64,000 nucleotides of DNA from Antedon mediterranea (Eukaryota > Animalia > Echinodermata): NCBI RefSeq assembly GCF_964355755.1, contig NC_092677.1, positions 18,250,101-18,314,100 on the forward strand, in the 5' to 3' direction. Positions 1 through 64,000 of this stretch are shown here, piece by piece (position 1 is the stretch's first letter; each line of letters begins with the position of its first letter). Under the pieces are notes generated by a model. It made no database searches. It was not told the DNA's origin and saw only the letters and a list, made by a program, of their open reading frames with translations. Both the position numbers and the translations under genes were made by a program.

Positions 1-357
1 GATGCCAGTGATGTTGGTTCTGGTGCTGTGTTGGCGCAAACAGACGAGAATGGTGTTGACAAGCCTGTGTGTTTCTACTCGAGACAATTCAACCAGCATG
101 AGAAACGTTATTCTACTGTTGAGAAGGAGACATTGGCTTTGATGTCAGCGTTAAAGCACTTTGAAGTGTATCTTGGATCTACTCCGTTTCCAATTGTAGT
201 TTGGACTGACCACAACCCATTAACTTTCTTGGCAAGAATGAAGGACAAGAATTAACGCTTGTTGAGATGGAGTTTAGCAGTTCAAGAAATGAATCTGGAA
301 ATTCATCATATCAGAGGAAAAGACAATTTTGTAGCTGACGCTTTGTCAAGAGTTTAG
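1..357 (+). mobile_element. Ty3/Gypsy RNase H C-terminus at the end of pol (Gmr1-like), with one premature stop
   Basis: Frame 1 reads DASDVGSGAVLAQ...YSTVEKETLAL...WTDHNPL...KN*RLLRWSLAVQE...DNFVADALSRV*. Internal TAA at 253-255, terminal TAG at 355-357. Confidence 0.9.
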
Positions 358-620
358 ATAAAACATGCATGAAATGATTTTAAAAGTTTTGTTGATTTTA
401 AAAGTGTTTATTTAAATATAATATGTTAGTTGTGATAGAGTGATGCATTAATGGCATACACGGATTTAAAGTAATTAGAACTTGTGAAATTTTAAAGAAG
501 CAGTTGAAGTAAATTCATATCAACGACCTGTTAAAATAACTACTGTATAAGGAAAGATTTAAGATGTTATAGTAAACAGTTATAAGTTTAATCATATCAA
601 ACTTTCTTTAAGTGGGGGTG

Positions 621-757
621 TGTGATGGGTTTGTCATACGGAAGTGAGCCCTCTAGAGTAAAAGAGGGGGGGGGGGTGAATAAAGATGGACGACAACTAC
701 AACGTGTTTTGTTATATTCTTATTGTTGGTTTCAGCCTAACGAGCGAGCCCGTAACA
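621..757 (+). mobile_element. Putative short 3' LTR preceded by a polypurine tract
   Basis: PPT-like AAGTGGGGGTG at 610-620, then TGTGATGGG...CCCGTAACA (TG..CA, imperfect inverted ends). AATAAA at 679-684. Confidence 0.6.
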
Positions 758-1612
758 TAAAGCATGTAAAGATATTTAAAGCAACATTATTATTATGTGA
801 CTTAAGCGATGGAATACCTAATACACTGGGAACACTACTTCACCCTAACTGGTCTGGATTTATGCACATATATCATGCGAAAACTGAACAAATCGACGAT
901 AGTTCTTGACGATCATTCTTAATTATCTAAATAACATGTTAACAGTTTATACAACGGTACACTTTGAAAATGTATATCTAGCTGCTCATCTACCAGTCAT
1001 AATAATCAGACTCGGAGGAGTTGATCTTTTCAGAAGCTTTCTGGATTTTATTGGACATAATGGTTGGTTGAGGTTTTGAAAATGTGCATAACTTACTTTA
1101 AAGAGAGCTGTATATTCAAAAGCTCTTAGTGGATGCAGATATGTATTATATAATGATGACACTGATAAGGATGTATCATTTTGTCTCCAGATATAGACAT
1201 ATTATAGAACAATTGATCATGGCCAATATGCCTGAACGACAAATTTCTACAAACCTATAATGCAAGTTCCAGCAGAATGGATATACGCAACGTGTTATAA
1301 TGGTGAACAATCCGTTTTCAGACATGACCACAATAGAGAAAACCCTATGTATCTTGAAATTTGTCCACGGATAACCAACTCATGGTGACGAGTTAGGCTA
1401 TCACGCAACGCTACGTAACATGCACACGTTATTTATTAGGCTTATTCTACAGTAGGCGGCACAAAACGATTGTACAAACAGCTTAGCATCGATCAAAACC
1501 GTTTAACAATCGTCAACAGTTCAGCATTAGAGCATTTAAACCACTCAAGTTTATTTAAATGTTTGAATATGATGAGGTTTTCAGATTAAAATAAAGTGGG
1601 AAGAAAATTGAT

Positions 1613-2424
1613 ACCGTTTACGCGGTATGCTCTCTATTGAATGTGACGAAGTATGTCGATAGAGATAAAAATTCAATTCAGATGGCCATATGATGACGTC
1701 ATAACACACTTAAGATTTAAATTTTACATGAATTCATATCTACAACTCATTACCGTACCTTTTATAATAATTTAAAAAAAATTGGGGTCACCAGCCATCA
1801 TGGACAGCTATAATCGATCGAAAATAGGCATATTTTTATAAAAATTTGCATATACAGTAATTACCCATTTTCAAGCACACGATTTTTAAAGTTTGACGTG
1901 CATTTGTGTCATTTATTTTACATTCATAATTCATTAAAAACTGAAAGGAACTTATCACGAAAGGTATACAGAACAACAATCAAGTGCAAAAACGGTCTGT
2001 CTAAGTTGCGTGAGAGCTAAGTACGTAAAAGCGCGTTCGCGACGTGACATTTTGTGAAAAATGTGAAATGCTTAAAATACGCTGAAGCGTGTAGAAAGTT
2101 GAGCATTTTTACCTTTCAAAGCGCGCGTACCAATGTTCAAAATGTGCTGATGATACAGAAAGATGACCCTTAACATGAAGCACCCAAAGTTTCATTATAA
2201 AAGGGCTGTTAGTTTTGAATTTGTAGTCAATTTAAGAACTTCAAAAATTAGCTACGCGACAATATTTTCATTAAACCAAAGTTTGTTGCACATCTACGTA
2301 TACACGTGCATCTGCTGACCAAGTTACAACATAACTGCTATCGCCGTTTTCGAGATCTGCGACGAACACAAAATGAGCAGAAAAAATGAAATAGGCTCTC
2401 GCTCTACAGAGAGCGATTGTCTTA
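1613..2424. mobile_element. Probable Helentron-type non-autonomous element (second copy ~8531-9330)
   Basis: Terminal hairpin TCGCTCT-ACAG-AGAGCGA. CG-rich core resembles the HINE core at 7440-7520. Boundaries approximate. Confidence 0.4.
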
Positions 2425-2770
2425 AACAAAAACTCGTTACAATAACAAGGGGTTATCCGCCAAGTGCGGATTATATAGTTAATTTTTGTTTTTATATACA
2501 TTTAAAAAAAGGAAATGTTTATTGTTACTAAGTTTTAGAATTTTATTTTGGATAGCCATAATACAATTAATACTAATTTCTTTGTCAAAGTTACAACACA
2601 TTCCCAGAGCACACAATCTATAACAAGTGACGATTCTAAATGTTGCCTTACATAATAAATTGTACGCACAGATATCTTCCAAAACCAACGAAACATTTCA
2701 CTTTATATTCCCTTTAGTAAGTTCCACTGAACCTTAAAATTAGGTAAACCTACACATATCACATATCATA

Positions 2771-3346
2771 TACCCCTTTCACACCAAAACTCCGGAGTGT
2801 CTCCGGAGACACCCCGGGGTTTATGACCATTCAAAACGTCGAGAAACTCCGGAGATACTCCTTTCACACCAACGTAGCAACTCCGGGGTTTATAAAATAA
2901 AATTGTAAATGTCGCCCTCTATTTTGTTTGTTTACATAGCGACGATCATTAGAATCATTTTAATTAATAATATGTTTAATTTAATAATTACTTTCAAAAG
3001 TCTCAGAAGTAATATAATGTTTTATTGATACTACTTATTATTTTTTAACCTGCTATATATGTTGTACAAATATTTAAAGTATTTTGAAATAAAACTAAAG
3101 CAATGAGTGATCGTGTGAGGATGACCTTTTGACCCGAAACACTCCGGAGTTTGATGTTGGTACCTTTCACACCAAAACACCGGGGTGTCCCCGCAGTTCG
3201 CTCTCCGGAGAATGTTCAGCTGTTCAACCCCGCAGTTTTAAACTCCGGAGTTGCTTGATTTTACCTTTCACACCAAACAGCGGGACGTCAACTCCGGGGT
3301 GTCTCCGGAGTGTCTCCGGAGTTTTGCTTTTGGTGTGAAAGGGGTA
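2771..3346. mobile_element. PIF/Harbinger-like MITE
   Basis: TIRs TACCCCTTTCACACCAAAA / TTTTGGTGTGAAAGGGGTA, 3-bp flanks ATA/TTA, many CTCCGGAG and CCCCGGGG palindromes. Empty site in the duplicate at ~9684. Confidence 0.85.
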
Positions 3347-3403
3347 TTATACCTATAAAATTTCATAATTTCCAATTATAAAATTATAAGAAAAAACACT
3401 TAC

Positions 3404-3475
3404 AGTAGTTGCAAAGATTTTAAACCACCAAATACATTTTCAGGCAATGATTTTAAGTCGTTGTTGTGTAAATAC
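3404..3475 (-). CDS. LRR exon 8 (last found in window) of CUB-LRR gene: YLHNNDLKSLPENVFGGLKSLQLL
   Basis: 72 nt, acceptor ..TTAAAG, donor GTAAGT, phase 2/2, LRR consensus. Confidence 0.85.
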
Positions 3476-3726
3476 CTTTAACGAAAAAGCATACAACAGT
3501 TAAAATAAATACAGGAGCTGTTGAGGGAGGTTTTCATTTTTCATTTCATTTTTCATTTCATTTTTATTTATTTACTTGGTCAATACACATTAAAATAATA
3601 CAGAACAGAAACAAAGCAAACAATTACTATAACTCAAAGAGTCAGTTGCCCCTAAAAACATCCAGATACAAAAAATATTGCACCAAAAAAAAAACCAATT
3701 ATACAAGCTTATTAAAAGTCTCTTTA

Positions 3727-4030
3727 TCTATATATAAATTATGGTTAATTCTGACATAGGCGAGCACAATGCAAAAACTTCGGTACAAATCTCCGCCTTG
3801 GATACCTACCTTATCTATCTTAGATGTACCGCGAAACGTAGATTTGATAACATTAATTTTCAAATCGACGCCATTGTTCAACTTTTGTCTTTTACAACGA
3901 CAAAATTTAGTGTTTACCTATCGAAAATTGTGTCACATGGTTATTTTCACACACTCGCGCTGTTGTTCAAGTGGCTTCCGGCTACGTCACTTCCGGCAAA
4001 ATGGCCGTTGGTGGCGCCTTTCAATATTAA
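3727..4030 (+). mobile_element. Helitron-like 5' end (3' end not found)
   Basis: Starts A|TCTATATATAAA like the Helitrons at 28820 and 57589. The duplicate copy reads TCTTTA|T at this site (~10046). End coordinate approximate. Confidence 0.5.
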
Positions 4031-4609
4031 ATAAAAAAATATTTTAGTGGTTCAAGGTATCGTGAACTACTGAAATTAATTTGTTTTAGATATTCAACTA
4101 ATCAATTATATTGATTAAAGGCATTTACTTTATTTTTTAGTAATTCAACTTTTATTGAAGGCTTTTACTTTTATGTGTACTACAATGTGATTTTAGTGAT
4201 TCAACTGAATCGTGAACTACAATTTATTTGTTTTAGATATTCAAATATTAATTATAAAGGCCTTTACTTTACGTGAAATACAATTTGTTTTAGTAATTTT
4301 ACTAATTATTATTATTGCATTAATACCAATTGTTGTAATACCAATTGTTGAAAGTTTTTACATCATTACAGGGAGAATTAATGTACATTTTGTTTACAAA
4401 TAAATAAATCTATTGAGTAACTTTTCCCCTTTACGTTCCTAACCACCGATTGCTGTCAAGTGTCCATACATCATTACTGACAGGGGACGTAATCAATCAT
4501 AATTGGCATACATTTCGCATCTTACCAAACTTATTTTCAGTACAGGTTCAAATCTCACACACACAAGACCGAATATAATAATTAGCCTATATTGTTCTCT
4601 ATTCGTACA

Positions 4610-5369
4610 TTTTTAGTCACGTGGAAGCGACTCTATAGTTCACTATGTCGGTCGGTCGGTCTGTCTGTCGGTCTGTCTGTCGGTCTGTCTGTCTGTCTGT
4701 CGGTCCGGTATCACTATGCGTTTTATCGCTTTATGACCTTATCTTGATATCAGTTTAATCTAGCTAAGTCAATTTTTCACAGAATATTCCTTGTGGCCAG
4801 GAATCGATGTGGTTATGTTTTCACGGTGCGCAATAAAAAATTACGCGGTCTACGCACGATTTAACGAAATCACGTTTGTAATCATATCTTAACAACCATT
4901 AATCACAATTAAATAAAATTTGGTACTCATAAATTTCAGGGCATAAATCATCATATGGCAATACAATTACGTGCGTAGCGCATGTAACGCATGCGTACGC
5001 GCGCTTAAAATTTTCAAAATTTATTTTCGATGAAATAAGAGTACGTTTTAGGCAATTTTAAGCGTTTACAAAATTGCCATGAGTGCGCAGATTTTTGCGC
5101 GCGCACTGCGCGTTAAATGTTATTGCGCACTCTTTTTGCCCGATTTCTGTTTTCTTTTCGTGACAGGCTACGCACGTGTAAATTAAAAAAATATAAATGT
5201 TTTTAAACATTTCAACATTTTTAAACATGTTCAGTAATTTCGGTCAGTATAGTTCACTATGTCGGTCGGTCCGTCTGTCTGTCGGTCTGTCTGTCTGTCG
5301 GTCTGTTTGTCTGTCGGTCCGGTATCACTAGGCATTGTAGCACGCGACTTAATGGCTGTTGGCCTTGTT
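4610..5369 (-). mobile_element. Helentron-associated non-autonomous element (HINE/DINE-1-like), family A, long copy
   Basis: Terminal stem-loop, (GTCT/GTCG)n microsatellites, ends ..GGCTGTTGGCCTTGTT. Inverted copy of 22657-23437. Confidence 0.75.
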
Positions 5370-6138
5370 TAAACTCTAATTTGCTATAATACCATGGAAG
5401 CGATATTTTTGGCGTACCTAATTTATGGACCACCATGAAACATCACAAAATAAATATACATTACTCATCAGTCATATGCATAGGTGTCACACGGTCTTCA
5501 ATTTCCAGAGGCGTTGGTCATGTTTTCGAGGACCAAACAATTAATAGATTAATAATCGGAAACAGCATCTCTTTTAGTGAGATAATGTCGGACTTTACAA
5601 AAAAGCATGTTAAAAGACCTCAACTGTTGAATTTCTTACATTATCAGGGAGAATAGCCCAAACACGTGGAAATAAATTCACAGGAGGCTGTGGTGCGGGC
5701 AAATTGGTGTCTAAACAAAAGTGAGTCGTAATGCTTTGCATTGACCAAGACACCTTCGACGATACATGGAGAGTTAGTTATACCATATGGACATTTAACA
5801 ATAAAATAAGCATGTAATCACGCCGAAAGTTCAGAAGTTAATAGTCCAAGCCGTCTTAAAAAAAATTAAAATCGATTTTTTCCTAAGTACCACAAACCAC
5901 AGAATTGATCGCGTTGCAACTGAAAATTTTCTTCGACGTTAATCGGTTATCTGGTATTCGCTTTTTGAAAATAACCTCATCCATACTCACAACGCAGTTC
6001 AAGTTATGGAAGGCCGATGAGAATGGGTTGGTTTACATCCTCTCGCTGCATAAAACTCTCACATGCAGGATTGAAAATTAAAAATTTAACTCTTATATGT
6101 AAAACTATATTATTTGTAAATTCTACCCAACCCCCAAA

Positions 6139-7930
6139 TTTGTGAAGGAGACAATCTATAATCATTTAGAAACTTGTAACTTGCTTAAAGAACAACAGCA
6201 TGGCTTCCGTTCAGGTAAGTCATGTGTTACTCAGTTAATTGAAGTTCTAGATTTGTGGACATCATGATTGGATAAAGCTTTTTCATTTGATTGCATTTAT
6301 TTCGATTTTCAGAAGGCGTTTGACAAAGTTCCGAATGGAAGATTGTTGTTAAAATTAAAGTCTTACGGAGTTTCTGGAAATTTTTTAGGATGTATCAAAG
6401 CTTTTTTGAGTGATCGTAAGCAGATAGGGTGGTTGTCAATGGGAAAAAGTCTGAATGGCGTGATGTAATTAGTTGGGTGCCCCAAGGCAGTGTCCTGGGA
6501 CCATTATTATTTGTTATATTTATAAATGATCTTCCAGATGTTATTTCTCATTCTGATGTCAAGCTTTTTGCTGACGATACAAAAATCCAATCTGATTTTG
6601 ATAGTGCCTTGCTTCAATGTGATGTGGATGCAAATGTATAGATGGTCTACAGACTGGCAGTTGCCATTTAATTTAACAAAATGCAAAGTAATCCATTTTG
6701 GATATAGAAATGGTATGTCTCAGTACTTTATTGGAGAGGGTCCTTTCAAAGTGAGTATTGAGAGTGTAACACAAGAAACCGATTTGGGGATTTTACTAGA
6801 TCATATATTGAATGTTTCGGCTCATACTACCAAAAGTTGCTAGATCTGCAAATATGATGCTGGGGATGATATGTAGGTCTTTTAAATATAGTTACATGTA
6901 TTTGTATAAATCTTTGGTTAGACCCAAGATGGAATTAGACCCAAGATGGAATACGGAGGTAGCTATGGATCCCACTCCATCAAAAAGATAAAGACAGACT
7001 AGAGAAAGTTCAAAAGCTTTGGACCTGCCTACTTTAGTATTTAGAAAGAAAAGGGCGGATATATTACAAACATTTAAAAATTGTTAATAAGTAGGAGAAA
7101 ATAAATGATGAGAAGCTCTTTTTAACAAGGCCAACCGCCCTTAAGTCGCGTGCTACAATGCATAGTGATACCGGACCGACAGACAGACCGACAGACAGAC
7201 CGACCGACATAGTGAACTATAGAGTCGCGTCCACGCGACTAAAAGAGCATAATTTTGACGAATTTTTTAACTTTTTCATCAAAAACGTGCGCAAATTATC
7301 CAATTCGACGTGCTCGTATGACCTAATTTTAAGTCGAAATTGTTTAAAAGTTGGTAAAATTATTATAAAAGGCTGCAAAAACATAAATTACGCGAAAAAA
7401 GTATGTATTTAACGCTACGTGCGCATCGCCCGCCTAAACATTTGCGCGCGTATGGGAATTTTGGACATGCTCAAAATGACAAGAAACGCGTAGAAAGTTG
7501 ATTAAAAATTAATTTTGCGCATTTTTAAATTTTAAATACGCGTGCGCGCGTAACTTTTCAACAGAAAGTTAGCGCCTGATATAAATTAAACTTTTGCAAA
7601 GTTTCAATTTAAAATGTTTAATGTTTAACGAGAAAATCGTTAAATCGCGCGTAAATCACGTTGCGCAACTCTAACGTCATTCACAATAGGAGGTGCACAA
7701 TTTCACGTAAATGCCCACATGTTGACATCAAAACAGTTAAAAAAGTACAGAAAAGCGATAAAACGCATAGTGATACCGGACCGACAGACAGACCGACAGA
7801 CCGACAGACCGACCGACATAGTGAACTATAGAGTCGCGTCCACGCGACTAAAAATATAATATAAACAAACTAGAGGACACAGTATCAAAGTCTCTAAACC
7901 CAAGATAAAATTAAACGTTAGAAAGAGTGC
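6139..7930 (+). mobile_element. Decayed CR1-clade LINE RT/3' fragment, split by a HINE at 7124-7853
   Basis: YFDFQKAFDKV, VPQGSVLGPLLF, KLFADDTK. Frameshifts present. Confidence 0.9.
7124..7853 (+). mobile_element. HINE family A
   Basis: ACAAGGCCAAC...(GACA/GACC)n...AGTCGCGTCCACGCGACTAAAAA. Absent from the duplicate at ~12045. Confidence 0.8.
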
Positions 7931-9739
7931 ATATATATATATAGCTTTCTGGATTTTATTGGACATAATGGTTGGTTGAGGTTTTTTGAAAGTGTGCATA
8001 ACTTACTTTAAAGAGAGCTGCATATTCAAAAGCTCTTAGTGGATGCAGCTACGTATTATATAATGATGACACTGATAAGGATGTATCATTTTGTCTCCAG
8101 ATATAGACATATTATAGAACAATTGATCATGGCCAATATGCCTGAACGACAAATTTCTACAAACCTATAATGCAAGAAATTCCAGCAGAATGGATATACA
8201 CAACGTGTTATAATGGTGAACAATCTGTTTTCAGACATGACCACAATAGAGAAAACCCTATGTATCTTGAAATTTGTCCACGGATAACCAACTCATGGTG
8301 AAAAGTTAGGCTATCGCGCAACGCTACGTAACATGCACACGTTATTTATTAGGCTTATTCTACAGTAGGCGGCACAAAACGATTGTACAAACAGCTTAGC
8401 ATCGATCAAAACCGTTTAACAATAGTCAACAGTTCAGCATTAGACAGTATTGTATTGTATTTTAAACCACTCAAGTTTATTTAAATGTTTGAATATGATG
8501 AGCTTTTCAGATTAAAACAAAGTTGGAAGAAACTTGACGCGATATGCTCTCTATTGAATGTGACGAACTATGTCGATAGAGATAAAAATTAAATTCAGAT
8601 GGCCATATGATGACGTCATAACACACTTAAGATTTACATTTTACATGAATTTATATCTACAACTCATTACCTTTTATAATAAATTTTGAAAAATTGGGGT
8701 CACCTGCCATCGCGGACAGCTATAATCGATCGAAAATAGGCATATTTTTATAAAAATTTGCATATAATTACCCATTTTCAAGCACACGATTTTTAAAGTT
8801 TGACGTGCATTTGTGTCATTTATTTTACATTCATAATTCATAAAAAAAATGAAAGGACCTTATCACGAAAGGTATACAGAACAACAATCAAGTACAAAAA
8901 CGGTCTGTCTAAGTTGCGTGAGAGCTAAGTACGTAAAAGCGCGTGCGCGACGTGACATTTTGTGAAAAATGTGAAATGCTTAAAATGCGCTGAAGCGTGT
9001 AGAAAGTTGAGCATTTTTACCTTTCAAAGCGCGCGTACCAATGTTCAAAATAAGCTGATGATACAGAAAGATGATTAACATGAAGCATCCAAAGTTTCAT
9101 TATAAAAGGACTGTTAATTTTGAATTTATACTCAATTTAAGAACTTCAAAAAATAGCTAAGCAACAATATTTTCATTAAACCAAAGTTTGTTGCACATCT
9201 ACGTATACACGTGCATCTGCTGACCAAGTTACAACATAACTGCTATCGCCGTTTTCAAGATCTGCGACGAACACAAAATGAGCAGAAAAAATGAAATAGG
9301 CTCTCGCTCTACAGAGAGCGATTGTCTTAAACCAAAACTCGTTAAAATAACAAGGGGCCCGTTATCCGCCAAGTGCGGATTATATAGTTAATTTTTGTTT
9401 TTATATGCATTTAAAAAAAGGAAATGTTTATTGTTACTAAGTTTTAGAATTTTATTTTGGATAGCCATAATATAATTAATACTAATTTCTTAGTCAAAGT
9501 TACAACACATTCCCAGAGCACACAATCTATAACAATAACAAGTGACGATTCTAAATGTTGCCTTACATAATAAACTGTACGCACAGGTATCTTCCAAAAC
9601 CAACGAAACATTTCACTTTATACTTCCTTTAGTAAGTTCCACTGAACCTTAAAATTAGGTAAACCTACACATATCACATATCATATACCTATATAATTTC
9701 ATAATTTCCAATTATAAAATTATAAGAAAAAACACTTAC

Positions 9740-9811
9740 AGTAGTTGCAAAGATTTTAAACCACCAAATACATTTGCAGGCAATGATTTTAAGTCGTTGT
9801 TGTGTAAATAC
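9740..9811 (-). CDS. LRR exon 7: YLHNNDLKSLPANVFGGLKSLQLL
   Basis: 72 nt, AG / GTAAGT, phase 2/2. Differs by 1 nt from 3404-3475. Confidence 0.85.
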
Positions 9812-10699
9812 CTTTAACGAAAAAGCATACAGCAGTTAAAATAAATACAGGAGCTGTTGAGGGAGGATTTCATTTTTCATTTCATTTTTATTTATTTACT
9901 TGGTCAATACACATAAAAATAATACAGAACAGAAACAAAGCAAACACTTACTATAACTCAAAGAGTCAGTTGCCCCTAAAAACATCCAGATACAAAAAAT
10001 ATTGCACCAAATAAAACAATTGTACAAGCTTATTAAAAGTCTCTTTATTCTAAAAATTAGTATAGGGGATCGGTACATAAATATACAAAATTAATAGATT
10101 AATAATTGGAAACAGCATCTCTTTTAGTGAGATAATGTCGGACTTTACAAAAAAGCATGTTAAAAGACCTCAACTGTTGAATTTCTTACATTATCAGGGA
10201 GAACAGCCCAAACACGTGGAAATAAATTCACAGGAGGCTGTGGTGCGGGCAAATTGGTGTCTAAACAAAAGTGAGTCGTAATGCTTTGCATTGACCAAGA
10301 CACCTTCAACGATACATGGAGAGTTAGTTATACCATATGGACATTTAACAATAAAATAACCATGTAATCACGCCGAAAGTTCAGAAGTTAATAGTCCAAG
10401 CCGTCTTTAAAAAAAATTAAAATCGATTTTTTCCTAAGTACCACAAACCACAGAATTGATCGGGTTGCAACTGAAAATTTTCTTCGACGTTAATCGGTTT
10501 TCTGGTATTCGCTTTTTGAAAATCACCTCATCCATACTCACAACGCAGTTCAAGTTATGGAAGGCCGATGAGAATGGGTTTGTTTACATTTTCTCGCTGC
10601 ATAAAACTCTCACATGCATGATTGAAAATTAAAAATTGAACTCTTATGTAAAACTATTTTATTTGTAAATTCCCAATAATAAAAAAAAAATACCCAACC

Positions 10700-12124
10700 C
10701 CAACATTTTGATTCAGACGAACGCAAGACAGATAATAGAGTCGATTCAGTTTTCTTTGAGATGGAAGAAGTTGTGAAGCATTTGAACGGCTTAGATGTAA
10801 GTAAATCTCCTGGCCCTGATATGATAAATTCAAGAGTACTTAAGGAAACTGCTTATTGGGGGAGTAATTACTTTATTATTTAACAAATTAATGACTGTAG
10901 GAGAAGTCCCTGACTTATAGAAGAGAGCTGAAGTAGTATCTCTGTTTAAAAAGGGTAATAAAAGTGAACCTTTAAATTATAGACCTGTAAGCCTAACTTC
11001 CATACTATGCAAAACCATGGAGAAATTTGTGAAGGATAAAATCTATAATCATTTAGAAACTTTTAACTTGCTTAAAGAACAACATGGCTTCGTTTTGGTA
11101 AGTCATGTGTTACTCAGTTAATTGAAGTTATAGATTTGTGGACATCAGGGTTGGATAAAGTTCTTTCATTTGATTGCATTTATTTCGATTTTCAGAAGGC
11201 GTTTGATAAAGTTCAGCATAGAAGATTGTTGTTAAAATTAAAGTCTTACGGAGTTTCTGGAAATGTATTAGGATGGATCAAAGCTTTTTTGAGTGATCGT
11301 AAGCAGAGGGTGGTTGTCAATGGGAAAAAGTCTGAATGGCCTGATGTAATTAGTTGGGTGCCCCAAGGCAGTGTCCTGGGACCATTATTATTTGTTATAT
11401 TTATAAATGATCTTCCAGATGTTATTTCTCATTCTGATGTCAAGCTTTTTGCTGACGATACAAAAATCCAATCTGATTTTGACAGTGCCTTGCTTCAATG
11501 TGATGTGGATGCAAATGTATAGATGGTCTACAGACTGGCAGTTGCTATTTAATTTAAAAAAATGCAAAGTAATCCATTTTGGATATAGAAATGGTATGTC
11601 TCAGTACTTTATTGGAGAGGGTCCTTTCAAAGTGCGTATTGAGAGTGTAACACAAGCAACCGATTTGGGGATTTTAATAGATCATATATTGAATGTTTCG
11701 GCTCATACTACCAAAAGTTGCTAGATCTGCAAATATGATGCTGGGGATGATATGTAGGTCTTTTAGCTCTAGTTACATGTATTTGTATAAATCTTTGGTT
11801 AGACACAAGATGGAATACGGAGGTAGCTTATGGATCCCACTCTATCAAAAAGATAAAGACAGACTAGAGAAAGTACAACAGCGATCAACAAGGCTGGTGT
11901 GCGAATTAAGATACAAATCATACGAAGAGAGGTTGAAGGCTTTGGACCTGTCTACTTTAGTATTTAGAAAGAAAAGGGCTGATATATTACAAACATTTAC
12001 AATTGTTTAATAAGTATGAGAAAATAAATGATGAGAAGCTCTTTTAAAAAATATAATTATAAACAAACTAGAGGACACAGTTTCAAAGTCTCTAAACCCA
12101 AGATAAAATTAAACGTTATAAAGA

Positions 12125-12130
<6 letters not shown>
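10700..12130 (+). mobile_element. Decayed CR1-clade LINE RT/3' fragment
   Basis: KSPGPD, NYRPVSLTS, KAFDKV, PQGSVLGP, FADD, LEKVQQRSTRLV. Shares a frameshift with the copy at 6139. Confidence 0.9.
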
Positions 12131-12174
<44 letters not shown>

Positions 12175-12188
12175 TAAATATATATATA

Positions 12189-12225
<37 letters not shown>
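12130..12225. repeat. (TA)n microsatellite
   Basis: Directly visible. Confidence 0.95.
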
Positions 12226-12228
<3 letters not shown>

Positions 12229-13112
12229 CAATGATGTTGCGTAGCACTGTGTAAATTATATATAAATCATACTGTAAATTATAGAAACAGTGCTCATATT
12301 CGGAACATGATCTCATAATCGCGTCGAGCATAGCTCATTGGCGAAAGTTCCGTATTTTTTAGTTGTATGAAAAAATGTCTCTGGCGGGATTTGAACCTGC
12401 AACCTCTCGCTTACAGGGCGAGTATCATACCACTAGACCACAGAGCCATGTATGGTATTATCACAGATTTTCACCCACCAGATACATTCTCTCATACAAC
12501 AAACGCCCTCACAATCAGTGGAGGCTTAACAAGCCCAACTTTAATTCGCAACGGTTTTTTAAATAATATTGTGTATATGTAAATCAATGATGTTGCGTAG
12601 CACTGTGTAAATTATATATAAATCATACTGTAAATTATAGAAACAGTGCTCATATTCGGAACATGATCTCATAATCGCGTCGAGCATAGCTCATTGGCGA
12701 AAGTTCCGTATTTTTTAGTTGTATGAAAAAATGTCTCTGGCGGGATTCGAACCTGCAACCTCTCGCTTACAGGGCGAGTATCATACCACTAGACCACAGA
12801 GCCATGTATGGTATTATCACAGATTTTCACCCACCAGATACATTCTCTCATACAACAAACGCCCTCACAATCAGTGGAGGCTTAACAAGTCAGAATAAAT
12901 TCCAACTTTAATTCGCAACGGTTTTTTAAATAATATTGTGTATATGTAAATCAATGATGTTGCGTAGCACTGTGTAAATAAATCATACTGTAAATTATAG
13001 AAACAGTGCTCATATTCGGAACATGATCTCATAATCGCGTCGAGCATAGCTCATTGGCGAAAGTTCCGTATTTTTTAGTTGTATGAAAAAATGTCTTTGG
13101 CGGGATTCGAAC
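12225..13112. repeat. ~356-bp tandem repeat, ~2.5 units, each with a tRNA-like segment
   Basis: AAATCAATGATGTTGCGTAGCACTG recurs at ~12225, ~12581 and ~12948. Confidence 0.9.
12376..12447 (-). pseudogene. tRNA-like sequence (anticodon TGT, Thr-like); second copy 12732-12803
   Basis: GGCTCTGTGGTCTAGTGGTATGATACTCGCCCTGTAAGCGAGAGGTTGCAGGTTC(A/G)AATCCCGCCAGAGACA followed by TTTTTT. A and B boxes present. C33 and stem mismatches suggest a pseudo-tRNA or SINE head. Confidence 0.65.
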
Positions 13113-14721
13113 CAAATCAACAAAGTGTTGAGCAAACTAAAAGTCAAAAGAAAAAACAACAAAAAAAGAAAAGGGAAAAGCTAAAAAAGAAGAGGAAACT
13201 AAACATAAGGAAGCAGTGAAAAAAACATCAGAAAAACCTAGTAGGCCTACAGCTACAGGAAGAATGCGGCCAATAACAGACTTCATGGTCTCAGGAAGTA
13301 GAGCTGAAATAACCAATGCTGAAGAAGAAGTCGCAACAATAGCAAGGCAGAACTTCGCATCCTCTAAACAGAAGAAAGCGGAGAAAAGAATGCTGAAAAA
13401 AGAGAAAAACAATCAGATTCAGTAAGTTGAATCTATAATGCCTATAATTACGTAATTGTTAACAATTACAACAGTTACTGTAAACAGTGTATAAAACAAT
13501 TTCACAAAACAAATTTAGCCTAAACAAAATAGAAACAAAATTAATAAATTTAAATGAAAGCAAAACAAAAAAACATCTCTCTACATTTAGTATCTTTGAA
13601 TGTAAGAGGCCTTCGAAATTATGATAAAAGAAGAAAAGTCTTTAAATGGCTTGAAGAACAAAGTGCTGGCATTGTGTTTCTGCAAGAAACCCATTTCGAC
13701 AATAATATTATAAGGCAAGACACACTGTGGAAAGGCAAAACCTACCACAGCTTTGGAACAACAAATAGTAAAGGAGTTTCTATCTAGTTTAGATGTTAAA
13801 GATATTAAACTCAAATTTACAGACGAAGAAGGTAGAATACTAATTTTAAGTTTCATTTTTAATGAAAAAGTAATAAATCTTATAAATGTGTACGCTCCTA
13901 ATAACTATAAAGAAAGAGAAATGTTCTTTAAGAAACTAGATAGAAAAATTGTCTCTCTTCGCAATGATAATGATGAACTCATTATAATGGGAGGAGATAT
14001 GAATTGTATTTTAGAACATAAAATAGATCAAAGAAATAGTACACCTATTAAAAATATGACAATTCATCGAATATCTTAAAAAAATTAATGAAAAATCACA
14101 ACTTAACTGATATATGGAGACAGTGCCACAGTGATAAAACACAATTTACCTGGAGGCGAAAGGATACTTTTCGTAGATTAGACTACTGGTGCGTATCTAG
14201 AGATCTCCAAAAAAATGGGGATATTCTTTCAACAGATAATATTAGGCCCTCCTTATTTTCTGACCATCAAGCAATCTCACTTAAACTCGTAAATACCAAC
14301 CAAGTGAAAGGTCCAGGAATTTTGAAAATAAATAATAGCATCTTAAATGATGATACATACGTAGAAAATATAATGCACATAATAGAAATTATTACAAATA
14401 ATGAAAACAATTTAAGTCCAGACCTTCAATGGGAATTCTTGAAAGTTAAAATAAAAAAAATCAGTCGTAGATACTGTACAAAGAAAAAAAAGGAAAGAAA
14501 CACCCAAAAAAATTATTTACTTAATGAAGTTGATGAACTAACTGATCAATTAAATGTTCCTACTCTGAAAATACAGACACAATATTATGAGATAAAATAA
14601 AACAGTTAGATGACATCTACCTTCTAGAAGCACATGGTGCGAAAATAAGGTCTAGAATCGAGTGGTTCGAAAAAGGTGAAAAGAATAACAAATTCTTTTT
14701 AGGATTAGAAAAAGCTAAAGC
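13113..14721 (+). mobile_element. L1/Tx1-clade LINE: ORF1 tail and ORF2 AP endonuclease (frameshifted)
   Basis: SLNVRGL, FLQETH, NVYAPN, GGDMN, DIWR..FTW, RLDYW, SDH, KIRSRIEWFEKGEKNNKFFLGLEK. Confidence 0.9.
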
Positions 14722-16697
14722 TTGCTTCAATGAATATTTTACTACTATTGCAGCAAATTTGGTCAGTAAATTTCCATCCCCTAAGAATGTGTATGAATGT
14801 ACGTCGTCCAAACTTAAGGATTTCTATAGAACCGTTAGTGGCAATAACTTTTTGCTCAACTCAGTGAACGAAGACTTTGTATATAGTGAATTAAACAAAC
14901 TTAATGCGACAAAAAGCACGGGTGTCGATAAGATACCTCCCCGCTTCATAAAAGATGGGGCTGAAATTCTAAAAGTTCCCATTACCTACATAATTAATTT
15001 ATCAATTAGTACCAGTACAGTCCCAGAAGACATGAAAAAGGCCAAGGTCATACCTCTTTATAAAAAAGGTAGTAGAACCGATATTAGAAACTATCGCCCT
15101 ATAAGTATACTCAGTACAATGTCTAAAATTTTAGAGAAGGCTATTTTTATTCAAATCGAAAAATACCTTACTGAAAACAACGTATTGTATAAATATCAAT
15201 CTGGATTTCGAGCTGTCTTCTCTACTGACACATGTTTGATAGACTTAGTTGATTCCCTTAAAACCCAAACTTCTAAGGGAAATTTCTCGGGTATGATGTT
15301 GGTCGATTTAAAGAAGGCTTTTGACACTATGATCATGATATTTTATGTAATAAGCTTAAATTAATGGGTATTGGATCTATTGAATGGTTCAAATCTTACT
15401 TGTCAATAAGAAAGCAAATAGTAACTGTTGATGATCATTGCTCTCAATCGTGTACTGTTACATGCGGGGTTCCTCAAGGAAGTATCCTTGGACCCCTTTT
15501 GTTCTTATGTTTTGTTAATGACATGGTAACTTGTATTGATCCTGATTGTAAACTCCTTCTATACGCTGATGACAGTGCAATTGTTTATTCACACAGAAAT
15601 CCAGATATTATTTCTAAGAAGCTAGGGTCAACACTAGACTCATTGTGTGATTGGCTTGTAGACAATAAATTAACAATTAACCTGGATAAAACTGAATGTA
15701 TACTATTTGGTTCTAAGAGAAAAACTAAAAATGTTAACAATTTTAATGTCTCAACAAACGGTAACAATATCAACACTAGTAATTGTGTCAAGTATCTGGG
15801 TATTGAAATAGATCAAAATTTAACGTGTTCTGAATATGCATGTAAAACCATTAAGAAAATAAATAATAGGCTTAAGTTTATGTACCGCCAACGTAAGATA
15901 CTAAGTTGTAAGAATCGTAAACTATTATGCTCTGCTCTCATCCAATGTGTTTTTGACTATGCTGCATCTTCTTGGTTCTGTGGAACCAGTAAAGCTATCC
16001 AAAAAAAACTACAAATTGCTCAAAACAAAATGGTTAGACTCATAAAAGGAGTTGAACCCAGAAGACATATAGGCGTTGATCCATTAGACGATTATGGATT
16101 GTTAAATGTAAAATATCGAGTAAAGTTCTTGCAAATTAGCCAAGTTCATAAGATATTTATGGGCAGAAGTGCTTCATACCTAAATGAAAACTTTCGTAGA
16201 GTTAATAACTTACATGGTCACTTCACTCGTGGTAGTAAACTCAATTTCATTGTACCTAAAGTCCAAGGCATAGAATGCAATACATTCTATTTTAATGCAA
16301 TCAGAGAATGGAATAACCTTCCTGACTATATTAAACAAATTTCTAACACATCTAAATTTAAAACTGAATTGAAACAATATTTCAAAATTAAACATAGATG
16401 AATTATTATTGTGCCATTATATCAGATGTTTTGCTTATATATTTATGAACCCCGTCTCATAATGTTTGTTTTGTAAAAATTATAATTATTATCTTTTTAG
16501 GGACCACATTGGAATTAAGTTGTTTTACTTTAAACGACTTTATGTGTTTTCCCGTGGATCTTCAGACTTCATTAATCCCGCCATTTTTATTTGCTTTTTT
16601 GATGTATTTTAATATTTAAGGTGATAATATATATTATTGATGTATTTTTAATGTTATGTATTGAGATGCCAAATAAATGAAAGAAAGAAAGAAAGAA
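14722..16697 (+). mobile_element. 5'-truncated CR1/L2-group LINE (Crack/Daphne-like) nested in the Tx1 element
   Basis: ORFs 14759-15364 and 15364-16401 joined by a 1-nt frameshift near 15330. NYRPISIL, PQGSILGP, YADD. AATAAA plus (GAAA)n tail. AAAGC duplicated at 14717-14721 and 16698-16702. Confidence 0.9.
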
Positions 16698-17394
16698 AAA
16701 GCAAAAAGAAAACAAATTAACACTGTATTAAAAAGAAATGGTAAATATACTTCAAATAACGAAGAAAGTTATCTACAACACAAAAAAGAGGTATAATAAA
16801 CCTTCTATATAAAAAAGGACAAAGAGAAAACTTAGAAAACTGGAGACCGATTACTCTTCTTAATGTCGATTATAAAATATTAGCAAATGTATTAGCTAAC
16901 AGATTAAAAAATGTGATAGGATCTACAGTAAATGAAGATCAAAAAGGATATGTAAAAAAAAGGTTTGGAGGAGACTGGTAAATGACATACTAGAATACAC
17001 AAAAGCAAACAATATGACAGGTGCTATTGTTTTTCTTGATTATGCGAAAGCTTTCGATTCAATAGACAGAATACTACTGGGTAGGGTTATGTATAAAGAA
17101 ACAGAATGTGTAATAGTAAACAAACGGATGGTTGTCAGAAAAGTTTAAAATGGAATGTGGCGTGAGGCAAGGTTGCCCATTATCTGCTTTGCTATTTATT
17201 CTAATAATGGCAGTAAATATCAGAAATAATCCTAAATGTATAGGAATTACGTTACCTAATAGCACTGACGATGATGATAATAATATCGTTAAAATTGCTC
17301 AATCCGTACTTTTTTCAAATGATGAAGGTAGTTTAAAATATTCCTTTAATGAGATTGAGTCATTTTGTAGTGTTTCAGGGTTAAAATTAAATAG
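16698..17394 (+). mobile_element. Continuation of the L1/Tx1 ORF2 (decayed RT)
   Basis: NWRPITLLNVDYKILA, FLDYAKAFDSID, GVRQGCPLSALLF. Confidence 0.85.
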
Positions 17395-17640
17395 AACAAG
17401 GCCAACAGCCATTAAGTCGCGTGCTACAATGCATAGTGATACCGGACCGACAGACAGACCGACAGACCGACAGACAGACAGACAGAGAGACCGACCGACC
17501 GACATAGTGAACTATACTGACCGAAATTACTGAACATGTTTAAAAATGTTGAAATGTTTAAAAACATTTATTTTTTTTTAATTTACACGTGCGTAGCCTG
17601 TCACTTTCGACGTGCTCGTATAACGTAATTTCGAGTTGAA
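17395..17640 (+). mobile_element. HINE family A, partial
   Basis: Matches the first ~250 bp of 22657-23437. Confidence 0.75.
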
Positions 17641-17649
17641 AACAAACAA

Positions 17650-18570
17650 ACTAGCCTTCGCGCATAGCGCGATACTTGGCCAAATCAAAATTGGCCTCCT
17701 AAACACACTTGACCCGATTTTCACCAAAAGTGTGTGTCTTAATGCTGTGTGATTTAGGCTAATTTTACTACAATCCTGTGTATACAAGTTTAGTGTACAG
17801 GTTATGTAACCAGCCTTTCAACGAACAATAGCTTCAGTCGGCTAACAATAGAACAGCAACGCGAAAAACACACGGGTGAATTTGAAAAGAAATAGGTATT
17901 GTAAACTACTCGCATCAAAAAACCTCTATATTAAATCTAATTAAGTTTTAAAATTACAAATCACAATTTATAACTCTTGCCTCTTGTACAAAAATGGAGT
18001 TTTTTGGACAAGTAGTTCTCGAGAAAATGCAATTTAAGTTTACTTGTTAATTTAAGACTGCTCACCGGCTTTTTATAATTCTGTCCTATCTTTTAACACT
18101 AGCAGGTCTGAACATAATTTTTAAAAGTGGCCCAGAATTGGAACCATGGTCCGGATTTTAACCAAAATTGGGCGGTGTCTTCCTTGCACCAGGTGACATG
18201 TATGGTAGTAATTTGAAGTCATTCGAATTAAAACTGTGAGCGCTAGAGTGATGACAAACAAACAAACAAACACACAAACCGCACCAATCAACATACTTGG
18301 CCAATTTTCAATTTGGCCAAGTAACAAACAAACACACACACAAACCAAACAGATCAACATACTTGGCCAATTTTCAATTTGGCCAAGTAACAAACAAACA
18401 AACACACACACAAACCGCACCAATCAACATACTTGGCCAATTTTCAATTTGGCCAAGTAACAAACACACACACAAACCGCACCAATCAACATACTTGGCC
18501 AATTTTCAATTTGGCCAAGTAACAAACACACGCTACCGATTACATATACCTCCTTGGCGGAGGTAAATAA
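17650..18570 (-). mobile_element. Helentron-type element family B with internal ~60-bp tandem hairpin repeats
   Basis: Four units containing TACTTGGCCAA-TTTTCAAT-TTGGCCAAGTA (18245-18530). Terminal TACCTCCTTGGCGGAGGTA is the reverse complement of the start of 35671. Confidence 0.65.
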
Positions 18571-19039
18571 ATAATATTTATTATAATAATAACAACAACA
18601 GTAGTAATGACAATAATAACTATAGTAATGATAACAAGAATTTTAAATGCAAATATGTATATGTTTGTATGATGTAGTATGTTTAAGCGGATATTAGCCA
18701 TTGATGGCATTTGCAGCAATAAAGAAATTGAATTGAATTGAATTATTAGTTATAAGTATCCTCCATTAGTCTGAACTATAATTGTTGATGTAAGATGTGG
18801 GTTTCTTAATATTTTTACAAAATGTTTTGGTATGTATCGATGACCCTTGAAATACTCTATAATTATTCACTCTAGTTCCGCGAACTTTGACCGGACAAGG
18901 TAGAGGAGGACATGTTGGTGCAATAACAACTCAATTAGACAGGTATTACGTATTAAAATCTGTTTTTTTAAAAAATATTTATGACTGTCCCTTTAATTGA
19001 ATTTAAATAGGGAACTAGGAACTAGTAACCAACTTCACA

Positions 19040-20087
19040 CACATCCTGGGTAAGGAGATTACTAAACGCGGTGTATAACAGAGCACTTTGGATATTTCTA
19101 TATTATTAAATTGTAGTAGGTTACTTTATCCGAATACTGAATTAGGATTGAAGTTGTTAACTTTAAAGGTTGCTGTTTTAATTGCTGTTTTGACAGCAAG
19201 TAGAACACAGACATTGACATGTTTAGATCTACATTGTACGACAAAACATTCAACATAATATACATTTGTGTTAGGTAGATCAGACTTAAAGCAGAGCAGA
19301 CCAGGCTATAATCCTCCACCAATTACTTTACGGCGATACTCTGTAGATCCAAAGTTATTCGTTTATGAGGTTTTGGAGGAATATTTAAATTGTACTAACA
19401 TATTGAGACAGGGTACATCTAAGTTATTTATAAGTTACATGAAGTAACAGCATCTACTATCAGTAGGAGGTGTATTAAAACATTAATGACTAAGGCAGGT
19501 ATTGATGTTATAGTTTCCGCACAGTGTTATGTCGGCGGCAACATCGCACGTCTTTGCGGCAGGAGTTTCTGTGCACTAAATAATTAGTTTAGTAGGGTGG
19601 AGTAATGAGGAAACTTTTTCCAATAAGAAGGTAGATAAAGCAAAGTCGTTTGGTGACCTAATTTTGGGAAATTAAGTACTTCATAACCATCAAGAAGATT
19701 TGCTATGATGACAATAGTGTTTATTGTCATTAAGTATTTATTGTTTTGAATGAATTTGGTTTGATTTTATTTTCATTTGTCAAAATCATGACACGGTTCC
19801 AATTAATTTGAAGTCGCATGGAATTCCGTCTCACAGTCGGAGGGCAGTGTAGAATTAACCAATTAAGCGAGACTGTCTCCGGTCTTGAGAATAGGAATTA
19901 CATGCCTCACCCTCTCACCCATTTTACAATTAACAGGGATTTATTAATTTTATGATGTCTGTAACCGTGTCATAATCGTCTGGTTTACGCATGCGCGATC
20001 ACATCCCATGTAATTCCTAATCTCAAGACCGGAGGACAGTGTAGAACCACAACCAAACTTTAACTTACAGGTAAGTCTCGTTTAATT
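19040..20087 (+). mobile_element. DIRS-like retrotransposon remnant (tyrosine recombinase plus terminal complementary repeats)
   Basis: Broken frames LTLKVAVLIAVLTASRTQTL, KQSRPGYNPPPI, KAGIDV, HSVMSAATS..AGVS..GWSNEETF. Inverted repeats 19878-19904/20007-20033 and 19861-19874/20074-20087. Confidence 0.75.
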
Positions 20088-20099
20088 GTTTATACTATA

Positions 20100-20188
20100 T
20101 TATAGTTCACTATGTCGGTCTGTCGGTCTGTCTGTCGGTCCGGTATCACTATGCGTTTTAGCACGCTACTTATGGCTGTTGGCCTTGT
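20100..20188 (-). mobile_element. HINE family A, short copy
   Basis: TATAGTTCACTATGTCGG...GGCTGTTGGCCTTGTT. Confidence 0.7.
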
Positions 20189-20760
20189 TAATTTTAGAAT
20201 ATGTTCTTATCGAATTATCTGGTGATACTATAACTTCTGATAACAGACAATTTGCCTTCATGTCTAACCATTGTACAGAAACTTGTATTTATTAAATACT
20301 ACTATAGTAACGGTAACACCGTCTACAGTATGTATACTACCTCAATGCTTCAAAAGCTGTTGATAGGATGAACCATTGGACACGTTTTAATAAATTAATT
20401 ATTAATGGTATTCCATGACCAATTGTTAGAGTACTAATATCAAAATCTTAAAATATGTTGACTTGAATGCTTTAAGGCCTCGATGTTGTAGTGCCAGCCT
20501 CATGTTTACGGAATGTAGAATTCATTCTTTTTATGAATTGTTAAGAAAATCGACATATGGCCTGATAGACTGAATTCAAGTGAATTAGTTTCAACGATTA
20601 TATGCAACGTCTTATTTAAGTCAAAGATGCTCTCCAGGTAGAATGCCATCCTGAGATGAGTAGTAGTAATTAGTCTTGGTTATTTTTATTTCATTTCTAT
20701 ATAATTTTTACTTTCTATGGACCAGAGAATCCGAAATAAAACAGATTGAATTGAATTAAA
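20189..20760 (+). mobile_element. Highly decayed LINE RT fragment with AATAAA and (TTGAA)n tail
   Basis: QFAFMSNHCTETCIY and NASKAVDRMNHW resemble RT motifs. Tail at 20735-20760. Confidence 0.5.
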
Positions 20761-20832
20761 TAAATTCACAATTAACATGATTTACTAACATTTAAATTTG
20801 TAAAAGTAAGAAAAAACATTAGAAAACACTTT

Positions 20833-20889
20833 GTCAAACCAACAAATGCATTTTCAGGCAATTTAATAATGACGTTACTCCCTAAATCC
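20833..20889 (-). pseudogene. Dead LRR exon (DLGSNVIIKLPENAFVGLT..)
   Basis: Paralogous to 22420-22491, but the acceptor AG has become CG and the exon 3' end and donor are deleted. Confidence 0.8.
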
Positions 20890-22267
20890 CGTAAAAATAA
20901 AAACATAAAAACTTGGTAGTGGACAAGTTGAGGTTTTCTTCTTTGGGAAAATAGTTATGTGTATATTTATATAGTTGTGTGTATGTCAGTGTATAAAATA
21001 GTGTCCGTAAAATAATGTGTATGTATTGTTTTAGTGAGTATCGGTGAAAATTAGAGATTGTCGATAACGGAAACAAACAGTTGACCAATAATCAATCCTT
21101 TACAATGAGCAGAAACGTGATAGCCTCTAGAAAAGAGACAAATAGTACATACATTATGTGGACTAAAATTAGCATAGCTGATGTAAATGTAAACACAAAA
21201 TCGATGTTATCAAATAATGCTCGATTGAAAAATGTGGCTAGCTCAACTAAATATAAATATTGTGGAACATCTCACACATTGATTCAATGACGTAAACAAA
21301 GACTTCACACTAACAAGAAACAAAACATCTTTTAACAAAATTATGAATAATAAAGTAATATAACGTGGATATGTTGTCAAATTAAAAAAAAATATTCCTT
21401 TCTACAATTTTCTTTTTTGTTGACATCTTAAATTCAATATTTTATAAAATACCGTTCGTTGTAATGTTAATGTTGGCAAATTTAAATAGCGCTTTTATCT
21501 ATTTTTAATTAGGCCTATATTAACTAATCCTTTTATTTTTCATCGTATCATTTTCATTTCTATAATTTCTAAAAAATATTAATTATAAAATGATTTAACC
21601 TATAGAAGGTCCATAACAATACGAACGTTAGATCATTATAAAAAAAATGTAAAGTTTATCGATAAAGTCGATAATTCTATTTTTGTCTTGATTTGGTAGT
21701 TTTCTTATGTTTACGAATTATTTTTGCTTCGGTTAAGGGGGATTGGTCGGCTGATGTTAAGATGTTAATAATTTGTATGATTTAACTTTGTAATTTATTT
21801 TTTTAAATATTTTCTTTGGTCTATGTAACAAGGGAAAGTATTCTACAAATTCAGACTCGACTCAACATAGCTGAACTGGAATTAAGCACATTTTGTTTAG
21901 GATTTCTTGAAATTAATGATGATGTGAGATAAAACAAGAAACTATGTAAAGTTTGTAACAGGAATGACATTGAAGATGAGTACCACTTCCTGTTAATGTG
22001 TTAATACAACTTAAAACTATCGTTTGCTTTATTTTACACACTAAATTAACAAACCCTTTAACCTTTCCACGTATTATTGCTAAAGTATACTAATATTTAA
22101 CATATTATAATACATCAGCACGTTATCCTGACGGTATTAATTTAACAGCTAAACCTCCCTTAAAGGTTAACATGATTTACTTACCATTGTAAATAGCAAC
22201 CATTTAAGTGTAATTAAAATTAATTTTAAATAAAAGACAAAAAAAAAAAGAAGAGCAAAACACTTAC

Positions 22268-22339
22268 AGTTTTACCAATGATTTTAAACCACTAAATGCA
22301 TTTGTAGGCAGTACTGCTATTTCGTTTTCTTGTAAATAC
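22268..22339 (-). CDS. LRR exon 6: YLQENEIAVLPTNAFSGLKSLVKL
   Basis: 72 nt, AG / GTAAGT, phase 2/2. Confidence 0.85.
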
Positions 22340-22419
22340 CTTTAACAAAATACAAGAAGAGTACATAAACAAAGCTTTTAAATTTGTACAATTAAGAAAC
22401 AACATTAGAAAACACTTAC

Positions 22420-22491
22420 AGTTTAACCAATGAAGTCAAACCAACAAATGCATTTTCAGGCAATGTAGTAATGCCGTTACTTCTTAAATCC
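22420..22491 (-). CDS. LRR exon 5: DLRSNGITTLPENAFVGLTSLVKL
   Basis: 72 nt, AG / GTAAGT, phase 2/2. 80-nt intron to exon 6. Confidence 0.85.
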
Positions 22492-22656
22492 CTTCAAAAT
22501 AAAAACATGAACACTTGGTAAATAACAGTTCACGATTTGAGGGATTCTTCGTTGGAGAAAATAGTTATCGTTTGGTGTGTATGTCAGTGGATAAATAGTG
22601 ACCGTAACATAATTTGTAACTGTATGTGTATTATTATTTTGTATTACTTATCAATA

Positions 22657-23437
22657 AACAAGGCCAACAGCCATTAAGTCGCGTGCTACAATGCATAGTG
22701 ATACCGGACCGACAGACAGACCGACAGACAGACAGACAGAGAGACCGACCGACCGACAGAGAGACCGACCGACCGACATAGTGAACTATACTGACCGAAA
22801 TTACTGAACATGTTTAAAAATGTTGAAATGTTTAAAAACATTTATTTTTTTTTAATTTACACGTGCGTAGCCTGTCACTTTCGACGTGCTCGTATAACGT
22901 AATTTCGAGTTGAAAAGTAAGTCAAGAAAACAGAAATCGGGCAAAAAGAGTGCGCAATAACATTTAACGCGCAGTGCGCGCGCAAAAATATGTGCACTCA
23001 TGGCAATTTTGTAAACGCTTAAAATTGCCTGAAATGTACTCTAATTTAATCGAAAAGAAATTTTGAAAATGTTAAGCGCGCGTACGCATGCGTTACATGC
23101 GCTACGCACGTAATTGTATTTATGAAATTTATGAGTACCAAATTTTATTTAATTGTGATTCATGGTTGTGAAGATATGATTACAAACGTGATTTCGTTAA
23201 ATCGTGCGTAGACCGCGTAATTTTTTATTGCGCACCGTGAAAACATAACCACATTGATTCCTGGCCATAAGGAATATACTGTGAAAAATTGACCTAGCTA
23301 GATTAAACTGATATCAAGATAAGGTCAGAAAGCGATAAAACGCATAGTGATACCGGACCGACAGACAGACAGACCGACAGACAGACCGACAGGCAGACCG
23401 ACCGACCAACATAGTGAACTATAACTAACTACTAAAA
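22657..23437 (+). mobile_element. HINE family A, long copy
   Basis: Reverse complement of 4610-5369. Absent from the paralogous intron at ~37530. Confidence 0.8.
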
Positions 23438-24422
23438 ATGAGAGTCGAATAAGCGTTAAAAAAATTATTCAAATTAAAATGCAAAGTTTATCAACTGAAG
23501 TAATAGGTCGTTACTGTATATAATCGCTAACATAGAAAACGTTTCTAAAACGGAGAGATACACTATATCAAATTTTAATAAAATCTTGAAGAAAATTGAC
23601 CAATAATCAATCCCTTAGGCCTACTTTAAACAGAAACTTTGCAGGAGCGCGAGTAAAGCTTATCATTGTAACTAACGATAAACGTTTCTCAAAAACTGTT
23701 CAAGGGGAGTCGGCTATATAGTTTTTAATTTTTATGAGTTAAGCTTTATACAGTAATTGATTTGTTATAGGTAGCCTTTAGAAAAGAGAAAAATAGTACA
23801 CATCTGGAATCAAATCAACACCAACACAGCTGATGTAATTTGAGGGTATACAATAATAATAATAATTATTATTATTATTATTTATTGAAGTATAAAACAA
23901 ATAAAGAGAGCATTTTAAACACAAATCAGTAAACCGAAAAATGCTCGATAAAAAGTTAATAATATGGAACCTGTCATACATAGATTGTCCCAAATAAAAA
24001 AAAAATGGGAGAAAAACAGATTGAATTGCAACGAACTGAAAAGATGGCCTTAAAAAGGATTTTGAAAAGTTTGATAGAAGGTGCACTATTATTATTATTA
24101 TGAAGTGAATTAGGAAGACAGTTTAGGAACTTCAAAAGCTCGATTAGGCGACTAGGTGGAACAAAAAAGTATAGATGTACTACCGGTAGTAGTCGACCTA
24201 AGAAATCGTTTATAAACTGAAGATCTACATTATAATGAAGGTGGAAATATATAGCGGTGAAGTGAGGTTTATGTAATTAACATTTGTTAATTGGATATAA
24301 TTCGCTGTTTAATTAGAAGCCAGTGTTGTGTACAGTGTGTAATATTGGTGTAAAGTAAGTAAATCTTCAAATGCCGGATGTAAGGCGAGTTGCAGTAGTT
24401 AAACAAAGTTGTAATTTATTAA

Positions 24423-27400
24423 AGTTGTATTGTCCCCAAAACATGAAAAATAAAGATGAAAAAAATCCAATTTTGAATAGACCATTTTGCAGTTATAATA
24501 AAGTTATTCACTTTCGCCGAAAAAAAATCCGAAAAAAATTTTGATTTCGCTTATAAAAAATCAAAATAAATTTACCATTTTTTCGAACTCATAAGCTCAG
24601 AAATTCCAAAATATTTGATGGTTAGCTAACAACTCATAAATATGCATGATATTTTAATGAGCATCCAAACAGGGGAGATCCGATCTGTTATCTTCACCAC
24701 ATATGGGCGACGAACAGAAGAAAGTGCTGGGGTTTCCCTGATCGTATGATACTGGGCCGATCCAGGGGGGGGGGGAGGGTGTCCACGGGGTCCGGACCCC
24801 CACCCCTAAATTTTAAGGGTGCCCTTTTTTTAGAGGTTCAATATTTTATTCGTGACATATTTGTGTTTATATTAGTATGCACAGAGTAGGCTACACTAAC
24901 CCCAAAAATAACAAGGCCAACAGCCATAAGTCGCGTGCTAAAACGCATAGTGATACCGGACCGACAGACAGACCGACAGACTGACCGACCGACCGACATA
25001 GTGAACTAAAGAGTCGCGAGAGGTGGTGACGCGTGATGATCTCTACTTAAACTTCTAAAAATAGATCGTTTCACATACTACAGAGGGCGCATGTAAACTT
25101 TTTTTGCGCTTTTCAAGATGCCTCGTATATTAGAGAGAGGGAGAAAGCGCAAACAGCAAGATTTGGCAGAACAAGCCAAACTGGTTACATACTAGTAATA
25201 ATGATGATCAGCTAGATACCTCTGGACCACCTATTTTTTTACCCGCCGCCGCTGAAGTCTGTAATAATGATCAGCAAGGCCTAGATACCTCAAGCTCTGG
25301 ACCACCTACTTTTTTACCCGCCGCCGCTGACGAGGTCTGTCTCCTCCCATTTTTTGTTTATCAAATTAGAAACGGAAAAGCTGCTCATTTAAATCAAATA
25401 AATTCAGTAATCAACATGAACACAATGTCGAATGATAAAAGATTACATGCATCATCAATTGATAATAATAATGGATTATTATCATTGATGACCGTATCGG
25501 AAGAACGCAACAAAAAAGATGTATCTATTGTTAGTCGCCACGTGCTTAGGCTTAGGCTATGCTCACTTTGCTGTTTGCTAGCTAGCTCGCTAATAAAGTG
25601 TCATTTCCGGCGAACTAGAAAGGTGCCATTTATCATGGATTTTGCGTGCGAGAGTACCATTTCCGGCCATCTAAGTGTGTCCTGTAACAAAATTCGCTTC
25701 GCCACAACCCTGTGGCTCAAATACTCAATATCTGATGTGCCCTTTTTATCGGCGGACCCCCCTCTCAAAAATGTCTGGATCCGCCCCAGTGATGTAAAAA
25801 GCTCTGCCGTTAATTTGCTGGTGAGTAGAATTTTATTTTCGATGAATGACACATCCTCCTATAAAAGTTATATCGCAAACTAGACGTTTTTGGCGTATAG
25901 TTACAGGCTTAGCTATCTAGGCAAGGGCTAAAGCATCACTAGGGCCTAGTAAGTAGTTCACTACTGTGTAGTGTAGCAGCTGTAGGCAGGTAGATAATCT
26001 AGTCAGAAAAGTAGACGGGAACCCACTGAGGCCTAGCTAGGTCCTATATACCGTACTCACCTAACTAGGCCATCACTCCACAACTAGCTACAGCAAATAG
26101 GCCTACTATGTTGCTGTACCATTAATATACATTTGGAGCTAGAATTAATTTTAAAGTCTAAAAAAGACTAACAATTATGACAAAAAACAAACATTTGGAA
26201 AATGATCAGGATACAGTACCCAAATAAGTTGACGGTAGAATAGATTGTTGTTGATAGCAACCAAAACGAAAACACTAGTAATTAGACTAGGCCTTTTTTA
26301 GGGAGGAGATGTACTTTTCAGGAATTCTTATACTGTACATTAGTACCCCAAATTGAAAACTTCAGATTCATATACAGAAATAATAACTATATGTATGCAA
26401 TAAATTGTGAAATATTTAACTTTTCTATTTGACTTTTGTATTTATACATCATTGTTTTTAAATTTATAGATTTAAGCTAATGAAGACTGGAACAGAGGTT
26501 ACACCCATACTGCATAAAGGCAACTGGCGGTAGACTCGGTAGTGGAACACAAGATAAATATTGGATGACTATCATAGAGCATTCGGCAAATGTGTTTGTT
26601 GTTTTCCAGCTTTTAAAATGTTGTATAGTTTTCATAATAAAAGCAATAAAATTTGTATAAATTATTTTGCAAACATAGCAACAGCATTAAATAAATAAAA
26701 AATACTACTACAGTACATGAGATAAAATCTCCATAATTTTAATGTGTGAAGATTTACAATACAGTACAGTAAAAAATGAGTTAATTATTAGTATATTTCA
26801 TTGAATGTCTGCATTATTGTTGACAATTTATTTTCAACTATTAATTGATGTGTTGATTGTGTCATTACAGCAATAGCTTGTATTCTGTGATTGTTCATCC
26901 ATTTTAAAGTGTCATAGTAAGAAACGTTCAAATAAATATTGTGAATGTTGCTACCACATTTTGTATTTATTTCTTCACCATTTTCCACTACTTGTTCACA
27001 TTTTCCATTCAATTAGTGTGTTAATACCTATTAAAACAAAGACATTTTTATTAAAATATCTACATAAAAAAGTTTAATTGTGTGAAAGTTGGTTTGAACG
27101 TTATTGCTTTGGAAGAATTTTCAACATAACGGTACTAAAGTACTGTAAAGTACACATCCCAAAAAATATTTAACTTAGATGATTTTGGTCATTTTCTCTA
27201 AAATAATTACATTATTGGATGTACAGTAGGCCTATAGGCCTAGTTACAATTTTCACAAATTTATATTAGCATTAAAATCTAATTAATCATGAAGGAAAAA
27301 CCAAGCACCATAATCTCTCCTGGCCCTGGTTTTATTTTTGGCAGCCATTCACAAGTTTTTACTTTTTGGGTTTCGCTGCTCTTATGTATAATTTTTTTTA

Positions 27401-28144
27401 ATCACAAACTCTACATAGAAAAGAAAATTAAATGTTTTGAAATGAATGATATATGAATAATGATGAAGGACTCTTATTATAGTATTATATACTACTAAAA
27501 CCTTATTCTTTACTCCATGCTCACAGATGAATGTAATATTGTAGGCCTAATCCTATTTAAAGCTAGGTTGGCAATAACTATTAATAAGGCTTACAAGTTG
27601 TAGCTATTAGTATTAGCTAGGCCTACTACTCACTCAGGCCTACAACTAGTAGGCCTACTACTAGACTAGCTAGGCCTACTCTATGGATGGTAGGCCTAGC
27701 CCATCATAGATAGGGGATTGTACACTAGCCAGTACAGCTGTACTGGGCTAGCTAGGCTTCCTATACTAACTAACAAAGCTGCACAATATAAACTACAGTT
27801 CTTACTTACCAATCTGCTAGGGCCTAGCCATAGTATTTTCTTCAGATAGGAGTTGTTTTTCTGTTGTTAAACTACAGAACTTTCCCATATCGTCGTCTCG
27901 CCATATCATCGTCGTGTTTTTGGTGATGACCTAGAGGTCACATATACGCACAAGAATCATACAATATGCATAATTCATAAGCTAATTCAGGTCAAGGGTT
28001 AAATTAAACCGGAAGCCAGCTGGCTGCCAGCCAACCGACTTCCGATTTTCTCAGGTAAATTATTTTTTTTTTCGATCCAATTTTTTTTTAAAGTGAATAA
28101 CTTTTATTTATCATTAAAATGGTCTATTCAACAACAACACATCT
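24423..28144. mobile_element. Kolobok-like DNA transposon (decayed)
   Basis: TTAA TSD at 24419-22 and 28145-48, termini AG..CT. Subterminal inverted blocks TTGAATAGACCATTTT / AAAATGGTCTATTCAA and AAAGTTATTCACTTT / AAAGTGAATAACTTT. Confidence 0.75.
24751..25790. mobile_element. TIR-bounded non-autonomous element nested in the Kolobok; contains a short HINE at ~24910-25017
   Basis: ACTGGGCCGATCCAG ... CTGGATCCGCCCCAGT, flanked by GAT/GAT. Superfamily uncertain. Confidence 0.6.
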
Positions 28145-28819
28145 TTAAGTTCTTTGTTTGGTAGACCATATACAATTGCAATACAGTAATCTAATTTACG
28201 GATGTAGGAAGCCTCAACATTAATCCTATTTTTTTTTCATCCTATCATTTTCATTTCTATAATTTGTAAAAATAATGATAAATTATGAAATTATTTAATC
28301 TATAAAAGGTCCATAACAATACAAATGGTAGATCATTGTATTTTTGTCTAGATTTGGTAGTTTTCTTAGGTTTACGAATTAAGTTTTCCTTTGGTTAAGG
28401 TGGATATGTCGACTGATGTTAATAATGTATATAATTTGCTTTGTAATTTTTTTTATTTATTCAATATAATCTTTGGTCTATGTAGCAAGGGAAAGTATTC
28501 TACAAATTAAGACTCGACTCAACATAGCTGAACTGGAATCAAGCACATTGTGTTTAGGAATTCTTGATATTAATGTTAGATGATGTGAGATAAAACGAGA
28601 AAATAGAATATGTAAAGTTTATCACAGAAATAAAATTAAAAGATGAAAACCACTTTCTGTTAATGTGTTAATACAACTTAAAACTATCGTTTGATTTGTT
28701 TTGCAAAATACACTGAATTTGGAAAAAACATTATTGATGTTGTATCCGCTTTAATAATAAAGAATAAATCAAAAACTTTGTTATTGTTAACGGTCATGCA
28801 TTTTCACATATTAATGCTA

Positions 28820-30291
28820 TCTATATATAAATTTACTAAAGGGAAAAATTCGATAAATCTCGATTTATTTCAAGAATTTTTACTCGATGGTATATAAAGT
28901 TGGTTCATACTTTCGGTACTGATTTTAACCATCTGATTTAACCCTGTTTACTAATTAAATTGAGTTAGGTAATTAGTTATTGACAATTAAAACAAATTTA
29001 GGTTCAACGATTTTCCCCAAATAGGGGTGTTTTCCAATCGTGGTATACACTGTCTAATGAATGTCCATGGAAAAATACCCGCACACAATAATACGAGTAT
29101 GCTTCGCATTTTCCTATCTCCTACTACGATAATTGTTTTTAATCGAGTATAGCATCATAATTTTGAAGACAGGCATTTTCTTTAAAAAAATACTATTTTG
29201 ATAGATTTAATATAAATTTATACAACTGTTTTGATCTGCGATAAATGGAACATTCCAATCTCTGTTCCACAAGTGTCTATTCCCTCAGTCGTCGTAAAGA
29301 CAAGTACTGTACCGTCATAACAGAAATTCGATCCATTTTATCCAATCTGTGCTCCAGAGGTTGGATATAGGTATTTTTTTAAACGGATAATGAGCTAGCC
29401 TTTCCAGTCGCCGTCTATTATGTACAATCATCTTTATTATTGCAGTTAAACCACCACCCACACCACCACCCTCCCACTCACTGGCATGAGTAGCATTGAA
29501 AAGCCATTAGGGGATAGGCCTACGGTACGGTATGAAGGATCACATGCCCTAAACGCAGATCAACTTTGGTGGTTAGAAACCAACTTAAATATGAATTGGC
29601 TCTAATCTAAGAAACAATTCAAAGCCATAAGACCTACTAATTAAGTTAAGTTAGATAATTATTTATTGACGATTAAAGCGAATTTACGATATTCCCCGAA
29701 TAGAGATGTTTAGGCTACTTTATTACTGACAGTTCCTTCTGAACGTTAATATTAATTAATAACCTAATTACTGTACAAAAATATAAACGTCGTATTAGTG
29801 TACTATTTCAATCGACTATATGGTGACAGTTTCAACAAAGTATTAAATAGCAATGTTTTACTGTGTTTAGTCATGGAGGTATAAATACCTCCATGGTTTA
29901 ATGGTATATTATTTGTAAAACATGAAAACAATTAATATTTCGTTACTAAATGGATAAAGAATATATTTAAAAATTGTTCGTCTTTGCACCCATCCTCTTC
30001 CCTATCCCTCAACCTTCATGTTGTATACAAAACACAAATTCAGTTTGTTTCAAAACAATTGGTCTTATTTTGTGACAAGTTTCTCTTTCGGAAGTAATTC
30101 CCAGGGTGCTAATTTTAGTTGAGTACATAAATCACCGTGTCTATTTATTCGTTCCTGTAAGCGACAAGTATTATTGTCTTGCATGTACATTTGAAGTCGC
30201 CAATTTTTTAAAGATGAAATTACTATGTATTCGAGAACCATCTGTGGGCATGACCGAGATGGTACGCGAGCGAAGCGAGCGTACCATCTAG
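28820..30291 (+). mobile_element. Non-autonomous canonical Helitron, copy 1
   Basis: A|TC...CTAG|T, no TSD, terminal hairpin AGATGGTACGC-GAGCGAAGCGA-GCGTACCATCT. Confidence 0.85.
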
Positions 30292-30500
30292 TTATTATAA
30301 TTTTACAATATTGTAAAATTATTATAATTTTACAATATTGTAAGACACCAGCACGTTACGCTGAACGTTATGGAATTTAGAAACAGGTAAACTTATCCTT
30401 AATTGTATAATATCATAATCACAATTATTAACAATTAAAATTGTAAACATTACAACATTTACATTTTTTAAAGTAAGAAAATAAATAGTAAAACACTTAC

Positions 30501-30572
30501 AATGTTACCAATGATTTTAAACCGCCAAATGGATTTGTAGGCAATACTGCTATGTCGTTTTCTTGTAAATAC
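30501..30572 (-). CDS. LRR exon 4: YLQENDIAVLPTNPFGGLKSLVTL
   Basis: 72 nt, AG / GTAAGT, phase 2/2. Confidence 0.85.
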
Positions 30573-31522
30573 CTTTAACGAAATATAAGTAAGAGTAAGT
30601 TAACAAAATCACCTCCTTTATATTGGAGAAAATAGTTAAAGTTGCCTGTGTCAGTGGTTGAAATAGTGACCGTAAATAAATGTATTGTATTACGTGTATT
30701 ACTAGATGGTCGATAACAATAGGAACGTTAAATTATTATTTAAAAAAAGAATTTAAAGTTTATTGACAGATTGTAGATTATTCGGTTTTTAACTAGATTT
30801 GGTAGATTTGTTTATGCCTACGAGTTCATTTTCCTTTGGTCAAGGGGGATTGGTCGGCTGAATTTATATGATTTAGCTTTGTAATTTATTTGTTATATAG
30901 GTAAAGTCTCTGAACATTGTCTCAATGGTGTAATGATTTATTTGCAGTTTAGCACGTGACAGTATTCTTCCTCCTCTGGGCCTACGGCATAATGTGAGCG
31001 AAAACATCAGTATACATTTGCCAAAAAGTGACATAAAAGTATAAAGAATACTCGATAACAATACTTTATAATAATCTCATATTGCACCTCTACGTACTTA
31101 CACATTGTTTGGTAATGTAGTGTAAAAAAGTGACATAAAAGTATAAAGAATACACGATAAAAATACTTTATATTAATCTCATATAGCACCTCTACATACT
31201 CGCAAATTGTTTCTATATATAAATTTACGTAAGGGCAAAATTCGGTAAATCGCGCGTTATTTCTAGAATGTTTACTCGATGGTATATAAAGTTGGTTAGA
31301 ATCTCGGTACTGATTTTAACCACCTGATGTAACCATGTTTACTAATTAAATTGACTTAGATAATTAGTTATTGACAATTAAAACGAATTTAGGTTCAACG
31401 ATTTTCCCCAAATAGGGGTGCTTTTCGATCGTAGTATACACTGGATGTCCTTTTGAAAAATACCTGCACACAATAACACGAGGATGCTTCGCATTTTTAC
31501 TATCTCCTCCTACGATAATTGT

Positions 31523-31641
31523 TTTTAGTCGCGTGGACGCGACTCTATAGTTCACTATGTCGGTCGGTCGGTCTGTCGGTCTGTCTGTCGGTCCGGTATC
31601 ACTATGCGTTTTAGCACGCGACTTATGGCTGTTGGCATTGT
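31523..31641 (-). mobile_element. HINE family A, minimal complete copy
   Basis: Inserted in a T-run without TSD. Empty site TGTTTTTAATAGC at ~57905. Confidence 0.85.
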
Positions 31642-31756
31642 TAATAGCTGAAAACTGGTTGAACAGATCGAGTACAGTATCATAATGTTGAAGACAGGCC
31701 GATTTTCTTTAAAAAATACTATTTTTATAGATTTAATATAAGTTTATACAAATGTA

Positions 31757-32820
31757 CTATCAAGGTCACGTTACAAACCGCAGAGAAAAAAACGAGGTGT
31801 TCAGACCCATAGCGTACGATTATCGTTACAACGGAAGTACGTCATCCAGGTTGTTTCTAGTTGCATATTCATGTGCTCTTACCCACGTGTTTTCATCATT
31901 ATTTCCACTGTATATAGGCCTAGATCTCAGCCCTACAATTATGACAAAATTTGCCGTAAATAAAACATACCTCAGCATTTATTTAAGAAAAATATAGTAA
32001 AGCCAAATTTCTGTTTCTATTCTTTTTATTTTGTAGTAAAAAACATTCTCCCCAGGCTCTTGTGTTACGAAAATAAAGCAGGCCTCGTAATGATGAAGAA
32101 AAAATATGATTGTGATTAGTCTATCCAGTCCAGTCAAAGATATTATATTCTTTGGTCCAGTCGGTTGAAAATAACCCTTAACTTGCTAATAAAAGGGACA
32201 CAGCTCCCCTTGTTTGTTTACTAATTTTTTTAGGAGTTAGGGGGTTTTCAGCATTAAACTTGTCCAGTCTAGTCTGCCTTGTATGAATGAGTGACTTGAT
32301 GTCCTACGCTAGTTTTTAGCTTGAATGAAATGCGTGAATGGCTCTAGGCCTAGCTAGGCCTAAAAGCGGATGGGATCGTAGTCCCTATGTTTAAATACAA
32401 GGTGCATGTATCTATGTCATTTGTTAGAAAATATAATGGTAATCAGTTGATAATAGTTTGTAGCCTTTGTAAGAGTTGTATTTGTAGTGTAGTTAGGCCT
32501 TATTTATTCTGGCCTTTTTGTTATTGAAATCCATCTAACACAATAGACGATACAAGATGTCGGCCTAGGTCAAACCTTGTTTCGCGTCATAACAGGAAAC
32601 GTTCTGATTGGATACAACGTTGACTTACAGTAGCGTCGTAAGCTAAAACGGTACTATCAACCGTTTTCCACTACAACGCTACAACCGTTGTACGACGCGT
32701 TGTACGCTAATCCCCAACTGTTCAGACACACATTCTTTTAGCGTCGTACGCTAAAACGGTCTAACGCCATGGGTCTGAACAGGGCCTAAGGCTCTGCGGT
32801 TTGTAACGTGACCTTGATAG
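31757..32820. mobile_element. TIR element with TA TSD enclosing a Harbinger-like element
   Basis: Perfect 29-bp TIR CTATCAAGGTCACGTTACAAACCGCAGAG with TA on both sides. Inner ends TGTTCAGACCCAT / ATGGGTCTGAACAGGGCC. Confidence 0.75.
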
Positions 32821-33759
32821 TAACGTTGTACGCTAAAACGGTCTAACGCCATGGGTCTGAACAGGGCCTTAGACTCCCAGTTTGTAGGTAAATTTATGAG
32901 CCCTTGGTGTAACACAAGTAGGTAAATTTATGGGCTCTTGGAGAATAAACTTAAAACTGAGATATAGTATTGCAACACTTTTGACAATATTGTAGCCTAA
33001 ATACGTAACCATTTTTGGTCGCCATTTGAATCGACATTTTTTTACTGTGAATGTGGTTACTGTTAGATATATAAACACATATACAAGGAACATTTAATAC
33101 TGACTGTGGGTAGCCTCTACTGCTGGATATATAAACAGATAATATACAAATAAAAACTTTATTACCAGTTTTTTTACGCGGAAATTACCGTGTATTCGAG
33201 AACCATCTGTGGACACGACCTAGATGGTACGCGAGCGAAGCGAGCGTACCATCTAGTGTTTAGTAATGTAGTGTAAGCAAAGATACTAAAAGATACGAAG
33301 CATTTGTTCTATAATACAACACTTCTGTAAGGTCTTAAACCTAAAAGGACTTTGATGCAAGAATTAACAATTGTAACATTTGTACATTTAAGAAAACCAT
33401 TTTCTTACCACTGAATACCCTGTAATACAAAAAACAGTACAACTTAAACCTATCATTTGAATTATATTGCCAAAAAACCAAAACATTTTCTGTTTTATCC
33501 GCTTGGACAAAAAAGAATTAATCAAAGAAGTTGTTATTGTTCACAGTCATTGTTATTGTTCACAGTCATTAACACCAGTAGCGCTTCACTTTGATACCCT
33601 TTAACGTATTACTGTTATAGTGTACCCTCATTTTACAAGATATTAAAGGCCTAATACAACGTCATGGTGGTATTTAGAAACAGCTAATTAACACGATGAT
33701 TTACTTAAAATTGTAAAGCTTTTAAATTTGTACAAGAAAATATATAAAAAAACACTTAC

Positions 33760-33831
33760 AGTTTAACCAACGATGTCAAACCACCAAATGCATTTTCAGG
33801 CAATGTATTAATGCCGTTACGTCTTAAATTC
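33760..33831 (-). CDS. LRR exon 3: NLRRNGINTLPENAFGGLTSLVKL
   Basis: 72 nt, AG / GTAAGT, phase 2/2. Confidence 0.85.
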
Positions 33832-34828
33832 CTTAAAAATAAAACATGAACACTTTGGTAAGTAACAGTTTACGAGCCTTTTCTTTGGAGAAAATAGTTA
33901 CATGTGTGTATGTCAGTGGAATAAATAGAGAACGTAAAAAAATGTGTAATCTGTATTGTGTACTGTGATATACCAAATAAACAAACAGTATTCAAACAAT
34001 CCACTTGGCAAGTGCTTTTATTTGTATTCTCACATTCATATACAGTATAACAAACGTTCCAGTCAAGTGTATTCTCACATTCATATAATACCAAACGTTT
34101 TTCTGTGTGCAGTAGGCTAGCATGTATCGCATCTATAACTAACGCTATTGTGTCCGCGTCGTTGTATGCCCCGTTATTATAAAGGACTGACCATCTGTAG
34201 ACCAATATGCAAAGTAAAGCAACTCGCAGACCAAGTAGGCTATACATAAATAACTACGTAAACACTACATGTACTATTATTGTGTACAACGTGAGGGTAG
34301 GAAATGTAATATCCTTTACAATGATACAAAATTTAATATTTAACATGAAGGGGATCTTGTGATACGTACGTTATGTCGAAGCATGTATAAAGAAATATAC
34401 AAATCAAATAACAGTTTTGAGAAAATCATGATTGATTGTCAGTGTTATTTTATAAGTATCACACAAATATTATACAATGAAATGTTTTTTTGTAGGATGT
34501 TAATTACTGTGCCAATGTAGTCCTATACAAAAACTATTTCCACATGCTATGTAAACAGGTCAAATGTCAATTTAAGGGATAAGCCAATTACAAGTCAAAA
34601 CAGTACTATATTTCTACTACGTGCTAACCATTACGTGGCGTATCCTTGACAACGGATTTCTGTTTATAAAAAGAATTAAAAAAAAAGATATTATAGGCCT
34701 AGTACAACGTCATGGTGGTATTTAGAAACAGCTAAACCTACCCTTAAATGTATAATTAACATGATTTACTTAAAATTGTAGAGTTTTTAAATGTGTACAT
34801 GTAAGAAAAAACATTAGAAAACACTTAC

Positions 34829-34900
34829 AATGTATCCAATGATGCCAAACCAACAAATGCATTTTCAGGCACTGTAGTAATGTCGTTACTGTTTAAATCC
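34829..34900 (-). CDS. LRR exon 2: DLNSNDITTVPENAFVGLASLDTL
   Basis: 72 nt, AG / GTAAGT, phase 2/2. Visible at the end of ORF 34825..35043. Confidence 0.88.
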
Positions 34901-35670
34901 CTTAAAAATAAGACACGAACACTTGGTAAATAACAGTTCATAAGTTGAGAGCTTCTTCTTTGGGGAAAATAGTTACAGTTGTGTATTGTAATGTAATGAT
35001 ATATATTTATAATTGAAAAATCAACATTAGTATCACAATCCAATTGAATTCACTAATTTGCCCCAGAAAGGTACAGAGAAGGAATTGTCCAGATATTGTA
35101 AATGTCCACTAGGCACAATAATTAGTTCCCCAAAGAAAACAGTTGATTTCTTTCCCATCGTAAAACTATTAGATATTGACAGTTATATGCACAGATTGGA
35201 CAGAGCCAATCCATTATCGGAATACCTTATAGACACAATCAACTCATCCAAAATATACCTAGATAAACTTAGGACCTATAGTTAAGATGATGTAATGACA
35301 TATGCTAACAGAAGCCGATATACCACCAAGTTTCAGAAGAACCCAGACGCACCTAACAGACACTTCTTCGGAGCAGACACCTTGCTGACACTTCCTCGGA
35401 AGCACATCTACAGCTACGCCTTACTTACAGAATCATTTATACTTTGTTCCTGTTTCTTTATTTCTATACTTATTATTTAAACTGGCACTGTCATAGTCGA
35501 TTAAAATAGTAAAGTACATGTACCGATACACCACTACGACGTATTTTTTGTAATTACTAATTATTTACAAACGTTGAGAAGCAACAACTGTCAGTAATAA
35601 AATATAAATTTATATATTATGTGTTTATAATCTAACAGTTGGGCCTACCCACACTCGCAATAATAAAGTT

Positions 35671-35752
35671 TATTACCTCCGCCAAGGAGGTTATGTTTTC
35701 ACCCCTGTATGTGGGTGGGTGTGGGTGGGTGTAGGGGTGGGTGTGTGTGTGT

Positions 35753-35787
<35 letters not shown>

Positions 35788-36270
35788 TGTGAACAGCCTG
35801 GAGGCCACAGTTTTCATCCGAATCCGGCCAAATTTGGCCACAATGATCTATGCCCAAAAAGCTCGGATGAGTTCGAATTTGAGGGGAAAAGTTCATAGGT
35901 CAAGGTCACAACTAACAAAAAACAATTTTACTGCCTAGAGATCACAGTTTTTAACCAATTCTCAACTTAGCCACAATGATCAATGACACATCATATAATT
36001 GTGGCTAAATTTTGAAGGGTCCGGGTCAAAGATCAAGGTCCACAAAAAAAAAAATTTAAAAAACCCTTGAACTAGCGATCTCAACTGTGAGAGGCTGGAT
36101 ACATAACCATTACACCACACTGTCATCCACAACTTTGTAGTATGCAGTAAGCCTATTTACACTTAGAACTAATAAAAAAAAATGTTAAAAAAAAAATATT
36201 CAGGGGCATTTTTTATGTAGGGGAATTTTACAGTAGGCGGATGTTTGTACTCTCCGAGTATCCTCTAGTT
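35671..36270 (+). mobile_element. Helentron-type element family B with (GT)n
   Basis: TATTACCTCCGCCAAGGAGGTTATGTTTTC start, GT microsatellite, end TACTCTCCGAGTATCCTCTAGTT. Confidence 0.7.
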
Positions 36271-36570
36271 TGTATATATGTTTATATTATATCTAACAGT
36301 ACAAACACTCACAGTAAGAAATTTGCGATTCCAATGGCGGCCAAAAGTGGTTATGTATTTACAGTATTATATATTGCAATACCATATCTTAAGGTTTTAA
36401 GTTTATTCTCCAAGGGTCCATAAATGTATTTACTTGTGTTAAACCAAATAATTTGTAATGTTCCATTTAGTGGAGTCTGTTAGGAATATTTTGGTTCATT
36501 TTTTCCAAAAGCACCAAATTTGGTATACAGGTTGACAACCCTATACAAATTCAATTTTTGATGGGCGGCA

Positions 36571-36635
36571 AGCATAATTTAAAATTTGCATAATTTAAAA
36601 TTTGCATAATTTAAAATTTGCATAATTTAAAATTT
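36571..36635. repeat. 16-bp minisatellite x4 (GCATAATTTAAAATTT)
   Basis: Directly visible. Confidence 0.9.
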
Positions 36636-37307
36636 ATTTGATTATAAATGTTATTATATTACAAATTAAATGCCCCAATAAACGCAGTACTTGTTGATGT
36701 TATATTCATCATCTAAGACGCATTTCAATAATTGTAACCGAAAACGTCCTATCCAGAACGTCCTTTTACAATCTGTGTAGTTTTTACATAAGTCATGTCA
36801 CCCTCTAGTAATTTTAGAAATACAGACAATCAATGGTGTAATGATTTATTTGCAGTCTAGCACGTGACAGTATTCTTCCTCCTCTGGGCCTACGGCAGAA
36901 TGTGACCGAAAACATCAGTATACATTTACCAAAAAGTGACATAAAAGTATAAGAATATTCGATAACAATACTTTATAATAATCTCATTTATTGCCGCTAC
37001 ATACTCAATTGACAACACATTTTATGTTTTATCCGCTTTGACAATAAAGAATAAATCAAACAAAGAAGTTGTTATTGTTCAGTCATTATCACCAGTAGCG
37101 CTTAACTTTGATAACATACCCTTTAACGTATTGTTATAGTGTGCCGACATTATACAAGATATTAGAAGCATAATACAACGCATGGTGGTATTTAGAAACA
37201 GCTGAACCTACCCTTAATAATGTATAATTTCACAATTAACATGTTTTACTTAAAATTGCAAAGTTTTTAAATGTGTACAAGTAAGAAAAAACATTATAAA
37301 CACTTAC

Positions 37308-37379
37308 AGTGTAACCAATGATGTCAAACCAACAAATGTATTTTCAGGCAATGTAGTCATGCCGTTACTGCTTAAATCC
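37308..37379 (-). CDS. LRR exon 1: DLSSNGMTTLPENTFVGLTSLVTL
   Basis: 72 nt, AG / GTAAGT, phase 2/2. Confidence 0.85.
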
Positions 37380-37845
37380 CTTCAAAGTAAAAACATGAAC
37401 ACATGGTAAATAACAGTTCACGAGTTGAGGGATTCTTCGTTGGATAACATAGTTACAGTTTGATCTGTATGTCAGTGGATAAATAGTGTAATCTGTATTG
37501 TGTACTATTATTGTGTATTACGTTCAGTGAAAATGAGAGAGAGTCGATAACTGTATAAATGTTTAAATATTATTTAATTTAAAATGCAAAGTTTATCGAT
37601 TGATTACGTTAGGAATAGGTCGTCAATGTGTATGATCGAGGGAAAACGTTTCTAGAAAGGAGAGATATATCAAAATGTTAATAAATCTTAAAGACATTTG
37701 ACCAATAATCACTCTCTTAGGCCTGCTATAAGCAGAAATGTAGCAGCAGCGTGAGTAAAATTAATCATTGTAACTAAAGATAAACGTTTCTCCAACACTT
37801 TTCAAGGGGAGTCGGCTAAAGTTAAGAATAATTTGTATGAGTTAA

Positions 37846-38390
37846 AGATGTATTTTCCCTTTGACTACTTCCTAAAAAAATTGTAAAAAAATATTTCGAA
37901 AAAAAGTGGGTAATTTTGAAGTATCATAATAGTTATTAACTTTCACCAAAAATTAGTCGGGGAAAAAATCATTTAACTGAAATACAGACGTTTTTTTGTT
38001 CAAAAAATAACTTTGACTTCCAGTCAAAGTTTTCGATCAAAACATGTCTCATAATGCAACGCACTTGTTTGGCTACTCTGTATGCATAATCATAAAACTT
38101 CATCGCAATCTGTGTAAAAACACCTTCTCAACCGTGACGAGTTGTAAACAATCCTAATTAGCATCATGCATAATGCATACTCGTGGTTTAAATCTTTGTT
38201 TACTTTCGCTCGCGACGATTTTCCAGACGAAATTTAATCAAATTAATTTACCTGTTAATTACGTAAACTTGTTGTTTTTTGCTCACATTATCGACTTAAA
38301 GTGAATAACTTTAATATTACTTTGATATGGCCAATTTAAATTTAGAATATTTTGACCTTCATTTTTTGTGTTTCAAGGGAGAATACATCA
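37846..38390. mobile_element. Kolobok-like MITE
   Basis: TTAA|AGATGTATTTTCCC...GGGAGAATACATCA|TTGA. Empty site GAGTTAAGCTTTATACAG at ~23736. Confidence 0.8.
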
Positions 38391-39182
38391 TTGAGCTTTA
38401 TACAGTAATTGATACCCTCTAGAAAAGAGAAAACAGTACATATCTGGACTCAAACCAACACCAACAGCTGATTTATTCTGAGGGTATATAAAATAATTTA
38501 AATATAACTAAAACGCATAAAGAGAGCAATTTATACAGAAAATCGAGTTTATGCTCGTTGAAAAGTTTGGCAAGCTCAACTAAAGATTAATATGAAATAT
38601 CTCACACATTGATTCATTGACGTAAGCAAAGCCTTTATACTGACTTTAAAAAAGTCAAAATTTAAAAAAAATAACCAAGTACCAAATTATAATATAGATA
38701 TGTTTCAAACAAATCCTTTCTACAATTTCTGTACACGAATCTTAAATTTAGAATTGTAGAAAATACAGTTCGTTACTGTATACTGTATCTAATTTATGAA
38801 CGTAGAAAGGAAATTATAATACGCACATCTTAGTTCCTTTAATTCTAATAATGTCTAAATTAATGTGCTTGATTTTAATTGAGGATTTTTAGGTCGATTC
38901 TTCAACGATGGTATTATTTATTTATTGTCGAGATAGTGAGAGCCATTTTTGGAAGCACATTGCTGCACATCAATCAATACGGAACTTATGTACGGAAACA
39001 TTATTGATTAAAATGTGTATGTTGCTTTTTATAATTATTCTTTTACGCTAGTCCTGAATTTTTAATTAGGATTACATTAACTAATCCTACATTTCCATCA
39101 TATTTTCATTTCTAGTTTTTCTATTTCAACACTAGGCATACATATTGCACTTTGCATAAACAAGTTCTTGAATGATACTTAC

Positions 39183-39315
39183 AAGTATGTTATTGGTTGA
39201 TGGCTATTGTAGTTCCTGACGGATTCTGCAGTTATAATATTATAATTCCGACAAGTTAAGTAGTTAAATGAACACGAGCATTTGATTGGACATATCTGTG
39301 TTAGGAATAATTTGT
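39183..39315 (-). CDS. LRRNT exon: (D)KLFLTQICPIKCSCSFNYLTCRNYNIITAESVRNYNSHQPITYL
   Basis: 133 nt, TTTTTCAG / GTAAGT. Phase 1 to 2 links CUB to the LRR exons. CPxxCxC..C cap motif. Confidence 0.88.
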
Positions 39316-40546
39316 CTGAAAAAAAAACCAGTTAGTTACTAGTTTCGAATTTAATCAAATGGACAGTTACAATTTAAAAGATAGCTATATAGCTAAAAAA
39401 TTAACTATTTTTGTCATTAACTGAATTGTATAAGACTCTTTAGTAGTACTGGAAGTTGTTTAAAAGGTAGATGTATTTTTTTTCTGGTAGGTCATTCTTC
39501 ACCAGAGACTAATATCTACTGTTGTACATCTGCAATTTTGGATTCGTGGATTTGGGACACACCAGATAAATAGTTATTATTAATAACAAAAATATCTTGT
39601 TACTTCAAATGCCTAAATGTTGTGTATAATTTTGTTGGTATAGGTCGGTAGAATTGGTATAGTCTCTGACAATGCACCATTCTTCTACTCTTTGTCTGCC
39701 TTTTCCAGAGTAGTGGATGAAGTCTCTTTTGCAAAATGTAATATGTTTATTTTAAAACATCTTACCATTACGTTTGTGAATTTCTTCCAATTGGTCAATC
39801 GATTTTCAACGTCATAATTGTTAATTTTAGAAAGGAGATTTCATGGTGACCAGGGAGTGTTTATTTGCCTAATTTCTCTGCAATCTACAAGTTGTGTCTG
39901 ATTATGAATCAAGTAAACAGCATACTAGGCTATTATTAATAAATTAAATAATAAATTCATGGCAGGAAGCTAGCCTAGGGTCTGGAATATAGATGGCGAT
40001 TCGTCTTAACATTTGTTTTAAAAACTTGATCTGGAAACATCTAAACGGCAAACTAAACGTCAAAAACCAATAATAGAGCATTGAGAATTTGCTATATTAT
40101 GTTCCACGGCACAGCGATCTTCTTTTTATTAGATACAGTGTTTTATTTTAGAATTGTCGCAAGGAGTGTTTCTCTGTTAAGTATCTTCTATGAAATCTTC
40201 AATAAGCCTAAGCAGATATCATGGTATGAAACATATATTTTTTCAGTAGTTCAAATACAATCATGGATTATTAATTAAGAAGACATTGAAACCTACAATA
40301 AATCCTACTTTCAGAATTAATTAAACGCACCCGTTCTCGTCTTATAATTGTCCAACAAAAACATGAACAATTAAGATTAATAAAATCAGACTTGAATAGC
40401 CCATTTTGTAAAAAAAAAACCGGAAGCAAATGATGTTTCTATTCCTACTTATAAAAAGACGGATTAAAGATGTACATAAAATCTTATTGGGCTGACAGCC
40501 AATTTGACTATTTGTAAAACATTATTTTGCTAAAACAATTGTTTAC

Positions 40547-40891
40547 CTTGTGTAACAATTACTGCTGTAACTGTTGCATTAAATCCTCTCTTTGTTACAA
40601 AACCATCAGTAGACAAAGCAATCCACATTGTGTTGTTGTTGGAAACTACAGAATCAAATATTGAACCTGTAAACCTAACATTATATCTATTTCCTCCTGC
40701 AAATGCTAAATTCAAATAATCATATCCGTTCTCCAGTTGAAAGTCGTTGAACTTAATACGAATAACCAACTCTTGAAGGGTCGTAACCATCCATTCACAC
40801 TTTAAATTGTTTTCGTAGTATTTCGGATAATTAGGAGACCAAAATGCATATGATGAGTTCTCAGATTCAAGATGAATATCCCTGTTACATT
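40547..40891 (-). CDS. CUB-domain exon
   Basis: 345 nt, TTGCAG / GTAAAC, phase 1/1. SPNYPKYYENNLKCEW, FNDFQLENGYDYL, STDGFVTKRGFNAT. Confidence 0.93.
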
Positions 40892-42016
40892 CTGCAAAAA
40901 TGTAGAATTTAATAATATAATACACGGATATTTAAATGTAATACAGATGTTAAGAAAAGTGATATCTATTACGCATGATGATTTGTAGCAACAAATATGG
41001 TAGAATTAAACCACTTAAATCATACAATTCAAGTTTCTAACGCGAAAACATTTTTAATTCAAAATTTAAGAGAACATTTTAATTCTATATTTTAAATGTT
41101 GCAATTTTTGTATGTTTTATCGCATTTGTAATGTATTTTATAAGTATATTAATGTATTTCTATATAAGTATTATAATGTATTTTATATCTTATCTTGCCG
41201 AAGAAGACAGTAAAAAAAAATCTATTTTTGACAATAAAGTTAATCTATGTCTAGGTCTAATATATTGTTTACAAAAAAAACATTGATAGAAAAATAACGT
41301 AATTAATAATTTAGGAAATCATAATATTTGATATTTTCAATATAACTTTACAAGTTATTTGGATACTCCTGTATAATATCTAAATGTGATTGGTGGTTAT
41401 GATAGTTATTTTTACCTATCATTGTGTTTTTACTTGGGGTACCCGAGTCTAGTACTTACTCATTTTCTCCATCTGGACACTATTGAGTAAAAAGTGCGAT
41501 TTTTAAAGTACTACTCCTCCCTTATTAGTTGTAGTATTGAGCTGGGATTTAGCATGAATATACTACAGGGACATTTCCTCAAATCTATAGAGCCGGATGT
41601 TTAAATTTCAAACCGGATGCAGCCATATGACGTCTCGAAGATGGTACCATATAGCCGTATTTGGTAGGTTATTGATGTGTATGTGACGTCACATCCCGTC
41701 TTATGACGTCATCTTCATTTGCTGTACCTCGAGTATCGCACATTCGTGATTTTTACTCGGGGTACCCGAGTCTAGTACTTACTCATTTTCTCCTCCACCA
41801 TCTGGACACTATTGAGTAAAAAGTGCGATTTTTAAAGTACTACTCCTCCCTTATTAGTTGTAGTATTGAGCTGGGATTTGGCATGAACATACTACAGGGA
41901 CATGTCCTCAAAGCTATAGAGCCGGATTTTTAATTTTTTGTTAATTAATTTGTTTAATTAAGAATCCACAATGTGTGACACACACCACAGCGTTATGTAG
42001 TTATATGGTTATATGC

Positions 42017-42089
42017 GGCTTCTTGGCGTAGTGGTTATCACGTTTGCTCAATACGCAGAAGGTACCTGGTTCGAGCCCGGGCTAAACCT
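42017..42089 (+). pseudogene. tRNA-Val-derived pseudogene (anticodon reads AAT)
   Basis: GTAGTGGTTATCACG, GGTTCGAGCCC, T-run. Acceptor stem broken. Confidence 0.7.
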
Positions 42090-42297
42090 TTTTTTTAAAC
42101 TTTATGGTGAAAAGTACTGTATACGCAATATGATAATTATACACAGTATATCTTATTATTATTTTTTAAAATACTTATTTTGTGTAATCGGTAATTATCA
42201 CTTTTACACATGTTTATTTTGCTTTGTGCTTATTACCATTTATTTGTAATTTAAATGGATTAAAAAACTTTCTGTAACCCACAATTTCAATGTAAGA

Positions 42298-42369
42298 GGT
42301 TTCGTAGTGTAGTGGTTGTCAAGTCTGCTTAACATGCAGAAGGTCCCGGTTCGAGCCCTGGCGAAACCT
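42298..42369 (+). tRNA. tRNA-Val(AAC)-like, probably pseudo
   Basis: Acceptor GGTTTCG/CGAAACC, anticodon arm TCTGC-TTAACAT-GCAGA. D and T arms imperfect. Confidence 0.55.
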
Positions 42370-42521
42370 ATTTTTCTTTAACTTTCTAACTGTATACGTC
42401 TGTATACAGCTTCTTTCGCTGTACCCCGAGTATTGCACATTCGTGCTTGTTTGTTAATTAATTTGTTTAATTAAGAAGCCACAATGTGTGACACACACCA
42501 CAGCGTTATGTGGTTATATGC

Positions 42522-42594
42522 GGCTTCTTGGCGTAGTGGTTATCACGTTTGCTTAACACGCAGAAGGTACCTGGTTCGAGACCGGACGAAACCT
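42522..42594 (+). pseudogene. tRNA-Val(AAC)-derived
   Basis: TTTGC-TTAACAC-GCAGA, GGTTCGAGACC, long T-run. Confidence 0.7.
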
Positions 42595-42809
42595 TTTTTT
42601 TTTTAAATTTATGGTGAAAAGTACTGTATACGCAATATGATAATTATACAGAGTATATCTTATTTTTATTATTTTTTAAAATACTTATTTTGTGTAATCG
42701 GTAATTATCACTTTTAAACAAGTTTATTTTGCTTTGTGCTTATTACCATATTTATTTGTAATTTAAATGGATTAAAAAACTTTCTGTAACCCACATTTTT
42801 AGTATAAGA

Positions 42810-42881
42810 GGTTTCGTAGTGTAGTGGTTGTCAAGTCTGCTTATCACGCAGAAGGTCCCGGTTCGAGCCCTGGCGAAACCT
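42810..42881 (+). pseudogene. tRNA-Val-derived (anticodon reads ATC)
   Basis: Duplicate of 42298-42369 with loop TTATCAC. Confidence 0.7.
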
Positions 42882-43982
42882 ATTTTTCTTTAACTTTATG
42901 GTGAAATATACTGTATACGTAAACTAATATAGAGTATATCTCGTTTTATTACTCGGGGTACCTGAGTCTAGAACTCTCTCATCTTTTCCTCTTCTTCTTC
43001 CATCCGGACACTATTGAGCAAAAAGTGCGATTTATAAAGTACTACTCCTCCCTTATTCGTTGTAGTATTGAGCTCGGATTTAGCATGAATATACTTCAGG
43101 GACATGTCGTCAAAGCTATAGAGCCGGATTTTTTAATTTCATACCGGATGCAGCCATATGACGTCTCGAAGATGGTACCGTATAGCAGTATTTGGTAGCG
43201 CGGTTATTGATGTGTATGTGACGTTACATCCGGTCTTATGACGTCATTACAGCTTCTTTCGCTGTACCCCGAGTATTGCACATTCGTGCTTGTTATATAT
43301 AGTTTTAACAATAATTATGGTCATTAACTCAGGACGTGCTAAAGTATAATTTATGATAGACATAATATATAAAATTAGATTACCAATGTCCAAACAGTAA
43401 TCAGCAATTGCCATGGCCCAGTTTATCCCATTTATAAAAGTGTGAATTTTATCAATTACCTATTGATGAAAAATATTTGATTTCTGTGTGTACTTTGTTA
43501 AGTAATAAAATGGTTAGCGATATTGTCCGTTTAGGTTTCCAGTTTTAACTGTACAAGGAAAGTCAGCACCTGTAATCTACATTTACGCCAAAGCTTAAAT
43601 CTGCACATGGATAAAAACAAACAACAGAGACGACTTCAAGCAGGTAAATCAAATTTACAAATAACAAATGCCTATCGTCTTCTTCTTTACTTATGTAACA
43701 TTACATAAACATTAACTGAGTTCATGTTACTGTTTGAACTAATAGTCATAACATTTTTAGTATGTTATGTAGAAAGAGAATCACGATTGATCAAGAGAGA
43801 TAAAATACATTTTTGTTCTACAGAATCGACCAGTTTTCTGTAGAAGAGAATCACGGTTGCTCAAGATAGAAACGATTGTGTACAATTGTGGAGAATTTCG
43901 ATTTTCAATCAATTCTCTTTTGATATTTTTTTTGTTGGAATACAAAAGTAAAACAAGTTCAAGTACTTGAAACCATACTCAC

Positions 43983-44040
43983 GAATAGAACAGCTTGAAA
44001 ATGGTACAACAACCAACATGAGAACGCAAAAGATGAACAT
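43983..44040 (-). CDS. First coding exon (signal peptide MFIFCVLMLVVVPFSSCSI) of CUB-LRR gene
   Basis: ATG, hydrophobic 19-mer, donor GTGAGT, phase 1 matches the CUB exon. A probable 5' UTR intron lies at 44055-44125. Confidence 0.75.
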
Positions 44041-44855
44041 CTTCTTACGTGATTCTGTACTTATTCGTTAACGATTTTACGCAATTCCGTACGTTCACTC
44101 ACTCGTATTCGCGAATTAAACTTACCTCCGTGATTCTTTCCAACTTATAACACTTGTTTTTGGTGGTCTTCATTAAATTATGATATTGCTTTTAGACAAT
44201 TTACAAAATTGATTAGATAAATCGTATCACCAGGTCTATACTAAATAAATTATGAGTTTGTTACTGATGTTGCATGCATTATGTTATTCTGCTATAATTC
44301 TAAACTTTGTACGATATACACTAACTAGATCTGGTAGAAGCGTTTTTATGTATCTTCTCCTTTTTTCAGACAAGAGATGACAATAGATGTGTGTAGATAT
44401 AGAGTTTTCGTTAACTGGTTACCATAATGTGACGAAATTTAGAGGCGAATTCAAGGGGAGGGGAGGCGCAGTCGGCCCGGGTCGCATCTTATGGATACGA
44501 ATAATGAATATTCATGTTTATTTTGTGATAGAGGGGTCCCCAACTTATGTACGACAAGAAATATAGCGCCCGGGTCTCTCTCAATCTCTACTAAACTCCT
44601 GATAAAACTCACCTGAAATAATCAATTATGATCGTGTTGTTAAGTTTGTAAACGTTTAATTTAATTTTCAGATATCTCCTTTGATTAATTATTTATTTAT
44701 TTCATCGATCAGTGTAGGCCTACTAGTCATTTGCCTGACAGCAGCACCCTAGCTTATTACCAGATAATTATAACAATAGAAAAAAACAAATTATATTTTC
44801 ACAAAATTGATTTATTTAAATCGAACATCAATAAATGTTCACATAAGGTAAATCG

Positions 44856-45000
44856 TGGTTCCCACTAGAGACGCAATGCAATGGCGACGTAGACGCAACG
44901 CAAGTGAGTTGACTAATCACAAGCGACAGTTTAAATAATCCATCGCTTGTGATTGGTCACTACCTTGCGTTCCGTGCATTGAGTCTCTCTAGTGGAACCA
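44856..45000. mobile_element. Small Harbinger-like MITE
   Basis: TGGTTCCCACTAGAGACGCAATGCA / TGCATTGAGTCTCTCTAGTGGAACCA inverted ends. Internal inverted repeat ATCACAAGCGA / TCGCTTGTGAT. Confidence 0.6.
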
Positions 45001-47188
45001 ATCATTAGTAATATACCAAGCATGCAGTAATAATTTATTCACAGAGTCTTCACCAGACTATACATTGATACGGTACTTACAATTAATCATAACATGATAA
45101 AGCAAACAAAGTTACAGATCGGGGTTGGTGAAATCATGGTTGTATTTTTGTCCATTATAATTATTTTTCTGATACCGTTGTGGACAGAAAAACCCCTATA
45201 TGGACAAATAAAGCCAATTACTCCCCATGACGCTATAATAATAACGGACCAACCCTACTCTATTGAAATGTTATTATTACATTAAATAAACAACTCTTGT
45301 ATGGTATATAACAACAGGGCTCACAACAATTACATCAATATTTTGTTAAAGGCCAAATAAATAAATATTTAAATTGTTCAAGTTTTTTCCTAAGGAAATA
45401 ATTAGATAACGCGGCTTCTATGATAGTGGACCGACCACGATGACAAAAATATTAAATGATGAAATAGAGACTTACACTCTTAAATTTTGATTTTACATGT
45501 AAAATTGAATTATAGTATAATTTAAAAGTGGGTTGCCTCCAGAAAGAGAAGAAACAAAATTATGACAAAACATGTAACAACAAAAGACCTCAACAGATAT
45601 ATTTGTTACAAAACTGTATCGTATTACAATTGCCAATACATATCATATAATTTTTTCATCATATTCACAATAAATAATAATATTGTAATAAATAATCATA
45701 ATTATTGTTGTAAATTGTTCAATATTTAAAAACATGTAGGGCCTATGTTTTGTTTTTCCTTTGTGTTATTAAGCTATTGGATACGAGACCAATACAGTAT
45801 ACTTGTTTTGGATATAGCCTTATTGATTTGATTTATGTTTTTATTTAGGGTATTTGTGATCGTTAATCTTTATACAATTGTTAAATATAATAGCTTGTGC
45901 GATAATACGTTTTGCTTTGTTGATATAAATCGTTATTCTTCGTTTGAAGATTCCTATCATATAGCCTTGTTTTGTAGATACCTATATCTGCACAGTGTCT
46001 ATCAATTATTGTCATGTAACGATTGACTGATCTGGCTTCATGTATTATATTCATTATTTTCGTTTTTAGTTTCGCTTTTACTAGCTGTTCACAATGGTAA
46101 AGTTAATTTTGGTTGTTTGCTTTTTTTACAAAGTTATATGTTAAGTTAAATGGTGTGATGATTACTAAAAGTGTCTTGTATTAATCTAGCTTTAAGTACT
46201 GTACAATTTGATCAATTTCGAATATCGATTTGATTCTCCTTTATAAGCCTTTCTTGTTGTTAATATTGCGCTGCTTGTTATGAATAAAATGTGTTTTTTA
46301 AAAAGAATGTATGGCCATTTCCTTTTTATGTAAATTATGTCACAAAATATATTTGATATTAAAGAATGCAGAATAAATTGTCGTATAAAATTAGGTTATT
46401 AAACAAAAAATTCTAAACGGCATATCTCCTGAAAGATAACAGTTGTGTTGTAATTTTAACAGTGTGATTTGAAATGTGTTTGTGTTATGAGTATTTGTAC
46501 AGTACAGTATTTGTGCTAACGTTATCACGTTCCATTAACTAACTCTAACACTCAACGATTCATGTTAGTAGCCATACAATTTCCGTTAAAAATACAATAT
46601 TAATTATTTGTTTTTTTCAGTTGGGAATTTCCCCAAACTTACAAATTTATAATATTAGGCCTATTTAACTTTTAACAAACAAAAAAATAATAATACTATT
46701 AAAGGAATTAACAAATATACACCGTCTTACCATGTGACACATGCAAGCGAAATCAGACATAAGCATGGGTAGATTTGTATAGATAGCAAAAAACAAAAGA
46801 CTGAAACATTTGTTTAAACAATAGTTGAAACAGTATTTATTTACATTACTTACTGATGTTTTTCTATTTCGAGACAAATTAATAAATACATAAATGTTAA
46901 CATTTTGTGTCGTCTGGTCTGGTGTAAATTATGTATGGTTTTCATAAAACCTATCATGTTTTATGCTTTTAAATTGAAAGTGTTCCAATGGGTTGTTTAA
47001 AAAAGAGAATATATAAACTTTTAACAACAAATATATATTATCTGGTAATTATTAATTCACAACATAACAAATACAGTAAAATAGGCCTATAATTTAAAAT
47101 TATTGGAAATTTTTATCGTTTTTCAATTATCACAAAGCAATCAACTATTTCTATTTATATACTTGTATGTTATCTGCATTTAAACAAA

Positions 47189-47263
47189 TTATACGACTCG
47201 GGCTTGTAAACAAGTTACAAGTTCGTCCGCGTAGTTGAATATCTGAGCCTTGGCTGATGTATT
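47189..47263 (-). CDS. ML-domain gene exon 5 (last): NTSAKAQIFNYADELVTCLQARVV*
   Basis: TTTACAG acceptor, phase 0, ML-type C-terminal strand with Cys, TAA stop. Confidence 0.8.
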   Translation of the reverse strand, partial: NTSAKAQIFNYADELVTCLQARVV

Positions 47264-47483
47264 CTGTAAAGATAAGTAAATTTATATGAACACTTACCTT
47301 ACTTATTTTGATAATAAAAACATTCAAAGTAATTAACCAGGCGGATTATTATTTATTAATATTATTTTATATTGATTTAGCTAGGCGCTTTATTTGTATT
47401 GTATTTTTTTAATTTGTTCTCATCAGAGATCATGCTTCGTGAATTAATATACTGAAATATGAAGGTGTATCAATTTGATCTCT

Positions 47484-47781
47484 GGCCGTGTTTTCGCAGT
47501 CCAAAATTAACCGACACAAATTAACAGATAATTAACCGATAACGTTCCTGTGAAAACCCGATTCCTCTAGAGAAAATATAACCGATACTTATCTCATTCA
47601 AATCAGATAATTATTCGAATAAATGCGATAATTGTTTAACTTTGACCTGAAGGACAAATCGTTGCGTTGTGATTGGGCTCTTGGTTGTTCGATGTCTGAT
47701 CATGCGCAATTTATTTTTTTAATTAATTATATGATTGGTTAAAAAACGCGATAATGTTGTTATGGCTGTGGAAACACGGCC
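47484..47781. mobile_element. Harbinger-like MITE
   Basis: GGCCGTGTTTTCGCAG / CTGTGGAAACACGGCC. Confidence 0.55.
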
Positions 47782-48601
47782 TTTAATGCGCGTTCGGACA
47801 AATCGCAAATCGCTATCCAGTCGAGTTTGAACAATACCAGAAATCACCTATTGCTTATTGTTTAGGACATCAAGCACGATGGTTACGGATTCGAATCTCG
47901 TTGGGGCGGCTTTGTCTTATTCTCACAATGTTTCTTTTTTTTTCTCAAATACACGTAGGATTAAATATAATGATGCAAAATAAATTGTATAATTAAGTTA
48001 TTAGTGAGCTTTCGCATCGGGACTGTGACGAAGGACTGTGATGAAAGGGTAATAACTAATAGCTGTGTGAATAGTCTCCCGTCTTGTTATTAAATGCGTT
48101 CCATACAAGCGCGCGACGACGGTAAGCCCTATCCTAGGCATAGAGACAGCAGGCAGGTTAGATTATATTCTGCGTCTAATAGCCGAGTTGAGTTAGCAAA
48201 GTCCAAAAGCATGAACTAAAAACACCTAATCAAAGTCTCAAGGAGGGGTTACAAGGATGTTTCTCTTTTTTTAATTTTCAAAAAGAATCAAAATAAATTC
48301 ACAGTGTATACATAATATAATATACATACAATTATGGTGTTTTAGTTAAATTTACTAAACTAAAAATGAAAAAAACTTGGCCTCATACCATCTATGTATT
48401 TCAAAATGACGTCATAACTTTTATCCGTCTTGTTTTCAGACTGACCGAACGTTAAATCGGCCATATACAGTCGTAATAATGAATGGAACGTGTACTGGGT
48501 TTATACACATAATGGTCGTTTATATAAATTACTTTTCGATTAAGTTCCCGACATGAAAGCTCACCATTAAACAAAGAATAAAATTAATAAAAATGTACTA
48601 C

Positions 48602-48657
48602 CTTGTAGGTTATTGAATATCCTGTAATACTGCACCTTGTCTTCAAATAAAACCAAT
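48602..48657 (-). CDS. ML-domain gene exon 4: (D)WFYLKTRCSITGYSITYK
   Basis: TTTTCTTTCAG acceptor, GT donor, phase 1 to 0. Confidence 0.75.
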
Positions 48658-48859
48658 CTGAAAGAAAATATTAGAAATACTAGTTTGTATCTTTTGTTAT
48701 CGGATTATTAAGATAAATTCCAGCACAATAGAAAAGATAGCAAACCGGTCCCCAAACTCGTTTTACAGTGCCGAGCTAAAACCAAACTCATGTTTACATT
48801 ATTTTGATTCAGTAGTACAACCCGGCAATCGGCATTGGCACGGTTAAACTACCGTTAAT

Positions 48860-49860
48860 TTTAACGCTTTACTTGTTGGCAGCTCTATCAACGCATTAAT
48901 GAATCATTAGATATGATAGAAGTGGGGATCTTTTCTTTGGAATAGGACCAATTGCTTCTCTAATGCCAACAAGAGGCCACGCATGTCACCGGTATCCGAG
49001 CTGGATGTGATCACTGAGATTAATTCAGCGGCATTTCTTGTTAGACGCTGAACCGTGCTCTTTTGCTGCCTCTGGTAATCAGCTTGTGCAGAACTGGCGT
49101 TCGACCGTTTCGCTTGATCTACGTTTCGCATAAAAAACTCTGGAAGTTAATGTTTAAGCATTTTCAGTCACCCAATCTAGTTGCTTACATGTTGGTCTAC
49201 CCGTCCAAATGCACTAAGAGCTATATCTGTAAGTGCTAATCGAAACCAGCACCTACTGAACTACTAGGCCTAGTTGTTGCAACGTGACCAATAAAAAAAT
49301 CTTGAAACGTGACCATGCTTGCAAGTTGTTTATTTGTAGAAGCGACATCAATTGTAGTGTGATAAACGTCAATTTAAACTATTATTGGTTGAAGGTTCTT
49401 TGTAAATTCTTTTATTATTGATATATTTGATATTTCTTAAATAATTTATATAATCTATTTTTTACTTGTTTTTTTATTCTAAACATGTTAAACTTGTGTT
49501 AGAGAAAAGATATTAGTTTAATTGTTGTTTTTTTGGAGTTTCTAATTGTGTTATATTATTTATATTTTATTTGTTTTGTTTTGAGGAGCCTATTCACCAC
49601 AAGCTTTGCTTTCTTTTAGGCTCCTCCACTTTATATTTATATATTTGTAAAGTGAAATAAATAAATGAAATGAAATGAAATATCTCTTTGGTGAAATATT
49701 AAGAGTGAATCTCACAAGAGCATGATCAGAGTTGCAGTCATTGAATTTTACGCTACGGCAATGGATTACCTCGCGTAGCTCTGACAACGCTTCACACATG
49801 GTCGATCTAGTTGGTGCCAGCGGCGAGAACGAGGATACATCCAGGTTATTGTAAGGCATA
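48860..49860 (-). mobile_element. RTE-clade LINE fragments (endonuclease and linker)
   Basis: PRSRRWHQLD and DCNSDHALV at 49690-49860, DTGDMRGL at ~48980. Confidence 0.6.
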
Positions 49861-50341
49861 AAGTACCTTCAAAATAGGTGAAGGCAACACAAAGACTGGG
49901 AAAACAGAAGCATGTAGTTTTGACATTGACTTGATGCTGAAAAAATACCCTGGTCGCGGAACAACCCAGGTATTATAATGTGTTTCGTTGTTTGCACTCT
50001 GGCCTAAACTTCCACATAGTGTGCGCCCCGGGTGTGACTATTCCGAATCAACTTCGCACTTTCTACTGAAAGTATGAAATGGTTTTTATTGATTGTGCAT
50101 ACAGTAACTAACATAGTGAAATTTATTAATTTTAAAATTTACTTCACTTATAATAAGTCAGATTAGAGGAGATTGAGAGAAGAATCTTTATGTATTGACG
50201 TTAACGCGCTTCGCCATTTCCAACTATTTATTTAAAGAAAAAAAACGGGACTCTTATCTATAGAGCTATTATTTTGATTTCGGTAATTGATTGTAGTTAG
50301 GCCTACTTAAAGCTCTGTATAGGTATCAAGTAGTAACTTAC

Positions 50342-50482
50342 CATCCTTTTTCACGGGTAGTGGACAGGGCTTGTAATTGATTGTGGAACAGCTGACTCCG
50401 AAATTAAAGTTAAATGACCACGGTTGATTATCATTGTAAAATTGAACAATACCGTTACCAGATCCACCATCAATGTATGCAA
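50342..50482 (-). CDS. ML-domain gene exon 3: (L)AYIDGGSGNGIVQFYNDNQPWSFNFNFGVSCSTINYKPCPLPVKKD
   Basis: 141 nt, AG / GTAAGT, phase 1/1, C-x7-CP motif. Confidence 0.8.
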
Positions 50483-50672
50483 CTTTAAATAAATAAGTGG
50501 AGCATTAATTAGTAATTTCATTGAAGAGTTATTTCCTGGTAATTTAAATTGGAAGATACATTAAAAAATCATTTTATAAGAACTCTAGCCAGTATAAGGA
50601 CGAGGTGCCAATTAATTATTAAGCTGCAAGGGAAAAAAATATGTGTTCGATCATGTTACAATCTATACATAC

Positions 50673-50759
50673 GTGTTTGAAACGCCATCTCTATGTCAAT
50701 CGAACCAGTGTGTGATGTCAGTTTTTCAGGTGTATATGTATAATAAAACCCCGAGCCAT
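50673..50759 (-). CDS. ML-domain gene exon 2: (H)GSGFYYTYTPEKLTSHTGSIDIEMAFQT
   Basis: 87 nt, TTGCAG / GTATGT, phase 1/1. Confidence 0.78.
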
Positions 50760-50814
50760 CTGCAATAATGCAAAAAGGTAATTGTGATGAGAAATCAATT
50801 ACAGTTTAACTACC

Positions 50815-51119
50815 TGCAGTAGACTGAAGATTGTTTCTATTAGTTGTGTGTAAAAAAAGCTATCAAACCAAAAACGTCAACTTAAATACAAAGATTGAAT
50901 TTCAATTACATCCAATGCAGTAGACTGAAGATTGTTTTTATTGGTTGTGTGTAAAAAAAGCTATCAAACCAAAAACGTCAACTTAAATACAAAGATTGAA
51001 TTTCAATTACATCCAATGCAGTAGACTGAAGATTGTTTCTATTGGTTGTGTGTAAAAAAAGCTATCAAACCAAAAACGTCAACTTAAATACAAAGATTGA
51101 ATTTCAATTACATCCAATG
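50815..51119. repeat. 101-bp tandem repeat x3 in ML gene intron 1
   Basis: TGCAGTAGACTGAAG at 50815, 50916 and 51017. Confidence 0.95.
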
Positions 51120-51248
51120 TAGGATAGAATATAGGGTGAACCAATACATGATTGACTATTTATGAAAGAATTACACAAAGTAAAACGAGAAATGTAACTA
51201 ATTTTATGCATTATATAAATAGACAGTGGTTGTGGCGAATGTACTTAC

Positions 51249-51420
51249 GACATGTATTCATGATTAGACTTCCGTTAACCTTCTTGTGTCCCGATTTTTC
51301 AAAGATGTTCTTTACATCTTTAGTGGACATAGGTTTCATTGCAAGGGATTTACACAGTCCTTGTTTTGAATATACTACACAAAACGCGAGAAAAAACAAC
51401 ACTGTGTATGCTTTGAACAT
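51249..51420 (-). CDS. ML-domain gene exon 1 (signal peptide MFKAYTVLFFLAFCVVYS...LIMNTC)
   Basis: GCCATAATG start context, hydrophobic core, donor GTAAGT, phase 1. Confidence 0.8.
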
Positions 51421-52199
51421 TATGGCCGAGATATTCAGGGTCTTCCTGGTGGGGTAGTGGTATACAGTGGCGAGTAATACAGTATATAAAGCGATGTATG
51501 TACATACTTTGAAACGCTTCACTGATAAAAACAAAATAGCAGTTGACTGTGTAAACGCAACAACAATACATTTTTCAACAATAAAAAAGAGTATATTTCC
51601 TTTTCCGTTTGTAGTTCATTCGTTTTTTTTGGGGGGGGGGGGGGTATTTCCTCGGTACTGACAAATGAAGAAGAGAGATTACAAAGTACCGGATGGAATA
51701 TCTCACAGCTGACATAAATTAATTTACCGAATTATTAGCATTAAGAAACGTGAATGATCGTGTTGCATATGTATGTACTATAAATGGTAAATAAAACATT
51801 AATGGCGGTTGTCATCTCTCAATACACATTAGATTCTTCATGTATCACCCAGTGACTAATATATGTCTTGAGTTGTTGGCTCGCCCCTTATTTTGGGATA
51901 CAGAAAAATGCAAGACAATTGTCGAAGAGGTCAGACTTCTTACGGAAGTTTTTGAACCTTAAATCCACATCCACAATTTATAGGATGGGTTCGAGAATGC
52001 TGTTTTAGTTATGCAATTACATCATGAAGATGCTAAGGAAGTTCCAGAACATGGTACACAATATCAATTTAGTTTTAAGCTCTAGAACCTAACCGTCTGA
52101 CAAAATATATTCGATGGTAGTAATATTTTACTAATATGGCGGTCATATTGTATAAAAAATGACTGCCAATAAAATTGTGCTGTTTGAGACAGTATGATT

Positions 52200-52500
52200 T
52201 GTGAGATTTTGTAAATAAAGTGTTTAAATTGTTTGATTGTCTTAACGAAACGGTCCTTCAAAACTCTTCGTTTTAGTATGGCGCACCTACATACTTCGTT
52301 AAAAATACAATATGCCATAATGTTGCAGGTTAATGGGTTTTAGTGGGAATTTCCCCAAATGTACACAATAACCGCCGGCTTTGACAACTTCTATCATATT
52401 GTAAATTCAGTTATTGTATTTGTTGCGGTAACAATAGAAAGGGTGCATGCTATGGCGTTTTTATTGTGGAAGTACAATAGAGATGATTGGCATAACTGTG
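52200..52500 (+). pseudogene. Possible decayed class A GPCR fragment
   Basis: WEFPQMYTI...SVIVFVAVTIERVHAMAF resembles ECL1-TM3 with an (E/D)RY-like motif. Stops upstream. Confidence 0.35.
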
Positions 52501-53393
52501 TAGGCCATCAGATACGCAATGCAAAACTGATATTCTTACAACATTGTAAAATTTGACAATACCAAATATAGTACTGTAGATCATAATAATAATAATTTAT
52601 TTATTTGGCAAAAGTTCTTAAATGTAGGTTTTACATTTCATCTTGCCAGGAACAAGTATTAGGCATGAGCCCAAACAGAAAACTGCTCTTACTCCATTAT
52701 TATCATTAAAAAAAAAATCAAAACTAAGTAGTACAAATTAATTAAAAACAAAAGGCTAACCTATTAGGCTACACTGGAGCCCTCGTTTCGAAGTCTTTCA
52801 AGAACATGTTTTTTTTTTTTAGTTGAGAGAGATTATTTAGAGGGTAGGTTCAGTTATTTAGGAAATAGATCAGCTATCTTGCAATTCTTTATAATAGAAA
52901 ATAATTAAGGTAAGGTGAATTATTTATCATTTCTTGTTTAATTGGAAAATAAAAAAAATAATGCGTCCCGGAAGCGTACGATAGTTCCTCTATCGTTCGT
53001 TTCGGCCTCAATCGACTTTTTGGTAAATCAGCTCACCGATGCGTTTGGAGTTTTAATGAAGTTACTCAATTCCATAGAAAAAAAGATGATTTCACTTATA
53101 AAAAAAACCAAAATAAACAGTTAAATTTAACCAAAAACCCATTGCTTGACAGACATTTTGACTATTTGGTTGCTTTAAATTATAGTTTTTTTCAAGTAAA
53201 TAATTTTTGCCGATTCAATTTTTTGTGAATAACTATTATGTGACATCAAAATAACATATTCAACAACAAAAAGTTTACAAAAATTGTTTTTTTCAGGTAA
53301 ACAATAATATATCTTTAAATTAAAAACTTATATTTATTATTTTAAGAGTCTAGATTCAAGAAATTGATTGGTCCGCTTAAAATGGACATTTAT

Positions 53394-53425
<32 letters not shown>

Positions 53426-54490
53426 GATTTTTATAGCGCACATTATATACGTTCAGCATAATTTTGACCCATCTGGCATCTCATCTAACATTGAAGCTAG
53501 GCATAAATTTAGAAAATCTAGAATAATCTGGCATAATTTGATAGATAAACCCATTTGTACAGCATATTTACCACGTGCTCAAGTTAGTGTTTACCGACCG
53601 ACCGACCAACCGAACGACCGACATTTATACTGCCTTTGATGAAAATATTATATTTGACAGACGACAATAAAATGGCATCATGATAAACAAGAGACAATAA
53701 TTATCGTAATGATACAACGATTTTATTGTTCTGGTTATATTTAATAAAATAATATATTTTTTTTTTATCAAAGACAGCATATTGTTATCCTATAATTCTC
53801 TAGAATGAAACTTTTTCTATATTTTGTTGCTGCATGTTTTATGTAAGAAAAATGTATGTTTTAATTTTATATTTATTGTCGATTTTTATCGTCCTAACTC
53901 TTCATGACTCGGGATATGATCAGAGCCATAATTATGACTGTGGATATGATTTTTTATATAGCGCCCTCTTTCATCTACTCTACACAGCGTTCACAATGGT
54001 GCGCAGAACTATGGCAACATGCGCCGCGCGCGCCGTCACAACAAGCGCGTGTGAGTACGGTTACAGTCTCCTAGGAATTTGTTGATCATCGGCGACAAAC
54101 AGTAGACAGCTGACATCGTTAGATAAAACAAAGCAGTGCTGAAGTTCTACTGCTGGTATGTAGGCCTATTTTATTTGTAGGCCTAATAGTTAATGAACAG
54201 TTTTCTTTGATTGTACCGCATTTGTTTAATTTTACTATAATTCACCTAATCTCTGCGTTCTGTCTGTCCGTCTGTTCGGCTTTATTTAGAGACTATTACA
54301 ATTAGACTAAGCTCGGTATAAGAAAGAACGAATTTGAGCCAAGGTCAAATAAAAATTGTGGGTACACACATCATCATTTCACGTAGTGGATGCTTACTGC
54401 AGTACTAACAAATGTAAAAACACTTTTCTTGATCTAACAATTAGGCTTTCGATATATTTGCTGTATCTACAGGTTAGTGGTCTGACAACA

Positions 54491-54635
54491 ATGGCATCGT
54501 TGATACATATGTTCTCATTAGTAACACCACTCAATGTGAACCTGATGGGTTTCAAAGCTGCTGAGCGAACATTATTATATGTGGTAGCATTGCTTTCTTT
54601 AATCATCGGAAGCAACTACTCGATCCCGATAACAG
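54491..54635 (+). CDS. SRCR receptor, first coding exon (signal peptide; alternative ATG at 54545)
   Basis: CTACAG acceptor just upstream, LLYVVALLSLIIG hydrophobic stretch, GT donor in phase 1. Confidence 0.7.
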
Positions 54636-55257
54636 GTAGCTACAGTCTCAGAGTGCACATTAGGCCAAATCATTATATTTTAATTCAGCAAAAATCAAAT
54701 GCAACATAAAAATCAAGGCGCAGCCAGTAAAAAAAAAATAATAACATCCAATTTTGAAAAGGCTTCAGTAATGACAATGATAAATTTAGAAGCGGAATGA
54801 GGCCAGATATCCATAGATATATACAAGTGTTAGCGACCATATTATGCTATAGGGACCAAATTAGGAGATTAACATAAAGAAACTAAAATACACCTGACAT
54901 GACCAAAAGAAGCGGATGCAATACCGGTACTGCTTGTAGATTCCCAATTCATCTTATTTATTTCTTTTGAAATTAAAGTAACATTTTGAGTGTTTTTTTT
55001 GTTGCAATTATTATTATTCAGTTACACTTCATGTTTGTTTTGTTATTTTAAAATTTTGTTTAGCTTTATTTTATTGCATTTAACATTCTTTGTTAAATTG
55101 CAGGTTATTTGTAATGATGGTGTTGATGATTATATAAATGTTCAAGGTTGTGATAATGGTGATGTGAATAATAATTATGATCTAATTCTGACGGATGTAT
55201 TCAAAGTGACGACATTGGAGCTTGTCTAAAGTATCGACACATTGTTTTTTACGGTAG

Positions 55258-55599
55258 GTAACATAAGAGTCATCGGCTCCCTCCATTCCAACCAAGGAGT
55301 TCTTCAGATCAAGACGGACAGTGAATGGCAATGGTTTTGTTCGGACCACTGGACTTTAGGTAATGCCGCTGTGGCTTGTCATCAGCTTGGATTTTCTGCA
55401 CCTTTGGCTCTTCATCCATATGTACACTTAGGAGCCAGTGCCCAAAGTCGTTTCTATAACGTTCGAAGCTCACCTGGGCGTATGTGTACAGGTCATGAAG
55501 ATAGACTAGAGGACTGCCCATCTGACAATGGAGGTGGTTCATGCTATGACATAGATGATGCTGTGAAATTGTATTGCAGCGCAGACTTGTCAGAGATAA
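55258..55599 (+). CDS. SRCR domain 1 exon
   Basis: 342 nt, phase 1/1. IRVIG..QGVLQI..WQWFCSDHW..AAVACHQLGF, six Cys (group A). Confidence 0.92.
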
Positions 55600-55779
55600 G
55601 TGAGTACATCTGAATAAAATAGTTAAAATGTATGCACCTTTAGTACTATTATACTTAATTCCTGGGTTGGTTTGGCGACGGTGAATAGTGCAATGGCTTA
55701 GACTCCTTTAAAGTCATTAAAGTATTAAACTCCTACACTATTTGCAAAGACATATTTTAATAGTTGTTGTGCTGTTTAG

Positions 55780-56124
55780 TTCTAGACGTGCGTGTAAGAA
55801 ACAACATGGGTGACGATCCAACCGACGGTGGCATCGTAGAATTGCAGTACCAAGGGACGTGGTATCCAGTTTGTGACGAATCTTTCGAGTCAGTTGACGC
55901 TCAATTAGTCTGCAATCAGTTAGGGTATGCTGACGTAAGTTACTATGAAACCAATCGTCATACAGGATACAGTAATAACGATTTTATATTGGATGACATT
56001 GGATGTCATGGTTTTGAGCGTGGTATCAGCGTCTGCAGTCATTCAGGATTTTTCGTTCATAACTGCGTGTCTTCAGAGGGAGCATGGGTGTCTTGTACAG
56101 GCGTATATAGGCCTACTGCCGATG
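55780..56124 (+). CDS. SRCR domain 2 exon
   Basis: 345 nt, phase 1/1. GIVELQYQGTWYPVCD..VCNQLGY..LDDIGCHG..HNC..AWVSC. Confidence 0.93.
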
Positions 56125-56470
56125 GTAAGCATTTATATTCTTGTAATACTGTATATGGTGGTATTTTCGTTAATTGATTGAAAGAATCATCGACGTTTAA
56201 TAGTTCTAAGGTATAACCAACAGCACCTAAGCTAGAAGTGGTAATCAATACTGTTTGAAGTACACATTCGTTTCAACGAAGTGCATTTCAAAATACAGCG
56301 ATTACACGTTTGTATCAAAGTGTAACTTAGACTACCATGCTTTCAAAATCTTTAACGCTAAGTGTTCACAGATATTACATACACTCGTGGCTGTGCTCGA
56401 TTGTTTTGAATTAAAATAATTGCTCCTCAATAATTAAATAATACGCTTTTATTATTTACGTATCGTTTAG

Positions 56471-56809
56471 CATTGCACTACATTCCTGCTTTGTTTGGTG
56501 GACCTGGAGCTGATGAAGGAAATCTTCAAATACATATATCAAATGAAGAACGTCCGGTGTGCAGTGATAACATTGGTTGGACAGAGGCTAATATTGCATG
56601 CCGTGAAATGGGGTACATAGGTGTCGAGAGTGTTTTAGAACCTACAGAATGGATCTCTTATGGTACAGAGATGTTTAGCATCAACTATTGTCATGGTGAT
56701 GAGTACACGATAATGGAATGTGATAATAACTGGTTCACGACAGTGTGCACGTCGATGAGGGCACCAAATATAAAGTGTGTCATTGCGACCCTTCCGAGTT
56801 GGGCACAAG
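56471..56809 (+). CDS. SRCR domain 3 exon
   Basis: 339 nt, phase 1/1. EGNLQI..PVCSDNIGWTEANIACREMGY. Confidence 0.9.
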
Positions 56810-57020
56810 GTAACTTCTTCTAATGTCTAATAGGACTAACACAACATTTTTCCTCTCTCTCCTAAACTGCCCGACCGATACTTTAAATTGCACTTTAGCT
56901 TTTCGGTGGCTATGTGAACAGTAATTGAAAAATCCCGCAACTAATATTCAAATTTTCATAAAAATAGCAGTTTATTTCTAGTAAATAAATGATATTTAAC
57001 ATGTTTTCTTCTATCTACAG

Positions 57021-57161
57021 ATGAAGCCGATTGTGATAATTCAGATTGCCAAAATGGTGGATTTTGCGTTGACCATGATCCCTGGGACGGTTTATATGTC
57101 TGCATATGTCCATCGGGTTTAGAAGGTCATGCATGCGATCAACCAACCTCATATCATTCAA
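57021..57161 (+). CDS. EGF-like domain exon (not in ORF track)
   Basis: 141 nt, TACAG / GTGAGT. DEADCDNSDCQNGGFCVDHDPWDGLYVCICPSGLEGHACDQ. Confidence 0.92.
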
Positions 57162-57588
57162 GTGAGTACGCTGGTCAAAAAGAGTTTTAAATTATAGGCC
57201 AATGTTTTTGTTGAAAGAAGCATTACGGTAACAATCATTTTTGATTAATAGAGAGCTTTGATTTGTGACGACCTAGATTATGTAAATTATGCATTACGTC
57301 ATTTTTCAAAATCTTCGGTTCTGTAACATCGATTTTGATTTCTTGAATGACCATACTATATAATGCGCACATATGCGTTAAACAGACGAGTTCATTAAAA
57401 AACAAACCCAACGCATGGAAATTAAGGAGCGCAATGAAATCATAAAGTCATGTCGTCGCAAAATCGGAAGCTTGCATCAACGAAAAAATCGGTCATGTGA
57501 CGGTAAACACGAAATTATGAATTATTTCTGATTGTGGCAATACCGGAACTTGCAATCACAAATTTAATCATGGTTGTTACTTTGATTA

Positions 57589-59035
57589 TCTATATATAAA
57601 TTTACGTAAGGGCAAAATTCGGTAAATCGCGCGTTATTTCTAGAATGTTTACTCGATGGTATATAAAGTTGGTTCGTACTGTCGGTACTGATTTTAACCA
57701 CCTGATGTAACCCTGTTTACTAATTAAATTGAGTTCGGTAATTAGTTATTGACGATTAAAACGAATTTAGGTTCAACGATTTGCCCCAAATAGGGGTGTT
57801 TTTCGATCGTGGTATACACTGTCTTATGGATGTCCGTCTTGAAAAATACCCGCAGACAATAATACGAGGATGCTTCGCATTTTCCTATCTCCTCCTACGA
57901 TAATTGTTTTTAATAGCTGAAAACCGGTTGAACAGCTCGAGTACTGCATCATAATGTTGAAGACAGGCCGATTTTCTTTAAAAAATACTATTTTGATAGA
58001 TTTAATATACGTTTATACAAATGTATTGATTTGCGATGAATAGAACATTCCAATCTCTGTTCCACAAGTGTCTATTCCCTCAGGCGTCGTAAAGGCAAGT
58101 ACTGTATACTCATAACAGAAATTCGATCCATTTTTTTTTCAATCTGTGCTGCAGAGGTTGAATATAAAATTTTTTTAACGGATAATGAGCTAGCGTTTTC
58201 ACTCGCCGTATATTATGTAGGCCCTACACATCTTTATTATTGCAGTTAAACCACCCACATCATCACCCTAGCATGAGTAGCGTTGTAAAACCAGTAGAGG
58301 ATAGGCCTACGGTACATCACATGCCCTAAACGCAGAACAACTTTGGTGGGTAGGGTAGGAACCAACTTAAGTATGAATTGGCTCTAAGAAACAATTGAAA
58401 ACCATTAGGCCTACTAATTAAGTTGAGTTAGATAATTTAATATTTATTGACGATTAAATCGAATTTATGATTATTTTCCCCGAATAGAGGTGGTTTTCAC
58501 AAATTTTACATTATATAAACATATACACGTCGTGTAGTGATGTATCGTTACATGTACTGTACTATTTCAATCGACTATGACGGTGATAGTTTCAACAAAG
58601 TATTAAATCGCAATGTTTTACTGTGTTTATTGGTATATTATTTGTAAAACATGAAAACAATTAATATTTCGTTACTAAATGGATAAAGAATATATTTAAA
58701 AATTGTTCCTCTTTGCACCCATCCTCTTCCCCATCATATCCCTCAACCCTAATGTTACATACAAAACACAAATTAAGTTTGTTTAAATTTGACTTAAACA
58801 ATTTGTCTCATTTTGTGACAAGTTTCTCTTTCGGAAGTAATTCCCAGGGTACTAATTTTACAGTACATAAATCACAGTGTCTATTTATTCGTTCCTGTAA
58901 ACGACATGTATTATTGTCCTGCGGTACGTACATTTGAAATCGCCAGTTTTTTAACGCTGAAATTATTATGTATTCCGAGAACCATCTGTGGGCACCACCT
59001 AGATGGTACGCGAGCGAAGCGAGCGTACCATCTAG
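57589..59035 (+). mobile_element. Helitron copy 3 (in SRCR gene intron)
   Basis: A|TC...CTAG|T with terminal hairpin. Colinear with 28820-30291. Confidence 0.88.
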
Positions 59036-59130
59036 TATAACTTAATTTAACTTTGTAATTCATAAGTGGACCTACATTATTGGAACTAGATTAAGCGAGA
59101 AACTAAACCTTATGTATTTGTTGTCAGCAG

Positions 59131-59454
59131 CGTATCTTGATATCAGACTTGTAGATGGATATTCTGCTGAGAGCGGTAGAGTAGAAGTTTATTACAACGG
59201 TGAATGGGCTACTGTGTGCGATGATGGTTGGAGTATGACTAACTCGGAGATCGTCTGCCGCCAACTGGGCTACTCTGGTGCTCATTATTACTACACAAGC
59301 CATGGCAACGAACACTCTACTATTTTACTGGATGGGGTGGAATGCAATGGTTATGAGAGTAACCTTGCCGAGTGTTACCATTCTGGATTTGGCAACCATG
59401 ATTGTAGTCATAGCGAGGACATCGCCGTCGAGTGCTACTACACATATTACTACA
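59131..59454 (+). CDS. SRCR domain 4 exon (NAGNAG acceptor, 59128 or 59131)
   Basis: IRLVDG..SGRVEVYYNGEWATVCDDGW..VCRQLGY..HDCSHSEDIAVEC. Phase 1/1. Confidence 0.95.
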
Positions 59455-60048
59455 GTAATGTATTTTAAGTTATTTTATGACTATCTATTTCCCACCACTC
59501 CGAGAACCACGTTTTGGTGGAAATATATCATGCTGGTATGGTTTCCTATCCGCAACAAGATGACATCAGTCAGTCCACATCCTGACAACCAAGTTGAAGA
59601 ATGCATAGGTGATAAAATGCGTGCTTAGGCGCTGCACGTGTTGGAAGTTGGCAGTTACTACTGTACTACCATGCTACAATAAATTAGCCAAGCTACAACT
59701 GAACTATTAACTTTTCATCTGATCGGTAATGAAGAGTATTTTACTGCGTGACTGTAGATGTTTATAATAATATGGCCGAAAAGGTGATGATATGGTCAAG
59801 AGTTACAGGCCATGATGGCCATGCATAACGTCACCAATCTGTATATTTCATGTTATGCCCCCGTATTAAACTCCTCGTCTGTGTAAGACAACAATCTTTT
59901 TAAAATATTTGTTTATGTCTCAGTCGTAAAGTAGGTCCTAAAAAGACATCTGCCCAGAATACAAGGAAGTTGTTGCTCTTGATTTGAACCACTGAATATA
60001 ACACGTTTCATAATCTTATCATATCATTTCATAATTTCTTTCAAATAG

Positions 60049-60374
60049 GTCCTTTCAATGGTGGTATACTTATTGTGATTGTGTGTGTGGTCGTATCCCT
60101 TCTTACAAGTATCATCTCTTACTGTAAATACAAGCACATCCGGGCACGTAGAGCCGCCGTCGTCGCACCTCAGCTACAAGTAACCGCACACTTACCACCC
60201 CAGACACACGTAGGCCCGTACATGCCACCTCAGGCAGGCTCACATATGGCACAACCGCAGCCACCTGCTTATTTTGATACCGGTATTCCAGGACCAGCCG
60301 TTTATCAAGTGCCAATGTCAACGGATGGTGCGTCAACGACTAACACACCAAACATCGCTTTACCAGTTTCTTAA
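60049..60374 (+). CDS. Last exon: transmembrane helix and Pro/Gln-rich cytoplasmic tail
   Basis: GILIVIVCVVVSLLTSIISYC followed by KYKHIRARR stop-transfer, PPAY motif, TAA stop. Summed CDS is 1962 nt. Confidence 0.88.
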
Positions 60375-60739
60375 ATTATTATTAAACACACCGTATGCTG
60401 ACAATATTTCTAATTATTTACATTGTTAATAATCTATACAGAATATTAAAAGAGTAAATCTATGTTGTCTAAATAGTTTATTATTAGTATTGTAGATTTA
60501 TTTATGGCACAGTGAGTTTTGACAGAACGACTACATTTTGTTAGTGATTTCAATTATTTGCCCATTAAAAATATTAGTGAGTTTGACATAGTAAGCCTAA
60601 GTTTAGCTTAAAATTGGACATGGAGTCTTATGTTGAACGGTAGCCTGCAGTAAAAGATAGTTTGACAATTAAGATTTTGCTGTGTATTCCGGCCACACTT
60701 TCATTTCCTTTCGACCTAATATAACGTAAGACAACCAAA

Positions 60740-60960
60740 CATTTTGAAACAAATTCAGGATAACCCATTCGGTATTAAAGTATAAACTTTGCACACACAA
60801 TCAATATTTCCTGGACTTTCTGCATTCTCACCCCTGAGGACGATCAAAGCATTTTTATCGAAACGTTGAAAAACTCAACAGTTCTTTTCAGAACTAATAC
60901 ACGTGGTGTACCGCAAACTTTATATCAACATTTGATTTCGCCATGCAAACCTTCAAACAA
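60740..60960 (+). mobile_element. Possible Penelope-like pLTR remnant with hammerhead-like core
   Basis: CTGAGGA-CGAT..ATC-GAAA-CGTT at 60834-60867. Confidence 0.4.
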
Positions 60961-63900
60961 TATACAATAAATATTACTAAATTGAAATTGGAAAGAGTTC
61001 TGCCTTAATTGTTCGAACCTCTTTTACTCGTTATCGATATTGATGTTTTGTTTGTCGCATTCAATATCAACTACAATAGGCCTACTATTAACATCATTGC
61101 ACTATTTTTATAAACATATAGATTTTAGGTTCACAGATTATATCTGGTTATTTACCGTCGATGGTACTGGGAAGATACATTCATGTTGCGCTCACAAACA
61201 ATTTGTACCGTAAGTAAATTGAACACGTACTGGAAATAACTTACACATTCTACGGACATTGTTAATGGTGTAGGCCTACATTGTAGCGGTATAGAATGAT
61301 ATTGTAGTTTAAATATAAAAGCGTTTATATGAGAGATAGTAAGTTAGAAAATTCAAACAAGAATATTCAACATGGTACCTTGAAGTTTTGACTGTGTAAA
61401 AGATGTCCTCATCAGAACAATTATGTATTGCCTTCTGATGAGAGGACATGCGTTACATCGGGGAAGAGCTTCCCTGGTTACATGTTGAAATGCAAGTAGG
61501 CCTACTGTGTTGAATTTCTATTGTGCTGAAAATTAGTTTCTTTGATTTTTCTAGCTTGTATACCAGTACGTATGAACTTGTATTCGAACTGAAGAATAGC
61601 AATAGTATTTAATCTAACATTGACATTTAGTTGGTTAAAATAACATCATGGGCAATACAAAGAGAAACCCAGAGAGAATGGCGTAGGCTAATAATAACAC
61701 TTTGATACGTCACAACACAAACGCAGTCAACTGTTAATCCATGGGTTTGGAATACAATCACTCTGACATTACACAATTGATGAGTAATGGAACAACAAAG
61801 TGGCAGACCATCAGGCAGTTTTTTGAAGATTTGTTGATCACGTTTGATTTTTACCCTGCATTATCAACAATAGTGAATGTTATATAACTTCAGATAGAAT
61901 CTATGTTAGAAGTATCTTCGTTATGTTTAAATAATGTATGCGTGTATCGGCATTATTTTTCAAGTAAATGTTTATTTATCTCAAGAAGATGAACTATAAT
62001 CGATATTTTGTCTTAGTAATAACAGTAAGTTTCTGCAAAGGACAGCAATTCAATGCAACCTTAGGTAAGTAATTTTAAACTAAGTAAAACATATAACGAA
62101 TGGATATGATTTTTCTACATCTACACAGTAGGCTAGGCTTAAAACGCTTGTGTTGTTATTTAGCCTACCGTTATGGTTTCAATTCCGAATCTTTGTTTGT
62201 TGTTCATTCAACCATTTAAATGGGGTTTAGGCAGTGAAGTTGCATTGAAAGATTATTCAACAGTGGAACACTGTATATCTTTTAAGCTGTGTGTAGGACC
62301 CCATTAATTGTTGTTACATATAAAGTAATACAAAATAAGAACCATATATAGTAAATTGTACTGTTTATGCAGGGAGGTATACTCCCTGGTTTATGTTTTG
62401 TTGATAAAAATGGTGTATCATTAGAAACCTTAACTTCTTTATGTTGCAAATTACCTTTCTTTACTTACCTACTTACTTACTTAGTTACTTAGTCCAGGAC
62501 ATATCCGAACTTATTAGACGCTTATAGATAAACCAGGTCTACCTTTAAAGTTACATCAAACAAGTTGTGAAGGAATTCAATTTATCTTTTCTGAGGAATT
62601 TAGCCTAAACTTTAAAAAAAATGAGATACTGTGAGTAAGGGTTATAACTTGATGCATCTCCGAGAGTGTTAGGCAAAGGGAGGTGGTGGTGCTGGCCAAT
62701 CCTATGAATAAAATGGGTAGGCCTACAAGATCATTTTTGGTGATTTCTTATTTAGATCTAAATGTGAGTTTTCCCAAATCCTAGTTACGGCACTGTGTAA
62801 AGTGTAAATCAATACAGTAGGATTGTGAACTCCTTTGTTACAAGTGCATACAATTTATCAATACTTGTAAAGTTTACATAAGGTATACCGTATAATATAC
62901 AGTTACTGTCTATTGTATATGACAATGGTAAATCTTGAATACGGTTCATACTACAAATTTCATTTGAACCAAGAGCCACATATGTATATCTCATAGGGTT
63001 TAATTTTAGCCATTATTACCAGGCAACCATGTGACGATTATTTTAAATTTTCTCAGCTATGTAACAAACGAAAGAAAACATACTGTAACTATGGTCTTGT
63101 GGTACAGTACAGTAGGCCTATATTATAGGAGTGCATATTAGGCGTAGAGGTATATTTTAGTTACGTAAATAATTTAACACTTTTATTTAAAACTTCTATT
63201 TATAGATTTTAAAGTTGCTGTTTATAAATTAAGATAAGTCCATTTCTTTTAAATTTACTTATCCTTGCTTTTCATCAATTCCAGGATCAAACATTTTTCT
63301 ACGTTAATATAATGTATGACTGCACTAATTTGCCAAAAGTGAAAATAGTCTGAAGCAATTCGTAATACTTTTATGCGATCTTTCAGTTTGGTTCATTATA
63401 ATGTATTGCCTAATATGGTAGTTGAGTAGCAAAACAAGTCTGTTGCACAAACATAATCGTTTGATGTAAAGCTTCCATCTATACTTGAAAGGTTGCCTAT
63501 TGTTAGTTTGATGCTTCAATTGACATGAAAATAATAACGTCCTGACAATTAAGAAAATCCGTGATTTAAAAAAAAAGACAATGGCCATTCGAACGTACAC
63601 ATTGTGTATTAGGATTTTCAAAAATTTAATTTAAAAATACATTCAGTGGTGACACAATGGTTTGCCCGATTGGGATTGAGTGTCCACATGAGTGATGCGT
63701 CAATGAAACAAATATTGAAAACAACATTTTTTAAGTCTGTTTCAGTTGTAAAATCAGCATTAACGCTAAGCCTCTCTGTACGATCAAAGCATAGCCACAT
63801 GTAATGTATTTACTTAATATTAACTTCTAATATTGATTTTCCCGCCGGAAAAACATTGTAAATATAGTTGATGCTTCCCCACTCACGATCCTTTTGAAAG

Positions 63901-64000
63901 TAGTTCAAAGGATCGACAAACATTCAACTAAACAATTACACGGCAGAAACAATTAGGTATGGGATTAGGAAAACTATATCGTATCATGTTGTAGTCCTGT

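Follow-up and report, generated by a model that had tools for sequence, protein, structure and literature searches.

Turnover of single-repeat LRR exons in the arm of a putative CUB-headed receptor gene of the feather star Antedon mediterranea

Data from a 64-kb window of the Antedon mediterranea genome (the whole stretch of DNA that was analysed) suggest that eight short exons of one feather-star gene make up its LRR arm. We consider it reasonably probable that this arm is the ectodomain of an LGR-type GPCR, that its repeats turn over in the germline and that its exons are spliced mostly in genomic order. The locus contributes a CUB head, birth and death of repeats within one array, and a spliced contig showing joint exon use.

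All eight LRR exons named in the original prediction were recovered on the minus strand as described there, each being 72 nt long, preceded by AG, ended by a GTAAGTG donor, of phase 2/2 and stop-free. They fall into three classes, namely A (A1, 37308..37379; A2, 34829..34900; A3, 33760..33831; A4, 22420..22491), B (B1, 30501..30572; B2, 22268..22339) and C (C1, 9740..9811; C2, 3404..3475). Their order in the gene is A A A B A B, a dead A, C C, which replaces the two alternating classes first proposed with three classes and no simple alternation. When the window was searched with a DNA profile (nhmmer), the eight exons were found at E<=3e-27, the ninth, dead copy at E=1e-14, and the next match only at E=0.15; weak matches at E>=0.15 were rejected as extra exons. 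The dead copy had been overlooked in the original prediction. Run X2, possibly derived from the very sample used for the assembly, has contigs that match A1, B1, B2, part of A4, the dead copy and most of the upstream LRRNT-like exon with 0 differences, and the 5′ part of the dead copy with its upstream flank also occurs on a contig of run X5.

The dead cassette and a tandem duplication diverged by 3% show recent gain and loss of cassettes. The dead A-type cassette (20832..20889, minus strand) has its acceptor AG changed to CG, and a deletion took the 3′ end of the exon together with the donor. The tandem duplication (1035..12140, unstranded; copies 7943-12140 and 1035-7942) carries C1 and C2 in a unit of ~4.2 kb; the alignment of the copies covers 3895 nt and has 122 mismatches. 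The C2 copy alone contains blocks of ~573, 1797 and 721 nt, the two exons are identical except for 1 of their 72 nt, and the junction of the duplication sits at an AT microsatellite. Homology extends across hundreds of bases (69-86%) among the introns that precede A1, A4 and the dead copy, and the flanks of B1 and B2 are homologous as well (74-78%). An intron motif said to be shared near 33660, 34710 and 37180 is indeed present in exact copies at 33663, 34711 and 37181; with up to 4 mismatches allowed, it has no further occurrence. The flank homology, the dead copy and the C1/C2 duplication all support the earlier proposal that the array expanded by duplication of exon+intron units. Between A4 and B2 the intron is 80 nt long (22340..22419, minus strand) and joins an A-type 3′ flank to a B-type acceptor region; we infer that it arose by deletion following duplication.

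In our proposed mechanism, unequal crossing-over or repair between homologous introns would add or remove whole repeats with the reading frame kept, and each gain or loss would alter the length and the residue row of the concave binding sheet, whose surface residues may then be changed by free drift or mild diversifying selection. The receptor would recognise a microbial or chemical ligand from outside and signal via a 7TM tail beyond the window, and tens of related cassettes would serve sister genes. Concerning the latter, at 8 positions of the A cassette the summed depth of X2 contigs reaches 30-100 times the depth of this run's long unique contigs, a ratio that is not a copy number, and cassette variants absent from the window occur in run contigs. 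Together, contig depth and these variants suggest that sister cassettes exist elsewhere and number in the tens.

If the family reading is true, a crinoid reshapes the binding arms of its receptors by gain and loss of whole repeats, like brown algae, and would provide a testable case for varied LRR recognition in animals without adaptive immunity; if nothing but ordinary, in-order splicing takes place, the locus encodes a young LRR receptor whose exon plan is nothing unusual. A much broader version, which we regard as unlikely, is a germline-variable receptor repertoire, in which tens of interchangeable 72-nt cassettes would be copied within and between head-swapping GPCR genes, with allelic differences of exon number, extra isoforms made by skipping, a VLR-like binding range and G-protein signalling, but no somatic rearrangement.

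Upstream of the repeats, the minus-strand gene has the order predicted signal peptide, CUB, LRRNT and at least eight LRRs, with a reading frame open for 370 codons and canonical splice sites. The predicted first coding exon (43983..44040, minus strand, 58 nt) carries an ATG, a signal-peptide-like hydrophobic stretch with a mean Kyte-Doolittle value of 3.1 across residues 2-13, and a phase-1 donor. A CUB/LRRNT exon had been expected in this region; the CUB part was identified by PF00431 (E=1.5e-17) in a minus-strand exon of 345 nt and phase 1/1 (40547..40891), and the LRRNT-like part by the Cys motif CPxxCxC..C in a separate minus-strand exon of 133 nt and phase 1/2 (39183..39315). The latter has no Pfam match at E 0.1, and its best atlas match is LRRNT with a score of 0.88, taken as a lead only. 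The CUB exon has 75% identity to Antedon mediterranea protein P0099, and its closest relatives are crinoid proteins.

The gene runs off the start of the window with its 3′ end outside, and the exon scan of positions 1-3403 gave no additional exon of it. Since the 64 kb contain neither a hinge or LRRCT exon nor a transmembrane or 7TM exon, the GPCR tail is a part of the gene that we infer. The gene product is probably an LRR-GPCR-like receptor carrying a CUB head. Among 163 proteins from CUB searches, none carries this LRR at E<1e-3, and a CUB-only search restricted to longer proteins gave 0 of 507 candidates, CUB relatives being present in other searches. A protein search with an LRR profile that contained 49 intron-derived columns yielded 30 LRR proteins of a generic kind, of which none is named as crinoid and none has a Pfam family for CUB or 7TM. 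No description of a CUB+LRR+GPCR protein or of a crinoid LRR expansion was found in literature titles or abstract openings.

A PDB ranking that placed LGR5/LGR4 first was discarded, since its profile contained the same number of intron-derived columns (49). With a clean 23-column profile there were 0 matches at 1e-10 and 38 at 0.01, and designed LRRs, VLRA and the Nogo receptor ranked above LGR4/5; hence the repeat type is not specific to LGRs. The same cassette turnover could belong to a non-GPCR LRR protein with a CUB head, either single-pass, GPI-anchored or secreted, which we hold to be rather unlikely. Such a protein would suit a window that lacks 7TM, repeats that resemble those of VLR, Nogo receptor, SLIT and LGR about equally, and a CUB module whose other crinoid relatives lie in MAM/LDLa, hyalin-like and protease proteins; exon size and phase, however, match LGR genes. 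Gonadotropin receptors are reported to have phase-2 exons with one LRR each (PMC11378527), and in ambulacrarian LGRs, too, single-exon LRRs are described (PMC8286064). An extracellular LRR array with one repeat per phase-2 exon is present here too, but this plan is common to unrelated families, so it is not diagnostic.

Within the LGR-type reading that we prefer, a close likeness in layout is to type C LGRs (RXFP1/2 and GRL101, with the snail GRL101-like expansions; PMC8286064, PMC12297450, PMC6573481, PMC4079206), which are reported to have an N-terminal accessory module followed by single-exon LRRs and to form lineage-specific tandem families. Snail GRL101-like families expand in tandem, and those of Biomphalaria sudanica are described as having an extra C-type lectin domain in the head and a gene presence that varies by haplotype. 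In contrast to type C receptors, which have one or more LDLa modules at the N-terminus, the feather-star gene has a CUB module; the minus-strand exon scan gave no LDLa-like exon, and solely the CUB exon stands between the signal exon and the LRRNT. It also differs by near-identical, recent repeats and by a 7TM not seen in the window. Single crinoid orthologs are reported for GRL101, the dilp7 receptor and the gonadulin receptor (PMC8286064), and therefore our gene would be a side branch and not one of those orthologs.

Brown-algal LRR-ROCO genes are described as having a 24-aa LRR per 72-nt phase-2 exon, duplicated cassettes and non-coding intronic LRR copies, and as a multigene family with a proposed recognition role (PMC3341825, PMC11378527). 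Similarly, the 72-nt phase-2 LRR exons of our locus were duplicated with their introns, and a dead copy lies in an intron. According to the same sources, ROCOs end in a ROC-COR GTPase, form splice variants and have a concave face for which positive selection is significant, whereas the feather-star gene has a predicted signal peptide, CUB and LRRNT, a concave-face value of p=0.10 and one in-order contig. The agnathan variable lymphocyte receptors VLRA/B share 24-aa typical LRR modules with it, and among natural proteins of the PDB it is VLRA that matches the clean profile best (E=9e-8). VLRs are reported to be put together from flanking cassettes when the DNA is rearranged somatically (PMC3341825), whereas the feather-star modules are exons with intact splice sites, joined at the RNA level; against a VLR-type system stands a germline chain that forms a continuous, spliceable ORF from the outset and is spliced. 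Toll-like receptors, whose LRR domain is reported to lie mostly in a single long exon and to be accompanied by TM and TIR (PMC6642158), were rejected on the eight separate LRR exons.

One spliced contig shows that the cassettes are real exons and are used together. It was found in run X5, from a second individual, at a depth of 4.8 (X5 is taken as RNA by guess only), and reads A->A3->B1, with A3 and B1 being genomic neighbours in genomic order. Compared with the stretch to which it was aligned, this contig (record 13) lacks a GT-AG intron of exactly 80 nt, and it was assigned to A3/B1 by mismatch counts of 5 and 5, the junction letter and agreement at 4 of 4 listed positions; its joint was found in 0 of 3 other runs (X2, X6, X8). 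Homologous exons are spliced together in it, therefore exon choice is not mutually exclusive, and a Dscam-type array was rejected on this one contig, which holds A, A3 and B1.

Diversification of the binding surface by exon skipping, as suggested originally, finds no support so far: when four (X2, X5, X6 and X8) of eight listed runs, none of which is recorded as RNA, were compared, no skipping was seen in the single spliced contig found, and the sole junction with identified partners, A3-B1, joins exons adjacent in the genome. A combinatorial scheme, in which one gene would make many LRR arms from any subset of symmetric exons, perhaps in a cell-specific manner, seems quite improbable to us. 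It would be permitted by the exons themselves, as no possible junction among the LRRNT and the eight LRR exons makes a stop codon and any subset stays in frame, as predicted, and the exon before A3 in record 13 may be A1 instead of A2. LRR splice variants are known for ROCOs (PMC11378527), skipping is reported as occasional in ambulacrarian LGR reads (PMC8286064), and human NLRP3 likewise has frame-preserving LRR exons for which stochastic skipping is reported (PMC6642158). NLRP3 is, however, intracellular with 171-nt two-repeat exons, and its skipping is shown, whereas the feather-star contig is in order; moreover, LRR exons of many animal gene families are described as frame-symmetric by default (PMC6642158), and the joining of homologous exons in one contig also argues against the scheme.

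By codon comparison, the LRR framework is conserved, with 3 amino-acid changes in 20.8 sites vs 36 in 34.1 elsewhere (p=4e-5) and omega~0.21 (p=0.008 vs synonymous). For the predicted concave binding face (6 codons, parsimony count over 8 exons), omega was ~1.9, and the excess of change at this locus is not significant (p=0.10; concave vs convex, p=0.24). A decaying or relaxed duplicate, in which cassettes multiply passively in TE-rich introns, the surface drifts neutrally and C1/C2 may be two haplotypes duplicated in the assembly, would account for one dead cassette, for 13 non-synonymous vs 3 synonymous changes in class A (close to the neutral ratio), for class A exons no more alike than their flanks (82-93% in both) and for a C1/C2 divergence of 3.1%, not too high for two alleles of a polymorphic marine invertebrate, but we judge it very improbable given the conserved framework codons, the absence of exon indels, the splice sites, which are intact in all but one of the 9 cassettes, the spliced contig from a second individual, and a C1/C2 junction that runs from microsatellite end to unit start, as expected of a real tandem duplication. 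As for the indels, the four A exons have 0, vs ~6 predicted from their flanks (P=0.002, or 0.005 counting the dead copy).

The array of LRR exons is real, transcribed and recently remodelled. All eight single-LRR exons of the original prediction were recovered on the minus strand (A1, 37308; A2, 34829; A3, 33760; B1, 30501; A4, 22420; B2, 22268; C1, 9740; C2, 3404), each 72 nt long, preceded by AG, followed by GTAAGTG, of phase 2/2 and free of stop codons. A DNA profile search of the window matched these eight exons at E ≤ 3e-27 and a ninth, A-type copy at 20889-20832 at E = 1e-14, with no other match below E = 0.15; in this dead copy the acceptor AG is changed to CG, and the 3′ end and donor are gone. 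Instead of the two alternating classes proposed, pairwise distances gave three, class A (37308, 34829, 33760 and 22420; 5-13 nt apart), class B (30501 and 22268; 7 nt apart) and class C (9740 and 3404; 1 nt apart), with 18-24 nt between classes, and the order along the strand is A1, A2, A3, B1, A4, B2, dead A, C1, C2.

The claim that the array grew by duplication of cassettes (exon plus intron units) is borne out by homologous introns and flanks, a fused intron and a tandem duplication. The intron motif quoted in the original prediction has exact matches at 33663, 34711 and 37181. Three segments of the intron before A1 (37259-37521, 37565-37845 and 38391-38497) are homologous to segments before A4 (22370-22647, 23460-23742 and 23739-23860) at 79-86%, and the introns before A1 and before the dead copy are homologous at 69-71%. 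Flank similarity is 74-78% between B1 and B2 and 68-74% between A and B. In the 80-nt A4-B2 intron, a B-type acceptor is fused to an A-type 3′ flank, which we read as the probable trace of a deletion that followed duplication. The tandem duplication that contains C1 and C2 has 122 mismatches over 3895 nt, three blocks confined to the C2 copy and a junction at an AT microsatellite; this duplication may instead be a haplotype artefact. On these comparisons, the array has both gained and lost cassettes recently.

Eight sequencing runs were listed, none of them annotated as RNA; for splicing, contigs of four (X2, X5, X6 and X8) were aligned to window 20750-22645. X5 carries the same organism code and comes from a different sample and study; its RNA status is a tool's guess, and it also contains unspliced pieces. 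One X5 contig (record 13; 164 nt, depth 4.77) shows that the LRR exons are transcribed. It comprises a B piece (5 differences), an exact skip of the 80-nt GT-AG intron, an A piece (also 5 differences), a single T and the end of another A-type exon. Among the eight window exons, only B1 has these 5 differences in the first piece, and A3 alone fits the 5 differences of the A piece, the T and the states at 22423, 22434, 22459 and 22482. Thus, in a second individual, splicing joins three exons: an A exon (either A1 or A2), then A3 and B1, the last two in genomic order. The joint was seen in none of the other three runs (0/3). A one-of-many choice among the A exon, A3 and B1 is ruled out by their joining in this contig; as a single contig, it gives no measure of exon skipping.

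Upstream on the same strand we found a predicted first exon (44040-43983, 58 nt) that carries an ATG and codes for a hydrophobic stretch, a CUB exon (40891-40547, 345 nt; PF00431, E = 1.5e-17) and an LRRNT-like exon (39315-39183, 133 nt), the last without a Pfam match and with an atlas score of 0.88 that is a lead only. Joined in order, the 11 exons gave 370 open codons, and, as predicted, any subset of exons stays in frame, skipping junctions creating no stop. A window scan found no additional exons between cassettes or down to base 1, so the C-terminal part of the gene lies beyond the window. Head-to-head with it, on the opposite strand, lies an SRCR-domain gene (55230-60374, plus strand) with four PF00530 exons (E 1e-11 to 3e-29) and a last ORF, hydrophobic and rich in proline, that resembles a transmembrane segment and tail; it is a candidate scavenger-receptor-type immune gene.

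By identity, P0099 (about 75-76%) and P0033 (55%), both Antedon mediterranea proteins, stand out among the best 150 of 3249 CUB matches, and a follow-up search placed Anneissia and Antedon proteins at the top, which makes a feather star the likely source. The window's LRR is absent from all 163 proteins of these searches. The P0099 sequence stops at the end of the window's CUB exon; this protein could be a truncated model of a similar gene. The CUB exon belongs to a crinoid group present also in other protein types, namely MAM/LDLa proteins (P0033, up to 56%), the hyalin-like P0183 (57%) and the CUB/protease protein P0181 (up to 50%), a spread that suggests a mobile phase-1/1 exon.

The repeat sequence alone singles out no LRR family. 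The window gene lacks the LDLa feature of type C LGRs (RXFP/GRL101) and falls outside the definitions of VLR, Dscam-type and TLR. We predict that the receptor carrying the array is likely LGR-type, a membership depending on a 7TM part that lies unseen. In brown-algal ROCOs, PMC3341825 and PMC11378527 describe 72-bp phase-2 LRR exons that are shuffled, have dead copies within introns, give rise to splice variants and show selection on the concave face; the latter paper gives gonadotropin receptors the same LRR exon phase. Enrichment of frame-preserving LRR exons in human LRR families (PMC6642158) and tandem GRL101-like families of snails linked to schistosome resistance or chemosensing (PMC12297450 and PMC6573481) have also been described. 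Judged by titles and abstract openings, none of the papers listed in our literature searches describes an LRR receptor with a CUB head or arrays of LRR cassettes in crinoids.

Sister cassettes point beyond the window. Long unique X2 contigs have a depth of 130-170, and summed depth at 8 positions in or before the A exon was 30-100 times 155, as against five A copies in the window; the tool cautions against reading these sums as copy numbers. Independently of depth, the proline codon at 22459, invariant in 8/8 window exons, is altered in 11 X2 contigs. X5 record 14 fits no window cassette (best 7/12 states), and in X6 and X8, from a second organism, A-type cassettes occur at about 20-45 times the long-contig depth. 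We infer that tens of related cassettes probably reside in other genes, in a related species too. In that organism (X8 record 24, X6 record 16), the intron segment found after B2 in the window has an A-type exon ~690 nt ahead of it; cassette order may differ there.

Selection was examined by codon class on a tree of the eight exons, with framework, concave and other positions assigned as we take them to be in typical LRRs. Amino-acid changes numbered 3 on 20.8 sites in nine framework codons, 19 on 14.3 sites in six concave-face codons and 17 on 19.8 sites in nine other codons; synonymous changes came to 12 over 17.2 sites. The framework codons differed from the rest (p = 4e-5), with omega ~0.21 (p = 0.008). 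Compared in pairs, A-cassette flanks have ~3 gaps per 72 nt, and no gap falls within the four A exons (P = 0.002; with the dead copy counted, 0.005; AT-rich flanks inflate the expectation). Purifying selection acts on the exons as LRRs. Diversifying selection may also act: concave omega is ~1.9 without reaching significance (p = 0.10), and the comparison of concave with convex codons gives p = 0.24 (eight exons). Against it, class A exons, at 82-93% identity, diverge like their flanks, and their 13 non-synonymous and 3 synonymous changes (our own count from the table and junction codon) are near neutral.

The introns hold many repeats. A fragmented LINE with RVT_1 matches occupies the B2-C1 intron (13141-16401, plus strand), and more RT fragments lie at about 6136-7128 and 11023-12051, within the duplicated unit. 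A 358-bp tandem repeat of 2.5 copies (12218-13113) contains two tRNA-Thr(TGT)-like sequences (ARAGORN, relaxed threshold), and nested, SINE-like repeats with three tRNA-Val/Asp-like heads lie between the signal and CUB exons (41424-43295). By eye, window 1-260 (plus strand) resembles part of a Ty3/gypsy RNase H, which makes an LTR element likely in the intron that follows C2. A family of small repeats with a GACC/GACA tandem core, present in very high copy number, has many intron insertions on both strands (4606-5371, 17395-17642, 22653-23423, 24904-25018 and 31522-31645).
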